A DNA stretch of 63,568 bases, filler included, from Reclinomonas americana ATCC 50394 (taxonomy: Eukaryota): the NCBI GenBank assembly GCA_048213135.1. It is 5 parts of 5 records of this genome, joined end to end, with 100 filler letters (N's around TTAATTAATTAA, not from the genome) between each part and the next. Parts side by side here need not be neighbours in the genome. Positions count along the whole stretch, not along the records: positions 1 to 16,728 come from PS015453.1; positions 16,829 to 31,812 come from PS015454.1; positions 31,913 to 60,528 come from PS015455.1; positions 60,629 to 62,289 come from PS015457.1; 1 more part is not named here. The stretch is one strand, 5' to 3'. Shown here piece by piece: positions 1 through 63,568 of the stretch. Numbering within the stretch: the first letter of the stretch is position 1; each line of letters begins with the position of its first letter. Below the pieces are notes generated by a model. It worked only from the letters and a program-made list of their open reading frames with translations. It had not been told where the DNA came from and did no database searches. Made by a program: the position numbers and the translations under genes.

Positions 1-37
1 TTGATTGATTGATGGACTGACTTGCATGCATGCACAG

Positions 38-440
38 GTTCCACGTGCTGAAGGTGTACGAGAGCGATGTGGATGTGGAGAGCGCGTCGCTGAAGCCCGG
101 CGACCACAAGTGCTTTGTCACGGGCGGTGAAGACTTCCCGGTTCGGTTATACGATTTTGAGACGTTTGGCGAACGAGGTGACCTCCCTCCCTTCTGCCTC
201 TCCTTCTCGCCATGGTTGTACTCACTCCTTCAACGACCCGCAGAATGCAACCGCGGCCATCACGGTCCGGTACACTGCGTGCGATTCGCGCCCGACGGCC
301 TCTCGTACGGCTCCAGCAGCGAGGATGGCACCATTCGCATATGGACCGTCGGCGGCGGCGGAAGCAGCGTGGTCGCCGGTGGGCCCGCCGGTGCATCCGC
401 AGCAACTGCAGCCTCGCCAGTCTCCGACACTGAGGCATGA
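38..440 (+). CDS. STRAP: STRAP/UNRIP WD40 protein, 3' exons (38-177, 244-440); 5' part outside window
   Basis: Spliced peptide DVESASLKP...FVTGGEDF..RLYDF...ECNRGHHGPVHCVRFAPDGLSYGSSSEDGTIRIW matches the STRAP C-terminal WD repeats; intron 178-243 (GTGACC..CAG). Confidence 0.88.
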
Positions 441-680
441 TGATACAAACAATGCAGGGAAGGGAGAGGCAGGCTGGCGAAGGACCGGAATGTAAGCATA
501 GGATGATCGCGATTTCGCAGCTAGCTAGCCTCAATTTCGTTCTTCGTCGGCAGCAGCGCGCAAAGCATCGTCGGTGTGCGACATCCTTCTCCGTCGTTCT
601 CCTTCCCTCCTTCTAGAATCTGACAAGCGTTCACAGCGCACGCGCGTGTTGTTTCCTGTGGGAGAGAGAGAAGAGAAAGA

Positions 681-2325
681 ATGCTGTCAGGGTTGCGTCG
701 ACTCGATGTGTACCCCAAGACGATTGAGGAGTTCAGTGTGCGCACCTACTCGGGTGCCGTGCTGACCATCATCTCGGGCCTCATCATCTTCATCTTGGTC
801 GTGGGCGAGCTGTCGTACTACTTGGCCACGGAGAGGCACGATCGCCTCGATGTGGATACGACACGTGGCGAGCGCCTCACCATTCGTTGCGTCAACGCAC
901 TCGTGCACACACACACACGCACGCACTCACACGCACGCGTGCAGACTTCAACATCACGTTCCCAAGGATCGCCTGCGACAGTTGCGTGTGTGCGCGAGTG
1001 TGACGCTCTCATTTCGCGCCATGGCGTGTCACTCACGCGCCTCTCTCTCTCTCTCTCCCTCCTTCTCTCCTCTGCTGCTGCTGCTGGTGCGTCGCTTCCC
1101 CGCGCACATGCACAGTTTTGACACTGGACGCTGTCGACGTGTCGGGTGAGCAGCAAGTGGCCATTGATCACAATATTATAAAAACGAGGATAGACGAGAA
1201 CGGGAACAAGGTGGTGTCACTCGGCGAGGCCAGTTGCGTCTCCACAGAGAGATGCATCTCAGCATCATGGTGGTGATCATTTGCGATCATCTCAAATTTG
1301 TTTTCTTCGTTTCACTGCAGAACTCGGTGAAGACGAGGCCTCGGTGGAGAAGGCCAAGGCGGCGTTGGCCACCCCCGGCAAGGACTACTGCGGCAGCTGC
1401 TACGGTGCCGAGCAGTCGCCCGGTGATTGCTGCAACACGTTGCGTGCAGGGCGGGAGGCAGCGACTCTACCCCGTCATGTGTTGATGGTCCTTGTCGGTG
1501 TGCAGTTGCGAGGAAGTGCGTGCTGCGTACCAGCGCAATGGCTGGGCCTTCTACCCGAACGAGTCGGTGGAGCAGTGCTTCCGTGAGATTCTCCAGCGTC
1601 GCATGCGTGGCAACATTATCGAGGGCTGCAACATCGACGGTCGTCTGCAAGTCAATCGGCTCGCCGGCAACTTCCACTTGTCGCCCGGGCGCTCGTTCCA
1701 GCTGCTGCATGCGGCGTCGGGTGCCTCGCAGACGAGTGAGCTCGATGTGACGCACACGATTCACACAATGGCGTTTGGTGAGGAGTTCCCCGGGCAGAAG
1801 AATCCTCTCGACAACATTCACCGCCCCACGTCTGGCGGCCTGGAGGTGTTCCAGTACTTTGTGAAGGTGGTGCCGACGTCGTACTCGTCCAGCCGTCGCT
1901 CGTACAAGACGAACCAGTACTCGGTCACCGAGCACGTAAGAAAGCTCGGCGCCAACACGATTGCGCGTGGAATCATGCCGGGAGTTTCGTTTCCTCTCGC
2001 TCTCCCTCTCTCCCTCTGTGTGTGTTGGTTTGGCAGGTTCGTGATTCTCACCTCGTCACGGTCTCCGACACAGGTGTTTTTCATCTACGATCTGTCGCCC
2101 ATCTCGGTGCACATCAAGGAAGACTCGCGCTCTTTCCTGCAGTTCCTCACGTCGGTGTGCGCCGTCGTCGGCGGCGTGATCACCATCTCCTCAATCGTCG
2201 ACAAGCTGCTGTACAACTTGTTGAAGAAGCTGGAGAAGGATCACAACCTCGGCAAGGTGAGCATGCTCACTGCGCGCTGTCTCGTCGATGTCTCCCTCAC
2301 TCATATGCATGCGCAGCCGTCGTGA
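681..2325 (+). CDS. ERGIC3: ER-Golgi intermediate compartment protein 3 / Erv46; exons 681-885, 945-980, 1116-1232, 1321-1438, 1506-1983, 2074-2256, 2317-2325
   Basis: LDVYPKTIEEFSVRT.SGA, LDAVDVSGEQQ, YCGSCYGAE...CCNTCEEVRAAY, EGCNIDGRLQVNRLAGNFHLSPG, FQYFVKVVPT, PGVFFIYDLSPI, FLTSVCAVVGG all join in frame via GT-AG introns. Confidence 0.95.
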
Positions 2326-2523
2326 GCATGTGCTGGTGGGTGATGTCGTGCCGTTCTAGTTGCTGCCAGACCGCAGCGACGAAGACGTGCAAGATGAGTG
2401 GAGGGCGGGGGAATGAGGCTCGGTTGGTTTGCGGCGAATAAAACACAGAAGCGAAAAAAACAACGATGGAGCATTGCATGCGTTGATGATTTATGAGACC
2501 GATACGTGACAGGCAGGCGCCGA

Positions 2524-5500
2524 TCATGCCAGCTCCTGTCGACGGTACTTGTCCTCGGGGAACAGCTGCGCCGAGACCACGCGGCCGGCAAAGAAACGCT
2601 TGTCCAGCCCGTTGATGGCCTGCTGCGCAGCTGTGGGCACACGCAAGACGAAGTGAGGAGGGGGAGAGAGAGTGTGAAGGCGCAGGACGGTTCGGACGCA
2701 ACAAGCTGGGCTGAGGAACACCACAAAGATGTTGACGTAGCCCTCGTCGGCAGCAGCACGCGGCGGTTGCACGTACTTGGTCACCACCTCCTGCTCAGTT
2801 CACACACACTGCTGTGTTAGCAAAACGACGCGAGACGCCCTCACAATCTCCCACCCAACGCAACGACGGCGCCGAATTTCGTGCACTCCTCGCGCACTTC
2901 CTCCTCCAGATTCTCGTCCACCTGATCCGGCGACACCATGTTCTTCAGCACCACCACGCGCGAAGCCTCGCCACGCGAGGCCAGCTGCTGCATGAGTCGC
3001 TGCCGATCGGCTGCCGAGCCAATGCTGACCGATTCCTCGCGCGCAATGCTCTCCACTTGTCCGGTGCCACGTCCAATGCCGCCGAGATTGCCAAACACGG
3101 CGGTCGCCGAGAACACTGATCGCGCATCATGAAAGATGGTGAGTCGTGGAGCAAAGGAGAAACGTGTGTGTGAGGCAAGCAACGCACTGGCCGGGCTGGC
3201 TTCCTGCGTGCCGCCAAGACCACCGTGGCTGGCGGCGGCCGCCGTTGCCATGCTGCCGGTGGCCGGTCCAATCTGCATTGGGAGACAGCATCGGTGATGA
3301 GCGAATTTGGAGTGAACAGGCAATGGGCAAACGTGCTCACCCGCAGCTTGCGGCCAGCCAACTCGAAACTGCGCACGGCGCACACGATCAGCAGGAGTGA
3401 AGAAATCAGCAAATTGTGTGCGACTGCATACCCATCCATGTGCTCCATGGCCATCTTGGCGTCCTCTGGCCTCTCAAACTCAACGAATCCATATCCGCGG
3501 TGCTTGCCGGTCTCTGGGTTCGGCTGCATTGACGAAGCAATGAAAAAATCGAATGAGAACGAGGCGGCAGAAAGAATGTGATCATGAATGGACGTGCGAA
3601 CCAGCAGCTGCACAGAGCGGATCGCTCCAAAACTGGAGAACAGCGACTTGATTTCGTTTTCACCCAGTTCCCACGCAATCGAGCCGACGTAGATGCGAGC
3701 TGCCGGGTTCACCGAGGCCACCAGACCAATCGGAGCACCAGCGATGCCGCCGGTCGCCAGAGCGTTGAAGCGAGCGCCGATGGCGGTCGCAGCCTGTTGC
3801 GCACGTGTCAGGGCGGCCTGCGCAGTGGCCGGGACGTTGAACATTACATTCGGTGTAGCCGACGGCGCCGGCGGCACCGGGTTGTTGGGACGGCCGACTT
3901 TCAGCACTCTGCGTCACGTGTAAGCACCAGATCATGCGAGACATGCGACAACGGCAGCGGCCGCAGCAGCAGCTGCGGCTGTCGACAAGAACAGAACAAA
4001 GAATGCAACCAAAACACCAAGACACAAACAAACAAACAAAACCAAACAAAAACACACAAAGAGCATTCGGTGAGGGAGAGGCCAGCAGCTCACACACATG
4101 CACTGCACTTGTTACCCTTTTGCCAGTGGTCACGCCTGTTATGATTTTTTCAAGCAACACACACGACAGCAACGCAAACACAATCCCAAACAACAGCAGC
4201 AAAAAAAGGGGGGACAGCAAACAGCAGACCGCAACAACAGAAAACAAAACACATCATCCGCGATCAGTTGCTCACGCCCGCACGATAACCATGGCAAGCA
4301 CCCACAGCAGCCCCGTGCACACAAACACGCACAAATACACAGAGAAATGTACTCGCCTGTTGCCGAGAGCGAATCCGTTCATGTACTGCATGGCCATTTG
4401 GGCACTCTGCACACACACACACACACACCGCACGTAAGTGGCCAGAAAATGAAGACACTCACACCGACAACAGCACCCACCTCCGCCGTCACATATTCAA
4501 TAAAGCAGTAGCCCTTGTGGCGATTGGTTTGTGGATCCTGGTTGGTCGGGGAGGGAGTGGATAGTGAGTCGGCATGGCAGGACTTGTTTGTTGCAAGTAC
4601 CATGTGACGCAACAAAGGTGAAGGAAATGTTGGCAATCGGACCAAAGCCCGAGAACGCTGCGCGAATGTCGGCCTCTGTCAACTCGTAGCTAATGGAACC
4701 TGCCAGTGCGTCACCACAGAAGGTAAGCGCACGAGCATGCAAGAGAGAGAGAGAAACAGAGACGGCTGACGCACCGACATAGATGCGCGAGGCCAGTGAG
4801 TTGGTTCGTTGCAGCTGCGCCTGGTAGTGCGCCTGCTGCAGCATTTGCTGCTGCAACAGAACGGCTTGCGCATTCACTGCGCGACGACGTGTGTGAGCGA
4901 GTCGCGAGACAATGACAAAACGAGAGGAGCACGCGACTCACTTGCTGGCGCCGGCGCACGCGTTGCATCACCAGCACCGCGACCCGGCGGCGACACGGAG
5001 CGTGAGCGCGAACGACGAGGCGAGCGTGAACGCGACAACGGAGAGCGCGATCTGCTGGAGCGACGGTGACGCGACGAGCGACTTGAGCGGTGCTTGTCGC
5101 GCTCTCGATGGCGATCACGCTCCCTCTCCCTCTCCCGATCACGATCCCGATCACGGTAGTCACGATCCTTGTCGCCGCGACGACTGCTGCTGCCACTGCT
5201 GCTCACATGCCGCCGACGCGGGCTTCCATCCTCTTCGTCACTGTCATCGGAGCGACGATGACGCGACGAGGAGCCAGTGCGATGTCGACTGTGTCGATGC
5301 CGAATGCGACGCATGTCGTCATCGTAGTCATCTCCAGGAACTGCAATCGGTTCCCCATCATCGTCGTCGTCGGAGCGTGGCGAGCTGCGTCTCCGCCGCT
5401 TCCGATCATCCCGAGAGAGACTGTCGGCGCGCGGCGACCGCGACCGCTTGCGTGACGACGATGTGCGCACTCGAGGCGACTTCTCGTTCTCTCTCACATC

Positions 5501-5575
5501 GTCTGGTGGCGGCACTGCAGGTCCCTCATACACCGGGCCCGCATCATCACCATTGCCGCTGTGTGTCGTCTCCAT
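2524..5575 (-). CDS. PUF60: Poly(U)-binding splicing factor PUF60/half-pint (RS/RD-rich N-terminus, 2 RRM, C-terminal UHM); 11 introns
   Basis: RIYVGSISYELTEADIRAAFSGFGPI...HKGYCFIEY, LGNRVLKVGRPNN, RIYVGSIAWEL...TGKHRGYGFVEF, SRVVVLKNMVSPDQVDENLEEEVREECTKFGAV, FFAGRVVSAQLF; start ATG at 5575 is inferred. Confidence 0.9.
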
Positions 5576-5796
5576 CTCTGTGTGTGTGCGGGAGGGAGAG
5601 TGAGAGTCCAGTGGCAATGGCCCACTCGGGAGAGAAAACAGGCAACTCTTGCACAATGCACTCTCTCACTCTGCCCTCGCACGGAGAAGCACGCAGACAG
5701 ATGGAGACACACGCAGCGTGTACTCACCGTGTTGCAACGCAGTGTTATGACGTCGGCACAGCGCGAGTCGTCATTGTCAATGTCCAGCTACACTCC

Positions 5797-8700
5797 ATGC
5801 AACGTCGTCGACCGCAATCGGCGCCGCAACGGCCAGTGTCGCGCCCACGCAGCGCCACACCGACACACACGATGCCGCCACGCGTACCCTCACCATCGGC
5901 GTCCTCCACGGCAACAACCGCCGCCACCGCCACTCGCTCACACCACCAACAACAACGCCCCGCAACGGCTACCTCTCACTCCACGACGACGACGACGACC
6001 GCTGCCGACGGCGACGTAAGAGTCTCACGGCAGTCGTCCTCCAGCTCGCTTGGGCTGGCACGCGAGGCGGCAGCAGGCAAGGTGCGTCCGGCGTCGACGG
6101 GGCGTCCGCACTCGGCGTTGGGTCTGACACGACCGGCGGGGGCGATTGTCAACTCGTTTGGCTTTGCTGTTGGCGACTATGTGACGTCGTTCCCGCGCGG
6201 AGAGGCCTCGTGTTTGGCACCGGGTGGCGAGCCGCCGCTGAATCGCAGTCAGCAGCACATGTTGCACTCGATGACGAAAAAGTTTGCAGAGCCGATATCT
6301 GTTTCCGTGTGCGTGTGGTGAGTGGCTGACTGGTGTGGTGCGTGAGCAGGCACTACAAGTACTCGGCTCGTGAGTTGGTGGATACGCGACTCAGTGTCGT
6401 CAAGAGGTGCGGAGGAGCAGCGGTTCGAAACGGGGTTGGTGGTTGTTGTTGCTTCTTACCACGGAATGATGCAGTCGGCATGCCACACCGACTCTGGTGG
6501 GCGATCCGACCTCGCCTCGCATTGTGATCAAGCGAGATGTGGAGGTGAGGCTGCCGCAGCACATGCACCGTCGTCATCATCGCTGGTCAGACTCAGTCTG
6601 CAAGTGCAGTTCTTCGACTTGCGACGAGCCATGCGCGCCGCCTCGCAGCAGTACATCAATCCAGACAAGCGTGTGTTGCTGCGTGACTTGTACTTTGACT
6701 CGCTGACCGCCACCTACAAGCGCAAACCCATGGAGCGATTCGGTGCGACGCGGCGTAGTGCGTGTGTGTGTGTTCCATCCCGCCTTCCCCTCACCCTCTT
6801 CTCTGCGCGCAGTGCAAAAGACGGCGGCCAACGAAGCACTGAGTGCGGAGCATGTCAAGGAGCGCGCAAGTCTCGGCAACAGTCTGGGACTGGGTGTTGG
6901 CAGGTCACGCGAGCCGGACGATCTGGTCGACATGGTTCTGCGACAGCGCATGGAGGGTGCCTCGGAGGACGAGAAGAACGCCATTCTGCCGGGCGAGTAC
7001 GTCGTCGGCAGTGTGGAGCAGGTGTACCCGTACCGAGCCGAGGTCGACATCCGAGTGTGGCAGGCCGGCAATCGCATGCTGAAAGACAGACCGATGATTC
7101 ACATGAGTGTGGAGAAACTGCGCAAGATCACTCCGCAGCAGTTTGCACGCTCCTGCCGGCAACGATGGGTGGAACACTTTGCACTCACCGTACAGCAGAA
7201 TCAGGATGGCAGCGACGAGTTGCGTTCCCTCCGCACACGTGCACGTGTGCGGTGTCTGTCACCTCACAGGCTCACACAGTGAGCTCGCCGCCACTGGCGC
7301 ATCACGGCCGTCGCGTCCTCCGTCTGCCAAATCTGCACCAGCCACCGCTCGCCGCCTCCAGCACCTGCGTCGCACCGCCGAGCAGGAGATGGTGTCGACT
7401 GACCGATCGACTGCTGCGCCACCAGCTGGTCCCACGCATCCGTACTTGACACCACGGACTGTGGAGGTGCAATAAGACGCTCATTGTTGGTGCTGATGTT
7501 GATGATAATGAGCAGCTAGCTGATCGTATGAACGTGAGCCGCGCAGTTTCGTGACCGCATCGCCTCGTCGGTGGACTACGATGTGGAGGCCGACATGGCT
7601 CTCATTCACGAGGAGATGGGCTTGAAGCGGCTCGAGTCGGCTCCTGTGCGGCCCACGTCGGCACCGCCCACGGCACTGAGTGCCATGATGCCACCGGCGC
7701 TGCGGTCAGACTCGCCACCATCTCGATCGTTCTTCCTCACGCAGCAAGGTGGAGCAGAGCATTCTGCGCTTCCCGCTGGTGGTGTGCTGGCGTCCAGGAT
7801 TCGAGCCGCAGTGCATGCCGCCACTCGCACCAATGTGGTCTTTGTCGGTGACCGAGGTCTGCATCCCCACAATGACAGCGAGATGAGAAGACTGTGTGTG
7901 TGTCTTTTTGACTTTGATTGTTTGTGTGTGTGTGTGTGTGTGTGTGGCGCAGCGCTTGCACGAGCCAAGGAGAAACGCAAGGAGGACCGAACTCGACGGC
8001 GACTGGAAGAGCTTTCGAGTAAGACAGCCAACAATCAGACGTACAAGCCGACTAAGCAGCTGGTCTCCGTGCAGTCCATGGATCTGACGTCGGTGGCCGC
8101 GGGGCCCGACACCAAGGTATGGAGGGAAGATAATGTGGCGAGCAAGATCACTAGCTGATTATCTTTCTCCCAGTTCAAGCACATGTTGTCGCACTCGCAA
8201 AACACCGACAGGGGCGAGGTCGCGTCCATGTACGTCAACCGCATCTCCACCCTCGAGGCGTGCTATGAAGTGCGTGCATGCATGCGTGCAAGCAACACAT
8301 TATTTACGGCTCACCTGTGCACTCGCAACAGGCAAGTCCGGCTGCGATATTACAGGCGAAGCTCTTCGACAGTGTAGTGGTCGGCAGTGTGGCTGCCGTG
8401 CTGGACCTCAACTTTATGATAATCGATACCGAGTATGGTGTGCATACGAGTGTGACGCACGTGTGTGTTTGGGATCGCTCCTGCTGACAGTATTCTGTGC
8501 GTGCGACAGGCTCGTTGTTGGCTCGTTTCTTTGCGCTGGAGGTACTGCCGGAGGAGCAGCGGCATCACATGGGCTATGTGCAAGTTGCGTGTGCATCTGC
8601 TTGTCATCTTTGCATCACCTCCACTCATCATCTACTGGCGCACGTGCGCAGCGAGTGAACGCCATGGTGTCGCACCTGCAGAATCTCCGATTTCGCACTC

Positions 8701-10557
8701 TCGGTGTCACAAAGGAGGATGTGCTCATTGTCGACGTGCAGTTCAGCGAAGGCGGCTCCGTGCAGGTTTGTTTGTGCGCCGCGTCCCTACTCGCACTTGT
8801 GTGCGGATGTGTGACTCCTCCTGCAGCTGGAGATGCTTGCGCAGGGTCTCGGCCGACTGTCGTACACCGACCTCGACATGCTGAATCACACACATCGTGA
8901 CACGATTCTCGACCGAGACTACAAGCAGGAGCTGATTGAGGCCAATGAGAAGGCGAAAAAGGCGAAGCGTGGTCTGTGGGGCGCTCCTTCTCCCGGCGCT
9001 GCCATGAGTGCGGGAATGGCGCGACGAAGTTGCGCGATCGTCGTGATTTCCTGTGCATTCTCAACACATGCCTGAACCCAGTTTTGCAGAGTCTGTCGTC
9101 ATTGGCGCGGGCGGTGGCGGTCTCGGCATGCGGCCATCCCCATCTCTGTCTCCCAGTGTGCATTCACCCCGTGCCATTTCGCCCCTTGTGCGCTCCACCA
9201 CGCCGTCGGATCCGGGCGACAGGTGTGTCCGCCGAATGCGTTTGTGTTGTTTTTCTGTGTACCGTGCACCTCACTCGCCATTGATGGAGCAGCAGCCCGG
9301 ATCGCTCACGATCTCGATCGCCGTTCTTTGCCGTGGGCCAGGACGAATTCACTGATACGCCGGCCACTGAACCCGGTGTGGCGAGTGCCATTCCGTTCCA
9401 CGTGACATCCGCACGCCGTGCCTCCATGCCGGCAGTGCAGATGCCGCCGCCGCCCCTGATCAGCTCCTCACCGCGTGGCAGCATTGCTAGCGGGTCACAG
9501 GGCGACATTTCACGACTGCGCAACAAGATCCGGCTTGGCTCGCCGTCGGCACAGCGCATGTTGGACACAGGTGCTCCACCCAGCGACACCTCGTCGACCA
9601 CAATGCCGCGAATTCCCGACTCGCCGCCGCAGACGCGGCAGACACGCTCCGTGACCATCTCAAGCATGGCAGTCACCACGCATTCGTACACCCCGTCGCC
9701 AGTCGACATGCAGGAAGACGAGCTGATCTTGCATGACGACATTTCGCGCGTGCGCAGTCGCCGGCGTGTGCAGAGCGGCGACGATGGCGGTGTGGACCAC
9801 CACAGTCGCGTGGAAGATAGTGGTGACGAAGATGACGACGACGATGACGACGACACAGTGCCGCCGCCTCGCGTGCACCTCTCGGCCAGGCGTGCCAGCG
9901 AGGGCACGGCGCTGATTGGCTTCTCGGCAGCGGTGCCGACGAACGTACCGTCGTCGACGGCACCGAGTGGCACCAACGGACACAGCACAACCACGTCGTG
10001 GTCGATGCGAACAGCGTCGGATGACCATGGTGAGGTCGGCATTGGACGGATGGACATGAGTCCCGAGTTGTCCATCTCCATCATGCCCCGCATGGTGCAA
10101 GTGGAAGACTCGGCAGCGGTGCGTCTCACAAGCCTTTGTCTTGTCTTGTTCTATCGCCCTGTGCAACTGATTGTATTGCGCGTGGTTGTGGCAGGAGTAT
10201 CGTCGACGCGGCTCATCCGTGTCGCCCATCAGCCATTCGCCGGCGGAGTTTGCACACATACACACGCACAGCAACTCTCTCGATGTACTGCCGGTGGCGC
10301 TGGTTGCCAAGTACACCAGCATCTGTGCGTTGTTGGATGAGCAGATTCGCGCGGAGAACCAGCGCAAGCTGGCGAGTGCGTTGAATGCGCGACCGGTTTC
10401 TCGCGGCAGCACTGCCGACGCGGACCTGAATGGGCCCCCCATCGACGCAAATCCAATGCCGGTGATGGCTGTGCTCTTCCCCAGTGCCGACCAGGAGATC
10501 ATGACGTTCAATGCTCGCCGAGGTGGCTTTGCCGGTGGCCTCAACGTGCCGAGATAA
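5797..10557 (+). CDS. Large multi-exon protein, mostly low-complexity (RPxSA motifs), with a staphylococcal nuclease (SNase)-like segment at about 8330-8990
   Basis: Exons chain in frame through GT-AG introns (e.g. 7219-7279, 8584-8651, 9029-9088); the segment ending MLAQGLGR...YKQELIEANEKAKKAKRGLWG resembles the SNase-fold C-terminal helix; stop TAA at 10557; some internal junctions unresolved. Confidence 0.55.
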
Positions 10558-10654
10558 AAAAAGACAAATCCCGCACACTGGTGGTGTAGCTTTGTAACTT
10601 GTAATGAATGTTAGTGGTTGTTTACTCGCGACTTGCGTGCCAACCCACCACTGA

Positions 10655-13600
10655 TCAGCGTAGCTCCGCCTGTAGCGACGAGAGACGCTGCAGCACACGG
10701 ATTTCGCGTTCGGCTCTTGTCGATAGTCTGTGGGGACGTGTGAGCGAAAGGAATCGTGTCGACAATGGGAAAGCGCGGCCCTCGCAAACAACAAACCTGT
10801 GCTGCTCATCGTGCATGAGGAGTGCCATGGGGTCACCGTGGTCGACCGCGAGAGCGGCAGCAGCAAACTCCTGTGCCTTGGCCGCGTCTTTTTGCTTCTT
10901 GATATCGGCAAGCGTCATGACTCGAACCTGATGCACTTGTGAGCATGTGACGCACAACCTCTTCCGCCCGTGAATTGCACTCTCACCGATGACTTGTTGC
11001 TGCGCATGCTGTGACTGGAGCTCTTGCGCCCTCCCAGCAGATCGAAACTGGTCTTCCGCTTTGCACCAGATGTGTTGCTGCGATTCGACATGGCCGACTG
11101 CGGCTGCCCGACGCCAGCCAGCGAGGTTGCCGACGGACCCTGCCGCTCCCTCTTGCGCTCTTGATGCGAGAGAGTACGCAACAGATTGCGAACCTCCTGC
11201 GCACGGTGGGTTAATAAGTCGTGACGCACAAGAGACAGCAATCACACACACACACACACGCGCGCAACTCCTGGCAGCGTGAAGCCGAGTGGATCGCGCA
11301 GCGACGGATACACGGCGAGTGCAATGTCCACCAGATCGAACATGACCACTGCCCGTTGGCCTTGCTCTGCGAGAAGCGTTTGAAAGTGAGTGATGTGGAG
11401 TGAATGTGTGCTGTTGCCACAAAGTGCTTGAGTTACCCATGTCTGGCGATGGTGAACGGAATCATGACAAGGCAATCAAAGGCAACAACAAAACAGTGCA
11501 GAGAGATAAAAGGCATAATGTGTGCAGTATTACGGGCGGGGCGGCAAGCGCGTGATGAGCTCCATGAAGCATGTACGAAAAACAGCAATCTCTATTCGAC
11601 TGCCAACACACACACACACGTCACCTTCCATGATCAGTAGTCGATCACCAGTCTGCTGCGCAAATCGTCCACACACAGAAGCAGGGGTGCGGATGGCGGC
11701 CTGTGGGAGCGGACCGGCTAGGAACGAGTCCATAGGTGAGGTGTTTGTCAGCTTGGCCAACATGTCGCCCGAGTCTGCATCATAGATGCGAACTTGGCAC
11801 GTTTCCGACACGGTGGCGCACTGGATACGTACAGATCAGCAACATACAACAGACACGACATCGACTGCAGCGTGTAGACCCACCATGTGGAAGTGAGGCC
11901 ACCACAGCATGTCGGCAATGGATTCCGGGCACTCCTCCAGCTTGACGGAGATCAGATGCTGACCTGCCAGCTGGTGTTCCTGCTTGGGCGAGAAGCGTGA
12001 CAGGGCCATCTGCACGCAAGACCGTCAGAGACACCCTCGACACTGGTTTCCGTCACACCACCACACAGTCACGCAACATCCGCTGGGCGCTCCACACTGC
12101 CGGCGGCTGCCGATGATGCGCCTGGCTTTCGCTGTACACCAGCAACGGACGACTGCGCGTCGGCGACATTATTCACATGCACAATGCCGTCGGCGTCACC
12201 CGACACCACCAAGCGAGATCGCGGTATCGAAACAAATGTGACACTGCGCTTATGTCTGGCGAGTACGTGCTCTTGCGTGGCTGTGAATTACAAAGAGCAT
12301 GAGGGTCGTGAAGCGCGCTCGTTGCGGTGGGTGGCCTCGTGACACAGCACCTGTAGTGAGATTCCAAAGCACGACGCCACCATTGGAGAGGCCGCACACC
12401 AACTGATCGCCCTCAGCACTGATGGCAGACGCCATGATGGGACTCGGGTGCAGCAGTTCACGATTCCCGCGCGGAGCCGTCAGCAGACCTGGAGAAACAC
12501 ACACACACACATGCTCATGAGCCACGACACGCATACACATCAACTGGCCCGTGCACGCAACTGTTTCCGGCTCCACTTCCCGAGGCTCCGCCAGCTGCTC
12601 CGACACCAGCAGGCAACCGACTCGGTGGCAGCGGCACCAAGCAGTGCAGGGTGACAGACAACGAGCCACGGTTGTACACGGCCACATGGCGGGTGACGCG
12701 ATACGGCAGCTGCCACAATGAGACGAAGATGCAGTTTAGCGACGACAAAGCAGATGATCCGTGTGTCTGGTGAATTCACCTCTGCGGCGCGAGATCGGTA
12801 GCCCGGCCCGCTGACAAAGTGGTACATGGGAATCACGCCGGCACCCGAGTCGAACACCGTGGCACCCGGTTCAATGGCAACCATGCCGGGAGGCACAGTG
12901 GGCTCTGGTGGCGCAGCAGCGGCGGCGGATGGTGGTGGACCCTGCGCAGGTGTCGTCAGCTTTACGACATGAATCATACTGCCCCATTCACGAGTCGCCA
13001 CCACTAACCTTGCCACCCTTCGCAGCAGGCGGTGGAGCAGCCGCGGCGGCAGGGGCTGGAANNNNNNNNNNNNNNNNNNNNNNNNNNNNNNNNNNNNNNN
13101 NNNNNNNNNNNNNNNNNNNNNNNNNNNNNNNNNNNNNNNNNNNNNNNNNNNNNNNNNNNNNNNNNNNNNNNNNNNNNNNNNNNNNNNNNNNNNNNNNNNN
13201 NNNNNNNNNNNNNNNNNNNNNNNNNNNNNNNNNNNNNNNNNNNNNNNNNNNNNNNNNNNNNNNNNNNNNNNNNNNNNNNNNNNNNNNNNNNNNNNNNNNN
13301 NNNNNNNNNNNNNNNNNNNNNNNNNNNNNNNNNNNNNNNNNNNNNNNNNNNNNNNNNNNNNNNNNNNNNNNNNNNNNNNNNNNNNNNNNNNNNNNNNNNN
13401 NNNNNNNNNNNNNNNNNNNNNNNNNNNNNNNNNNNNNNNNNNNNNNNNNNNNNNNNNNNNNNNNNNNNNNNNNNNNNNNNNNNNNNNNNNNNNNNNNNNN
13501 NNNNNNNNNNNNNNNNNNNNNNNNNNNNNNNNNNNNNNNNNNNNNNNNNNNNNNNNNNNNNNNNNNNNNNNNNNNNNNNNNNNNNCCGGCGCTGCTGCAG

Positions 13601-15800
13601 AGGGTTTCGGAGGAGGAGCTGAAGAGGTCGACTGAGCGGTGGATTGTGCAGAAGAGGAGCCGAGGCGGAACACAGTTTCCTCCTTTTTGCGTTCCTCTTC
13701 GGTCGACCACAGTGGCTCCGGCAGCGCCAGCACCCGCAGACGACCGCGATAGCCGCGCACATCAGTCACCGACGCCGACGAACACACGTCGTGAAACATC
13801 TCCTCCACATCATCCGCAGTCGACGACGGTCGCGCAATCATCTGCACCGCAGCGTAGCGCCCATCCGACGACAGCGTGGCCTCCACAATGTGTGGTGGAT
13901 GGTGGTCGGGATCTGCAATACACCAAGTCATTCACCAACTGCGCTCCTCGGCACNNNNNNNNNNNNNNNNNNNNNNNNNNNNNNNNNNNNNNNNNNNNNN
14001 NNNNNNNNNNNNNNNNNNNNNNNNNNNNNNNNNNNNNNNNNNNNNNNNNNNNNNNNNNNNNNNNNNNNNNNNNNNNNNNNNNNNNNNNNNNNNNNNNNNN
14101 NNNNNNNNNNNNNNNNNNNNNNNNNNNNNNNNNNNNNNNNNNNNNNNNNNNNNNNNNNNNNNNNNNNNNNNNNNNNNNNNNNNNNNNNNNNNNNNNNNNN
14201 NNNNNNNNNNNNNNNNNNNNNNNNNNNNNNNNNNNNNNNNNNNNNNNNNNNNNNNNNNNNNNNNNNNNNNNNNNNNNNNNNNNNNNNNNNNNNNNNNNNN
14301 NNNNNNNNNNNNNNNNNNNNNNNNNNNNNNNNNNNNNNNNNNNNNNNNNNNNNNNNNNNNNNNNNNNNNNNNNNNNNNNNNNNNNNNNNNNNNNNNNNNN
14401 NNNNNNNNNNNNNNNNNNNNNNNNNNNNNNNNNNNNNNNNNNNNNNNNNNNNNNNNNNNNNNNNNNNNNNNNNNNNNNNNNNNNNNNNNNNNNNNNNNNN
14501 NNNNNNNNNNNNNNNNNNNNNNNNNNNNNNNNNNNNNNNNNNNNNNNNNNNNNNNNNNNNNNNNNNNNNNNNNNNNNNNNNNNNNNNNNNNNNNNNNNNN
14601 NNNNNNNNNNNNNNNNNNNNNNNNNNNNNNNNNNNNNNNNNNNNNNNNNNNNNNNNNNNNNNNNNNNNNNNNNNNNNNNNNNNNNNNNNNNNNNNNNNNN
14701 NNNNNNNNNNNNNNNNNNNNNNNNNNNNNNNNNNNNNNNNNNNNNNNNNNNNNNNNNNNNNNNNNNNNNNNNNNNNNNNNNNNNNNNNNNNNNNNNNNNN
14801 NNNNNNNNNNNNNNNNNNNNNNNNNNNNNNNNNNNNNNNNNNNNNNNNNNNNNNNNNNNNNNNNNNNNNACCGACTGCCGCCACTAGCGTACCAGCAGTC
14901 GGCAGGAAGCCTCTGTTCACCGACACGCCCTTGACCTCGAGCAGAATGCCCTCGTACTCCTGGTAGATGGCCTTGCACACGCACAACTCCTTGTCGGAGG
15001 CACACAGGATCACCGGCTGTCCGCCCGGTGTGACCGAGCACGACACGGTGCGTGGCGGCGTGGTGAACGGTAATGCCACCGATGTGGTCTCTGGCGTCAG
15101 CACTGCATCCGTCCACACACATTTGATCAGCAAGACACGAGAGTGTGGAGAGCGTGTAGAAAGAGCGCGCACCGACGAGGCGATTGTGCACACGGGTCTT
15201 GTCCTCTGCATCGGCATACACACGTAGACGCGAATCACTGCCCAGCGTCACCATGTACGTGTCGTTGCGCAAGGTGAAGAAGCCAAAGGAGACCGTCTCG
15301 GGCGCCGACTTGCTGCACCGATCGTCAGCTATGGTGAGAGAGAGAAGGAGAGCAAAGCACACAGCGCGCAACGAGGCTGCTTCGCCAGTCGACGGCTCTC
15401 CCAGCATCGAGAGTACAGCAGAAGGCCGGCACACTGGTGCCGATCGCGAGTCCTGCCGCCGTCGTTGATACACGCCGGCATCGATCTTGTCAATCTCATC
15501 TGCATGCGACACGACACGAGTGAGCGTTTCTGTCATGGATGGCACTTCTCCTCCTCGGCAGTGTAAGTGTGTGAGAGAGAGCGGGAGAGTGAGACTGTCA
15601 TCTGCTTTTCCTCTCGATCGTTTCACACATTCACTCTTCTTCTTCTCTCTCTCCTTCACTCTCTTTCTCTCTCTCCCTCTCTCCTTCTCTGTCCTTCACT
15701 CTCTCTCACCTCCTGCGCGAGAGAGAATCGACTTGACCAGCTTGTCGATCATGCGATACGGCTGAGGCAGCACATCGATATCGCGTTCAGGGTCGAACAT
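10655..15800 (-). CDS. WDR93: WDR93-like WD-repeat protein (ciliary central apparatus family), interrupted by two assembly gaps
   Basis: N-terminus MFDPERDIDVLPQPYRMIDKLVKSIL matches the recalled WDR93 LPQPYRMINKLV motif; WD-like exons (HPSPIMASAISAEGDQLVCGLSNGGVVLWNLTTG; VTLGSDSRLRVY); internal exon structure only partly resolved. Confidence 0.7.
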
Positions 15801-16066
15801 TGTGCACTTCGGAGAGAGTGGTTCGTGGCCAACAAAGATCAACCAGAAGAGCAACCCTGATGCCCACGTTCAACGCCGCGACGGTGACAAATGGCAGGGA
15901 TGAGTCATTGGCCGGAAACTGGAATTTGTCATTTCGGCATCGTGCGAGAGGAGTCACGTTTTTGGTGAAGACAACTCGAGGTTTGCGTTTTCCATCGTCT
16001 GCATATGTGCGCGTGTCCGCCTGTCTGTCTCTGCGCCCTCTTTCCCTTCCGCACGACGATTCGAAC

Positions 16067-16728
16067 ATGCTGTCCCGTGTGTCTGAACTCCTTTTTGCAG
16101 AGCCTCGTGTTCACCAATTGTTCCTTTGTAGCCCGCGTGGAGAGCCAAGACCATCCCACACTTCCCCCCACGCGAGAGAATGCACGGCACTGTGGTTCGA
16201 CGATGGACTGCCACGCTGCCGACAGAGCACACCGACAACCCGTTCCACCCGCTGCACCAACCGTCGACGACTTCCAATCGATTGCCCTGTTCGGTGGTCG
16301 TCACTCCTGCGCCTCACGAGCACACGGATGACGACGAAGACGATGCCATGCGCATGATGGAGGAGGAGGAAGAGGAGGAAGAGGAAGAGGAGGAGGAAGA
16401 AGAGGAGGAGGACATTGTCATGACGGCCCAAGTGGCCGAAGCATGCGCACCGTCCACCTCACTGTGCGGCCTGCTGTTACTGGAGGACACCAACGCATTG
16501 AGTCTGATCCCGTCGGTGATCTGTGTGGATGGAGAGCAGAGGCAGGTGCGTGTGCTGGGGCGAGCGCCGGCACACAAGGCAGCATTGGACCCGCGAACAT
16601 CAGCTCAGTTTCGTCCATACGCATGTCTGCCGGAGAGTAGGAACAATCAATCTGTTTTACTCATCGCTGCGCCTCCCCAACGTCCACACAAAACAGGGTG
16701 CAATTCACCTTGTACGGCGCCTCGCTGG
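16067..16728 (+). CDS. Hypothetical protein with acidic poly-Glu tract, truncated by gap
   Basis: ATG 16067 and open frame 16180-16728 with DDDEDD/EEEE run; no recognisable domain. Confidence 0.4.
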
Positions 16729-16772
16729 NNNNNNNNNNNNNNNNNNNNNNNNNNNNNNNNNNNNNNNNNNNN

Positions 16773-16784
16773 TTAATTAATTAA
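16773..16784. other. Assembly linker TTAATTAATTAA inside an N gap (also 31857-31868, 60573-60584, 62334-62345)
   Basis: Identical palindromic 12-mer with stops in all six frames, centred in N runs four times. Confidence 0.95.
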
Positions 16785-16828
16785 NNNNNNNNNNNNNNNN
16801 NNNNNNNNNNNNNNNNNNNNNNNNNNNN

Positions 16829-17122
16829 GCATGCGTTGCCGAGTGCCTTGACTTGGCGCACAAAGAAGCGTGGCGTGGCGTGTGCCGACGGCGTCGGCAC
16901 CACAGCGTCGCGTCCTGCCTCGTGCTCCTCGGCCGCCGCACCCGTGCTGCGGTCGGGGAACAGGAAGATGAGGGCGAGGGCGGGCGAGGGCGTCATGGCC
17001 AGCAGTTCCTCGTCCAGCCCGTACACGTCGCAAAACGCCCACTCGGCCGTCGACACGCCCAGCTTCTCCAGCAGCGAGTTGAAGGCGTCGGGGTTGCTCT
17101 CCAGTGCAGACCAGCCAGCCAT
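16829..17122 (-). CDS. Ubiquitin C-terminal hydrolase, peptidase C12 (UCH-L1/L3-like), N-terminal part; remainder lost in gap
   Basis: MAGWSALESNPDAFNSLLEKLGV...FCDVYGLDEELLAMTPSPALALIFLFP...FFVRQ..LGNAC (oxyanion Q and catalytic C). Confidence 0.9.
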
Positions 17123-17473
17123 TCTATTTTTGTGTGCGTGTGTGAGTGTGAGGAACAATAATGTGCAAGTTGTCCCGTGAATGCAATCACAGAGAGTGTG
17201 TGTGTGTGAGTTGTGTGTGTGTGTGTGTGACAAGGGGAGGGAGAAGAGGCTGAATGCAGACCTTCGATTGAGGGGTTGAGATTTGATTTAATTTCGGTCG
17301 CCCGTTCAGTTGATCGGGGTGTCGCGCGGTTTTTCTTCGTTGAATTTTACCGTTTTCAAGGCAGAGTGCGAGAGAACATCACGCCATCGTCACCACGACC
17401 GCAGTGAACAAGCGCACACGCACACACACAAGCACACGCACGCACGCTTCCTCTGGAATCTCGTTGCACAGAC

Positions 17474-20400
17474 ATGCAGGGAATGCTGTTGCGTCGATCA
17501 CGCTTGGTGTCGTTTTTCCGGTTAACACAATGATCGCTCACTCTCTCTCTCCCTTCCACAGCGAGACCGCAAGTGTGGGACCGTCGGGTGTCGTTGTTGG
17601 TGCGGATGAGCAGCTGCAGCGCGGTCGCAGCACCGGAAAAAAGGGCACTCGCCGACGACGCAGTGTGGTGTCGGCACCGAGTCGATCGCCGGTGAACGCG
17701 TCGCGTGTGTCCCGGCCGGTGGCGCGCGAGACCGGTCGCAAGAATGCAGCGCCGGGCACACCCAAGGGCCCCGGTAAGCGAAAGCTGCAGAAGACTGTGG
17801 GAGACGCGCCGCAGCTGGAGGGCGAGTTGACGACGATTGAGCTGGACCTGGACGAGGCGCCGGCCAGCGCCGCCACCGACATTGACATGAGTGACTCGTG
17901 CGATGGCCCGCACGGCATCAGTGGAGAGGAGGACAACGTGTCGGAGGTGGCACCGTTGTCGGCCATGCACACGGACTTGGCGTTGCACGCGGTCAACATG
18001 GCGATCTTGGCTCAGCGGCGACCAGTGACACTGGCGGAGCGATCGGCTCTGCGCCTCCGAGCTGGCCTTGAAAAGGTGTGTGTGTTTTAGGAGAGAGGGG
18101 CGAATTGCTGCGCGTGTGGAGAGACTAACCGTGCGGCTTGCAATTCCCTCCATGCAGCGATTTGCCGAAGCCACGGTCCAGTCGCAGAACGTTGAGCCTG
18201 CTGGTGGTGTGGCCGCGTTGCCTGGCGCACAGGCTGATGGCTCTGTGGTTCTCGTTTCGCCACGCAGTCTGCAATCGCCGAGATTGTCGCTTTCGCCGTC
18301 ACGACGAGCGGCGCAGTCCGACAATGCTGTCGCACCTAGTGCCGGTCGCTCGCTTCCAGGTCTGCTGGCGCCCGCGGACTCAACGACGACAACTGCAAGC
18401 AATCTTCCAGCCCCTGTATCCCCACGTCGTGCGCACTCGCCGATGAAGTCCCCTCGGTTGTCGCCGCGCCCGTCAGCAGCTCCCCTGTCGCCTCGTCCAT
18501 CCACCGCCGGCTCTGTTTCGCCGCGTGTTTCACCGCGACCAGTTGTGTCGCCCGGAAGGCGACAGCCGTCGTCCACTGCCGCCATGCCACCCACACCCAT
18601 GCCGCAACTCTTGCAACAGAAGCAGCAGCAACAGCAGCAACAACAACAAGTCAGAAAACCCAAGAGCGCCGAACCGTTGCTTTCACCGCGATCGCACCCG
18701 GTCTCTCCGCGCCCATCGAGTCTGCAAGCACCAGCAGTCGCCAGCAAGTCACCATCACCACCGCCACCACCCCCACCGCCTCCAGTTCCGCGAGAGCAAG
18801 CGGCACAGCGCAGCCGGCCTTCAGTGTCGCCTGGTCGTCACGCACCGTCCGTCTCTCCTCGTCGACAGGCGCCAGCTCCCACTCCTGCACAGCCTCCGGC
18901 GGCGTACTCGCCGAGGCCCTCGTCAGTGTCGCCGCGTCGACAGACGTCAGCCGGCGTGTCGCCCCTGCGCAGCGGTGCCGAGACACGCAAGCCATCACTG
19001 CCGGGCCTCGTGGTCAAGTACGTGGTTCCGATTGCGCCGCTCACGTGTGTGGAGACACCGGCGACGGCCAGAGCAGCAGAGCGATACGGTCGCCCGGTCA
19101 CGCGACCAGGTGGCCAGCACGGCGCAGTTGTCAGCAAGCGCAGCACCACTGCCACCAACATTCCCAGCAGAAGTCGCTCGCAGTCGGCTGGGGCGGCGGC
19201 GGCACGGGCGACCAAGGCAGCCAAGGCCGGCTCTCGTGTTCGTTTCCTGGATCTGGAGCCGGTGCCGGCAATGCCCGACGACGCCACGTCGGCCAACTCA
19301 CCACCGGCCACCCCCAGTGGCGTGTCGGAGGCGCAGACTGCTCCGTCTCGATCGGCTCCACCGAGCCCGCCACCACAAGCCGACAAGAAGGCAGAGGATG
19401 CGTTGGAGAACACAANNNNNNNNNNNNNNNNNNNNACCAAACATGCTGGTGACCGAGTCGCTACCGCTGCCGCTGTTGGGTGACACCGGTCCGGAGCCAC
19501 GCGGCGACGGTGGCGAGGTTGGCATATTCAAAGGTGGCGGTGGGCGCACACCGCGTGGTGACAGTGGTGGCGGTGCTGCCGGCATTTGCGGCTGCGGTGG
19601 CGCCGGCAGCGCTGGCGACGACGAGCCTTGTCGGACACGCGGGGCCGGCAGCGATGGCATGGGCGCCGCTGGTGCCGACATGAGTGGCACCGCGCTGGCC
19701 GAAGGCAGTCGCACCGGCGGCGGTGCCGTAGGCATGCTCTGTCTTGCCGACATGACGGGGATCGACGCCGTGCTGCGCACCACCTGTGGAGGACTGGCTG
19801 TGGCACCGGCCGCAGAGGCGGTCTGCAGCGGCCGCCGACGACCACTGGAGCCACCGTCGTCCTCGCTGCTGCTCGTCTCGGGTTCGGGCGACGGCGAGAG
19901 CGCCAGAGGCATGACGCCGTCGGCACCACGGCGACCGCCCTCCTCGTCGCTGCTGTTGCCGTCGGGAGACTCGCGCCACAGACGCTGCTTGGTGACAGGG
20001 CGGACACCGGTCACCTCGTGCTCCACTTCGTGCTCGATCTCCACGTGACGCCACTTGGGCACCGAGGCATCCACCGACAGGCGTCGGCGCGGTGACGGCA
20101 ACGGACCAGGCGGCAGCGAGGCCACGGCGGCCGGCTTGGAGTTGCGGTCGTCGAGCTCTCTCTGCACCTCCACCAGGAGCACCTTGAGCTCGGCGCGCCG
20201 ACGCGCTTCCGCCTCTCGCTTCCNNNNNNNNNNNNNNNNNNNNCCGCGACCGACTCCACCCGCCATTGGTGGTGGTGCTGGTGGCGCTGTTGGTATCGCC
20301 TCGCGCTTCACGCCACCCAGCGCCCCTGTCAGCTCAGTCGCCTCCATGTCGTCGCTGTCGTCGTCTGCGTCCTCCCCATCGGCATCGCCGTCGCCGCCGC

Positions 20401-20840
20401 CCGCTGAGACGCCGACTAGTACCGCTCGTTTCGCCACCATTGAGGTGCTGCCGGCCATGCCGACCGCCGCCACCGACGACAGCGGCTCGCCACCCACCGA
20501 CAAGACCTCGGCCGGCAGCTTTGGCCACGTGCTCGGCCTGCTGATGCCGAGCAAGGTGCGATCGCTGTCGCTGGATGTCAACGTGGAGGACGACGGCGAG
20601 GAGGAAGAGGAAGAGGACGAGTCCGACGACGAGGCAGATATCCCCGCGGAACGCGTGGTGCTCTCCCGGCCCGAACGCTCCTCGCCGTTCAAGGCCTCGT
20701 CGCCTCTCTCCAGCTCCAACTCTCTCGGCATGATGCTCTCGATGCCACGCGCCATTCCCCGTGCCGTCGCTCTCGGTGGTGGACCCGCCTCACCGACCTC
20801 CCCCAGGCGAACAGGCTTCGCCGCTCTCCGCAGTCCCTAA
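17474..20840 (+). CDS. Long Ser/Pro/Arg-rich disordered protein; middle contig 19436-20223 appears in inverted orientation
   Basis: Probable start MQGML|ETASV via intron 17488-17561; SPR-rich frames at 18068-19415 and 20244-20840 on +; 19436-20223 encodes the matching sequence on -. Confidence 0.55.
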
Positions 20841-20910
20841 AGAATGAGAATAGCGAGAAGAGAGAAAAAAAGAACTAGTTTTTTTAGGTGTACAAACACA
20901 GTGTAAATGG

Positions 20911-20935
20911 CACAATTTTGGAAGGAAACGCCTTG
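20911..20935 (+). repeat. 25-bp direct repeat, copy 1 (CACAATTTTGGAAGGAAACGCCTTG)
   Basis: Identical to 21957-21981. Confidence 0.9.
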
Positions 20936-21255
20936 GGTCTCAGCATATGCACCTTCCGATGTTTCTGCTGTCGTTTCACAAGCTTCCAAATTAATTAAGG
21001 TCCTGAAAATTTTACGCCGTGCGTGCAGACGATTTCCTGCACACAACCGAAGCGAGTGGTGAAGGCTTCGTGACGTCGACTTCAGCCCGTGGTCAGCTGG
21101 CCGCAGGATTAAGTGCCCTGGACAGCCAGTGCCTTGGAGCACGCGACGGCAAGCCGAAGGGAACGAAAATGGAATCACGAAAGCAGCAGCTGCGCAGAAT
21201 GACACAGAGATTCCAAGAAAGACTGAGACGGAGCGAGAAGCAAGCAAAGCCAGGG

Positions 21256-21779
21256 CTAGCGGGCAGCTTCAATGTTCACAAACGCATTGCGAATCATGAT
21301 CGCCTGGCTTCCACCCTCGCTTTGAGCGGTGTTCACCTCGTCAAGCATGATCGAGATCTCAGCGAGAATTTGTCTGTAGTCTGGATAGTCAAGATGGTCG
21401 GCAAACACACCTCGGGCGTCCAGGACTGCCTGCTGCGAGGTTCCGGGAAGGAGCCGACAGAGCGTCTCCACAACTGCGTCCAGCTCTTCCATCAACTGTG
21501 CTCGCGTCTCCTCGTCAACAGGCTCAACACTGACAGAAACGATGAGATGACACGCTGACGAGGAACAAACTTGCGCGGAGTGGGACGGTGCTCAAGAGAC
21601 CTGAGCGGGGGATCGGGAGAGTATTCCAGCAGAGGTCGGCCATGAGAGTCACCGACAGCGGGCTGCGCGTCCCACGCTCGAGCGCGCTCGCATTGCCTGG
21701 CGAACACTGTCAGCATGTTCTCTGAAAGGAGCAGAATGCGTGTGCCCTGCTCGCCTTCGGTCCATGTTGCTGCGCGCAT
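21256..21779 (-). CDS. Small two-exon hypothetical protein lying between the 25-bp direct repeats
   Basis: MRAATWTEGEQG...RPTPR|NVEPVDEETRAQLMEELDAVVETLCRLL...IEAAR* joined by a GTTTGT..CAG intron; no recognised domain. Confidence 0.4.
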
Positions 21780-21956
21780 CTCTGGTGTGAGAAAATAGGT
21801 CACCGCACACACCCAAAGGTCACAACAACCGCATGCGTACCTCAAGCTTGTGCCAGACATTGTGTCGGAATCCCAAGGTGCCACTGCTCCCAGTGAGAAG
21901 ATTTGACTGTGGCAATGGACGAATTAATCGAAGAATCCGCGAATGTCAACAAAGGC

Positions 21957-21981
21957 CACAATTTTGGAAGGAAACGCCTTG
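21957..21981 (+). repeat. 25-bp direct repeat, copy 2
   Basis: Identical to 20911-20935; ends 45 nt before ATG 22027. Confidence 0.9.
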
Positions 21982-22026
21982 AGTCCGAAACTGAATGAAA
22001 TTCAGCGGCTCTCTGCTACGCGAACC

Positions 22027-23755
22027 ATGGCCGAGTCACCGCGACAACTTCGCGAGACACTTCTTCGCCGCGAACCACTCGGCTTCACACCACCACGCAA
22101 GTGCGTCCAAACGCCTTGCGTCTGTATGTGCGCGCACTCACGTCACTCTCTCTCTCTCACTCACTGTCACACAGACCACCACCAGCAGCATCCAAGCACA
22201 TCACCGCTGCGTCGCCGCGATCGTCGGTGCCACCTACGATCATCACCGATGCGTTGGTGCGCGTGCGACAGCTGGTGCAGGCGGCGCCGGCGCGCACCAT
22301 GAGCGATTTGCGTGTGAGTGCGCGCAAGGCGGCGCAAGCGATGCACGCCGTGTCGGTGTTGGAGCAATCGCTGGAGCGGAAGCAGGAGCAGCAGCGGCAA
22401 CAGCAGGAGGCTGATGAGCAAAAGGCGATGAGCGTGACATCGCCTGTGCCACGACTGAAGCTGGAGAAGGAGCAACCAAAGACGTTTGTCGAGCAGGTGG
22501 CGTTGCACATGCGCGAGGATATGGAGAGACAGCGTGCGCAGCTGGCGATGGTGCGGTTACATGCGGTGGAGGAGGCGGGTTTGGTGGAGACACCGCGACC
22601 GCGGACTCCGCGCGATCTGCTCGGTTCGTTCCGAGGAGCAGTTGTGGTCGACGATGCCGCTGCGGCGGAGGGGAACGATGGGGGTGGTGGTGGTAGTGGT
22701 CAGAGTGTGCATCGGTTACGGAGGCGCGTCGAGAAGGAGGTTCCGATGGCGTCGCCGAGTCCAGGGGTGCGCTCACGCAGTTCGACGTTGTGAATCTTGC
22801 TTTCACACGATGTGGTGATGCTCATCTTCTCCTTTTTGTTGTGGTTGTGTAGTTGACGCTGCTGAGTAGCCGCTCGAGTGCGGCCACCACGCCACGGCGT
22901 GCGGTGAGCTCGATGGCCGCCTTTAGTACGCCGGAACGGCGGGAGACGAGTGAGGATGAGCGACAATCGCAGCGAGCTGCCACGACCGACATTCACGTGT
23001 TTCCGCCACGCTCGTCGCTGGTGGAGCACGCCGAGGAGCTCGCCAAGACACAAAAGGTGTTCAAGGCGAGAGTACGGGCACGCTCGCCTGCGCCTCCAGT
23101 ATCGCCACCACCACCACCGCCTCCACCAGCCGACGATTTGTGGGGCAAGAAGGGTGCGTCACGTCGTCACCTTCTTCTGACATGATCCTCGTCCCTCACG
23201 ACCTCTTTTTTTTGTTGTTGCGGTATCGCTGCCATAGGCATTCCCTTCTGCATGACTCCAAAGTTCACCGATTTGCCCGACACCTCGGCCACCGCCGCAA
23301 CTGCACACTCGTACACTGGGCCTGGCATTCTGTCGCACCAGTCGCCACGGTCGGTGGGCGGCATTCCCTTCAGCAAGGATCCAATGGGCTACGAAATAGG
23401 GCCACTCGCGACGCCGTACCACCCCATCGATGTCAATTATGTGCCACATCCGGCGTCGCGCTGGTCGGCCGACGGTCTGCATCGCAAGATTCGTCACCGC
23501 AAGTTCCCACGCGAAGACGAGCTGGCCCCCTCAATACCGCCGGTGCCGCGGATATCACCGATGCGTGTGGCCTCGAGTTCCGCGCTGCATGGTCGTTCCA
23601 AGAGTCCACCAGGCGGCGCCCTGTCGGCCCGGTCACCGAGGAGTCCACGTGGTATGTCGCCACGGCGATCGGCCACCTCGTTGTCACATCGGCACTTTGG
23701 GCGTAACCTGGCCGGCTCGCACCTCGATCGCAACGTCATGGCTGACGCCTTCTAA
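22027..23755 (+). CDS. Hypothetical multi-exon protein (coiled-coil N-terminal part, SPR-rich C-terminal part)
   Basis: MAESPRQLRETLLRR...; consecutive ORF segments separated by GT-AG introns; TAA at 23755. Confidence 0.55.
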
Positions 23756-23815
23756 TCATCATCATCGTCGCCGCTCAATTCAACAATGTAAGATGTTTTT
23801 AAATGTTTACTCGCA

Positions 23816-26648
23816 CTACACCGCCACATTCCACTGCTGCAGCACTCGCGTCAGCTGCTCGACAAACAGACGCGTCTCGAACGTATTCGTATTGGTGGTC
23901 ATCTCCAGGTACTGACTCAAGCACTGCACGGCGGTTTTGGCGAACGCAACCTGCGTCTGCGGTGGCAGCTGCAAAGTGGAGACGTCGTTGTACATGTACA
24001 CGTTGAGCATGCCGCGCGTGTACAGCACCGGCTCCATCCTAAACATCAGCACCGAGTCCTTGACCAGCACGCGCATCAACCTGGCGGCGATTCGGTCGAC
24101 AGCCTTCATGGCCTCGTGACGCTCGACCGACACTCCCAGCGTGTACACATTCTGCACACCGGCACACACACACACACATAGCGTGTGAGCCATCACCGCG
24201 ACACACAAGTCAAACATAGGGGGGCAAAAAAACGGCGAGCTCACCGTCGCCGTCCAGTCGAGACCCGAAAGCAACACGAAAATGACATTCTCGCGAGCCC
24301 ACGCCTCCCACGAGCTCCCGGGAACGACAGTGTCGGCGAGAGCCAAGTGATCGTCGTCGAATGTGAAGGCCGCCTGCACACGCCCACGCGAGTCAGCAGC
24401 GATTCGCCGTGTGAGTGATGAGGACTGGCGGGCGAACGCAACATCGGCATACTTGATCGAATCCACAATGTCGACGTTCGCCGTTGCTGACTTGCGGATC
24501 ACACGACGGGCCAGACCCACGTCCAGCAGTGTGTATTGGTCACTCATCCACCACGGCTCGCCAGCAATCTGCATCACACCGCGGAACAGGTACACGTCAA
24601 AGTTGTCCATGTTGGCCTCCAAGAACGCCGGCATGCTGAAAGCACCGTACTGCTCGTACAGGTGCGCCTCGTGTGACCTGCGGAGAGTAGTGAGTACGAA
24701 TACGACGCTGTCGTCGCTTCGTCGCATGACACGCACCAATACAGTCCAGGGAACACAACGCCCGGCACATGGGGCGTGATCAGTTTCCGGTACCACGCAG
24801 TTCCCATGAGATCCTGCGCCAAGACACGCACGTCTGTGCGGAACCGCAGACATGATTGCACGTAGCGCACCGCCGATGTCCCTATATCGGTGGACACCAA
24901 CAGCAGCGCGTTGGGTGGCAGCGGCCGCAGAATCGCCCAGCCCAGCTCCTCGAACACGATGCGGTCGGAGCGGTCGACATCGTGCCACACTCGCGCCACG
25001 TGCCACGAAGCCACCACAAGCAGCACTGCCACGGCAATCACCATCAGCGTGCGCGGATGCATTCGGCGTGTCTTCGTCGTCACCGTCGTGGTGGTGGTGG
25101 TGGTGGTGGTGGACGTAGTGTGCGCACAAACAGTGCACCGCTGCTCAACCCACTCGTACAGAACGCTCACGCCGAGACCGCACAAGACAAGTGCAGCGTG
25201 CAGCGGCTGCAACCAGAAACGCGAGACGATTTCAGCCCACACCGCAACGTCCGGATTGGCGTTGTTGCGGGCGCCGAAGAACACCATGTAGAAGGTGAGC
25301 ATGCTCAGGAGCAGCGGCACAAACATGCGCAGCATCCGAGCGTGTGCGCCGCCTTGACGAGTGCGGGTGACCGTGCGATAGAAAAAGTGCACCACGCCGA
25401 TCAGGAGGAGAACAGAACCGAGGCCGCCGGTGATGCGCTGCAGGCGATCACCAAAGAGGCCAATGGTGCGCATAATGTCGGGATCCATGGTGCCGAAGGG
25501 GTCGTCGCCGGGCACAAGGCGGAACGTGCCGTACTCCTGACGCAGCACGTGTCGGAGGAATTCCGCCAGTGTGGTGTGCGTTCCTGCGTGCGACCAGCCG
25601 CGATTCGTTCTCAGCGCTCTACGAGACAAGAAGAAGAAGAGAGGCAACGTACCCCACGACAGCGGCGTTGACGAGTACAGCGACGACAGCGGCAAGTACA
25701 AGTACGGTGAGAGGCCGAGCACACCGAGCACAGCGTACTTGGCGAGCAGCGATGGCTGCAACAGGAGCTCCATTCGCAGCGCCACGACAACGTACACGGC
25801 AAGCGGGAGCTGTGATAAAGGTGAGAGGAAGCGGCAGGCGACTTGAGAGAAGCGATCCGCGTACCACAAACAGCACGGCAGTGTGCTGGTTGGTCAGCGC
25901 CAGAGCACAGACAAAGACGCCCCACTGCGACCAGCGAATCGCACGAGCTGCGACGTCGAGAGCGGAGATGAGAAGCACCGCGGGCTGCGACAAACACAGA
26001 AGACGACGATTGCAACTGCTCGAATCCTGCAATGCGGAGCTGAACTCGACCGTAAGCCACAGAATGAGGCTGGTAAAGAGGTTGTTGAGGGCAAACACCT
26101 CCGCTCCAGTCGCATACTCCCACGTCCACGGACTCAGGTAGAAGAAGCCGGTGCACAGCATGGCGGCAGGAATGCATCGCCGAGTCACTCGGCAAATGAC
26201 ATAAAAGAGCGTGGCCGCCGCTGCCGCCGAGATGGCGGCATTCATCAGGTTCATCGCGTACGCCGGCTGCGCGCCGACGAGGCGCAGAGCTTCGATGCAC
26301 AGTTTGCTGACAATCATCAGCAGGGGATACCCCGGTGGATGCGCCACTCCCGCTTGCTCGGCTGCACATTGCGTGAGTGGCATGTGTGAGAGAGAGAGAG
26401 AGAGAGAGCGTGTCACCCACAACATGGTACGCACCAACGGCAATGATCTCGCCCGAGTCGCCGCCCGCAATGGAGGGGTACACCGTGCGGCCGAAGAGGA
26501 GGGCAAACACGCAGAAACACAGCAGTGTGCAACGACGCACAGTTGCCGCTGAGCTGAAGCAGTGCTCCGCCGATGCATTCTCCACTTGTTTGCTGTCTTT
26601 GCTGCTGACAGCCGCAGTCTCGGGGACCACCACCGCCGCTCCCTCCAT
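23816..26648 (-). CDS. TMEM260: TMEM260/DUF2723 multi-pass protein O-mannosyltransferase
   Basis: VYPSIAGGDSGEII..A...GVAHPPGYPL, TWEYATGAEVFALNNLF, LALTNQHTAVLF, GLSPYLYLP..SWG, FLRHVLRQEYGTFRL, IVSRFWLQ, ILRPLPPNALLL..D...AVRYVQSC; start codon inferred. Confidence 0.9.
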
Positions 26649-27109
26649 GTGCGGAAGATTATTTTGGCGCCAAACAAGTAGTTCCCGAAATTTGGCCCTA
26701 ACTCGAGAAGGAAGAAGGTCCATATTTGCTCCAGCGGTAGGGCGATTGACGCGCCACAAGAAGATATGCATCACGCGTTGAGAAGGGGCAAAGAAAAAGA
26801 ACTGTGTCACTCGGAAACGAGCGTTTCGATTCATTCCAAAATCGATTTGAACTTGGAGGTAAATATGGACCCACCCTTTGCGTCTCAGAAGAGGCATGAG
26901 GAGCAAACTCATCGAGCGCGTCTTGTTCATCGACGTTTCCCCTCCCAGTAGCTGATTAGAGAAGAGGAAACAAACAAACGTAGGCCACATCATGCAAGTT
27001 GTACGAACATGACCACACCACAGATTTTCTGACGAATCATTTTACTTGCATACGGCATCCACACCACCACTCTCTGTCTCTCTATCTGCTGTCTATCTAT
27101 TATGCGTAC

Positions 27110-29685
27110 TCAATGATGTGATGAGGCATCGACGGGTGGCATTCTTCGCTTATCCGAGTGCCCGAGCATCTCGCTCTCCAGCTCCTCCTCCAGCAGCCGC
27201 ATCTGCCGAACCAGCAGTTTGTATGCGGCCTCGTGTAGCGGAGCTGGCGATGGTGCGGACCCACCAACACCACTGCCCGCAGCAGCAGCAGCGGCGGCGG
27301 CGGCGGCGACAGAAGACGCAGACGAGGACGATGAAGGCGGCAACGGCGGCAGGAGGAGGCCGTTCAAGCCGACGCCCGACGCTGCCACTGCGGCGGCTGC
27401 CGCTGCCGTGGATCCCGAGCTGCGGTGCATGCCAAAGCCGTGCACATCGGAGAGGCTCGAGGACGCGGCAGACGAAGGCGAGGATGTCGGCGACGAGGAG
27501 GAGACGGGCGACACGCCGAGCTCGCCGCGCCCGGCGGCCAACTCTCTCTTCATGATCTCGTCGAGGTCCATGACACACTTCAGCCGCTCGATGAGACGCA
27601 GCATGCCCTGTGGATTCGTGGGCACCGGGATGCGCACAACGTCGAGCACCTCGCTGCGACCACCGGCTCCACCGGCACCGCCACCCGTGACCGACGCGGA
27701 CGGGTACGCTAATGATGAGTGTCCATGATACTGCGGCAGGTGCTCCAGCTTTCGATGCTGTGACGAGTAGTCACCGGGGCCGTCCGACTTGTACACCATG
27801 GACGGCGGCTGCGGCGGCGGCGGCCCCATTTGCGATTGCGACGGGAGCTGCTGCTGTGCCGCGACGGTAGGAGGCGGCGGCGGCGGCGGAGGCGGCGGTA
27901 ACAGCGACGCGCCGAGGTCGAGTCCATTCAGTGACCACGACTGGAAGCCTTCCGCCGACGCTGCGCCACCCGACAGTGGCGGAGGTGATGAGCCGCCCGA
28001 GAGTTTGCCCACCTGATAAGCAGGAATCGTGAGCAGAGGAGAGAGACATCGATCCCACAAGTTCGCAAACCTGGCCATCGTCCTCTGATTCCTCGGCGGC
28101 GACCAGCGACGGCGTGTCTGACACTGTGAACACGCCCACGCCCGAGTCCAGATGATGCAGCATGTGGTGGTGGTGATGGTGATGATGATGATGGTGATGC
28201 TGGTGCATGTCGGGGTCGGCATGCATCAGGCCAGCACCCGACGATTCGTCATGTTGCTGCGACGCGAAAGCGATAACAGTGAGGAGATGGAGACAGAGAG
28301 TGCGACAAGGGGCGGGAACGAGAAGCCACCTGTTGCGATTGTGGTTGCGATTGCTGTTGTTGTGATTGCTGTTGCGGTTGCTGTTGCTGTGGTTGCTGTG
28401 CACGAACAGTCCAGTGAGTTGACTACACGCACCGCACACGCATGCTGGGCACGTCGCAAAACACTTGCCGTGTATTCAAAGGCCGATGGTGTACCTCCAG
28501 GTGAAAACGACGCGCGCTTCAACGGTGGCTCAGATGCATCTGATCCCCACGACAACATGAGAATCAGTCAACATACCCTCTTTCTCTCTCTCTCTCCCGT
28601 GCCCCCTACGTGCGTGTGTGCAAGCAAGCGATAGTCACCTGGCAGCGCTCCCTCGACATTGCTGACTCTTCGCTTGCGATCACTCCGCCGCCCCGTCGCA
28701 TGATACCGTGCCAGCGCACGACTAATCACCTGCCGAAACGCGGCCTGGATGGTGGCGTCGTTGTGGCACAGTAGTCGAAGAACGTCCTGGAACATCACCA
28801 CGCGCATCTGCCGCCGAGAAAAGTACTTGTGTCGCTTGGAGTTGACTGCAACGCGACACGAGACGAATGAAACACAAATGCAACAAAGGAGCAGCAGAAA
28901 CGATCACGGCAACGCAACGAGACGGCTGGTGCACCCAGCTGAGAGGCCGATGATCCAACGCCGCCGCTCCGTAGTACTGCTCATACGCCGAGGCCAGTTG
29001 CTTCTTGGGGAAATCAAGGAACCTGCGCAGCGCATGATGAGATGAGCAATCATCCAAATGCACGGCTGACACATGCGCGCTCTCTCTCTCTCTCTTTGTG
29101 TGTGTGCGTCGCCCACACGCACCTGCAGATCTCACTCTCTGAGAAGCACAGCGCCGATTCATCGTCAGTTGAATGGCCGTACACATGCAGAGGGGCTTGC
29201 ATGCCGGGCGTCAGAGCACCGACAATCGACTGCTGCTCCCCGCCACCATCGCGTTCCTCACTCGCTGCAGGTGACTGCGGTTGCTGCTGCGGTTGCTGCT
29301 GTTGCTGTTGCTGCATGTGATGATGATGATGATGGTGTTGAAGATACATGGAGTGGTGGTGATACGCATGTGGCAATCGGTGATGCCACAGGGGATCGAC
29401 AGTGGAGGGCGCCAGCACAGTGCCGGCAACGTCCTCGGGGAGCACGTCCATCAGACACTCGAGTGTGCCGTCACCTCTGCTGCTGCCTGCGGCCGTCCCC
29501 GCCGGTGATCGCGGCGAGGCGACTGCGGCAGTAGCCGCGGCGACAGCGGGAGAGGATGAGGAGGAGGCGGCGGTGGTGACCGCGGCGGTGAGCGACGGCG
29601 GCACCAGCAGACTCAGTTGCATGTTGGGACGCGTGAGCAGCGAGAAGAGCGGAAGGCCTTGCCGCACGGCCAACGGCGCCTCCAT
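27110..29685 (-). CDS. Low-complexity (poly-His/Gln/Pro/Ala) protein, possibly regulatory
   Basis: Exons join in frame on - (e.g. HQPS|LNSKRHKYFSRRQMRVVMFQDVL via intron 28918-28846); no recognised domain. Confidence 0.5.
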
Positions 29686-29766
29686 CTCGCGCTTACAAAA
29701 GCAAACAATAAATGCAATGCTTCCGCCCCGACCGCCGATGATTGTCCGCACCCCCTCTTCACTTTC

Positions 29767-30494
29767 TTATGACGACTGCACCGGTTCATCGACCAGCCAT
29801 ACGCCGAGCTTCTTCATCATTGCGATCTTCCGGTGCCACGGTCCCATGAAATGCAGCTGTGCGGAATTGGATGAGCGTCGTTACGACTTGGTCGCCAGTC
29901 GCTGCGCGTTACAGTACTCACCACCACCACTTCCTCGCTGGGTAGATAGCCGAGATTGTCGTACACGGTGGTGTAGCCGAGCTGGTGATTCACCGAACGC
30001 AAGTCGAACCAGTCGAATGTGAGTCGGCCGAGGCGAGTGTGGTATTCGACGAGGAAGTTGGCCACGTCCTGCTCCCACCACTCCCACTCGGCGTGCAACG
30101 TATCGACAATGTGTGCGTACAGACTGAGCGTGTAGATCGACGCGCGAGCCGACCAAACGCCTCCCGACAGACAGAAACGCCGCTGGTGTTGGCGACAGGC
30201 GCGATATGACTTGTCGACGCAGCCTGGCGGGGCCACGTTGAACGACTCCCACATGCGCCGCGCCGCCGGCATCGACAGGAGCTCATTGGCTCGGCAGCCG
30301 GCGCAGCAGTCCGACTGCGCCACCAGGTCCGGAGCGTACCGCTCGCTGCTAATTGCAGGCAGCACTCGCAGGTCGTTCACCGGCAACGCATCAATGTCAA
30401 TGTAGAACGGACGGAAACCACAGCGCAGAATCATGTAGGCGTAGAGCCACTTGAGGTTGAGCGACACGTCGCCCTTGTGCAGCTCGCCGCCCAC
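29767..30494 (-). CDS. Nucleotide-diphospho-sugar transferase (GT77-like), C-terminal half
   Basis: LKWLYAYMILRCGFRPFYIDID (DxD), WWEQDVANFL, and last exon LHFMGPWHRKIAMMKKLGVW...* fit the family pattern. Confidence 0.6.
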
Positions 30495-31235
30495 CAGACC
30501 ACGACCAATGTGCCTGCATGGCGTTGTTCAGCACACACGGAGGAGGGAGGTTTANNNNNNNNNNNNNNNNNNNNNNNNNNNNNNNNNNNNNNNNNNNNNN
30601 NNNNNNNNNNNNNNNNNNNNNNNNNNNNNNNNNNNNNNNNNNNNNNNNNNNNNNNNNNNNNNNNNNNNNNNNNNNNNNNNNNNNNNNNNNNNNNNNNNNN
30701 NNNNNNNNNNNNNNNNNNNNNNNNNNNNNNNNNNNNNNNNNNNNNNNNNNNNNNNNNNNNNNNNNNNNNNNNNNNNNNNNNNNNNNNNNNNNNNNNNNNN
30801 NNNNNNNNNNNNNNNNNNNNNNNNNNNNNNNNNNNNNNNNNNNNNNNNNNNNNNNNNNNNNNNNNNNNNNNNNNNNNNNNNNNNNNNNNNNNNNNNNNNN
30901 NNNNNNNNNNNNNNNNNNNNNNNNNNNNNNNNNNNNNNNNNNNNNNNNNNNNNNNNNNNNNNNNNNNNNNNNNNNNNNNNNNNNNNNNNNNNNNNNNNNN
31001 NNNNNNNNNNNNNNNNNNNNNNNNNNNNNNNNNNNNNNNNNNNNNNNNNNNNNNNNNNNNNNNNNNNNNNNNNNNNNNNNNNNNNNNNNNNNNNNNNNNN
31101 NNNNNNNNNNNNNNNNNNNNNNNNNNNNNNNNNNNNNNNNNNNNNNNNNNNNNNNNNNNNNNNNNNNNNNNNNNNNNNNNNNNNNNNNNNNNNNNNNNNN
31201 NNNNNNNNNNNNNNNNNNNNNNNNNNNNNNNNNNN

Positions 31236-31812
31236 GGTGCTCGCTTTCCGTGCAAGTGCGCACACATTGCGAGCGACTTTGATGCACGCAGTCGGCGCAT
31301 CGCACTCCCGCCGCTGCCCAACATCTCGGGACAGGTGGAGGAGCGGTACTCTCACTCGCTTCTGCCAGAGGCGACATGTCGACAGACGGAGCAGTTCATC
31401 TGGCGCTCCCTGACGTCGACCAAGACGATAGAGGAAGTGCGCGCCGCCGTCGGCAATCCGGACGCACCGCAGCCCAAGTCGCTGTTCTTTAGCAACTTTT
31501 CAGAGCAACGCTCGACACTGCAGAATCTCGCCAAGCGTCTGCGAAGCGGGCGCCACTCGCTCACCACGGACGGTCTGGTGGTGTTCACCACGGTCACGCT
31601 GCGCGCCGGCGAGGTGGGCGACGGATGGGCGCTGCTGATCCAGAACTGGTTGCGCCACTTTGCGGCCAACCACGGCACCGACGTGTTGCCGCTGATCATT
31701 TGCACCGACAAGACCACCTACAATCGAGTCGTGGAGCTGGCCGGCGGCAACAAGCACGTGGCGATGCTGGAGGGAACCGGATGGTGCGCTCAATGTCCGC
31801 GTCGCCACGACG
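31236..31812 (+). CDS. Probable N-terminal half of the same glycosyltransferase, on an oppositely oriented contig
   Basis: LVVFTTV...WALLIQNWLRHF...LPLIICTDKTTY resembles the N-terminal motif of nucleotide-diphospho-sugar transferases; contig is bounded by N gaps. Confidence 0.55.
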
Positions 31813-32179
31813 NNNNNNNNNNNNNNNNNNNNNNNNNNNNNNNNNNNNNNNNNNNNTTAATTAATTAANNNNNNNNNNNNNNNNNNNNNNNNNNNNNNNN
31901 NNNNNNNNNNNNTGACAGAACCATCGACATGTCCACAACACAGCTGCGTGTACAAACAACAAAGGCAAACGGCCACACCTTGTCTCGACTCCTACCTCTC
32001 CCTCCCGTCTCTCCCTCCGTTTCTCACTCACGCAATCTCTGTGCATCTGGTTCGAACAAACGAGACAGACAACTCGACCTTGAAACGCTGATGCCCCGAG
32101 ACAAGCAGCCATCGTCGTCCCTCGACTCTCTTCTCTCCATCTCCCTCCCTTCTCTCTCGCAAGACAGCGCTACCTCTCA

Positions 32180-32480
32180 ATCAACTGCATGCGCGTTCAA
32201 CGAGGCGAACGCGCGCCACTTGACTCGCCTTCTCTCCACTCTCCTTGTACTCCCCGTCAATCAACGACATGCGCGTGCAACGAAGGCGAAAGCAAGTCGC
32301 TTGAGTCGCCTTCTCTCCCCCACGCTCTTCCCTTCTACTCCCATTAAATCAACTGCTTGTGCGTGCAACGAGGCGGACGCTAGTCGCCTTTCTCTCCCAC
32401 TCTCCTCCCTTCATCTCCCATCAATCAACTGCATGAGCGTGCAAGGAAGGCGACGCAAGTCGCGTGAGTCACCATCTCTT
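32180..32480 (+). repeat. Diverged ~80-bp tandem repeat, 4 units
   Basis: Unit core TCAACTGCATGCGCGTGCAACGAGGCG...AGTCGCCTTCTCTCC recurs near 32181, 32261, 32349 and 32425. Confidence 0.75.
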
Positions 32481-32925
32481 CCCCAATCTCTTCCCTTCCC
32501 CCTTGCCTCAGTCCCCCTCTCACCTGCCTGCGCTCCCCTGGCCGCGCGCACCAGCGGCACACACTCAGCCAAAAACGCCTGCAAATGCTGCTCCTCGACC
32601 AGTCGCCTCTCCTCACGCTCCTGCCGCTCCCGCCGATCGGCAGCGCTCTCACGATGCCGCTTGCTCGCCGTCACCGACACGTGTTTGACGCGCAGCAACG
32701 ACTTGGCTACACTCGTGCAAATGTTGATGGCGGGTTGGGGTTGATTGGGGCCCTCCTGAGAGAGTGGCGAAGGAGATGGGAGTGAGTGGGCATGCGGTGT
32801 GAGTCGATTCACAAGAGTGCTCTTTCTGTTGCACCCTATGTGCCGTCTTCCCTCTCTCACTATGGAGATTGAGCAGTCCCACAAGGGGGAGTGAGTGCAT
32901 TCTTTGTCCGTCTTCCCTCCCTTCA

Positions 32926-32956
<31 letters not shown>

Positions 32957-33374
32957 TCTTTTCTTCCTTGTAGTTTCTCTCACGCCCCTTCTCTCACTTG
33001 GTCGCCAAACGTGCGTAGCGGTTGGCACTGGGCAGCCTCGTAGGAAACAATGATAGATAGATGATGCATTCTCTTCCTTCTTCCTTGTCTTCTCTCTCAT
33101 TGACCTCGCCCGCAAGTTGCCGTAGGGATTGAGCAGACCAGTAAGGATATGCTTTCCCCTTCTGTCTCCCTCTTTCTTGCCTTCTCTCTCTCTCTCTCTC
33201 TCACTCTCTCTCTCTCTCTCTCTCTNNNNNNNNNNNNNNNNNNNNNNNNNNNNNNNNNNNNNNNNNNNNNNNNNNNNNNNNNNNNNNNNNNNNNNNNNNN
33301 NNNNNNNNNNNNNNNNNNNNNNNNNNNNNNNNNNNNNNNNNNNNNNNNNNNNNNTCTCGTCCTCCTTCTTCTCT

Positions 33375-33430
<56 letters not shown>

Positions 33431-34147
33431 CTTCCTTCCCTCCTTGTCGCGTCTCTCATGCCCTTTCTCTCCCTTGGTCACAGACCGCGCCTGCAGGTAG
33501 TCCGACAAGGGAAAGACTGTCAAAGACAGCTTTGTGTGTCCCTTCCACCCCCCTTCCCTCCCTCTCCCCGACTCACTCAACTTCTCCTGCAGGCGGCGGT
33601 GGCGGATTGAGCAACCCCATGACCATATGCAAGGCCTCCCAGTCCGTGACCAGCGCAGCCTCTCGCTTGACACTGCACAAACACAAGGAGACACAGAGAG
33701 AGAGTAAAAGGCGAGAATTAGCACAGAAGACTATGACCACAGCGCAAGGAGGGAGAGAGAGAGAGAGAGAGTGAGGAAGGGAGAGAAAAGAAACATACAC
33801 ACATACACACACACACACTCACATACACACGCTCTCTCTCTCTCTCTCTCTCTGTCTTGCTTCCAAAGGGAGAGCAGAGAGAAACAGAGAGAACAGTACA
33901 AAGGCCGACAACTCTCACTCACGCTCACACACACCTCCACAGAGAGAAAGAATGAGCTCAGAACAAGGACTTAGGCGCACAACACACACCCACACTCTCT
34001 CCCTCTCACACACACCTCCACAGAGAGAGAGAAACAATGAGCACAGAACAAACGACTGCACATACTCCCTCTCTCCCTCCCTCTCTCTCTCTCACCACAC
34101 TCTCTCCTCTCTCACACACCTCCACGACGACAGACCGACGTACGAAC

Positions 34148-34182
<35 letters not shown>

Positions 34183-34834
34183 CGAGAGAGACGACGAGGA
34201 CGACGACGAGGAGAGGAGAGAGANNNNNNNNNNNNNNNNNNNNNNNNNNNNNNNNNNNNNNNNNNNNNNNNNNNNNNNNNNNNNNNNNNNNNNNNNNNNN
34301 NNNNNNNNNNNNNNNNNNNNNNNNNNNNNNNNNNNNNNNNNNNNNNNNNNNNNNNNNNNNNNNNNNNNNNNNNNNNNNNNNNNNNNNNNNNNNNNNNNNN
34401 NNNNNNNNNNNNNNNNNNNNNNNNNNNNNNNNNNNNNNNNNNNNNNNNNNNNNNNNNNNNNNNNNNNNNNNNNNNNNNNNNNNNNNNNNNNNNNNNNNNN
34501 NNNNNNNNNNNNNNNNNNNNNNNNNNNNNNNNNNNNNNNNNNNNNNNNNNNNNNNNNNNNNNNNNNNNNNNNNNNNNNNNNNNNNNNNNNNNNNNNNNNN
34601 NNNNNNNNNNNNNNNNNNNNNNNNNNNNNNNNNNNNNNNNNNNNNNNNNNNNNNNNNNNNNNNNNNNNNNNNNNNNNNNNNNNNNNNNNNNNNNNNNNNN
34701 NNNNNNNNNNNNNNNNNNNNNNNNNNNNNNNNNNNNNNNNNNNNNNNNACGACACTACGACGCGCGACACACACCTCTCTCTCCTCCTCCTCTCCTCCTC
34801 CTCCTCTTTCTCTCCTCTCTCTCTCTCTCTCTCT

Positions 34835-34878
<44 letters not shown>

Positions 34879-34997
34879 CCGTCTTCCCTCGCGCTCACAT
34901 CTCCATATCGCAGCAATCGGTTCATCGGCGTTCTCTTCACCTTCGTTGCGTCGTTCCCCTCTCTTCTTCTTCTCTTTACGAGCGAGAGTTGTGAATT

Positions 34998-37900
34998 ATG
35001 CGGCTTCTGAGTCCCACTGACCTCGAGCGGCTTCAGCGATGGTCATACTCGGTCGACGACAGGAGTGTGACCACACAAATGTTCCGCTCTTGTCTCTCTC
35101 ACACACACACACACTCACACTAACTCTCTCTCTCTCTCTCTCTCTTCCTCACACTCACATGTTACGCGCAGTTACTCTCCACTGTGGAACTGGGCAGTGC
35201 AGCTGCTGCCAAAGCACCTCGCACCCAACGTGTTGCGTTTCACACAAACACACATACATTAACTCACACTCTCTTTCTCTCTCAGTCGCTCACTTTTCTC
35301 TCCCTCTCTCTCACACACACACACACACACGCACACTCGCTCACTCACATAGACCCACAGAAAGACACATACTTGTAAACAACAACTTCTCAATTCAGCT
35401 CTTACTTCCCTCCCCTCTTCTCCCCCCTTCTCCCCTCTTCTCTCCCCTTCTCCCTCCCACTCTCTCCCCTGTCTTTTTTCTGTGCAGTGTGTGTGATTTT
35501 CTCCGCGGTATAACTCACTCTTATGTTGATTGCATTCGTACATACAGTGTTACTCTGGCCGGCTTCCTCATGTGTCTGTTTGCGGGATACGTATCGATTC
35601 CGTCGGCGGCGACCGCGGGAAGTGCGTGGCCGCCGCTGGTGGCTGCCATTTGCATCTTTGTGTATCAGCATTTGGATGCACTCGACGGGTGAGGATGCCC
35701 TGGGTTTTTGATTGTGTTGGTGGCTGGGAGGCGCAGCGTTGCTTGTGCTTTTGTGTGCTGTGGCTGGCAGGTCTCTTGTTGTCTGTCGCATCGATAGTCT
35801 TGCATGCCGTCGATTCTCTCGTCTTGGCGGCTGATATCTCCCTTTTGTTGAAGTTGTCCTTTTGCCTCGTCCGCAGAGTCGCGTAGAAAAGCGTCCAAGT
35901 CGGTGCATACTTGTCTTTCCAGTCACTCGGAACTGTTTCCAACCTCGTACCATCTGCTTCGTCAATCTCTCTCTCTCTCTCTCTCTCCGCTCTTTCTTCT
36001 CTCGCGTTGAGAAGACGTGCGCACTCTTCTCTGTCTGTTTCTTTTTGCCTCGTGGAATTCGCGTTTAAGTTCGCTGTGCGCTTGCTTTCGTTGCATTAAT
36101 TCGAGACGATCTCTCTCTCCCTTGCTCTTTCTCTCTCTCTCTCTCTCTTTCTCTCTCCTCCCCCCTCTCTCTCTCGTCGACGTCCCTCTTTCGTTCTGTG
36201 CTTGCCGTACTCAGCCTCGACTACTCTTGTGTTTCTCCTCCTTTCCCTCCTTTGTGTACCTGTGTATGCCTTCCATCTCGTTCTCGTTGTTTTATCTCGC
36301 TCATCCACCCGCCTGCGCAGAAAACACGCGAGGAGAACGCACTCATCATCCCCAGTCGGCGAGCTGTACGATCATGTTTCGTGCTGGCCCACCGTCATTC
36401 CCACCACCAACACCCCCTGTTGATCACTCGCTCTATCTCTACCTGTACCGTCGCAGGTATCTGACGCCCTCGGCCTCGCCGGTTGCATCTTTTCCGGTTT
36501 CTGGTGCACGGGCATGCGAGAAGGTGTGTGTTTTTCACTGTCTGTGTGTCTGTGGACTCCTCCTCTCTCTCACACACACGTGCGTGTCGCCCACAGTCGC
36601 CATTCTGCGCTTGCTCATGTTTGGCGGAGCGTGCATTTTCTTGCAAGCGCACACCGCCGGTCAGTCATTCCTTCAGTCACCCTTCTCTTCTGCTGCGCTC
36701 CCCTTCCCACCCCCTGCCGTGCACCACACAGCACTCCACAAGGGCGTGACGGCGTTTGGGCGGTTCAGTGGACCCGGCGAAATGCTCTTCTTCCTGCAGC
36801 TGCTGCTCGTGTTGCGGTCCCTCGACATCTTTCTCGGCACCAACATCATTCCGGCCGTTGTCGTGCCCCTGGTGGAGACGCCCGCCGGCAAGACAACCAT
36901 GCTACACACCATTACAGACTGGGCGGTATGTGCACGTGTGAGTGGGAGGTGTATTTTTGTCACCGTCGCTGACGTGGAGCATGTGCAGCTGGTGCTCGCT
37001 GTTGTGTTCTGTGCGGGACGCTTGGCCCTTGACGTCCTAGGCGCCGAGTACAGCACGGTGAGTTGCATGTGCCGTCTCTGCATCCCCGTCGGCTTGCTGA
37101 CCATCGATCACCCTGGCAGCGATTCGGCTTCTCGGCATGCCTACTCATGGCATGCTGGAAGTGGCGGTCCGTATTTATCCCTGGCGTGTGGCGACATCGC
37201 GCTCTGGAGCCTGCACACGACGCCTCCAACCTGCTTGACGTTACGTTGTTGCCTCGCTGACGAGCTTGCGGGTATTGCAAGACTGACATTCGGTCTGCAG
37301 TTGCTGGCCATTGGTGGCTTCTTCTCGGTGCTGACATGTGAGGCCATTGTGTGCAAGATGGCAAGGTGGGTCTTCCCTCTCACTCTTTCTCTCTCTCTGC
37401 GCGCACTCGCTTCACTGCTTCGCGTATTCGCCTCACTCTCTTTCAGTCGCCGTCAATCACAATCTCGTTGCACACGCTCACTTGTTGTCTTTTTCTTTGT
37501 CTCCTTCGCCGTGTTTCCTAAACTCACCTCACTCGCTCGTCGTCACTTGTCTCACTCGCTCTCTTCTTCCCCCTCTCGCTTTCATCGCCTCGTGTCTTCT
37601 CCATGTTCTCTCGCTTCGTGCGCTCACAGTCTCTCACCTCGATTTCTCGCTGTCCCCCGCTTCACTCTTTCTCCCTCTGATCTGTTGCCTCATGTCTTCA
37701 CCATCGTTCTCCACTCCTTCGCCCGTTAATTTTCTCTCTGTTACTCACTCGCTGCCATTTTCTTCAAGGACTCGCTGTCTGTTGCCAACCCTCTCGTTGG
37801 TTTTGTCTCACTCGTTCACTCGCTGCTCGTCCGCTTTCTCTCGCCTCACATGCTCACTTCTTAATTCTCTTCCACTCCTCATATCTCTTCTCTCTTCCAT

Positions 37901-38765
37901 TCTCCTCTCCCCTTACTCCCTCTTCGCTTCATCTCTTTGCCCCATCCCACAGACCTCGACCATTCCACCCACTGGTGGTCGCCGTCTCCTTCGTCACCAT
38001 GTTCCGCTTCGGTCTCGGCGACGGTTGCGTGCATTTCCCCCGTTGTTCGCTTCCCTTTTTTCCACCGCATTCAACTCGCAGCACTTGGCAGGCCTGCTGG
38101 ACTTGGTCTTCACCGTGTTCTACGTCGTCAAATTGGTGCGAAGCAAACACCTCTCGCTCGCGCTCTTCTCTCTCGCTAACTTCTCTCTCTCTCTCTCTCC
38201 TGTAGTTCGACGAAGGCTGCCACGGCCTCGGCATTCCCATGTATGGCCTCGTGTGCCGCGTCTACTGCGAAGGCGTGTACGACTTGACGCACATGGGCCA
38301 CGGTGCGTCTTCCTCTCCTCCTCCTCCCTTCAGTTTAATCACCGCCTAACCCTCGCGATTGCCACCACTCCAGCCAATCAAATGAAGGCCGCCCGCAGCC
38401 TGGTACCGACCGGCCAATACTGCCACCTGGTAGTGGGCGTGCTCTCCGACGACGACGCCACGCGCATCAAGCAGCGGCCCGTCGTGCTGCCGCTGGAGCA
38501 ACGAGTGGAGAACGTGCGCGCTTTCCGCTTCGCCGACGAAGTGATCCCCGCCGTGCCCAGCGAGGTGCTCTCAGCCGAGTTCCTCGACACGCACCACATC
38601 GACATGGTCGTGCACTCTCCCGAGTACGGCCAAGCACGGTACGCAGTGGCGCACGAGCGCGGCCTTGCGAAATTGCTGCCGGAAACCGACGGTATCTCCA
38701 CCACTGCCATTATCGATCTCGTGCGCGGTCATCCCGAAGTCCTGCGCCTCAGGAGCACCACCTAA
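34998..38765 (+). CDS. Fusion of CDP-alcohol (choline/ethanolamine-type) phosphotransferase and C-terminal HxGH cytidylyltransferase, paralogue 1
   Basis: MRLLSPTDLERLQRWSYSVDDRS..., [39 protein letters not shown]; then RVYCEGVYDLTHMGH, LVVGVLSD, EQRVENVRAFRFADEVI, ETDGISTT; all joined in one frame. Confidence 0.85.
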
Positions 38766-38793
38766 AAAATATCCAACTGCGTGCACGCGCTCC

Positions 38794-38837
<44 letters not shown>

Positions 38838-38938
38838 CAGAAAAATCACTGTGTTTCTCTACTATCGATTCGTTAAATTTGTAGCAATTGATCGGCAGTC
38901 GCTTGTTCGCTGGGTTTCTGGTTGCACACAGGCTACAG

Positions 38939-39247
38939 CAGCTGTCTTGATGACCAACTACAACCATATCCAAAATGCATCAACACAAACACCATATGGC
39001 CATATCTTGAGGACAGCGGCAGGTTTCTTGTGTTTATTCGCTCTCGGAGCTTCGAACATGTACAAGTCGCAGCAACAACAACAACTTACTAATCCAAACA
39101 GCAACACGGCTGCATGATGATCATTATCTTGAGTAAGTATCTGAAACTGAGACATCACGAATAAAAGCGAGAAAAATCGAGATGGCAACGCAGCGCTGGC
39201 GTTTCTATCGTACACGGCACATCGAATTCGGAAAAGGTCAGAGCCGG
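38939..39247 (+). repeat. Dispersed intergenic repeat, copy A
   Basis: Collinear blocks shared with the reverse complement of 61386-61622 (CAGCTGTCnTGATGACCAA, CATCAACACAAACACCA, CTCTCGGAGCT, ACACGGCACATCGAATTCGG). Confidence 0.8.
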
Positions 39248-39723
39248 ATCCGGATCTACGGAGAAAGCAACAACAGTGGAGGCCAGTCCTTGTTGGTGCT
39301 GGACCACTTTAAAATACATCAACGCGACCAGCCGAGCGTTTCTGCGTTGCATTTTGCTCCATTGCTTCGTGCATACGCAGTCCAATTCTGGAGGTTTCTG
39401 CAGAGAAGTGCGTCAAGAATGAATGCACACAAAAGGCTTCACGCACATTTGTCGCATCCTGCCCAACCGCACTGTTTCCTGTGCTGCAGACCGCATACGC
39501 ACAGCGTCGGATCCCCTTCACTTGCAATTGCAGCGATTCTGATTCCGAACACGTAGAAAAATGCTGCTTATAGCTTCACATCTTTCGTGAACAGCTTCGC
39601 CGTTCATGGTTGCACTAGGCCATCCAGACATTGGCTGCTTGCCTAATTATGAACGAAGTTGCAATCGGTTCATCCGCTGCGGATCTGTCGACCGTTACCA
39701 GCTTCTCAATTTCTCCGCAAAGC

Positions 39724-41770
39724 ATGGGCGGCTTCTTCGAGTTGCTCACCCCACACAATGTGGACGAGCTGCGTCGATTCCGCGACTCAGTCGTCGACCG
39801 CAGTCTCACCTCCAAGTGGTCCGCACACACACACAAACACAAAAACACACACGAAAAAGAAGACATGATTGCATTCACTCACTCTCTCTCTCTCACACAG
39901 GATGGCCCCACTGTGGAATCGTGCACTCGCATGGATCCCAGGTAAAAAAACACACACACGCATCACGTTGCACACACTCTTTTACATGCATTCAGTCATT
40001 CATTCATTCTCATATTGTCTCACTCGCATTCTTCACTCTCTCCTTGCCTGTCTTCCTCCGTCATTCTGTCGCCATACACTCTCTCCTTCTCCTCATTCTT
40101 TTCCGTGCTCTTTCTACTCTCTCCTTCTCTTCACCCCCCTTCCCTGACCCCCTTCTCCCTCACTCCCTTCTCCCTCTCCCTTTCCCCTTCTCCTCCCCTG
40201 CAGCCCACGTCCCCCCCAACATCATCACCCTCGCGGGCCTCCTCACCGCCTACTTTGCCGCCTACATCACCTACCCGCTGTCATACGCCGCCGGCGACAG
40301 TCACAACGCCGCACCGGCCGCAGTCGCCGCCGCCGTGGCCTCGTGGACGTGGGTGCGCCCGGTGCGCCCACTCGTCGCCGCCCTGTGCTTGATTGCGTTT
40401 CAGATGATGGAGGCGCTGGATGGGTGAGTCGGAGTGGGAGAAGGGGGATGTGACTGGAGAGCTGACTTCTGTGACTTTGGAAAGGCGTCATGCTCGGCGA
40501 GTGCGACAGGCGTCGTCGCTGGGAGCGATTTTCGATCACAGCTGTTTCGTGGCTCGCTGCGTGTGTTGTTCTGGCTCTTTGCTCCATTTCTCACGGCTTT
40601 TGTTGTGCAGGCTCTGCACTGGCCATTGCCCCGATCACCATGGCGTGGTACTGGAGTCTTGGATTCCACGATAGTTCCGTTGTAGAGCTCCCCCCTCCCC
40701 TTTCCCCCTCCCCCTCCCTTCCCCTTATCCCCTCCCACAGTCATGCTGCTCCGCGTCATCCTCTTCACCCTGCAATGCCTGTTCCTGAGCCTGCATGTGC
40801 GAGCGCTCCTCCGCGGCCGCCTCGAATACTTCAAGTTTGAGGTCGGCGAGCTGCTGATCGCCCTCGAGGCCCTGCTTATCTGGCGCTCGTTCGACATGTG
40901 GGTCGACGGCGACGTCTGGGGCCACGTGGTGGTCCCCTTTGTGGAGCAGTACACGGCGGCCACCTTTGCTCGCATCTCCTTTGATTTTGGCGTGAGCGCC
41001 TGCGTCGTGCTGGTGCTCGGAGCACTGACGATGCACTGCCTGAAGGTCGACTACAGCACTCGCAACGGCCTGGTGTTGTGGTGAGTGCATGTCTGTGCAC
41101 CGGCACTGCGTTGACGATTGCATCTCAGCGCGCCTTTATTTTTCTTTGTGCAGCCTCGGCATGGCCGTCTTCAAGTGGGTGTGGGTTCTCTTCCCCGGTG
41201 TGTGGCGTTCGGGCACGCCCAGTTTGGACTCGTGGGAACTCGTGGACATTTTCGGCATGAACATGTTCTTTGCTGTGCTCACCTGTGAGGTGGTACTGTG
41301 CAAGATGGCACGACCGCGCCCGTTCCACTCGCTGGTCGTCACTGCCGCGTTTGTCACCGTGTTCCGTTTCGGTTTCGGCAACGGCACGCTCGATCTGGTC
41401 CTCGGCATCACCTACTTCTTCCACGTTCTCAACGAGCTGACCCACAAGCTGTCGCTACCGCTCTTTGCGAATGTGGTGCGCGTGTATGTCGACGGCGTCT
41501 ACGACATTACGCATTACGGGCATGGTGAGTGGAGCGGAGGGGGAGAGGGTGGGTGTGAGTGCAAGTGTGCCCACCACCAGTATTATTGCGCAGCGAACCA
41601 GATGAAGGCGGCCAGGGAGGTTGTGGAGCCTGGTCAATACTGCCACTTGATTGTTGGCGTGGTCGGTGATGGTGAGTCTTCGAGAGATTTCCTCTTGCAA
41701 ACTAGCTGACAAGTCCATATTCTGTCACCAGCTGTCTTCTTCTTCTTGTCTCTCTTTCTCTGTCGTGAGA

Positions 41771-41815
<45 letters not shown>

Positions 41816-42393
41816 GTACAATCTCTGTAATGTGTTCCCAGTCAAGCCCGTTCTCTACCACCAGCTGTTTTCTTGTCTCCCTCGCTATTCTGTCATGCGA
41901 CTTTTTTCTCTTGCACTTTCTCTGTTGTGTAGTCCATTCTCCGTCGCCAACCTTATCATACTTTGTCGTGAGGCTACATCTTTGTTTCTCTTTCTCAATC
42001 CTCTGTGCTGTCGACTTTGTCTTTCCAGTCCAGCTCATTCTCTGTCGTCAACGGTCTCCTTTTCTTTCTCCGTCGTGAGACTTCTCTTTGTCTCTCTTTC
42101 TCGTTCCTCAGTGCTTGCTGTAACCGTCTGTCGTCCTTCTGTGTTTCTCGCTCTCTGCTGTGAGACTTCCCATTGTCTCTCTGTCTCTCGTCTCGCACGC
42201 TCTTTGTGATGAGCTCCCAGTCTAGTCCATTCTCTGTCATCAACTGTCTCTTTTGACTTCTCTTTGTCTCTCTGTCTCTCTGTCTCTCTGCTCTCGCGCA
42301 CTCTCTGTGTTCCGAGTCTAGTCCATTCTCTGTTTCTGTGTGTGTGTCTCTCTCTGTCTCTCTCTCTCTCTCTCTGTCTATCTCTCTCTCTTC

Positions 42394-42458
<65 letters not shown>

Positions 42459-43087
42459 ATTCCCTGTTTCACTTATCACCACCCGTTCGCTGTTTGGTTG
42501 CCTTCCTCCCCCTCCCCCTCCCCCTTCTCACCCCTTCGCCTTCTTACCCCTTCCACAGAGGACGCCTCTCACTACAAACGCCCCCCTGTACTGAACTGCG
42601 AGCAACGCTGCAACAACGTGCGCTCGTTCCGCTTTGTCGACGAAGTCGTGCCAAACGCACCATGCTTTGGCCTCACCGACGACTTCTTGGACGAGCACCA
42701 GATCCACCTGGTGGCGCACTCGATCGAGTACGAGAAGCCCGACGACATTTACTATGCCGTGCCGCGTCGTCGTGGAATGACTCGAGTTGCGTGCGTGTGA
42801 AGAAACACTCTCTCTCACTCTCTCTCTCTCGCTCTCGATTTCTCCGTGTCTTTCTTTCCCAGCTTTCTCCTCGTCTTCCCCTCTTTCCCCAATTTTCCTC
42901 TTTCTCCTCTGCTGTCTTCCTTTCCTACTCTTCTCCTCTGTCTCATTCTCGTTTCTGTGTGCAGATTTTGCCGCGCACCGAGGGCATCAGCACCAGCGCA
43001 ATTATCGATCTTGTGCGCAATCGACCAGACCTCATTCAGCGTCCGACGACGACGGCAGCTGCTGCGGCAGCCGACGTCAAGAAGTGA
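39724..43087 (+). CDS. Fusion of CDP-alcohol phosphotransferase-like domain and C-terminal HxGH cytidylyltransferase, paralogue 2
   Basis: PPNIITLAG, FQMMEALDGRHARRVRQASSLGAIFDHSCS; then RVYVDGVYDITHYGH, HYKRPPVL..EQR..VRSFRFVDEVVPNAP, ILPRTEGISTS; collinear with paralogue 1. Confidence 0.85.
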
Positions 43088-43119
43088 TGTCGTCGAAAAT
43101 CGAAGTGAATAAGCAAGCC

Positions 43120-43518
43120 TCAATCAATCACCTTCGTCGTTGTATCCGGAGACAGCCCTGGAGCTCGGCTACAGCACGCACCTACCGGTGGATCATAAGC
43201 AGCTGAGATATGTTTATCGGAAACAGGAATCGTCGTGCCACGAAGGCGTACTTGACAAGTGGATCGGCATTGCGGTGAGCCCAGAACACTTTTGTGCCCT
43301 TGTCGTGCTCCGTCAATGCCTGCGACCAACATGGGGAGGTGAGCAATTGCACCTGGTGTGATGTGTTCGTCAGAGGCCACAGGTATGACTTTCCTTGTGC
43401 GCTCACCAAGTTCACCCACATCGGGTGTCAACGAGGGATACATTCGGCACACTTTCTGCACCTCGGTCTTCATGTGCTCACGATTCGGGTTTGTGGTGAC
43501 TTGTGACAACACATGCAC
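43120..43518 (-). pseudogene. Degenerate UEV (TSG101/Vps23-like) domain; either a terminal exon pair or a pseudogene
   Basis: NREHMKTEVQKVCRMYPSLTP...GIDG...RLRGTTIPV...YDPPV is in register with recalled TSG101 YRDLTVRETVNVITLYKDLKP...NDG...LTGTIPV...YNIPI. Confidence 0.35.
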
Positions 43519-43651
43519 AATCGATCTGATCTCGCCAACAAGAAAATGCGTAATGTTTCACACCCGCATGGTTTCGCTGGTACGGTGCGGGACCGTTGGT
43601 CTCATCCTGCCTACTCTCTCTCATCCCTCCCTTCTTTCCCCCACAGACTCA

Positions 43652-44103
43652 ACGCAATCACCACACAGTTTCGCTGGTATTCTGCAGATCTCGTCTTATC
43701 TTCTTTCCTTCTCCCATCCCCTCTCCCCATGTAACTCACTCTCCCTTTCTCCCTATCATGCTTCTCTCTCGCATAGTCTCTATCATTCTGTCTTAGTCTC
43801 TCTTTCTCTCCTTCTCCTCTCCCCTTCCCTACCCCTCCTCCCTCTCCCTTCTCCCCCCAAACTCCACGCAATCACCACACAGTTTCGCTGGTATTCTGTA
43901 GATCTCGTCTTATTCTCTTCCCTTCCCCCTTCCCCTCTCCCCATGTAACTCCCTCTCGCTTTCTCTCTTTCTCATTCTCTCTTATTATGTCTCTCGCATA
44001 GACTCTTTCATTCTATCTCAGTCTCCTTCTCCCTCTCCCTATCCCCTTCCCTACCCCTCCCCTCCCTCTCCCATCTCCCCCCAACTCCACGCAATCACCA
44101 CAC
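43652..44103 (+). repeat. ~215-bp tandem duplication (two full units plus start of a third)
   Basis: ACGCAATCACCACAC at 43652, 43866 and 44089; the first two are followed by AGTTTCGCTGGTATTCTGnAGATCTCGTCTTAT. Confidence 0.85.
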
Positions 44104-44136
44104 GCTTTCACTTCCACTGTCGTCGGTGTCTGCAAT

Positions 44137-46231
44137 TCAAGGCGAGAAGGTGCGCCTCTCGTACGGCACTGCAGGCAGAATGGCCTGCGGGCGCGGAGAG
44201 GTGCGTGGCGACAGTCGGTGTGGGAAGAGAGCTTCGGTGCCACTCGGTTCCGCCTGGTGGAATACCTCCACCTCTGGCTCCATGTTGAGCTCCACCGGCA
44301 TGCTCACATTGGAGCTGTTGGAGCGTGTCGGTGGCGGGTCATCGGCACCGACGGAAAGCAGCGACCTGCCAGCAACAACAAGGAGTAAGTTCAAGCCATC
44401 ACACGCTTTCTTTCCTTCCTTTTTTCTCTCTCTCTCTTCTCTCTTGATTGCCACACACACCGTTCGAGGCGTTCCAGCGTTCGCGACTCGGCGTCCACGG
44501 CGCCCGAGTCGACACCGACAGCGGCAGCCGCCTGCACTCGCGCCTCGGCCACGTCTTCACTGTCCGAGGTGTCTGCGCTGCTGACGGATTCCGAGCGGCG
44601 GTTGCGCGACTGCTGGAGGTCGGCGATTCCACGTGGCGAGTTCAGCACGCCGTCGACGGCACGAAATGGCCACGTAATGTCGGCAGCGGAGCGCGGAGAC
44701 GACACTCCACTGCCACTGCCGCTGCCGCCGCTCTGTACGGGTGGTCGGAACGCGGACATGGCTGGCGGCGCAAACGACGGAGGAGGACCGCGTGGCGAGC
44801 GAATGTTGGTGGACGAGCTGCCGCTGCCGGTCGGCGATCTTGGCGATTGCGGCAGACCACGAGGTGACTGGGGCAGACCGCGTGGCGACATTACTGCCGG
44901 TGACAGTGCGCTGGCCGGTAATACTGGCACGGTGGCGGCAGCGTGCGGCGGCGAGGCGGCGAGGCCGGCCGCCAGCGGTCGAGGGTGTGTGCGATCACGC
45001 AGCGTGCCGTCCTCATTCAGTCGCGCAGACAGCGGCGGAGCTTCGTGATCTTCCTCCCCTTCCCCCGGCNNNNNNNNNNNNNNNNNNNNNNNNNNNNNNN
45101 NNNNNNNNNNNNNNNNNNNNNNNNNNNNNNNNNNNNNNNNNNNNNNNNNNNNNNNNNNNNNNNNNNNNNNNNNNNNNNNNNNNNNNNNNNNNNNNNNNNN
45201 NNNNNNNNNNNNNNNNNNNNNNNNNNNNNNNNNNNNNNNNNNNNNNNNNNNNNNNNNNNNNNNNNNNNNNNNNNNNNNNNNNNNNNNNNNNNNNNNNNNN
45301 NNNNNNNNNNNNNNNNNNNNNNNNNNNNNNNNNNNNNNNNNNNNNNNNNNNNNNNNNNNNNNNNNNNNNNNNNNNNNNNNNNNNNNNNNNNNNNNNNNNN
45401 NNNNGCCTGCTCCTCACGCGGCGACTGGTGTTGTGGTGGCGACGACGGAGCCTCGCCGCCCACCGACCTCGGTGGTGACACGGTGGAGACGGTGGAGGAG
45501 CCGGGCGATCGATTTCCCCTGTTGCCGGTGGCCGGTGGAGACGTAGCAGCAGCAGCAGCAGCGGCGGCGGCCGGTTCCCTCTTCTTGGTGCGTTCGGGAG
45601 GTGCGCGCGATGAGAGGAGGTGCGCGTGCTGCGAGGGCCGCGAGGGCGACGTGCTGGTCAGCGTCGTGATGGTCGTGACCGCCACTGGACGCCGCGGTCG
45701 TGCACCTTGCTGGGGACTCGACTGTTGTGGACTCGCCTACAAAAGGCGAGGAAGATGGTGTGGGTTAGTAATGAAGAAGAAAAAAGCACACTCTCACAGC
45801 GACGACAAACCGGTGAACCGCGTGGCAAAACGGCACGAGGCGGTGTTCGTGGGCTGGCCGCGCTTCCGGCTCCCGTTCGCATGCCGGGCGGTGTCTGCTG
45901 CAACGCTCCGTGAGGACGCTGACTGTCGGCCACTCCCGCCGCCGTCGGCGACACACGCAAGCGGGCGGGCGACGTGAGCCGCTTGATCTCGGCAATGGAG
46001 GTCGGTGCGTCGCGCTCCGCCGTGTACACACGCTTGATGGTGGTCGGCACGGCCACGTGCGACGACGGACTCGATGCCGCCACGGGAGGCATGCGAGAAA
46101 TGGGCGACTGTGCCTGCGGCGCTGGTCGCGGCGACAGAACGCGAGGTGATCGTGGCGAGTCCAGTGGTGAAACGGCTGTACGGGGGGGAAACAATGAGCG
46201 AAAGGAGGACGAAATAGGAGAGAGGAAAGAG

Positions 46232-46279
<48 letters not shown>

Positions 46280-46883
46280 GACGAAGAACGAAAGTAGTAC
46301 GTACGTACGTTNNNNNNNNNNNNNNNNNNNNAGTGGGTTGCCGAGGAGACGACAGAGACTTCGGTGGCGACATGGACAATCGCGGCAACAGTGGTCGCGC
46401 CGTGCCATTCGCCGGCGCACCGGCAGACCCGCGCGGCGAATACTGAAACGACGCTGGCGAATACCGTCGCGCTGGCGATACCGATCCACGCGGTGACAAA
46501 CCACGCACCGGCGATCCATCGCGACTGCGCGGCGACGACAAGAGAATCACACGCGGATCACTCCACTGCTGCGTTGGCGATACTGGCTGTTGCTGTTGAG
46601 AAGAAGGAGGGATCGCTGGTGGTGGCTGCGACTGCGATGCAGGCGATGTGCCCATGGACGACAGTCGATCATGACTGCTGACACGCTCGATACCGCACTT
46701 GACCGAGATCCCCATGTCGTCGGTCGACACCACCGTTCCATTGACGACAATCGGCGAGCGTGGAGGTCGCTGTCGCGGTGTCAGTGGCGACTGCTGCTGC
46801 TGTTGATGCAGAGGCAGAGGCGGAATCACTCCTGCTCCTCCATTTCCCACTGGCGACTGATTGCTCCCGAGTCGCGCACTCAT
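44137..46883 (-). CDS. SPR-rich disordered protein, gapped; 3' end uncertain
   Basis: MSARLGSNQSPV...; successive - strand frames rich in SPR motifs across gaps. Confidence 0.5.
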
Positions 46884-47310
46884 TGTCGTTTTGTGGACGT
46901 GGCCTTTCTATGTACACACACGCAGACACGCACTCGCCTGCACGCGTGCGTGTGTGTGTGTGGTCGCCAGTGAGCGCAATTTCCACAACCTTCTCACGCG
47001 CGTACACGGACGCAGTATGCAGAGACACAAGGCACACACACAAGGCACACAAGGGGGAGAGAGTGCGTGCGTGGAGGAGAGACAGTGAGCAGAGAGAGCG
47101 AGGGGAAAGCGGCATCAGCAGATCAGACAGTGAGAGAGCTGCGCTGAACCTGACATGCAATGTGCTTCACACACAGGGCGCGCAGACAGAGAGAGAGAGA
47201 AGCAGGGAGAGAGGTGGTGGTGGGAAGAGAGGAGGGCAAACGTACCACTCTTTGCTCCGCACAAAAACTTCTCTGTTGCAAAACGAAATTCCGTCCTCTT
47301 CTTACACTTC

Positions 47311-48260
47311 ATGCTTCGAGCGTTCCTCAGTCGGCGTCTGTGGTCTTCTGCCACAGCCACCAGCGTGAGCGAGCAGGGTCCAGTGTTGCGTCTCTCACTT
47401 TCACTCACTCTCTCTCGCTCTCTCTCTCACTCACTTGCACTCTCTGTCAGATTCGTGTTTGATCGCGCTCTCAAGCGACAACAACGCGACGCGGCGGCCT
47501 CACATCGTGACAGTCGTCTCTACGATTACCTCCGCAGTGAGGTCGCAGAGCGATTAGTCGATCGTCTCGATGTTGAGTCTTGCATCTCAAACTCTTCTTC
47601 TTCTCCTTGTTGATCTTGTCCTTCTCCTCCTCCTTCTTCTCCTCCTCCCCCTCATTCTCCTTTCCCTCCGTCTCCTCCTTCTTGTTCCTGTTCACCTTAT
47701 TCTTTTCTCTCCTCTCTCTTCTTGTTATCCTTCTTGATCTTCCTCTCATCCTTCTCGATCTTCTTGATCTTGTTCTTCTTGTTCTTCCTCTCCTCCTCCC
47801 TCTGTCTCCTCCTTCTTGATCTTCTTCTCATCCTTCTTGATCTTCTTGTTGTTCTTGTTCTTGTTCTTCTTCTCCCTCTCCTCCTCCTTCTTGATCTTTT
47901 TCTTCTTCTCCCTCTCTTTCTGTCTTCTTCGTCTTCTTGTTCTTGTTCTTCTTCTTCTTCTTCCTCTCCTCCCCTCCTCCTCCTCCTCCCCCCTCCGTCT
48001 CCTCCTTCTTGATCTTCTTCTCCTTCATTCTCCTCCTTGTCCTCCATTCCCCTCTCCCTTCCCCTTATCGTGCTGTGCAGGATGTACAGGGACGCACGTT
48101 CATCAAGGCACTGGACATTGGATCGCACGCAGGCCACGTGCTGCGTGCGTTGGGATCTCGGGGCGGTGTGCAGGAGATGCACATGTTGGAGCTGTCTCCG
48201 CGGGCTCTGCACCGCGACGAAGNNNNNNNNNNNNNNNNNNNNTATCGTATCTCGTTCGGT

Positions 48261-48313
<53 letters not shown>

Positions 48314-48772
48314 CTCTTCCTTGAGCTACAGGTGCATCCACATCTGCTTTAGCTCTCTCTCTCTCTCTCTTGTTCCTATTTCCTCCTTATTTTCCTCACA
48401 CCTTCCTTCTCTCTCCCCTCCCTATTCATCCACCTTCTCTTCCATTCTCCACCCTTCTCACTTCCCTTCCTTCCCCTTTCCCTTCCCCACCCTTGCCATC
48501 CCCACCCTTCCGTCACCTCCCTCCCTCCTTCCCCCCTTCCCTTCTCCCACCCTTCCCCTCCACCCCCCTTCCCCTCCACCCCCCTCCCCTTACTTCGCAC
48601 AGGCATGATCGAGGCCAGCTTCCAAGTGGTGTACGCCATCGGGTGGAAGCCACACGAATCGCAGCCGGTGCCCAAGACGCGCGGCACGGCGGCGTTTTCG
48701 CTCAAAGACATTGCGAAGCATCATCCACCATCGAAGCAGGGCGAGGTCGACGCAGGTGGTGACGATCGATGA
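47311..48772 (+). CDS. NDUFAF5: NDUFAF5 complex I assembly factor (SAM-dependent fold); central exons missing in the 48223-48242 gap
   Basis: Mitochondrial-type N-terminus MLRAFLSRRLWSS, VFDRALKRQQRDAAA, YDYLRSEVAERLVDRLDDV..RTF.KALDIG, and C-terminal IEASFQVVYAIGWKPHESQPVPKTRG.A.FSLKD. Confidence 0.9.
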
Positions 48773-49256
48773 AAATCGATATCTGTTCGTAAAGTCCGGT
48801 TTTGGTATGTATGTAGTCCGCGTTCCCAACCGTTAAGAGGGAATACTGCATTGCCGCGGTGCGGTGCGTGGCTTTCTCCAGCCACGATCACAGAGGACAC
48901 ACCTTGCCGCACACAGTGCCACGTTCAAATACATTGCCGCGACGCGCAGCACCGCGTGAATTGCGATGATTATAAATCGAACACGGCGACCAAAAACCCG
49001 AAACGAACTTGTGTGCCGGTGGAGAAAAGAGTGGCCGCTCAAACAAACAGACACACACACGTTGACGCCGACACCGCGCTCGTCTCTCGCGAGTCCGCCC
49101 TCACTGGTGAGTACCACAACACCCACACACACGCACAGGAAACACATACAAAATATCACGTATTCTTCTGCCCACAAATTAACTCGACACGCGCTAACGA
49201 CAAAAATTGTCAACTCTCTCTCTCCACTCTCTCCACTCTCTCTCTTGTGCGTGTAG

Positions 49257-51553
49257 ATGGGGTGCACAGTGGGACGCGCCAATGGCGAGACGCGCCCACA
49301 CCGCGGCGGTGCGGTGGCGCCACTGCCCAGTCGGTACGCACAATATGTGGCCTCGGATGTGTCGGGCTGTGGAGATGGAGGAGGCAACAGAGGAGTGGTG
49401 GCAGTCGCAGGAGCGGCCTCTGTATGTAGCAACCAGCAGCAGCGCAGTGGCAAGGAGGGCGGAGGAGCGTGGGCGGATGTGGGCAACAACGACAACGGTG
49501 GTGCCAGCGGTATTGTGGCGCAACAATCACCAAAGAGCAGGAGGCGGGCACAGACAACAGTTGCGTGTGCTGTTGTTTTGTGTATCTTTTCATCCCTCCG
49601 TGTGGCGGTGGCTCACGATGATGACGACGACGAACTGCAGCCACCCGGTGCGGCAAGATATCAGTACCACCCTCATGCGTCTGCTGATAACGATTATGCC
49701 GGCGAGTCAAGGGACGAAGGAGCNNNNNNNNNNNNNNNNNNNNGGGGGTGGAAGACAGTGCAGACAATGGGCCACTGCCGGGCATGGGATTGAACGGAAC
49801 GCCGGTTCGAGGGCGCGCGCGGACAACACTGGCCTCGTGCGTTGAACGATCGGCATCGCCACTGTTCGCGTCGCCGGGCTTGCACGCACACGCGCCGAGC
49901 ACCGTCACGGCAACGAGCACGGTGGGGACCACACAGGCGAATGCCAGCGTCAATAATGCTGGTGCGCATGCGATGGTCACTGCGGCGCCGAGCTGGACCT
50001 TCTCCACCGTGACCAAGTCGCCCTCGACGCGCCTGGAGGAGATCGCCACGGTGCCTGTCGAGGATGACGATGACGATGACGAAGACGGGAGCTCGGAGTC
50101 TGACTCGGATGACGACGACGAGGAGGACGACGACTACGGTCCACGCAAGGCGCAGCTCGGCGTGCAGGGGAACGGAATNNNNNNNNNNNNNNNNNNNNNN
50201 NNNNNNNNNNNNNNNNNNNNNNNNNNNNNNNNNNNNNNNNNNNNNNNNNNNNNNNNNNNNNNNNNNNNNNNNNNNNNNNNNNNNNNNNNNNNNNNNNNNN
50301 NNNNNNNNNNNNNNNNNNNNNNNNNNNNNNNNNNNNNNNNNNNNNNNNNNNNNNNNNNNNNNNNNNNNNNNNNNNNNNNNNNNNNNNNNNNNNNNNNNNN
50401 NNNNNNNNNNNNNNNNNNNNNNNNNNNNNNNNNNNNNNNNNNNNNNNNNNNNNNNNNNNNNNNNNNNNNNNNNNNNNNNNNNNNNNNNNNNNNNNNNNNN
50501 NNNNNNNNNNNNNNNNNNNNNNNNNNNNNNNNNNNNNNNNNNNNNNNNNNNNNNNNNNNNNNNNNNNNNNNNNNNNNNNNNNNNNNNNNNNNNNNNNNNN
50601 NNNNNNNNNNNNNNNNNNNNNNNNNNNNNNNNNNNNNNNNNNNNNNNNNNNNNNNNNNNNNNNNNNNNNNNNNNNNNNNNNNNNNNNNNNNNNNNNNNNN
50701 NNNNNNNNNNNNNNNNNNNNNNNNNNNNNNNNNNNNNNNNNNNNNNNNNNNNNNNNNNNNNNNNNNNNNNNNNNNNNNNNNNNNNNNNNNNNNNNNNNNN
50801 NNNNNNNNNNNNNNNNNNNNNNNNNNNNNNNNNNNNNNNNNNNNNNNNNNNNNNNNNNNNNNNNNNNNNNNNNNNNNNNNNNNNNNNNNNNNNNNNNNNN
50901 NNNNNNNNNNNCGCCAGAAAAGGTTCGGTGGCCAGCAACACGAGCAGCAACGGAGGACAGTTGCTGGCGCGTCGCATGGCGTCGAAACAACGAATGGCCG
51001 GTTTCTCGGTCGCCTCATCGGCCATGGCTTCCTCGGCCATGGCCGGCGACACCTCCACGCTCGACAACTTCATGGGCTGCTCCGACGTTGCATCAATGCG
51101 GCGGTCAGAGATTCCGTCAATATTAGAGTCGACTGCCCGCAGCGACGTCAGTAGCCAGGCCTCGTCTGCGTCCCGGAAACGCAATGCTACCCCCGGCGAC
51201 AGCAGCAAGTGTGCACTGACGGCCAAGGCACTGCAAGCGAAGCAGCGCGAGAGTGGAGTGCCAGCACATCCGTTTGGCGAGGGCGGTACAAAAGTTGAGT
51301 GTTTTTTTCATCCGTTGCATGTAGTAAGGCCGTGGCGCTCGATGCTCACCCCGCGCATGCTCGACAGGCATCCATCACTCGCTGGCTGCAGGGCATCGAG
51401 CACCCACCACGGACACCAGTCGTTCAGGAAATAGTGTGGCCGGCCCCCGAAGTAGAAGAGGAGGAAGAGGACGACGATGATGATGACGACGAGGAAGACG
51501 ACGATGACGGGCAATCTGACGACGACTCGGACTTCTCCGATGCAGATATTTAA
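49257..51553 (+). CDS. Hypothetical protein with MGC N-terminus (possible myristoylation/palmitoylation) and acidic tracts; gapped
   Basis: MGCTVGRANG... follows a splice acceptor; + frames continue across gaps to ...SDADI* at 51553. Confidence 0.45.
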
Positions 51554-52025
51554 TGCATGGCTAGCGCTGCACGACATGATCAATCCACACAAACATCTCT
51601 TCATCGTCTCACGGAGCGGAACAGCTCGGGAATGTATTCCCGCGGCATTGTCTTGGCAGGCATTGTCGGCGGCGGCNNNNNNNNNNNNNNNNNNNNNNNN
51701 NNNNNNNNNNNNNNNNNNNNNNNNNNNNNNNNNNNNNNNNNNNNNNNNNNNNNNNNNNNNNNNNNNNNNNNNNNNNNNNNNNNNNNNNNNNNNNNNNNNN
51801 NNNNNNNNNNNNNNNNNNNNNNNNNNNNNNNNNNNNNNNNNNNNNNNNNNNNNNNNNNNNNNNNNNNNNNNNNNNNNNNNNNNNNNNNNNNNNNNNNNNN
51901 NNNNNNNNNNNNNNNNNNNNNNNNNNNNNNNNNNNNNNNNNNNNNNNNNNNNNNNNNNNNNNNNNNNNNNNNNNNNNNGGTGATCCCTGCGCACCAAGAA
52001 GAATGAGCGCTCATCACCAAGGCAC

Positions 52026-55000
52026 TTACCCCCCATCAAAGATTGCACGCCCACGTACCCTTGGAATACCACCACCATTGCTGCTGCTGCTGTAGCTGCT
52101 CGACGATTGCGGCGACCACGTCCATGGCGACGACAGGCGCAGAGTAGGCGACGATGACAGCGTGCCGGAAGAAGTGGTGTGCGACGGAACTCGTGGCGAC
52201 GTCACTGTCGCTGGGCGCTGGCTCGAGAGCCCCACAGGAGCGCTACGCAGAATCGGCGAGCGGTAGTCGGCGCGCATCAGCTCCACGTGTGACTGCGGGT
52301 GCATCTCGCGTGCCACCAGCGGCCGGTAGGATTCACGGATAAACGAGGCCTCTTCCAGACCGGCGGCCGCCGTCGGAGTCACCGAGACTGGCGAGAACAG
52401 TGGCACCAAAGTGGTCGGCTCCACAGGCAGNNNNNNNNNNNNNNNNNNNNNNNNNNNNNNNNNNNNNNNNNNNNNNNNNNNNNNNNNNNNNNNNNNNNNN
52501 NNNNNNNNNNNNNNNNNNNNNNNNNNNNNNNNNNNNNNNNNNNNNNNNNNNNNNNNNNNNNNNNNNNNNNNNNNNNNNNNNNNNNNNNNNNNNNNNNNNN
52601 NNNNNNNNNNNNNNNNNNNNNNNNNNNNNNNNNNNNNNNNNNNNNNNNNNNNNNNNNNNNNNNNNNNNNNNNNNNNNNNNNNNNNNNNNNNNNNNNNNNN
52701 NNNNNNNNNNNNNNNNNNNNNNNNNNNNNNNNNNNNNNNNNNNNNNNNNNNNNNNNNNNNNNNNNNNNNNNNNNNNNNNNNNNNNNNNNNNNNNNNNNNN
52801 NNNNNNNNNNNNNNNNNNNNNNNNNNNNNNNNNNNNNNNNNNNNNNNNNNNNNNNNNNNNNNNNNNNNNNNNNNNNNNNNNNNNNNNNNNNNNNNNNNNN
52901 NNNNNNNNNNNNNNNNNNNNNNNNNNNNNNNNNNNNNNNNNNNNNNNNNNNNNNNNNNNNNNNNNNNNNNNNNNNNNNNNNNNNNNNNNNNNNNNNNNNN
53001 NNNNNNNNNNNNNNNNNNNNCACAGTCTGAATGGACAGCGGCGGAGACCGCTGCAGTTGCTGCTGTTGCGGCGGCGAGGTCTCGGCAGGCGGCGACGCGC
53101 GTGTGCTGCGGCAAGCAGCCTGATGCAACCGTACGAGTTGCAGACGGCGTAGCACCGGCGACCGGTCGGCTGTGGATGGCGGCACGAGCGGGTACCGCGA
53201 ACCAGGCGGCGACTCCACCGCACTCGAAGCCGCACTGATCGGCAACGCCGTGTGTGTGTGCGACGACAACCCCATGAGTGCGACCGACGACTCGGGCGAC
53301 AGACGGACGCTTCCGACTGGCGGCGGGGTAATGTCGACTGCAGCCGCAGCTGTTCCACAAGAAAAAGTGGGTGAGTCACACGAGGTGGCGTGGAAAGTCA
53401 CGAACGAAGAATTAATCGACACACCTCGTGGCATCTTCATGCGTTGCAGTGGCGTCTCCGACCACGCGGGAACTACAGCGAAGCAAACAAAGAGTCAGAA
53501 AATGGTGCCCGGTGACTTTCCATTTTGCCTACTCCCGTGCAGTTACGTACCACCACCAGCGTGCATGTCAGAGCCGGCAAATCGCTCGCCCTCAGTGGCC
53601 AGCATGTGATGACGATGTTGTCCCTCAGTCGCTGTCCACCGCGCAAATGTGACGTCTTCCGTGGACATGGTGGCATGTCGTCGCACTGGAACAGCAACGT
53701 CAGTGAGCGATACATCTCATGAGAGAGAGTACACACACACACACATACCGTCGGGAGAGTGAGCGGCTTGCAACGTGGACGACACGGGTGTCGCGGGATC
53801 GGCAGGCAGCGATGCCACTTGCGGAGTGTCGTCTCGCACGCGGCGGAGCACGGAGCGCATGGGCGATACACCTCCACGAGCACCAACCGATTCAGGAATG
53901 AGCGGGGGTGCCAGCAGCGGTTCGGTTGTCGGCGGCGAGCGGTGCGCCAGTGGTGATGCACGTCGCCAGGCTGTGCGCGCAAGAGTGAGACACAGAAGGC
54001 ATCCACGACCAACCAATCTCCCGTCCCTCACGCAACAAGTGAGCGACGCACTGGCTGTACGACCGTCGTCGGTGGGTGGCGAGTGCTGCGGCGGCGACAA
54101 GTCATCTGCATGGATCGGTACCGCTGATCTTGGCGGCGACGTGTAGCCGGCGGGCACCACCACTTCTTCTTCGCCCTCCTCCTCCTGCTGCACGCTTTCG
54201 TAAACCACCGGCATGCTCTCCACACCAGACGACCCGGCAGGTCGCGCAGAAGCCGCACGGACAGCATCGTGCGACACCACAGTGGTCGGCACTGCACGCA
54301 GAATAAAATGAACAACAAAAATCCGTCCGCACGCACACAAACACACATTGGTTTTGCTCACCGTTTCCTCGCACGCCTACAGCCGGCGGCGATGGTGGTC
54401 GCGGCACATCCAGCGCGCTGGTAACTGCGATATATAATGACGCAAAAATAAAGCGAGACAGGTTGAGTGCGCACGCACAGCACGCGTCATTGGCACCCGC
54501 AAACGAACCGGACGGCGAGCTGGGCGTGTCGGTCGCCGCACTGAAGCCTGCACGCGGGACCGCAGGCGGCGAATCCAGCACCTCCTCTGCAACAAGGCCG
54601 ATAGCCTCCGCTAGCGGCTTCGAGGCTGCACGGGAGCATGAGAACACTTTTGAGTCACAAGCAGACACAGACAAACTCAACAGCGCAAGCTTCCACGACG
54701 GCGACGAGAGCCGTCCGGTGGCGATGCGGCAAGTGGTGCCAGACCAAGTTCGGTGGTGAGCTGGGCGGCCAGGGCGCCAAAATACGACACACTGCCGCGG
54801 CGACCTGTCGACGAATCGCCGCCCTCGGCGGGAATGGAGGAGGCGCCAGAATCCGGTGACTGTACCGTTGCAAGGCCGAGAGGTGAGCGGAATGGTGGAA
54901 CACTGGAGTCGTCGCCGGCCATTGCCATCGGAACAGCAGGCGCAGGCGCAGGCGCAGCAGTTGCACTGATGGGCTGGTTGAGAGAAGGCGCACTGTCGCC

Positions 55001-58000
55001 GTATCGCATGCTCTCCAGTGCAGCCGTCAGCTGGGGCGACCACGGCGAGGTGGTGCGATCGACAATGGGCGGGAGAGGGGAAGCCACCGAAAGTCCGCGT
55101 AGCGGACGACTCTCGTTCCTAATGCTCTCGACAACCGCGTGCCCAACTCCTGTCGGTGTCTGCAGCACAGGCGCACTGGCAGTGCCGTCGACTGCACTCG
55201 CAGCGCGCATGCTTTCCAAGGCCGCCGTCAGCTGCGGTGACCACGGGGAGCTTGTGCGATCGAGGATAGGCGCCGCCGGTGAAGTTACACTCAGGCCGCG
55301 GAGCGAGCGACCGCGCGGTCGCGCCGTCGAATGGAAGCGCGTGTCGAGAGAGGCTGACGCCGCTGCGGCCATACGCGCAACGACGCTGTCACCCGCACCA
55401 TCAACGGGCGTCCCCCGTGGCGAGTCCGCCAGAGAGCTTAGCACGGAAAATGAAGCGCGTGGCGCCACCGGTGTGCGCGTGGGCGAGTCGAGTTTCTGTG
55501 AATGTGTGAAGAATTAGCAAAGGTCGGTCGGAGTGTGCGCGCAGAAATAAAGTCAACAAACCTCATCCATGGCCTGCACCATGGCAAGGAACGAGGAGGC
55601 CGACTGGTCGTACAGTGAACTGATTCCTCGCGGCGACAGCGGCGCCACTTCAGCGACTGGTTCTGGACTCGTCTCTGAAATCACTGCAGCCTCGGGCACT
55701 CCAGCATGCGCGACTTCTTCGGCGTCTCCGAATCTGCTGCCTTCCTCTGCTCCCAGAACATCACTACCCTCCACAGCTGCCAGCAGGTCTTCGTCGTCTT
55801 GCTGTTGTTGCTGTTGCTGTTGTGGTCTAAAGTACGAGAACGCGTGCTGCGGTACGGCCACCAGTGACTCTTCATCGACAGCGGCGGCGGCGGTGGCGGC
55901 GGACATGTACGCCGGCGCGACATGCGTCGACGCATCCACATCCACGCTCTCGGTGCCGAACGCTTCGAGTATGGTGGAGCCAACGTTGTCCACACCACTT
56001 CCGTCGCGCATCTGCTGCGCAACTGGCGTCGCCACAGGAAGCGGTTGGTGACTGAGCTGCTGGCCAAAGAATGCAGCAGCCGTGTCTCGCGACAAGGGCG
56101 TGAGACCAGGAACCGGCTGGACACCGCGCGGTGAACGGACCAATGTCGACACGGGCACCACAGGCGCAGCCACACTGTGCGGCAACTCGCTGGCAAACTC
56201 GCGCTGCGGAAGTGTCCACACGGGAGCGTGTTGACCACCAAAAGCAGCGCTCGGGCGACTAGGCATCGGCGCACGAGGCGAGGCCGGCGACGATCCAGAG
56301 GCTGTGCCAGTCGTACGACGGCTGCGATCCGAAGCAGACGACGGAGACTGCGAGACGTGGCTGCGCGGCGAAGATGGCAGCGCCGAAAGAGCATCAACCT
56401 CGAAGCTCGCCACCATCACACCCTCTCGTCGTGGGGTTAGTGGCGTTGGCGCATTCACCTCACTAATGTACGCCGCGACATCGCGCGGCGACATGACGGC
56501 GCTGGGCGGCGGTACTTCCTCGTCAGATTCGTCAGTGGTCGCGTATGGCGGCAATGTTGAAGGAGGGGGCGGCGACTGCAGATAGTCTGCGTCGACAGAC
56601 ATTGGCGTTGTTGCGTCGACCTCAATGTGGTGGTGGTCGGCGTCAGTGCGGGCGGCATCCGGCGCTGGCTGAACCTCCTCTGCCTGTTCTTCATGCCGCG
56701 ACGGCAGATCCACACCGGGGATGTCGGACTCGCCATCTCGCCTGAGTAGCGGCAGTGACAGCGGCGGCACCAGTGGCGGCTGCAGCGACAAAGGCGCCGC
56801 CGCCGCCGACAACGACGTGGATGTGACGCCCTCCGCACCGTGCAGCCGACCAGCAAAGGCAGGCGAGTTGGCCGTTCCGCTCCACGATCGCAAGTTGCTG
56901 TACACTTGCGCCAGATCCACGTCGTCGTCATCGTCGTCGTCGTCGTCATCATCATCGTCGTTGCCGCTCTCACTGCTGCTGTCCCGACGGTGACGATGCT
57001 TGCGACTCTTGTGGCCATGACGTCCGCCGTGCTTGCCACGTTTCGCCTTGTGAAGCGTTGCCATCTTTGCCTTATCATCCTCCTCCTCCTCCTCCTCGTC
57101 CTCCTCTTCTTCCTCCTCCTCGATTTCGTCCTCGTCAGCCACACGACGGACATCGTCATCCGAGTCCGTGTCGGAATCCGACGAAGTAGCGTCCCGCTGC
57201 TCCTGCCTCCTGCCCCCGTCGTCACGCCGGCGACGACGGCTGCCACTACTGTGTTCGCTGCCTGAGCTGTCCGTAGAAGAGTCACTGTCGCCGTCGGTGG
57301 CCTCCGCGCCGTACCCAATGTCATCCGTATCGTGTTCGATGACGGTGGTCGGTTCATCGTCCTCGCCACCCGCGCTACTGCCAGTGACGTCGCACGGTGG
57401 GGCCGACGGCCGGCTTCTAGTAGCCATGATGAGCATGTCCCGCGGATCATTCACGGCGGTTGCGCTGAGGGTTGCAGTTGACGTGTCATCGTCTGCGCGG
57501 CCACTGCTGTCCTCTTGCACAAAGGCACACTGCGCGCCTTCCGGCATGGCAGAGAGCACCTCGGCAAGCGGCGGAACACCTTCGCGCGAACGACGGTGCA
57601 TGGCCGCCTTGCTGCGAGGCGACATTGACGACTGCGGTTCGACAGCGTTCTCAGTGTTGGCGGCCACAATGGGCTCCTCTGCAGCTTGAACTGCGGCGAT
57701 GTGCAAGTCGTCGGGACGACTCGCAGGGACTGGGGCCGGGGGACTGGCACCAAACAACAACGCCGAGGCGGCGGCCAGCCCAGAAGCTGTGCCCGTGGAT
57801 CGTCGACCACGAGGTGAGGCTGTTGTCTCCACACCACCCGTCGGTGGTGCTGTTGCACTCGGCGGTTGCGCGTCAACGACATCGGTGACCGCGGGAGTGG
57901 CAGCAGGAGTGGCATTGGCAGTGGCAGTGGCGGCGGTGGTTGTTGCCGTTGCAGTGGCGGCAGCAGCAACCGGCGGTTCTTCCACTTTGACTGGAGACGC

Positions 58001-60527
58001 TGCAGCGTTCCAAGTCATGCGACGACCGACGCTAGTCGCACTCCCCATCCGGGTTCCACCGGTGAGGAGACGAGAGGGCGTCTTGAAGCTGTTGCTGCGT
58101 CCGGGACTCGACGACGTCGGGCTGACGCCGGAGCCGAGAAGCTGTGAGAGAGCACCAAACGCCAACGCCGACGCAGTTGGTGGGGAGCGCGATAGAAACA
58201 CGTCGTCGATGCCAATCATGGCTGGTACAGCCACTGCATCCTCCTCGTGCAGCTCCGTCTCCCACAGAAAATCTACTCAGCAGCACGGATCGATGTGAGA
58301 CATGTGACGACCACAGGCAGAAACTGCACGAAAAAACACGCACCGGGCGACGCGTCGACGGGTGACACAGACATGGGTGTCCGCGGAGAGCTTTGCACGC
58401 TGACAATGCTCCCCATGCACTCCATCGACTCGCCCTCGAATGATGCCGTGGTCGACGTTCCACTGCTCGACAGCGCCACATCGTCGCGATCTACGACCAC
58501 CGCATCTCCATCACCGACAGCCGTTGCGCCAGCAGCACCAGCGGCAGCAGTGGCAGAGGCCATTGATGGTGTGTGCAGCAGAACCTCGGCTGCGCAACAC
58601 ACACAAAAACGTGAGCCTGGGGGATTGCGCGTGGCGGAAAAAGTGAAATGAGAACACGAATTACCGCTGCTTGCTCGTCGTGGTGAGGAGTGCGACGCGC
58701 TGGTGCCCCAATCGTCGGTCGAGGACATATCCAGCGGCAACGGAAGCACATTGTGGATGGCATAGACGGCCCGCGACTCCTTGGTGAAGGGCACAGCCAG
58801 GCTGGAGCCGCGCTTGCGCGTGGTGTCAGAGGGCGACAATGGTGCAGACTGCTGCATGGTGAGCGGGATGGGTGTCGGCAGAGGTGTCGCTGAGCTTGTC
58901 TCCGACGACGCCACCTCTGCGACGAATGCGAGATTAGTGACATGGCAACTGCTTCGTGCGGTCAGTCTACACACACCAGAATTCGACATTGCTGACGATG
59001 ACGGCGACGGTGGCTCTCGTGGCGGTGCCAAAGGCGTCTGCTGTCCGGCAAAGGGCGACGAAATCTGGCGGAAAGCCACATCATCAAGTTCTGCTTCCCG
59101 TTCCAGACGGCGCCAGAGAGCCTCTGTTGGATCCAAGTCTTCTTCATCGTCGTCGTCATCATCAGCATCAGCCGCCCGCACGTCCACGTGCATGGCGTCG
59201 CTGGTCGGCACTCCAGTTGTAGACATCGCCAACTCCTCGCCAACTGAACCGACTGCGTTGTCGCCAGTGGCCGCAGCAAAAGGAATGGTCGCATGATCAC
59301 CAAAGAATGCAGACGATCCGGTAACTGAGTCGTCGTCGTCGGGCGCAGAGACTGCTTTGAAGGCCTGTAGAAATCGCGTAAGTGCCTGTGCTTATGACTA
59401 CAAATGTGATTTTCACGCAACAGCGGGTTTCCNNNNNNNNNNNNNNNNNNNNNNNNNNNNNNNNNNNNNNNNNNNNNNNNNNNNNNNNNNNNNNNNNNNN
59501 NNNNNNNNNNNNNNNNNNNNNNNNNNNNNNNNNNNNNNNNNNNNNNNNNNNNNNNNNNNNNNNNNNNNNNNNNNNNNNNNNNNNNNNNNNNNNNNNNNNN
59601 NNNNNNNNNNNNNNNNNNNNNNNNNNNNNNNNNNNNNNNNNNNNNNNNNNNNNNNNNNNNNNNNNNNNNNNNNNNNNNNNNNNNNNNNNNNNNNNNNNNN
59701 NNNNNNNNNNNNNNNNNNNNNNNNNNNNNNNNNNNNNNNNNNNNNNNNNNNNNNNNNNNNNNNNNNNNNNNNNNNNNNNNNNNNNNNNNNNNNNNNNNNN
59801 NNNNNNNNNNNNNNNNNNNNNNNNNNNNNNNNNNNNNNNNNNNNNNNNNNNNNNNNNNNNNNNNNNNNNNNNNNNNNNNNNNNNNNNNNNNNNNNNNNNN
59901 NNNNNNNNNNNNNNNNNNNNNNNNGGGGAACTGGCGGGGCGCCGGGTGACGAAGGCAGCGGCGGTGGCGGCGACGACGACTCGGTGGGAGGAGCAGCAAA
60001 GTACACGGGTTTCGGTGGTGGTGGCGGGCCGCGTCGAGGAGGTAGTGGTGGCGGCGTCGATGCTGTGGACAGCGGCGACATGACCACCACTGGCGACTCG
60101 TCGAGAGAGGCCCGTCTCGGCTCCGAATGCCACTCCGTGCGACCATAGCGATGAACAGACAGGCCAGGTGGTGTCATTGGCGGAAGGACTGGCAACGCAC
60201 TCGAGTCCTCACTGAGCACGCTGGTGCCGTCGTGCGACAGAGGCGACTGCACCGCACTGATGAACAATGCAGGCGCTTCAGCGGACAACTCCACCGCATC
60301 CAGGCCGCCCTTCTGCTGCGATGCTCGATTTCGACCAACGGAGCCCAAGACCGGTGACGAGTGCAGAAGCGCAGAAGCACCGCTCGCTGCTGCAGCCGTC
60401 CGCGGGGTACTCTGCGCAGGAGAATCGCTGCCGTGGCGAGCGACAGGCGGCAGCACCGTCGCAGGCAGCGAAAGTGGCGGCGGTGAAAAGTCGAGCAATG
60501 AAGCGGGACGCCCAGCGACTGTGCCAG
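52026..60527 (-). CDS. Very large low-complexity Ser/Pro/Asp/Glu-rich protein(s); ends undefined because of gaps
   Basis: Long - strand frames (55553-58234, 54677-55468, 58273-59232, 59925-60527) of similar composition separated by short introns or gaps. Confidence 0.55.
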
Positions 60528-60796
60528 CNNNNNNNNNNNNNNNNNNNNNNNNNNNNNNNNNNNNNNNNNNNNTTAATTAATTAANNNNNNNNNNNNNNNN
60601 NNNNNNNNNNNNNNNNNNNNNNNNNNNNGCAAGGGAAGGAACAGGGGGAGGGAGAAGGGGGAATGAACAGGGGGAAGGAAAAGGGGGAAGGAGAAGGGGG
60701 AGAGAAGGGGGAATGAGAAGGGGGAATGAGAAGGGGGAAGGAGAACGTCAACACTGCGAATAGCTTAACAAGCAGCACCACAAGATGCAACGCAAC

Positions 60797-61017
60797 GTCG
60801 AGAATCCACAGCAGGTTATTATTGTCCACGACACCATCGCGAGGCTGATTGAAGCGAGCGACTGCGCGCAATGTCAAGGGCGAAGAGTAAGTGCGACGAT
60901 TTTCGCACGAGCAAGTGGTTGGCATCAGGAAAAAAACCTGTGCCCGTTCCGTCGGCGGTTCCCGCGTTTCCCACAGAGCCGGCAAGCGCAGTGACAACGG
61001 CGGTCGGTGAGATGGCG
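60797..61017 (-). CDS. NHL-repeat (beta-propeller) protein fragment; exons 61017-60938 and 60861-60797
   Basis: Spliced VVTALAGSVGNAGTADGTGTVARFNQPRDGVVDNNNLLWILD is a typical NHL repeat. Confidence 0.65.
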
Positions 61018-61227
61018 CTGTACGGGAGGTGCGGGAAGAAAATGAGCAGCCAAGGTGGCGTGAAGCGAATGTTGAACACAATGACAAACCGAATCACATG
61101 GTTGAGGCTGCGGGCGCGGAGAGGAGAAGGGGAAAGGAGTGAGCGAGGAGCACGTGTGCAAATGTTGTATTTCCTCGAGCTCGACATACAGCGCTCGCTG
61201 ATTCATGCACGCCTATTGCTTGCAAGC

Positions 61228-61344
<117 letters not shown>

Positions 61345-61385
61345 NNNNNNNNNNNNNNNNNNNNCCCCCGGCTTTGCTTTGTTTG

Positions 61386-61622
61386 CCTGGCTTATGGCCT
61401 TTTCCCGAATTCGATGTGCCGTGTTCAATCGCAGAAAACGCTATGCGTCTATGCAAGTGCGTCAAATCCACTGGTCAACCACGCTTATGCGGTGAAGATC
61501 GCAGTTCTCGACTTGTTCGGAGCTCCGAGAGTGAACACACGCACACAAGGAACCTGCTGCCTCGAGATTGGTGTTTGTGTTGATGTTTTGGATACGGTTG
61601 AACTTGGTCATCATGACAGCTG
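61386..61622 (-). repeat. Dispersed intergenic repeat, copy B
   Basis: Reverse complement is collinear with 38939-39247. Confidence 0.8.
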
Positions 61623-62019
61623 TTGAGTGAATAAATTTGTTGTGTTGTTGCAGCTGCAGAATACGAAAAAAATCACAAATCGAAATCGAGCTCCAAATCG
61701 GACTTGCTCTCACTCACTGCGTGGCGATTTTCCGCCTCTTTCTTCGTTGATACTCATCGCAGCTCTCCTGTACAAACCGCGAAAACTCACATTTCACCGC
61801 TGAGAATTCGTTCGATGGTCGATGGACGAACTTGTATTGTCCAACAACACGCGAACGAAGTCCGAGTGCAAGCACACACACACACACTCACACACACGGG
61901 AAGGAAGTGCGCGTCTTTCTGCGCAACACACAGCGCGCGTGCTCTCGACTGCCTCACACAACCGACTGCAATGAGACACATGACAAATGTGGCAAGACAG
62001 CAGCTCTGGAGGTGAGCGA

Positions 62020-62070
<51 letters not shown>

Positions 62071-62389
62071 GCACACACACACACTCAAGAGAGAAAGAGC
62101 AAATGCATTGTTGACAAAACCAATTGTTCTCTTTTGCAGCTTGTTCCTCCTCGTCCTCCTCCTCCTCGCCTCCTCCTGCGCACACGCCGCACAGACAGCT
62201 TCCACTGGCCCCGCGAGTGAGATCCTCGTCAATGGCGCCACCATGAGCGCACTGGCCTCGGCCAATGATCAGCCCTCGACGGCCGTGACNNNNNNNNNNN
62301 NNNNNNNNNNNNNNNNNNNNNNNNNNNNNNNNNTTAATTAATTAANNNNNNNNNNNNNNNNNNNNNNNNNNNNNNNNNNNNNNNNNNNN

Positions 62390-63436
62390 GAGGAAGACCT
62401 CAAACGACAGCTGCTGGAGTACGCCTCCACCACCCTGCTGTTCGCCGATCGCGCCGTCAACGACAAACTGATCTCGTGGAATCGAGTGGTTCTTCTGCAC
62501 GGCCCACCAGGCACCGGCAAGACCAGCCTGTGCAAGGGACTGGCGCAAAAGTTGGCCATCCGATTTGCCGGCGGCGGTGGTGAGCTGTGCCTCCTTACCT
62601 CTCTCTCGCTCTTTGCGTGCGTTGTTGCTCAAGCTGTGCTTCCATAGATGGGCGGTATTCGTACGGACAACTGGTGGAGATCAATGCACACTCGCTGTTC
62701 TCCAAGTGGTTCTCCGAGAGCGGCAAGCTGGTGATGAAGCTGTTCAGAAAACTGCGCGAGATGGTCGACGACGAGCAGGCGTTTGTGTGTGTCCTGATTG
62801 GTGCGCGCGAAGTCGTCGAGTGGCCGACCATGCTGTGATCGCTGATCTTGCTCGCAGATGAGGTGGAGAGCCTGACGGCCGCCCGCAAGTCGGCCATCTC
62901 TGGTGCAGAACCGTCGGACGCCATTCGCGTGGTCAACGCCCTGTTGACTCAACTGGACAGCCTCAAGCAGTACTCGAATGTCCTCATTCTCACCACCAGC
63001 AACATCACCGAAGCGATCGACCTGGCGTTTGTCGATCGCGCCGACATTAAGCAGTACATTGGACCACCGTCCATCCGTGGGCGCTACGAGATCCTGCGCT
63101 CGTGCGTACACGAGCTGATGCGAGTGGGCATTGTGGAACACGAGGTGTGTCATGTGTGTTTTCTTACTTTTGCGCGTCTCGCTGACTCACTTCTTGCAGG
63201 TCCTGCCACCGCTGGCGCGCGGCGGCGATTTTGAGGCCGGCACAGCTGCGCAGATGCTCAAGGATGTGGCTGCCGCGTGCGAGGGACTGAGTGGACGCGC
63301 GTTGAGAAAGCTGCCGTTTATGGCTCATGCGTTCTACATGCGACAGCCGTCGGGGGTGTCGGTACGACGGTGCATGGAGGCATTGATGAGTGCCGTACAA
63401 CGCGAGCTGCTTCACCGAGAGCAGATGAGCTCGTGA
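62390..63436 (+). CDS. TRIP13: Pachytene checkpoint AAA+ ATPase TRIP13/PCH2; 5' exons (about 61815-62289) unresolved
   Basis: [112 protein letters not shown]. Confidence 0.96.
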
Positions 63437-63568
63437 TCGCCGAGAGCCGAGGGTGGGCGTGGAGACGAGTAGAGTGAGCTGCAACAACTGGAGAGTGTAC
63501 AGTGACTGGTCCTACGACGAGTCGAACCGCTGCACCCGGTTCATGGTCTGCTGCCACGAACAGTAGCC

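Follow-up and report, generated by a model that had tools for sequence, protein, structure and literature searches.

A second class of 5' splice site in Reclinomonas americana, with the conserved G and T one place further downstream

Can the start of an intron be read routinely in more than one register within a single genome? Where U1 sits over the 5' splice site is generally taken to be invariant, exceptions being rare. The question is raised by a stretch of DNA from Reclinomonas americana ATCC 50394 (63,568 nucleotides, filler included; hereafter the window), for which a preliminary description had listed 25 putative donors carrying an extra T after GT. All 25 motif strings are present at their positions and on their strands, the coordinate of a minus-strand donor being the G of GT, and their standing as donors is mixed: 8 are supported by homology, a further 11 solely by self-trained gene models, and the remaining 6 (36376, 37240, 38024, 47385, 47572 and 60796) are absent from all gene models, with weak local support or none. 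The central claim, an abundant second donor class whose conserved G and T have moved one place downstream, held up to enrichment, homology and gene finding alike, and we regard the class as real. The introns of the window are otherwise ordinary, being short (median about 73 nt) and of the GT-AG type with a CAG acceptor, and they have two kinds of 5' end.

Two conserved genes allow the junctions to be placed by protein alignment, one of them ERGIC3-like (Pfam matches ERGIC_N and COPIIcoated_ERV) and the other PUF60-like (the top matches among solved structures are to PUF60; 2qfj_A, E = 1.1e-20). Both coding sequences (1146 and 1887 nt, respectively) are in frame, and each was aligned with 10 homologues; the structure of the ERGIC3 gene was also reproduced exactly by an unsupervised model. 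These alignments bear out the earlier assignment of 5 of 6 ERGIC3 introns and 3 of 11 PUF60 introns to the GTT class. For each of the 8 introns, the in-frame GT..AG pairs within ±40 nt were compared by their homologue-alignment score: the donor at GTT was the best in every case, rival in-frame donors scored 50 to 314 points lower, and none of the nearby alternative GTs, whose use had been considered a possible refutation, was better in frame over this interval. All 8 introns have GT..AG ends, and their removal restores both the frame and the conserved protein. Seven of the 8 junctions, including those of ERGIC3 introns 1, 2, 4 and 5, lie in gap-free conserved alignment; the junction at 1233 falls within a variable region and has weaker homology support, and there a 12-nt acceptor variant with the same donor scores 2 points lower. 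At 2864 the acceptor alone is ambiguous, by 3 nt, the variant with the same donor scoring 5 points higher.

In a separate test at the junctions of the two genes, cuts with any intron termini were permitted as long as the frame was kept. The cut before the G of GTT was the sole best at 886, where it is also the only GT..AG solution among 120 frame-keeping cuts, and at 2702, and it tied with cuts giving the same protein at 1439, 1984, 4613 and 2864; at 981, a cut moved by +1 scores 9 points above the GT..AG cut. This test bears directly on a reading in which both junctions are off by one base, such that the G stays in the exon and the intron has the form TT...AGN. Displaced junctions would restore the rule of a G at the exon end for all introns, would yield the same protein at the four tied sites, and would gain the 9 points at 981, but they lose 33 points at 886 and 32 at 2702. 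They would also leave the 3' end without a motif (AG is followed by T 9 times, by C 9, by G 8 and by A 5 times). All 31 GTT-class introns of the models end in CAG, as do 70 of the 77 others (the acceptor model being self-trained). We consider displacement of both junctions very improbable. As far as alignment of the encoded proteins can place it, cleavage in the GTT class is shown to fall before the G of GTT.

Table 1. Genes and GTT-class donors in the window (a slash in a peptide marks the junction; score differences are in alignment points)
Feature	Position	Strand	Remarks
ERGIC3-like gene	681..2325	+	7 exons; 5/6 introns GTT class
ERGIC3 exons	681-885, 945-980, 1116-1232, 1321-1438, 1506-1983, 2074-2256, 2317-2325	+	
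GTTGCGT, ERGIC3 intron 1 (886-944)	886..892	+	best of 2 in-frame GT..AG pairs
GTTGCGT, ERGIC3 intron 2 (981-1115)	981..987	+	best of 6 in-frame GT..AG pairs, next -98; junction gap-free
GTTGCGT, ERGIC3 intron 3 (1233-1320)	1233..1239	+	best of 14 in-frame GT..AG pairs
GTTGCGT, ERGIC3 intron 4 (1439-1505)	1439..1445	+	best of 8 in-frame GT..AG pairs, next -309; CCNTCEEV junction gap-free
GTTTCGT, ERGIC3 intron 5 (1984-2073)	1984..1990	+	best of 3 in-frame GT..AG pairs, next -220; MPG/VFFIY junction gap-free
PUF60-like gene	2524..5575	-	12 exons, 11 introns; 3 GTT class, one GC-AG
GTTGCGT, PUF60 RRM1 intron (4613-4538)	4607..4613	-	ISFTF/DPQTN junction gap-free; best of 4 in-frame GT..AG pairs, next -192
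GTTGCGT, PUF60 UHM intron (2864-2791)	2858..2864	-	KFGAV/EVV junction gap-free; donor best
GTTGCGT, PUF60 last intron (2702-2631)	2696..2702	-	junction gap-free; best of 16 in-frame GT..AG pairs
GTTGCGT, orphan gene	7219..7225	+	final parse only; donor-blind parse took second GT, 5 nt downstream
GTTGCGT, orphan gene	8584..8590	+	donor-blind and final parses
GTTGCGC, orphan gene	9029..9035	+	final parse only
GTTGCGT	12071..12077	-	new relative to the earlier list; donor-blind and final parses
GTTGCGT	12555..12561	-	new relative to the earlier list; final parse only
GTTGCGT	17488..17494	+	final parse only; gene model conflicts with nearby minus-strand Peptidase_C12 ORF
GTTGCGT, TMEM260-like gene (Pfam match)	24436..24442	-	final parse only
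GTTGCGT	28912..28918	-	donor-blind and final parses
GTTCCGC	35081..35087	+	final parse only; low-scoring gene (score 15)
GTTGCGT	35232..35238	+	final parse only; low-scoring gene
GTTTCGT	40544..40550	+	donor-blind and final parses
GTTCCGT	40674..40680	+	final parse only
GTTGCGT	42786..42792	+	donor-blind and final parses
GTTGCGT, large orphan gene	54030..54036	-	new relative to the earlier list; donor-blind and final parses
GTTGCGT	59415..59421	-	new relative to the earlier list; donor-blind and final parses

Outside ERGIC3 and PUF60, all class shares come from a gene finder that was self-trained on the same 58 kb and whose donor model is self-reinforcing. Its results are given both for a donor-blind parse, in which every GT was allowed as donor with equal score (106 introns), and for the final unsupervised parse after 5 rounds (108 model introns). 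Independently of any gene model, the heptamer GTTGCGT occurs in 27 copies on the two strands, as compared with a mean of 12.57 (sd 3.52, maximum 23) in 100 dinucleotide shuffles. The inserted base is specific: among the four heptamers GTxGCGT only that with x = T strongly exceeds the expectation of an order-3 Markov model (observed and, in brackets, expected counts: T 27 (12.6), A 1 (3.1), C 19 (17.4), G 17 (25.1)). In the donor-blind parse GTTGCGT is recovered as the top donor heptamer (12/106 introns), with 12 of its 27 sites in use versus 106 of all 7512 GT (1.4%; Fisher p = 4.8e-16), and unsupervised two-motif clustering of the donors returns G/GTGNGT and N/GTTGCGT, the slash marking the exon end. 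After 5 rounds the two classes account for 63% and 33% of donors in the self-trained models, GTTGCGT itself for 18/108. It is the commonest single donor heptamer in the window; together with minor forms (GTTGCGC, GTTCCGY, GTTTCGT), the GTT class seems to account for between one quarter and one third of all introns, about 29-36% of those in the models.

These counts must be weighed against the explanation that a chance motif has met with mis-modelled genes, or that the assembly carries a spurious T in GTGCGT. Such an explanation can draw on the fact that frame or the self-trained gene finder is the basis for 17 of the 25 listed sites, and that 6 of the 25 are unsupported. Against it, 27 copies were reached in 0 of 100 shuffles, 8 sites are fixed by homology, and an added T at about one in four donors is incompatible with the 1146 + 1887 nt of unbroken frame; sites with a spurious T should moreover retain the G at exon position -1, which the GTT class does not have. 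Chance or artefact is thus highly improbable as the source of the class.

The preliminary description had proposed that the conserved G moves from +5 to +6 in GTT donors, and this displacement can be recognized in both parses. In the final parse, G is found at +6 in 31/39 GTT donors and at +5 in 5/39, and conversely at +5 in 55/69 and at +6 in 5/69 of the non-GTT donors; the corresponding figures in the donor-blind parse are 16/30 and 5/30 for GTT donors, and 36/76 and 12/76 for the others, with a G fraction of 0.24-0.31 at these positions in background GT sites. T occupies +7 in 26/39 GTT donors of the final parse. In the same parse C is present at +5 in 31/39 GTT donors versus 26/69 at the matching +4 of the others, and the GTT class is therefore more constrained than an ordinary donor plus one T. 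The related proposal that each GTT subtype mirrors an ordinary donor stands in part: GTGCGT, GTTCGC, GTGAGT and GTACGT are present as ordinary donors, while GTCCGC is unseen in the models.

A second difference lies on the exon side of the junction. In the two homology-checked genes, G is the last exon base at 0/8 GTT-class junctions versus 7/9 of the others (p = 0.0023), and in the GTT-class donors of the parse it is likewise found at 0/28, position -1 being T 13, A 10 and C 5 times. The remainder of the intron looks alike in the two classes: median length is 72 nt in the GTT class and 73 nt in the others, phase does not differ, and CTNAY occurs 5-45 nt before the acceptor in 21/31 versus 52/77 introns (with a self-trained acceptor model and unmapped branch sites). 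A young family of mobile introner elements carrying their own 5' end would be expected to place one and the same heptamer at many introns, but when the 108 model introns were compared all against all by blastn, no sequence family linking the GTT introns emerged: of 10 short low-complexity matches, none joins two GTT-class introns beyond the donor, and intron lengths range from 42 to 392 nt. It is extremely improbable that the GTT introns are copies of such an element.

To one reading of these features we assign about an even chance, namely that the same major spliceosome handles both classes with one U1 word, the GTT class being read in a shifted register. This spliceosome would remove both kinds of intron, and U1 would bind a word of seven bases that they share, G-[G/T]-T-G-C-G-T. 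For common-class donors the word would begin with the last base of the exon, a G; in the GTT class the word would lie one base deeper in the intron, and the G at +1 would fill the slot otherwise taken by the exon G at -1. The catalytic core (U6, U5 and Prp8) would then cut immediately 5' of the earliest GT in the word. Such a reading would account for three features: the conserved G and T go from +5 and +6 to +6 and +7, a G is never seen at exon -1 in the GTT class, and the remainder of the intron looks alike in the two classes. In human cells, recognition in a shifted register is well established (PMC4856993).

A bulged register would likewise predict a G at +6 with a T directly after it. Here a single U1 would pair with the G at +1 and the U at +2, the U at +2 or +3 would be looped out, and later pairs would follow one place on; bulges at +2/+3 have been validated for human 5' splice sites (PMC4856993). 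In this configuration, however, the pair between the -1 G and C9 is kept, and G should be common at -1, where it was seen at 0/8 versus 7/9 junctions and 0/28 in the parse. The missing exon G is a misfit to a simple bulge, because a bulge would retain that pair, and it favours a putative shifted over a bulged register. Duplex prediction (ViennaRNA) with a human-type U1, from which that of this organism may differ, gave no bulged duplex at the 8 checked sites, and the sole extended duplex, at 981, was a shifted one. We regard the bulged register as quite unlikely.

The energetics of pairing pose a difficulty to the shifted register as well. With a human-type U1 5' end, possibly unlike the organism's own, mean pairing is -1.0 kcal/mol for the GTT class (n = 31), as compared with -2.8 for 500 random GT sites and -5.5 for the other class (n = 77). 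The GTT class pairs worse than random GT, and therefore canonical U1 fails to explain the conserved GCGT; a canonical U1 in shifted register would by itself leave recognition of the class unexplained. Nor is the far greater conservation of C at +5, relative to the matching +4, predicted by a pure register shift, and the mixture of T, A and C at exon -1 is not the A expected opposite position 10 of canonical U1. The self-reinforcing donor model and the +1 cut at 981 also count against the shifted-register proposal.

The same observations lend some appeal to a dedicated reader, that is, a changed U1 5' end, a second, paralogous U1, or some other snRNA or protein, fully complementary to GUUGCGU, in which case there would be two guides rather than two registers. 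The poor pairing with human-type U1, the retention of GCGT (C at +5 included) in 31/39 donors, and the presence of one discrete heptamer (18/108) in place of a fuzzy family all point in this direction. To our knowledge, on the other hand, the U1 5' end is near-invariant across eukaryotes; a U1 constructed by script to pair with the common consensus does not tell the GTT class (-5.9) from random GT (-5.5); and beyond the donor the introns of the two classes look alike. On balance a dedicated reader appears rather unlikely. The more specific scenario of a lineage with a rewritten or duplicated U1 5' end, in which the guide, or one of two guides, is complementary to GUUGCGU and a new donor class evolved alongside it until about a third of introns carried it, is in our view doubtful; if true, the major spliceosome would be working with two donor codes.

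Under the shifted-register reading, it appears to be routine for the splicing machinery of this organism to recognize the start of an intron in either of two registers. If a displaced register is indeed the commonest donor, then register can evolve genome-wide, and the organism would offer a natural system in which to study the hand-over from U1 to U6, and in particular how the cut site is set when U1 is one base off; co-evolution of snRNA guides with donor classes would likewise become testable. In practical terms, a gene finder whose training donors are of the GTRAGT type would overlook between one quarter and one third of the introns in such a genome; this may explain why the protein collection yielded none of this organism's proteins.

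How does the GTT class compare with known systems? R. americana is GC-rich. GC-rich protists and algae use GTGCGT or GTGAGT donors, and the common class here, G/GTGNGT, is of the same ordinary kind; we know of no GC-rich protist or algal genome with an added GTT donor class, and our literature search found no description of one. U12-type introns likewise provide two discrete donor consensus classes within the same genes, but [AG]TATCCTT is found in 0/108 model donors, and the 3' parts of the introns look alike between classes. In human, U12-type introns have a share of 0.36% (PMC4856993), far below that of the GTT class here.

The closest parallels are among human donors with non-canonical registers, which according to PMC4856993 amount, all validated kinds together, to 3119 of 201,541 sites (1.5%). 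The shifted-register sites (Roca & Krainer 2009, via PMC4856993) have the same extra base after GT, G at +6 and U at +7; the -1 G is dispensable, the test oligo in PMC4856993 having A at -1, and the cut stays at GT. They differ from the present class in being rare, whereas GTTGCGT is the leading donor heptamer of a class with roughly 29-36% of model introns, and in having an AAGT tail where the tail here is GCGT, for which pairing to a human-type U1 is weak. The human bulge +2/+3 register (Roca et al. 2012, via PMC4856993) likewise makes one base seem to be inserted behind GT, but it predicts that the -1 G is retained, and here this is the case at 0/8 junctions. Finally, in the lineage-wide non-canonical splicing of tunicates (PMC13326754) a whole genome has likewise moved off the standard donor rule, and changes in U1 and U6 have been proposed; tunicates lose GT/AG themselves, whereas R. 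americana retains both dinucleotides and departs from the rule solely in the register of the tail that follows GT.

The window, nuclear DNA of a eukaryote in which short introns are numerous, is 63,568 bases long including 5,698 N, and 59% of its called bases are G or C. Each of its joins (16729-16828, 31813-31912, 60529-60628 and 62290-62389) is made of N44, a 12-base word with stops in six frames, and N44, and other gaps are also present; since these 100-base spacers connect separate contigs, genes on either side of a spacer may lie apart in the genome. Among the 150 longest stop-to-stop frames just 7 match a Pfam family. Pfam recognizes ERGIC_N and COPIIcoated_ERV at 0.6-2.3 kb (+), in the gene here called ERGIC3, and RRM_1 at 2.5-4.9 kb (-), in the gene here called PUF60, after the solved structures closest to it (E 1.1e-20). 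A search of the window with Rfam at the gathering threshold returned no RNA family, snRNAs included. The proteins closest to the largest ERGIC3 exon come from a transcript-like contig of 1338 nt (56% identity) and then from Andalucia godoyi (46%); a near-identical protein is absent from both length classes of the protein collection, in which the top matches have 56% and 37% identity, and the relatives with genomic DNA amount to a single metagenome locus (42% identity, 66% GC), too distant to inform.

Other features of the window can be described briefly. A WD40 frame at its left edge, 21-440 (+), has EIF3I/WD40-type matches and probably represents the final exon of a gene with WD repeats. The Cytidylyltransferase-like domain PF01467 is matched twice on the plus strand, at 38.3-38.7 kb and, 4 kb away, at 42.5-42.7 kb (E 5.5e-06 and 0.009), which could represent tandem paralogues or one two-domain gene. 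A frame for Peptidase_C12 (ubiquitin C-terminal hydrolase) at 16829-17287 (-) is interrupted by a spacer and conflicts with a plus-strand model at 16995-19415. (TC)n and (CA)n microsatellites are abundant throughout, mostly in introns (TCTCTCT occurs 367 times vs 73 expected, TGTGTGT 211 times vs 34 expected).

The evidence on splicing presented here is drawn from DNA sequence, homology and statistics. The donors of ERGIC3 and PUF60 can be placed by homology. The preliminary description had assigned five of the six ERGIC3 introns to what we call the GTT class, whose members start with GTTGCGT or, less often, GTTGCGC, GTTCCGY or GTTTCGT; this share was recovered, the donors being GTTGCGT (four), GTTTCGT (one) and GTGAGC (one). 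In the alignment of ERGIC3 with ten homologues junctions 1, 2, 4 and 5 are free of gaps, and junction 3 falls in a variable region. A word search with exon 3602-3913 retrieved no homologues of PUF60, and these were gathered by an exhaustive search with the UHM exon; the three junctions of PUF60 that had been attributed to GTTGCGT are likewise gap-free (ISFTF/DPQTN, KFGAV/EVV and SPA-S-AQQ, a slash marking the cut here and below). Each in-frame GT..AG pair up to 40 nt away in either direction was scored, and the GTT donor ranked first in 8/8 introns, with the nearest rival donor 50 to 314 alignment points lower; the near-ties keep the donor and shift the acceptor (a 12-nt variant at 1233, -2 points; a 3-nt variant at 2864, +5).

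Cuts with other termini bear on the reading in which the true junctions are displaced. The GT..AG cut at 886 outscores every other one among 120 frame-keeping cuts with any termini, and the one at 2702 ranks first among seven obtained by moving donor and acceptor together from -3 to +3. Adjacent cuts yield an identical protein at 1439, 1984, 4613 and 2864, and at 981 moving the cut one to three bases downstream gains 9 points at the cost of the GT..AG ends. All eight GTT introns end in CAG, as do all other introns of ERGIC3 and PUF60, which places cleavage before the G of GTT. Both the displaced-junction reading and the reading of the class as an artefact were rejected. Two further sites were noted in PUF60. 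Its 448-nt intron at 4356-3909 (-) is of the GC-AG type and begins with GCGAGT; the junction (ALGN-R-VLKVGRP) is gap-free, and no in-frame GT..AG alternative lies within 125 alignment points. The intron from 2864 ends in a tandem acceptor, GAG-CAG at 2791-2796 (-), of which the upstream member is the 3-nt variant, and which is a possible NAGNAG site.

Outside these two genes we relied on a gene finder that scores coding potential by three-periodic order-2 log-odds, models introns explicitly (40-700 nt), learns its acceptor matrix by self-training and lets the two strands compete. Self-training without strand competition drifted, calling genes on both strands, and was dropped; an acceptor model with greedy overlap removal lost PUF60, and masking passes were used instead. 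In the blind parse, in which every GT donor scores zero, GTTGCGT is the top donor heptamer (12/106 introns), and is used at 12 of its 27 sites compared with 106 of 7512 GT sites overall (Fisher p 4.8e-16). A mixture of two free matrices and a background, fitted to the blind donors from random starts, converged on ..G/GTG.GT (40%), GTTGCGT (20%) and background (40%). Five rounds of re-parsing with this mixture gave 108 introns, with class shares of 63% and 33% and GTTGCGT in 18/108; these final shares, from a model fitted to the very 58 kb that it parsed, are self-reinforcing, and the conservative estimates are those of the blind parse. The final parse reproduces exactly the homology-based model of ERGIC3. 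Gene models beyond ERGIC3 and PUF60 are our own predictions, with at least one strand clash, from a single 58-kb stretch.

Counted over both strands, GTTGCGT has 27 copies, where 100 dinucleotide-preserving shuffles give a mean of 12.57 (sd 3.52, max 23). Among the GTxGCGT words only that with T is enriched (observed 27, expected 12.6; A 1 and 3.1; C 19 and 17.4; G 17 and 25.1). The preliminary description had listed 25 GTT-type donors, and every one of its motif strings is present at the position given; as donors, eight are fixed by homology, 11 are upheld by gene models only, and six belong to no model. A local coding-potential test of these six did not discriminate: random GT sites reach 15.2 at their 90th percentile, and true sites score 11.5-24.0. 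Four GTTGCGT donors absent from that list were added by the gene models.

Coordinates of the two homology-checked genes and of GTT-type donors by status
Feature	Coordinates	Strand	Remark
ERGIC3 exons	681-885, 945-980, 1116-1232, 1321-1438, 1506-1983, 2074-2256, 2317-2325	+	1146-nt open frame
PUF60 model	2524-5575	-	12 exons, 1887-nt frame; homologue alignment
Model-only GTT donors	7219, 8584, 9029, 17488, 24442, 28918, 35081, 35232, 40544, 40674, 42786		Gene-finder parses
Listed sites in no model	36376, 37240, 38024, 47385, 47572, 60796
GTTGCGT donors not previously listed	12077, 12561, 54036, 59421	-	Gene models

The conserved G had been described as moving from +5 to +6 in this class, and the parses agree. 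Of the 39 final-parse donors with T at +3, 31 carry G at +6 and 5 carry it at +5; of the other 69, 55 carry it at +5 and 5 at +6. In the blind parse the same shift is seen (GTT, +6 16/30 and +5 5/30; others, +6 12/76 and +5 36/76) over a background of 0.24-0.31. An exon -1 G precedes all five GTT donors whose G is at +5 (GTTAGT, GTTTGT, GTTTGC), and these donors, like ctg/GTTCGC at 3601 of PUF60, are members of the common class, G/GTGNGT, with T at +3. C occupies +5 in 31/39 GTT donors vs 26/69 at the matching +4 of the others, so the class is tighter than a common donor plus T. In other respects the introns look alike: median length is 72 nt in the GTT class vs 73 nt in the others, CAG acceptors (under a self-trained acceptor matrix) are found in 31/31 vs 70/77, CTNAY near the 3' end in 21/31 vs 52/77, and intron phases are similar. 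A U12-type donor motif is found in 0 of 108 model donors, and nothing here suggests a second spliceosome. No shared sequence family was found among the GTT introns, so they are not introner copies, a reading that was rejected; introners, artefact and displaced junctions are, even taken together, very improbable.

The exon -1 G separates the classes: it precedes 0/8 GTT donors vs 7/9 others in ERGIC3 and PUF60 (p=0.0023), and 0/28 in the parse. Only three copies of GTTGCGT follow a G (692, 23950, 38024), none a donor in the models. The copy at 692-698 (+), on the sense strand 11 nt inside the conserved coding sequence of the first ERGIC3 exon, is evidently unused as a donor. A second GT lies five bases into GTTGCGT at 7224, 38029 and 42791 (+); the first acceptor-trained donor-blind parse took it at all three, a later one at 7224 and 38029, and tandem use of donors 5 nt apart is conceivable there.

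Both classes could be written as one seven-base word, G-[G/T]-T-G-C-G-T, aligned from its right end and cut before the first GT. U1 would then read GTT donors one base further into the intron, with the intron +1 G taking the slot of the exon -1 G opposite U1. From sequence, we give roughly even chances that one guide would serve in two such registers. The missing -1 G fits this shifted register; a bulged one, with one U looped out, would read the same tail but retain the -1 pair, and we consider it quite unlikely. Pairing energies pose a difficulty for the shifted register, however: against a U1 5' end of human type (lettered as in PMC4856993; the organism's own may differ) the mean duplex energy is -1.0 kcal/mol for the GTT class, compared with -2.8 for 500 random GT sites and -5.5 for the common class. 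Pairing worse than random implies that the organism's U1 differs, or that a second guide or some other factor reads GCGT; a changed or second U1 dedicated to the GTT class seems to us unlikely. When a U1 was built by script to complement the common consensus, the shifted duplex formed at 6/8 checked sites, with a +1 G:C9 pair in five, but the energies do not set the GTT class (-5.9) apart from random GT sites (-5.5).

Among the openly accessible main texts searched, none describes a donor class of this kind for any organism, the only related work concerning human and tunicates. According to PMC4856993, the shifted register is known from rare human sites, at which the +1 G replaces the -1 G opposite U1; non-canonical U1 registers are established there but rare (validated, 3119/201,541 sites, 1.5%), next to 0.9% for GC-AG sites and 0.36% for U12 introns. 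In this window, by contrast with the rare human sites, the displaced class provides the commonest donor heptamer and makes up roughly between a quarter and a third of the introns.

Follow-up and report, generated by a model that had tools for sequence, protein, structure and literature searches.

The window, which is the whole 63.6-kb stretch of Reclinomonas americana DNA to which the results below apply, carries genes for homologues of ERGIC3 and PUF60, a TMEM260-like protein, a cytidylyltransferase, TRIP13 and a WD40 (STRAP-like) protein, and these genes are interrupted by introns with two forms of donor (Table 1). The ordinary form has the consensus G/GTGCGT, while the form called shifted here opens the intron with GTTGCGT. 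Removal of nine shifted and 18 ordinary introns restores reading frames that match homologues in these six genes, and this comparison of sequence with homologous proteins confirms the two sets as spliceosomal GT-AG introns. A sequence-only reading of the window had proposed 25 GTTGCGT sites as donors. Protein homology supports eight of them (886, 981, 1233, 1439, 2702, 2864, 4613 and 24442), and 11 others (7219, 8584, 12077, 12561, 17488, 28918, 38024, 42786, 47385, 54036 and 59421) are supported by the joining of open frames across a 57–77 nt intron with a CAG end; neither kind of support was obtained for the six at 11182, 34945, 35232, 49560, 60796 and 56610. Homology also supports 11 of the 15 ordinary donors named in that reading, the remainder being 35689, 36524, 39819 and 40424. 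A separate set of introns was taken from gene-finder predictions in which exon bases were never scored as a splice signal, making it blind to position -1.

Table 1. Introns and donors of the two classes in the window; the slash marks the exon–intron boundary.
Feature	Position	Strand	Basis or remark
Shifted-type intron C/GTTGCGT, 59 nt, ERGIC3	886..944	+	homologue alignment on both sides
Shifted-type intron A/GTTGCGT, 135 nt, ERGIC3	981..1115	+	homologue alignment
Shifted-type intron A/GTTGCGT, 88 nt, ERGIC3	1233..1320	+	homologue alignment
Shifted-type intron C/GTTGCGT, 67 nt, ERGIC3 (CCNT^CEEV)	1439..1505	+	homologue alignment
Shifted-type variant A/GTTTCGT, 90 nt, ERGIC3	1984..2073	+	in frame, stop-free; 30 residues absent from homologues
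Shifted-type intron T/GTTGCGT, PUF60 homologue	2631..2702	-	protein homology
Shifted-type intron C/GTTGCGT, PUF60 homologue	2791..2864	-	protein homology
Shifted-type intron T/GTTGCGT, PUF60 RRM1	4538..4613	-	protein homology
Shifted-type intron T/GTTGCGT, TMEM260-like gene	24374..24442	-	protein homology
Shifted-type donor with G at -1 (sole exception), 68-nt intron	38024..38091	+	fits ATG at 37999; frame-supported
Shifted-type donor A/GTTGCGT	7219..7279	+	frame support only
Shifted-type donor A/GTTGCGT	8584..8651	+	frame-supported
Shifted-type donor T/GTTGCGT	12010..12077	-	frame-supported; read-through hits stop after 2 codons
Shifted-type donor A/GTTGCGT	12489..12561	-	frame-supported
Shifted-type donor T/GTTGCGT	17488..17561	+	frame-supported
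Shifted-type donor C/GTTGCGT	28846..28918	-	frame-supported
Shifted-type donor A/GTTGCGT	42786..42862	+	frame-supported; read-through hits stop after 4 codons
Shifted-type donor T/GTTGCGT	47385..47450	+	frame-supported
Shifted-type donor T/GTTGCGT	53971..54036	-	frame-supported
Shifted-type variant T/GTTGAGT	54626..54681	-	read-through hits stop after 1 codon
Shifted-type donor T/GTTGCGT	59365..59421	-	listed as frame-supported; upstream exon N-masked
Ordinary intron G/GTGACC, WD40 (STRAP-like) gene	178..243	+	protein homology
Ordinary intron G/GTGAGC, last of ERGIC3	2257..2316	+	homologue alignment
Ordinary intron A/GTGCGT, exception without G at -1, PUF60 homologue	3116..3187	-	protein homology
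Ordinary intron G/GTGAGC, PUF60 homologue	3273..3340	-	protein homology
Ordinary intron G/GTATGC, in frame	3369..3431	-	absent from PUF60 homologues
Ordinary intron G/GTTCGC, in frame; T at +3 but G at +5	3524..3601	-	PUF60 homologue comparison
GC-AG intron G/GCGAGT, 448 nt, PUF60 homologue	3909..4356	-	protein homology
Ordinary intron G/GTGGGT, PUF60 homologue	4407..4480	-	protein homology
Ordinary intron G/GTGCGT, PUF60 homologue, splits RIYVG^SISYE	4700..4774	-	protein homology
Ordinary intron A/GTGAGT, exception without G at -1	4877..4941	-	joins two frames; low-complexity part without homology
Ordinary intron G/GTGAGC, TMEM260-like gene	24152..24244	-	weak homology
Ordinary intron G/GTGCGT, TMEM260-like gene	24678..24736	-	protein homology
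Ordinary intron G/GTACGT, in frame, TMEM260-like gene	25584..25652	-	23 residues absent from homologues
Ordinary intron G/GTACGC, TMEM260-like gene	25810..25864	-	protein homology
Ordinary intron G/GTGCGT, TMEM260-like gene	26362..26434	-	alternative donor 26416, likewise after G
Ordinary intron G/GTGCGA, TAG acceptor	38136..38205	+	protein homology
Ordinary intron G/GTGCGT, cytidylyltransferase, splits HMGH^ANQ	38303..38373	+	protein homology
Ordinary intron G/GTGAGC, TAG acceptor, TRIP13	62580..62647	+	left out of the 9-versus-18 class counts
Ordinary intron G/GTGCGC, TRIP13 (VCVLI^DEVESL)	62801..62857	+	protein homology

The word GTTGCGT occurs 27 times on the two strands of the window, where shuffled sequences give an expectation of 12.57 +/- 3.52 and reached 27 in none of 100 trials. 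The base 5' of these copies is T in 11, A in seven, C in six and G in three, the last at 692, 23950 and 38024. Two of the G-preceded copies were rejected as donors, as 692..698 (+) falls within the coding sequence of the homologue-aligned ERGIC3 N-terminus LSGLRRLD, and 23944..23950 (-) has 398 codons of open frame upstream of it and no credible acceptor. With these removed, the 25 proposed donors remain, and 24 of them lack G at -1. One of the 25, at 56610..56616 (+), is probably not a donor, being antisense to a 907-codon open reading frame.

It had been claimed that 24 of the 25 shifted donors have A, C or T at -1, with G only at 38024, and the base readings agree; all 15 ordinary donors also read as listed, with G at -1 in 13 and A at 3187 and 4941. 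The contingency comparison called for at the time bears out the contrast among homology-validated introns, with G at -1 in 16 of 18 ordinary donors but in none of the nine shifted ones (Fisher p = 1.2e-5). Adding the frame-supported shifted donors brings the shifted count to 1 of 21 (p = 6e-8 for comparison with the same ordinary donors), with T in nine, A in seven and C in four of the 21, and the predictions blind to -1 give G in 1 of 23 shifted and 35 of 71 ordinary donors (p = 5e-5). The further claim that shifted donors almost never have G at -1 holds as a contrast with ordinary donors, but not as a significant depletion below background. In this window, any GTT is preceded by T, C, A and G at frequencies of 0.37, 0.30, 0.17 and 0.17 (0.16–0.17 for G); since G stands before only 16% of them, its scarcity in the shifted class is not significant alone, and one G in 21–27 shifted sites has a probability of about 0.05–0.13 by our own arithmetic. 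The ordinary count of 16 in 18, in contrast, departs from a background of 0.22–0.30 with P < 1e-6. In the shifted class, therefore, -1 is free of selection and not clearly poor in G, and the signal lies in the strong selection for G in ordinary donors alone.

In ERGIC3, PUF60 and TMEM260, whose introns are listed completely, all 12 exons that end in G are followed by an ordinary donor, and nine of the 11 exon ends without G are followed by the shifted form. The ordinary donors that lack G at -1 (GTGCGT at 3187 and GTGAGT at 4941) have a perfect intron side, whereas GTATGC, GTTCGC and GTGACC are tolerated after G. There are two donor classes here, and the shifted form and exon -1 G are mutually exclusive.

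The relation between the two words is one of a single consensus with a one-base offset. From +1 to +7, the 21 shifted donors read G in 21, T in 21, T in 21, G in 20, C in 20, G in 21 and T in 21, and from -1 to +6 the 18 ordinary donors read G in 16, G in 18, T in 17, G in 14, C in 10, G in 17 and T in nine, so that the shifted heptamer is the ordinary seven-slot consensus G/GTGCGT moved by one base, with T for G in slot 2 as the sole mismatch. Donors with T at +3 that follow G all keep G at +5 and the canonical register (GTTCGC at 3601, GTTTGC at 28070, and GTTTGT at 8766, 55561 and 10796). Beyond the donor, the classes are identical in length, composition, acceptor and branch motif: the median intron length is 69 nt for shifted and 70.5 nt for ordinary introns, interior composition is alike, CAG closes every one of the 21 shifted introns, and 19 of 23 validated introns, taken from both classes, have a CTNAY branch motif at a distance of 12–37 nt from the acceptor. 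All-against-all blastn of the 21 shifted interiors found no shared sequence beyond CT-rich runs of 10–17 nt; introner-like mobile introns were rejected, as the copies share no whole-element sequence.

A degenerate seven-slot word, G/GT(G/A)(C/A)G(T/C), in which slot 1 is the last exon base, describes the ordinary donors, and the shifted donors have the strictest form of the same word, placed one base into the intron as /GTTGCGT. The G at +1 would then fill the slot usually taken by exon -1 G, U+2 would sit where G+1 normally does, and cleavage would still fall before the only GU. One reader, the 5' end of U1 snRNA, would most likely bind both forms at the same place relative to UGCGU, leaving the last exon base unpaired, and hence free to be any base, in shifted donors, while ordinary donors would depend on -1. 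That U1 is the reader, with G+1 paired in the C9 slot, is what we infer, and the -1 counts are as expected if that position is unused for the C9 pair. At exon -1 and -2, the shifted donors show no clear preference for A or C, as pairing to U10/G11 would give. On these sequence patterns, the chance that a +1 shifted U1 register explains the GTTGCGT class is about even.

It had been proposed that the intron's own G+1 takes the role of exon -1 G and that a shift is favoured over a simple bulge; the offset consensus and the -1 pattern, which proved sharper than had been stated, speak for this, but the energies with standard U1 are near zero. PMC4856993 prints the standard U1 5' end as AUACUUACCUG; against it, the pairing energy of GUUGCGU is 0 kcal/mol in both the canonical and the bulged register and between 0 and -1.4 kcal/mol in the shifted one, so that no register is stable. 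With slot 2 set aside, the shifted word matches perfectly only the organism's own ordinary consensus GGTGCGT. The 0 kcal/mol of NNH/GUUGCGU in the canonical register reflects poor complementarity, and standard U1 would set a pseudouridine, with which C cannot pair, opposite the C+5 that 20 of 21 shifted donors carry. Nearest-neighbour logic also counts against the shift, as it ranks H/GUGCGU, with six contiguous pairs, above the shifted form, yet the latter is commoner at exon ends without G. A dedicated or altered snRNA would meet this difficulty, either through a U1 5' end changed from ACUUACC to a predicted ...ACGCA(C/A)C... or through a second U1-like RNA that pairs perfectly with GUUGCGU and forms a recognition channel ignoring the exon. 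Such an RNA would suit seven intron positions fixed in 20–21 of 21 donors, including the C+5 unpairable by standard U1; the absent exon consensus resembles introns read from the intron side only, and the preference of ordinary donors for G+3 (14 of 18) and C+4 (10 of 18) suggests C and G at the facing slots of the partner. Against it, the UGCGU core is common to both words and one RNA could read both, the two classes are the same in every feature other than the donor, and no snRNA gene was found in the window; the idea is unlikely, though it carries some weight. Similar, rather low confidence attaches to the broader proposal that 5' splice-site recognition has been rebuilt, with U1 matched to UGCGU or joined by a second U1-like snRNA, and with a quarter to a third of introns specified by intron bases alone, read one base out of the ordinary register; such a system would amount to a second donor code, independent of the exon, within the major spliceosome.

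The offset could also arise if G+1 and U+2 paired normally and one U, at +2 or +3, were bulged, with GCGU read one step late and the -1 slot still available. The additional T does resemble an insertion into GTGCGT, and, according to PMC4856993, a few dozen human sites use a validated register with the bulge at +2/+3. The available -1 slot, however, should bring enrichment for G of the kind seen in ordinary donors, and its absence favours the shift over the bulge. So does the fact that a bulged H/GTTGCGT, having the pairs of H/GTGCGT plus a bulge penalty, would be strictly worse and yet is the commoner, at nine of 11 exon ends without G in the fully listed genes. Relaxed G/GTTNNG donors, or "G plus bulge", were not found in the window except for 38024 and a doubtful prediction at 37800, and a bulge is distinctly improbable. 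The most doubtful account makes the shifted introns a younger cohort from one intron-creating process, whose insertion sites lacked G and whose -1 base mirrors local composition with no mechanistic link to the exon. The -1 composition of the shifted donors is indeed near that before any GTT, and the form is abundant here but accounts for two of the 22 introns that the gene finder predicted at the loci of the intron-rich metagenomic TRIP13 relatives L077 and L078, where the sole shifted-type donor within the TRIP13 gene itself is T/GTTGCGT at L078 3096. However, the introns share just the heptamer and short CT-rich runs, the offset-by-one match to the ordinary consensus is left unexplained, and seven invariant bases across some 20 otherwise unrelated introns require ongoing selection, so the heptamer is better seen as a working signal.

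Human genes use shifted U1 registers as rare exceptions, whereas here an invariant shifted word may serve a large share of introns. A genome with such a word, alternating strictly with exon -1 G, would be a natural experiment on the setting of the cleavage site, first by U1 and later by U6, and the reading gives a direct prediction for the organism's U1 5' end. Gene finders trained on G/GTRAGT would miss or misplace such introns, among them several that are in frame and stop-free.

Donors of the U2 type show a trade-off between strength on the exon side (-1 G) and on the intron side (+5 G and beyond), which the ordinary donors at 3187 and 4941 fit with their perfect intron sides. There the strengthening is gradual, whereas the shifted class would compensate by moving to another register, with an invariant heptamer. 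U12-type introns have the 5' word /RTATCCTT and the branch sequence TCCTTRAC close to the 3' end, and they resemble the shifted class in having a long, near-invariant 5' splice-site word with no exon consensus. A U12-type identity was nonetheless rejected, as the donor is GTTGCGT and the branch motif is CTNAY at 12–37 nt, as in ordinary introns.

The closest parallel comes from atypical 5' splice sites in human, at which U1 pairs in a shifted (+1) register (Roca and Krainer 2009, ref. 10 of PMC4856993). PMC4856993 describes this register as experimentally established in human cells, with the model site ACA/GUCAAGUAUA, where A and not G stands at -1. The human sites, like the ones here, have GU at +1/+2 and are cleaved at GU, with the rest of the word, complementary to U1 in human and putatively so here, displaced by one base into the intron, and the model site likewise does without -1 G. 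The human register is described there as a noncanonical minority, whereas among the introns placed here shifted donors account for something like a quarter to a third (21 of 39 curated, 23 of 94 predicted), and their invariant GUUGCGU, unlike the human shifted sites, has no pairing with standard U1 as printed. Human sites with a bulge at +2/+3, of which PMC4856993 gives 68 as predicted and 54 as kept in a revised list, share with the donors here one additional U right after GU, but the bulge model keeps the -1 slot in use, and in this window -1 G is missing where the additional T is present.

The two classes of donor in the window, shifted-type donors that open the intron with GTTGCGT or a close variant and ordinary donors with a consensus near G/GTGCGT (the slash marks the cut), differ in the last exon base, at −1. 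Introns of 55–135 nt are numerous across this gene-dense eukaryotic DNA (G+C about 59%, 24 runs of masked N totalling 5,698 nt), and they were placed by protein homology, reading frame and the GT-AG rule in this one window. Homology supported 9 shifted-type and 18 ordinary introns in six genes, with the 18 including 38136 (frame only) and 4941 and 24244 (junctions with weak homology or none). In this set, G was found at −1 in 0/9 shifted and 16/18 ordinary donors (Fisher p = 1.2e-5), and the addition of frame-supported shifted donors gave 1/21 vs. 16/18 (p = 6e-8). Some members of the ordinary set had first been named by the earlier, sequence-only reading; in three genes, all introns were listed regardless of the −1 base, and here the exons ending in G led to ordinary donors in 12/12 cases, while those ending in another base led to the shifted word in 9/11, the other two (3187 and 4941) having a perfect GTGCGT or GTGAGT.

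The ERGIC3 gene (+, 681–2325), whose closest relative at 57% identity is a protein from a read assembly and whose next is from Andalucia godoyi at 46%, holds six introns, four opening with GTTGCGT, one with GTTTCGT and one with G/GTGAGC. A textbook-like donor in this gene, GTAAGA at 1937 (+), was rejected, as it codes for EHVRKL aligned with the homologues. The PUF60 homologue (−, about 2520–5600) has eleven introns, namely three GTTGCGT, seven ordinary GT and a single GC-AG intron that gene finders limited to GT would be unable to place, and a TMEM260-like gene (−, about 23800–26700) combines one GTTGCGT intron with five ordinary introns. Five introns, at 1984–2073 (+) and at 3369–3431, 3524–3601, 4700–4774 and 25584–25652 (−), are multiples of three without an in-frame stop, so that a plain ORF reading would acquire 21–30 spurious residues from each; comparison with homologues indicates that these stretches are introns. 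Open frames connected over introns of 56–77 nt ending in CAG supplied 12 further shifted-type sites. A Pfam search of 354 of the 471 stop-free ORFs yielded few domains and was set aside as a route to exon mapping. In TRIP13, two equivalent donors 9 nt apart, at 63145 and 63154 (+), share an acceptor (G/GTGTGTCA and T/GTGTGTTT) with equal homology for both, and these form a possible tandem donor.

Individual introns and donors placed in the window, with their support
Feature	Position	Strand	Support
Shifted-type donor with G at −1	38024–38091	+	Fits an ATG at 37999; 68-nt intron
GTTTCGT intron, ERGIC3	1984–2073	+	In frame, stop-free; its 30 residues are missing from homologues
GC-AG intron (G/GCGAGT), 448 nt, PUF60 homologue	3909–4356	−	Required to connect GFALGN with RVLKVGRPNN
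Ordinary intron, cytidylyltransferase, dividing HMGH^ANQ	38303	+	Homology
Ordinary intron, TRIP13	62801	+	Homology
Ordinary intron, WD40 gene	178	+	Homology

On both strands together, GTTGCGT occurs 27 times, compared with 12.6 ± 3.5 in shuffles, and is preceded by A in 7 cases, C in 6, T in 11 and G in 3. The G-preceded sites at 692, which codes for the conserved ERGIC3 N-terminus, and at 23950, where the frame is open for 398 codons upstream and the acceptor lacks credibility, were rejected as donors. Base readings bore out the sequence-only reading, which had named 25 shifted donors, 24 of them without G at −1, with 38024 as the sole G-preceded site left; its 15 ordinary donors also read as claimed, 13 following G and two (3187 and 4941) following A. 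Six of those 25 sites had no frame or homology support as introns, among them 56610, which lies antisense to a 907-codon ORF, and the ordinary donors at 35689, 36524, 39819 and 40424 fall outside the supported introns.

Because our own site selection had to be removed from the comparison, a small gene finder blind to exon bases was employed, in which the donor score used intron bases only, CAG acceptors were obligatory and the coding score was codon usage. At a setting that regained 18 of the 23 validated introns, it returned 94 introns after strand resolution, with G at −1 in 1/23 shifted vs. 35/71 other donors (p = 5e-5), and the contrast kept its direction at two alternative penalty settings (p = 3e-4 and 6e-4). 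False introns in these sets carry background composition and therefore only dilute the contrast at −1. A gene finder whose splice signals were uniform, or had been learned from the window itself, called too many introns (235) and was rejected. A rule based on signals alone (donor word, then CTNAY, then the first CAG) was specific for shifted donors, with 22 matches vs. 4.2 in shuffles, and not for ordinary donors, with 40 vs. 28. As to background, G precedes 22% of all GT and 16–17% of all GTT, with T before GTT in 37%. One G in 21–27 sites is not significant against the local GTT background (P about 0.05–0.13), but would be against codon-position frequencies of 0.22–0.37, while the 16/18 of ordinary donors departs from a background of 0.22–0.30 at P < 1e-6. 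The earlier claim that shifted donors almost never have G at −1 whereas ordinary donors usually do is upheld as a contrast between the classes, but not as a depletion relative to GTT. What can safely be said is that no selection for −1 G is seen in shifted donors and very strong selection for it in ordinary donors.

The donor words themselves are related by a slide of one base. Shifted donors (n = 21) read G21 T21 T21 G20 C20 G21 T21 from +1 to +7, ordinary donors (n = 18) read G16 G18 T17 G14 C10 G17 T9 from −1 to +6, and a T in slot 2 is all that separates the shifted word from the ordinary consensus GGTGCGT. The shifted word is always near-perfect; ordinary donors allow two or three deviations (GTATGC, GTTCGC, GTGACC), and T+3 donors that follow G retain G at +5 (3601, 8766, 10796, 28070 and 55561). 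The two classes are alike in interior composition and in median length (69 nt shifted vs. 70.5 nt ordinary). Every one of the 21 shifted introns has CAG at its 3' end, and they have no common sequence except CT-rich runs of 10–17 nt. The validated list has CAG acceptors in 23/23, with TAG in two more introns (38136–38205 and 62580–62647), and CTNAY, mostly CTCAC, lies 12–37 nt upstream of the acceptor in 19/23. A boundary at NG/TTGCGT...CAGN was rejected since the intron ends are not constant, and at 981 it would change a conserved hydrophobic I (L in homologues) to S. The internal GT at +6 was also rejected as a donor, as it has no consensus and breaks validated frames. The ordinary consensus is G/GTGCGT and not GTAAGT (G+3 in 14/18, C+4 in 10/18), a preference that predicts either a non-standard partner at both slots or strong G+C drift.

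The data fit a shifted register with one reader, in which a single reader would occupy the identical seven slots in both donor classes and cleavage would take place ahead of whichever GU falls in slots 1–3. A register with a bulged U is less likely: a bulge keeps the −1 slot in use, so that G enrichment would be expected there, and it makes H/GTTGCGT (H, not G) strictly weaker than H/GTGCGT, yet the latter is the rarer form. The −1 pattern and these frequencies thus favor the shift over the bulge, as had been proposed, but the pairing energies do not. With a standard U1 5' end, which may not be that of the host, GUUGCGU scored between 0 and −1.4 kcal/mol when shifted by one base and 0 when placed canonically or with a bulge, and the C at +5 of shifted donors cannot pair with standard U1. 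Simple thermodynamics does not sustain the register argument. The near-zero energies and the unpaired C+5 mean that either the host U1 is altered at the slots opposite +3/+4 of ordinary donors, or recognition is dominated by proteins, or a separate snRNA reads GUUGCGU.

An Rfam search of the window gave no family at the gathering threshold and, at E ≤ 1, no snRNA, only weak miRNA-model matches on two hairpins. These long hairpin-forming stretches, at 33740–33865 and 34060–34200, match numerous miRNA models from plants and animals on each strand, with scores far under gathering (best 40.5 bits vs. 96), and are probably palindromic low-complexity repeats. The surrounding region, 32000–44000 (+), has a strong excess of C and T on the + strand, with GC skew to −0.33, and long runs of CT dinucleotides within introns and intergenic DNA; CT runs and CT-repeat ORFs misled the self-trained codon models.

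Among known intron types, U12-type introns were ruled out by the donor word and by the branch, and an introner family by sequence comparison of the introns. Open-access text yielded no report of an abundant GTTGCGT donor class in any genome, the matches listed for GTTGCGT or GUUGCGU being primers, aptamers and similar irrelevant text, although a genome paper could still describe one. An exact 36-mer taken from the window matched nothing in either viral_contigs or genome_contigs. None of 80 metagenome TRIP13 loci reached the GTTGCGT density of the window. In two intron-rich TRIP13 loci from one sample, L077 (about 2870) and L078, an intron lies at VCVLI^DEVESL, as in the TRIP13 gene of the window (62801); most of the donors predicted for these loci are ordinary, with 2 shifted-type of 22 in little sequence, and L078 has one T/GTTGCGT donor at 3096. 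The shifted-register literature found in open-access text was limited to human and tunicate work, and the tunicate paper raises such a register only as a possibility. The closest known systems are the shifted and bulge +2/+3 U1 registers (PMC4856993), both rare in human: for the bulge, 68 human sites were predicted and 54 kept, and the shifted register is known in human cells, where its model site is without G at −1, like the shifted donors of the window.

Follow-up and report, generated by a model that had tools for sequence, protein, structure and literature searches.

Introns modelled in a 63,568-nt window of Reclinomonas americana (the whole stretch of DNA that was analysed, which is eukaryotic nuclear DNA) begin in one of two ways. 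While most carry an ordinary donor, 20 of the 54 introns modelled in seven genes (37%) begin with GTTNCG, usually followed by T, and these donors, hereafter termed class 2, are by their composition a genuine second class. With a probability of roughly 0.6, both forms are true 5' splice sites of GT-AG introns, served by one U2-type machinery that would read a single motif with a one-base shift.

All junctions in this sample (54 introns, seven genes, one 63.6-kb window) were placed by hand, guided by the frame, by the GT-AG rule and by homologues that align without gaps, yielding stop-free models for every gene, with 53 of 54 introns GT-AG and one GC-AG. For the RRM gene and G7 the support is a stop-free frame, and their models are provisional. 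The genes are listed below, with a slash marking the exon-intron border.

39..440, + strand: 3' part of a WD40 gene (Pfam WD40), with one intron, whose ordinary donor in the gene model is GAG/GTGACCTCC at 178.
681..2325, + strand: ERGIC3/Erv46-like gene (Pfam PF13850 and PF07970; ORF of 381 aa), with class-2 donors in five of six introns (886, 981, 1233 and 1439, GTTGCGT; 1984, GTTTCGT); moving both borders of intron 4 one base rightward leaves the protein identical.
2524..5239, - strand: RRM splicing-factor-like gene (Pfam RRM_1), which we take to be PUF60-like, modelled without internal stops; 11 introns were modelled, three of them class 2 (donors 4613, 2864 and 2702) and one GC-AG (4356).
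10987..13061, - strand: unnamed gene (G7), in which, once spliced, one frame is free of stops and the remaining two contain 7 and 8; eight introns were modelled, three of them class 2 (donors 12561, 12077 and 11268).
23816..26723, - strand: TMEM260-like gene (Pfam PF11028), with six introns, one of them class 2 (donor 24442, 69 nt).
34998..38765, + strand: P1, a CDP-alcohol phosphotransferase and cytidylyltransferase fusion gene, 14 exons, 506 aa.
39724..43087, + strand: P2, of the same fusion architecture as P1, 10 exons, 538 aa, uninterrupted ORF.

The P1 model is an uninterrupted ORF whose last exon matches Pfam PF01467 (E = 2.4e-07), and 21 fusion homologues, picked out of 57 hits, align over its whole length. 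Exon 9 of P2 matches the same family weakly (E = 0.0035, under the curated cut-off) with HxGH present, and the P2 transferase motif has Ser in place of the fourth Asp. Junctions in both genes were scored pairwise as gapless within ±5 residues against the 21 fusion homologues; the class-2 junctions were gapless with 16-21 of them, except that of P1 intron 11 (1/21), which is modelled gapless against an uninterrupted exon of P2. In the ERGIC3/Erv46-like gene, junctions 1, 2, 4 and 5 are gapless with 26/26 homologues, giving the full score for four of the five class-2 junctions, and junction 3, in a variable stretch, with 1/26. Intron 5 of the TMEM260-like gene (donor 24442) is in frame and stop-free and could be exon, but is probably a true intron.

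We then considered whether class 2 is an artefact of gene modelling, with the true junctions at other nearby sites. The junctions are hand-made, three automated donor-blind intron searches missed even known introns, and the border shift in ERGIC3 intron 4 is silent, all of which would fit such an artefact. Against this, the junctions are gapless at codon resolution with 21 and 26 homologues, and every border-shift alternative violates GT-AG. Additionally, T at +7, which was not a criterion in picking junctions, marks 16/17 donors versus 3/17 non-donor GTTNCG sites in six genes. We give the artefact explanation hardly any credence.

Within class 2, which was defined after the data had been seen and with the choice of junctions bound to the GT-AG rule, T at +3, C at +5 and G at +6 are each found in 20/20 donors, T at +7 in 18/20 and G at +4 in 14/20. 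At -1, G occurs in one of 20 class-2 donors versus 32 of 34 ordinary donors (Fisher p = 2.2e-11). Class 2 matches the ordinary motif one base out (/GTTGCGT versus G/GTGCGT): its -1 composition (A7 C4 G1 T8) resembles that of the ordinary -2 position (A12 C7 G5 T10), its G-rich +4 corresponds to the G-rich ordinary +3, and its +6 G and +7 T correspond to the ordinary +5 G and +6 T. The two differ in the C at class-2 +5, found in 20/20, versus 11/34 at the ordinary +4 (p = 3e-07). In 14.8 kb of pre-mRNA from six genes, read on the sense strand, GTTNCGT occurs 19 times, as 16 donors, three exonic sites and none within introns; by comparison, GTTNCG[A/C/G] occurs 15 times with one donor, and GGTRNGT 18 times with 14 donors. 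Across the window, G precedes 3/39 GTTNCGT and 16/82 GTTNCG[A/C/G] sites, a depletion that alone is not significant (p = 0.11). A search for a published description of a GTTNCGT donor class found none.

In the reading we favour, a single recognition motif, approximately G-[G/T]-T-G-C-G-T, would be used genome-wide. Where its second base is G, the intron would begin there, giving the ordinary donor G/GTGCGT with G at -1; where it is T, the sole GT would lie one base upstream and cleavage would move to it, giving class 2 (/GTTGCGT). The last exon base of a class-2 site would thus be the ordinary -2 position, which has no preference for G, and the logic would be that of U1 pairing one base out of register. 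Since class 2 would lack a G:C pair beside the point of cleavage, it would be strict on the intron side (+3 T, +5 C, +6 G, +7 T). Over evolution, a donor could change class while its intron stays at the same position.

The tandem paralogues P1 and P2 offer a view of such changes. Their proteins are 47% identical (235/501 aligned positions), and of 13 introns in P1 and nine in P2, four positions are exactly common to both. Three further pairs are near misses: intron 4 of P1 and intron 4 of P2 lie 4 nt apart, and P1 intron 2/P2 intron 2 and P1 intron 8/P2 intron 6 lie several codons apart. Turnover of introns has been high since the two genes duplicated. The introns of the two genes discussed here are as follows, all on the + strand, with gapless counts against the fusion homologues.

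35081..35171, +: P1 intron 1, class-2 donor AAT/GTTCCGCTC, phase 2, 91 nt, 21/21.
39819..39900, +: P2 intron 1, ordinary donor GTG/GTCCGCACA, phase 2, 82 nt, 21/21.
36524..36596, +: P1 intron 5, ordinary donor AAG/GTGTGTGTT, phase 1, 73 nt, 16/21.
40674..40740, +: P2 intron 5, class-2 donor ATA/GTTCCGTTG, phase 1, 67 nt, 16/21.
36376..36456, +: P1 intron 4, class-2 donor CAT/GTTTCGTGC, phase 0, 21/21.
40544..40610, +: P2 intron 4, class-2 donor GCT/GTTTCGTGG, phase 1, 21/21.
35232..35547, +: P1 intron 2, class-2 donor CGT/GTTGCGTTT, P1-specific, 20/21.
37240..37300, +: P1 intron 9, class-2 donor GAC/GTTACGTTG, 21/21.
38024..38091, +: P1 intron 11, class-2 donor ACG/GTTGCGTGC, the sole class-2 donor with G at -1.
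42786..42964, +: P2 intron 9, class-2 donor CGA/GTTGCGTGC, 21/21.

At two of the four shared positions the class differs. As the initial annotation had described, GT stands at all four donors (35081, 39819, 36524 and 40674), intron 1 lies at the same codon and phase in both genes (alignment column 31, phase 2), the intron 5 pair is likewise matched in position but differs in class (column 159, phase 1 in both), and in each pair the shifted form follows a base other than G (T and A, respectively) while the ordinary form follows G. Its description of these introns as homologous is consistent with column and phase, and position is its sole basis, the intron bodies being unalignable: those of the first pair are alike only in CA/CT low complexity (score 4, matched by 5/200 interior shuffles), and body similarity in the remaining four pairs is no better than in controls. 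Its further proposal, that the paired donors differ by exactly one extra T, applies to the first 6-7 intron bases of the intron 1 pair (GTTCCGC versus GTCCGC), but the intron 5 pair shows a class difference rather than a one-T difference, with 3/7 shift-aligned positions differing.

Among all 680 pairings of an ordinary with a class-2 donor, 54 differ at one position when 7-mers are compared with a one-base shift, and 52 of these 54 are the consensus pair GGTGCGT/GTTGCGT. The intron 1 pair, GGTCCGC/GTTCCGC, is the only donor pair with its rare variant, TCCGC being confined to these two among the 54 donors. What had been taken as an extra T with a coupled change at -1 could just as well be one G/T difference with the cleavage point moved by one base; read in this way, the class-2 -1 base is the ordinary site's -2 base, and not a separate coupled change. 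Passage between classes over time would account for the differing classes of both the intron 1 and intron 5 pairs, and the suggestion that donors interconvert in a manner tied to -1 is supported in part, by the two classes, the tie to -1 and the class difference at two of four shared positions. Because a substitution from one class to the other would shift cleavage by one base, a compensating 1-nt change in the exon would be needed; the same phase is kept in both pairs, and such a change is seen in neither.

Shared positions might instead reflect independent gains at the same sites in P1 and P2, with no interconversion. High turnover and unalignable intron bodies make parallel gain conceivable, and only four positions coincide exactly among 13 and nine introns, with three more pairs near but not coincident. 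We nevertheless regard it as unlikely, given that both pairs agree in column and phase, that the TCCGC variant common to the intron 1 donors suggests descent, and that eroded intron-body similarity is expected at 47% paralogue identity.

Toward the 3' end, the two classes look alike. CAG acceptors are found in 20/20 class-2 and 32/34 ordinary introns and a YTNAY branch-like motif in 17/20 and 31/34, respectively, while pyrimidine fractions (0.65 and 0.66) and median lengths (72.5 and 70.5 nt, p = 0.55) are similar. None of the 54 introns contains a U12-like branch motif (TCCTTRAY-like), and none of the 20 class-2 donors the U12-type 5' motif [A/G]TATCCTT. These likenesses favour the original view that one spliceosome handles both classes, with no separate intron lineage, and make a single spliceosome plausible. 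However, class 2 is nearly without predicted pairing to canonical U1, and different classes at one intron position are no proof of a shared machine, since conversion of U12-type to U2-type introns at a fixed position is known in the literature. Such precedent would also allow class 2 to be a strongly diverged, U12-type-like lineage of a minor spliceosome, the class differences between paralogues being type conversions. The rigid extended 5' motif, the missing preference for G at -1 and the interspersion with ordinary introns in the same genes are in keeping with this, but the absent U12-type motifs, together with branch-like motifs, CAG/GCAG acceptors, pyrimidines and lengths as in ordinary introns, argue against it. 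A share of 37% would, moreover, greatly exceed what is known for minor introns (0.36% in human, as quoted in PMC4856993), and we consider this explanation highly improbable.

Against the canonical U1 5' end, predicted pairing in any register averages -0.9 kcal/mol for class 2 and -7.3 kcal/mol for ordinary donors. In the +1-shifted register, a full helix (+1 at C9, +3 at A7, +6 at C4) is available to only 2/20 class-2 donors, and the strict C at +5 does not follow from a simple shift on canonical U1, which would pair better with A there. Because class 2 is predicted to pair barely with canonical U1, either a U1 with an altered 5' end or an additional U1-like RNA would be needed. A hypothetical U1 5' end complementary to the class-2 motif would pair with all 20 in one register (mean -9.7 kcal/mol) and with ordinary donors at a mean of only -5.0 kcal/mol, and modelling has a single, differently altered 5' end serving both classes (-6.2 and -8.6 kcal/mol).

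One form of this would be a dedicated second U1-type snRNA with a 5' end complementary to GUUNCGU, giving two recognition channels with the rest of the major spliceosome in common. U1 snRNA variants that differ at the 5' end have been described in animals, and a consensus rigid at 6/7 positions, including a +5 C that cannot pair with canonical U1, the near-zero canonical pairing and the preference of the complementary 5' end for class 2 all point in this direction. Conversely, an Rfam search of the window returned no snRNA gene (0 matches), one altered U1 could serve both classes in the model, and the resemblance of the class-2 -1 to the ordinary -2 position fits one motif in one physical register; we hold a dedicated second U1 to be a tentative possibility. 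Overall, we infer splicing as modelled by one spliceosome for both classes, with a U1 5' end that would be non-canonical or a second U1 present.

Shifted-register recognition by U1 was reportedly described for human 5' splice sites by Roca and Krainer in 2009. Tan et al. (2016, PMC4856993) present human 5' splice sites for which U1 pairing in a shifted or bulged register has been validated, with non-canonical registers of this kind amounting to 1.5% of 201,541 sites. Similar to class 2, these keep GT at +1/+2 with the motif one base out, such that GU still sets cleavage, +1 G replaces -1 G and +6 G replaces +5 G. The human sites are, however, rare exceptions that pair with canonical U1, whereas class 2 comprises 20/54 modelled introns, has its own rigid GTTNCGT and shows no predicted canonical pairing. 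U12-type introns share with class 2 a rigid extended 5' motif, the lack of a -1 G preference and a scattered distribution among ordinary introns, but differ in their 5' motif, their U12-type branch site and their far smaller share, the 3' ends of class 2 being ordinary.

Dependence of 5' splice sites on -1 G and +5 G is known (PMC8283771), and LUC7 proteins are reported to define two 5' splice-site classes in animals and plants (bioRxiv 10.1101/2022.12.07.519539, also PMC11842720). As described there, donors lean either to the exon side or to the intron side, and those lacking -1 G match more strongly on the intron side, as in our data; in contrast to that one register and one consensus, the intron-side class is here displaced by one base and carries +3 T and +5 C. 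Finally, the tunicate Fritillaria borealis has non-canonical 5' splice sites genome-wide (PMC13326754), and most or many of its introns are not complementary to the 5' end of U1, for which the authors raise a shifted register as a possibility. While these introns of Fritillaria break GT/AG, those modelled here in Reclinomonas keep GT-AG in 53/54.

Two tandem genes in the window, paralogue 1 (P1) and paralogue 2 (P2), share an architecture in which an N-terminal CDP-alcohol phosphotransferase-like membrane part is followed by a C-terminal cytidylyltransferase. The surrounding DNA is eukaryotic nuclear sequence of ~58% G+C with numerous N runs; within the window ARAGORN found no tRNA, and Rfam returned no match, including none to U11, U12, U4atac or U6atac. 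Exon models for both genes were made by coordinates from sequence reading, and the four donors at which the initial annotation had contrasted the paralogues were confirmed in the sequence (a slash marks the predicted cleavage point):

34998-38765, plus strand: P1, 14 exons, 506 aa
39724-43087, plus strand: P2, 10 exons, 538 aa
35081, plus strand: P1 intron 1 donor, AAT/GTTCCGCTC
39819, plus strand: P2 intron 1 donor, GTG/GTCCGCACA
36524, plus strand: P1 intron 5 donor, AAG/GTGTGTGTT
40674, plus strand: P2 intron 5 donor, ATA/GTTCCGTTG

The two predicted proteins are 47% identical (235/501 aligned positions). Fusion proteins of this kind carry the transferase motif DG(x2)AR(x8)G(x3)D(x3)D and, after it, a cytidylyltransferase domain with an HxGH motif. 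The N-terminal Pfam domain is interrupted by introns, and the domain match was scored on the C-terminal part: the last exon of P1 matches PF01467 (E = 2.4e-07), and HxGH is present in both paralogues. P1 has the complete transferase motif, while in P2 its last Asp is replaced by Ser (40530-40620 in P2, compared with 36360-36470 in P1); the region around this fourth Asp reads DHSCS in P2, against DHVSD in P1, and most homologues have DHxCD, so that P2 may lack activity in its transferase half. With P2 exon 7 as query, an exhaustive profile-free search yielded 57 relatives, many of which span 470-600 aa and match where the two domains join; named homologues with this fusion architecture include those of Cyanophora paradoxa, Thecamonas trahens and Pteridomonas danica. 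Just downstream of P2 (approximately 43640-44100, plus strand), two full copies and one partial copy of a ~214-nt direct repeat were seen by eye, each containing GTTTCGCT.

All introns were then modelled in five further genes, yielding 54 introns in seven genes:

39-440, plus strand: 3' part of a WD40 gene
681-2325, plus strand: ERGIC3/Erv46-like gene (Pfam), 381-aa ORF
5239-2524, minus strand: RRM splicing-factor-like gene, modelled without homologue check
13061-10987, minus strand: unnamed gene, modelled without homologue check
26723-23816, minus strand: TMEM260-like gene

None of the gene models contains an internal stop. Fifty-three introns are GT-AG and one is GC-AG, a tally that is not an independent test of intron ends since the models were built under the GT-AG rule. 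The GC-AG intron, CAG/GCGAGTACA, lies in the RRM splicing-factor-like gene (4356-3909, minus strand) and has the sole non-GT donor among the 54. The ERGIC3-like gene has five GTT-type junctions, of which four align without gaps to 26/26 homologues and one, in a variable stretch, to 1/26. The closest relative of this protein, from Andalucia godoyi, is 47% identical, and a metagenome scan with an ERGIC3 exon found five loci, all at ≤45% identity and none a close relative; matches to the TMEM260-like protein reach ≤37% identity with partial coverage. Most homology-supported introns were missed both by a codon-usage Viterbi gene finder and by a local flank-scoring search, and a donor-blind hexamer measure of ORF-edge enrichment did not discriminate, passing 42% of 7515 GT sites and 40.5% of GTTNCG sites.

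Twenty of the 54 donors begin GTTNCG and are termed class 2 here; the other 34 are termed ordinary. This class was defined post hoc on hand-made models from seven genes of a single window. The initial annotation had noted a non-G at position -1 with the shifted form in both paralogue pairs, and across all modelled introns this coupling is strong, with G at -1 in 1/20 class-2 and 32/34 ordinary donors (p = 2.2e-11, Fisher's exact test).

Base composition of the two donor classes
Position -1: class 2 (n = 20), G 1 (A7 C4 T8); ordinary (n = 34), G 32
Position +3: class 2, T 20; ordinary, G 25
Position +4: class 2, G 14; ordinary, A 17, C 11
Position +5: class 2, C 20; ordinary, G 29
Position +6: class 2, G 20; ordinary, T 21, C 8
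Position +7: class 2, T 18; ordinary, no preference

The seventh base was never used in choosing junctions. In 14.8 kb of sense-strand pre-mRNA from six genes, GTTNCGT occurs 19 times, as 16 donors, three exonic sites and no intron-internal site, while only one of the 15 GTTNCG sites whose next base is A, C or G is a donor; GGTRNGT accounts for 14 donors in 18 sites. The ordinary donors GTTAGT and GTTCGC have T at +3 and G at +5 yet keep G at -1, so the rule tracks the position of the G and not the T. On both strands across the window, G precedes 3/39 GTTNCGT sites compared with 16/82 of the non-T form, which is not significant alone (p = 0.11). Taken together, these counts indicate that the second donor class is real. 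Four exonic GTTNCGT sites are apparently unused, at 692 and 41361 on the plus strand and at 23950 and 11182 on the minus strand; two of them, at 692 and 23950, are preceded by G, which class-2 donors avoid. A GTTGCGT with C at -1 at 34945 (plus strand), 53 nt ahead of the P1 start codon, may serve as donor for an intron in the 5' UTR. Further GTTGCGT sites with a non-G at -1 were observed at 7219, 8584, 47385 and 49560 on the plus strand and at 60796, 54036 and 28918 on the minus strand; all seven are followed by CT-rich or low-complexity sequence and are likely class-2 donors in unmodelled genes.

When each class-2 position p was set against ordinary position p-1, the two motifs coincided save for one base, the one that faces C8 of U1, which is the pattern of a +1 shifted register. 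The matching positions (class 2/ordinary) are +1 G/-1 G, +3 T/+2 T, the G-rich +4/+3, +6 G/+5 G and +7 T/+6 T, and the mixed composition at class-2 position -1 (A7 C4 G1 T8) resembles that at ordinary position -2 (A12 C7 G5 T10). The commonest forms are G/GTGCGT and /GTTGCGT, so that a single base separates the 7-mers GGTGCGT and GTTGCGT; among the 680 ordinary by class-2 combinations, 54 differ at one position, and 52 of these are this consensus pair. In a shifted register, class-2 introns would be cleaved one base further upstream, before the sole available GT, and the absence of G at -1 would need no extra coupled change because the cleavage point itself moves.

We next compared intron positions between the paralogues by aligning P1 and P2 with 21 full-length homologues selected from the 57 relatives, scoring a junction by whether each pairwise alignment is gapless within five residues on either side. 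Intron 1 falls at alignment column 31 in phase 2 in both paralogues, in line with the shared codon and phase first annotated, and its junctions are gapless against 21/21 homologues in P1 and in P2. Intron 5, ordinary in P1 and class 2 in P2, falls at column 159 in phase 1 in both, and its junctions are gapless against 16/21 homologues in each. In these models, the predicted junctions are placed at codon level by homology and at base level by the GT-AG rule alone. Four positions are exactly shared, pairing introns 1, 3, 5 and 13 of P1 (13 introns) with introns 1, 3, 5 and 7 of P2 (9 introns). Intron 4 of P1 (36376) and intron 4 of P2 (40544) both begin GTTTCGTG, but their positions in the aligned coding sequence differ by 4 nt, in phase 0 and phase 1, respectively, which could reflect intron sliding or two separate gains; P1 intron 2 and P2 intron 2, like P1 intron 8 and P2 intron 6, are several codons apart. 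These distributions indicate that intron turnover is high since the P1/P2 duplication. In the Cyanophora paradoxa homologue (P0001), an insert of 33 residues sits precisely where the conserved 'P..V' would meet 'APN', near the positions of intron 2 in P1 and in P2, and this insert looks like an intron read through in annotation.

Class differs at two of the four exactly shared positions, always together with the -1 base, and to that extent the proposal that donors switch class at homologous positions is borne out; we infer that the shared positions were inherited and that splicing follows the models. The bodies of same-position introns are unalignable beyond CA/CT repeats shared by both, and 'homologous' therefore means same position and phase. 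In five same- or near-position pairs, with introns of comparable length as additional comparisons, nothing past the opening 7-9 bases was similar apart from CA/CT low complexity, and the near-identical bodies of introner-like elements were not seen. The possibility that class 2 simply marks young introns was rejected, as class-2 donors are not enriched at paralogue-specific positions (2/8 shared, 6/14 specific).

The further claim that the homologous introns differ by exactly an extra T holds in part. At intron 1, GGTCCGC (P2, counting the G at -1) and GTTCCGC (P1) differ at one position: an inserted T with a change at -1 fits the letters, and a G/T substitution with moved cleavage fits them equally, the latter needing a compensating one-base exon change because both introns are in phase 2. 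The TCCGC variant is confined to this pair among the 54 donors, and its rarity argues that the two donors are related by descent. At intron 5, GGTGTGT and GTTCCGT differ at three positions, and what stands there is the class difference alone.

Apart from their donors, introns of the two classes resemble a single U2-type population, with GT (or GC)-AG ends, a loose branch motif and a pyrimidine-rich stretch. Acceptors end in CAG in 20/20 class-2 and 32/34 ordinary introns (GCAG in 13/20 and 22/34), a branch-like YTNAY lies within -50 to -9 in 17/20 and 31/34, and the classes are alike in pyrimidine fraction (0.65 and 0.66) and median length (72.5 and 70.5 nt; p = 0.55) and intermixed within genes. 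Over all 54 introns, the acceptor consensus reaches GCAG in 35; most introns are 55-93 nt long, and a minority of 135-887 nt are full of CT/CA low complexity. U12-type introns have the 5' motif [A/G]TATCCTT and the branch motif TCCTTRAY near the 3' splice site; the former was found in 0/20 class-2 donors and the latter in 0/54 introns in a scan of the last 45 nt. These likenesses favor the initial suggestion that a single spliceosome handles both classes, and the paralogue pairs give a first hint of one evolving population rather than two lineages; against it stands the poor fit of class 2 to canonical U1.

Duplex energies were calculated with the canonical U1 5' end (11-mer from PMC4856993), from which the organism's own U1 may differ. 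Ordinary donors gave a mean of -7.3 kcal/mol (n = 34), with -1, +1 and +2 at C9, C8 and A7 in 31/34, while class-2 donors gave a mean of -0.9 kcal/mol (n = 20), or almost no pairing, and thus lack canonical-U1 complementarity. Only 2/20 class-2 donors adopt a shifted register with the full helix (+1 at C9, +3 at A7, +6 at C4), at near-zero energies. Moreover, the C found at +5 in 20/20 class-2 donors, against C at +4 in 11/34 ordinary donors (p = 3e-07), would oppose a uridine of canonical U1. In an illustrative calculation, a hypothetical U1 end complementary to GGUGCGU would serve both classes (-8.6 kcal/mol for ordinary, -6.2 kcal/mol for class 2), placing +3 at A7 and +6 at C4 in 13/20 class-2 donors, eight of which also have +1 at C9; an end complementary to GUUGCGU would serve class 2 alone (-9.7 versus -5.0 kcal/mol for ordinary). 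Because class 2 barely pairs with canonical U1, the sequence data predict a non-canonical or additional U1 in Reclinomonas americana.

The boldest reading, to which we give a probability of roughly one in three (0.35), is that this lineage has a rewritten or second U1, that more than one-third of its GT-AG introns are recognised with a one-base register offset by way of a rigid GUUNCGU, and that introns flip register by a single G/T change with a one-base compensation in the exon. Few eukaryotic signals are as conserved as the 5' splice-site consensus and the U1 5' end, and to our knowledge the only examples of shifted or bulged registers are rare exceptions in human genes. If true, this reading would mean that 5' splice sites are naturally recognised in a shifted register on a genome scale. 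A genome with a rigid, shifted donor in about one-third of introns would offer a natural setting in which to study how U1, U6 and U5 set the cleavage point, and would reveal whether the 5' ends of snRNAs evolve in step with splice sites and how donors change recognition mode with the reading frame intact. Such introns will escape gene-prediction programs trained on the usual donor model; the insert in P0001 is a possible example.

A full-text search, with subscription journals mostly outside its scope and an earlier description therefore possible, found no published description of GTTNCGT donors, and a full-text search on unusual protist splice consensus and Cyanophora splice sites likewise found no such donors described. 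In human, shifted and bulged U1 registers are proven; of 201,541 sites, 1.5% have validated non-canonical registers, and U12-type introns account for 0.36% (PMC4856993). As described there, these registers are rare and use canonical U1, whereas class 2 here comprises 20/54 modelled introns. Two donor classes set apart by LUC7 proteins (bioRxiv 10.1101/2022.12.07.519539, PMC11842720) and the dependence between G at -1 and G at +5 (PMC8283771) are also already known; both operate within one register, whereas class 2 is displaced by one base. Finally, Fritillaria introns are described in PMC13326754 as lacking U1 complementarity genome-wide and breaking the GT/AG rule, whereas here 53/54 modelled introns are GT-AG.
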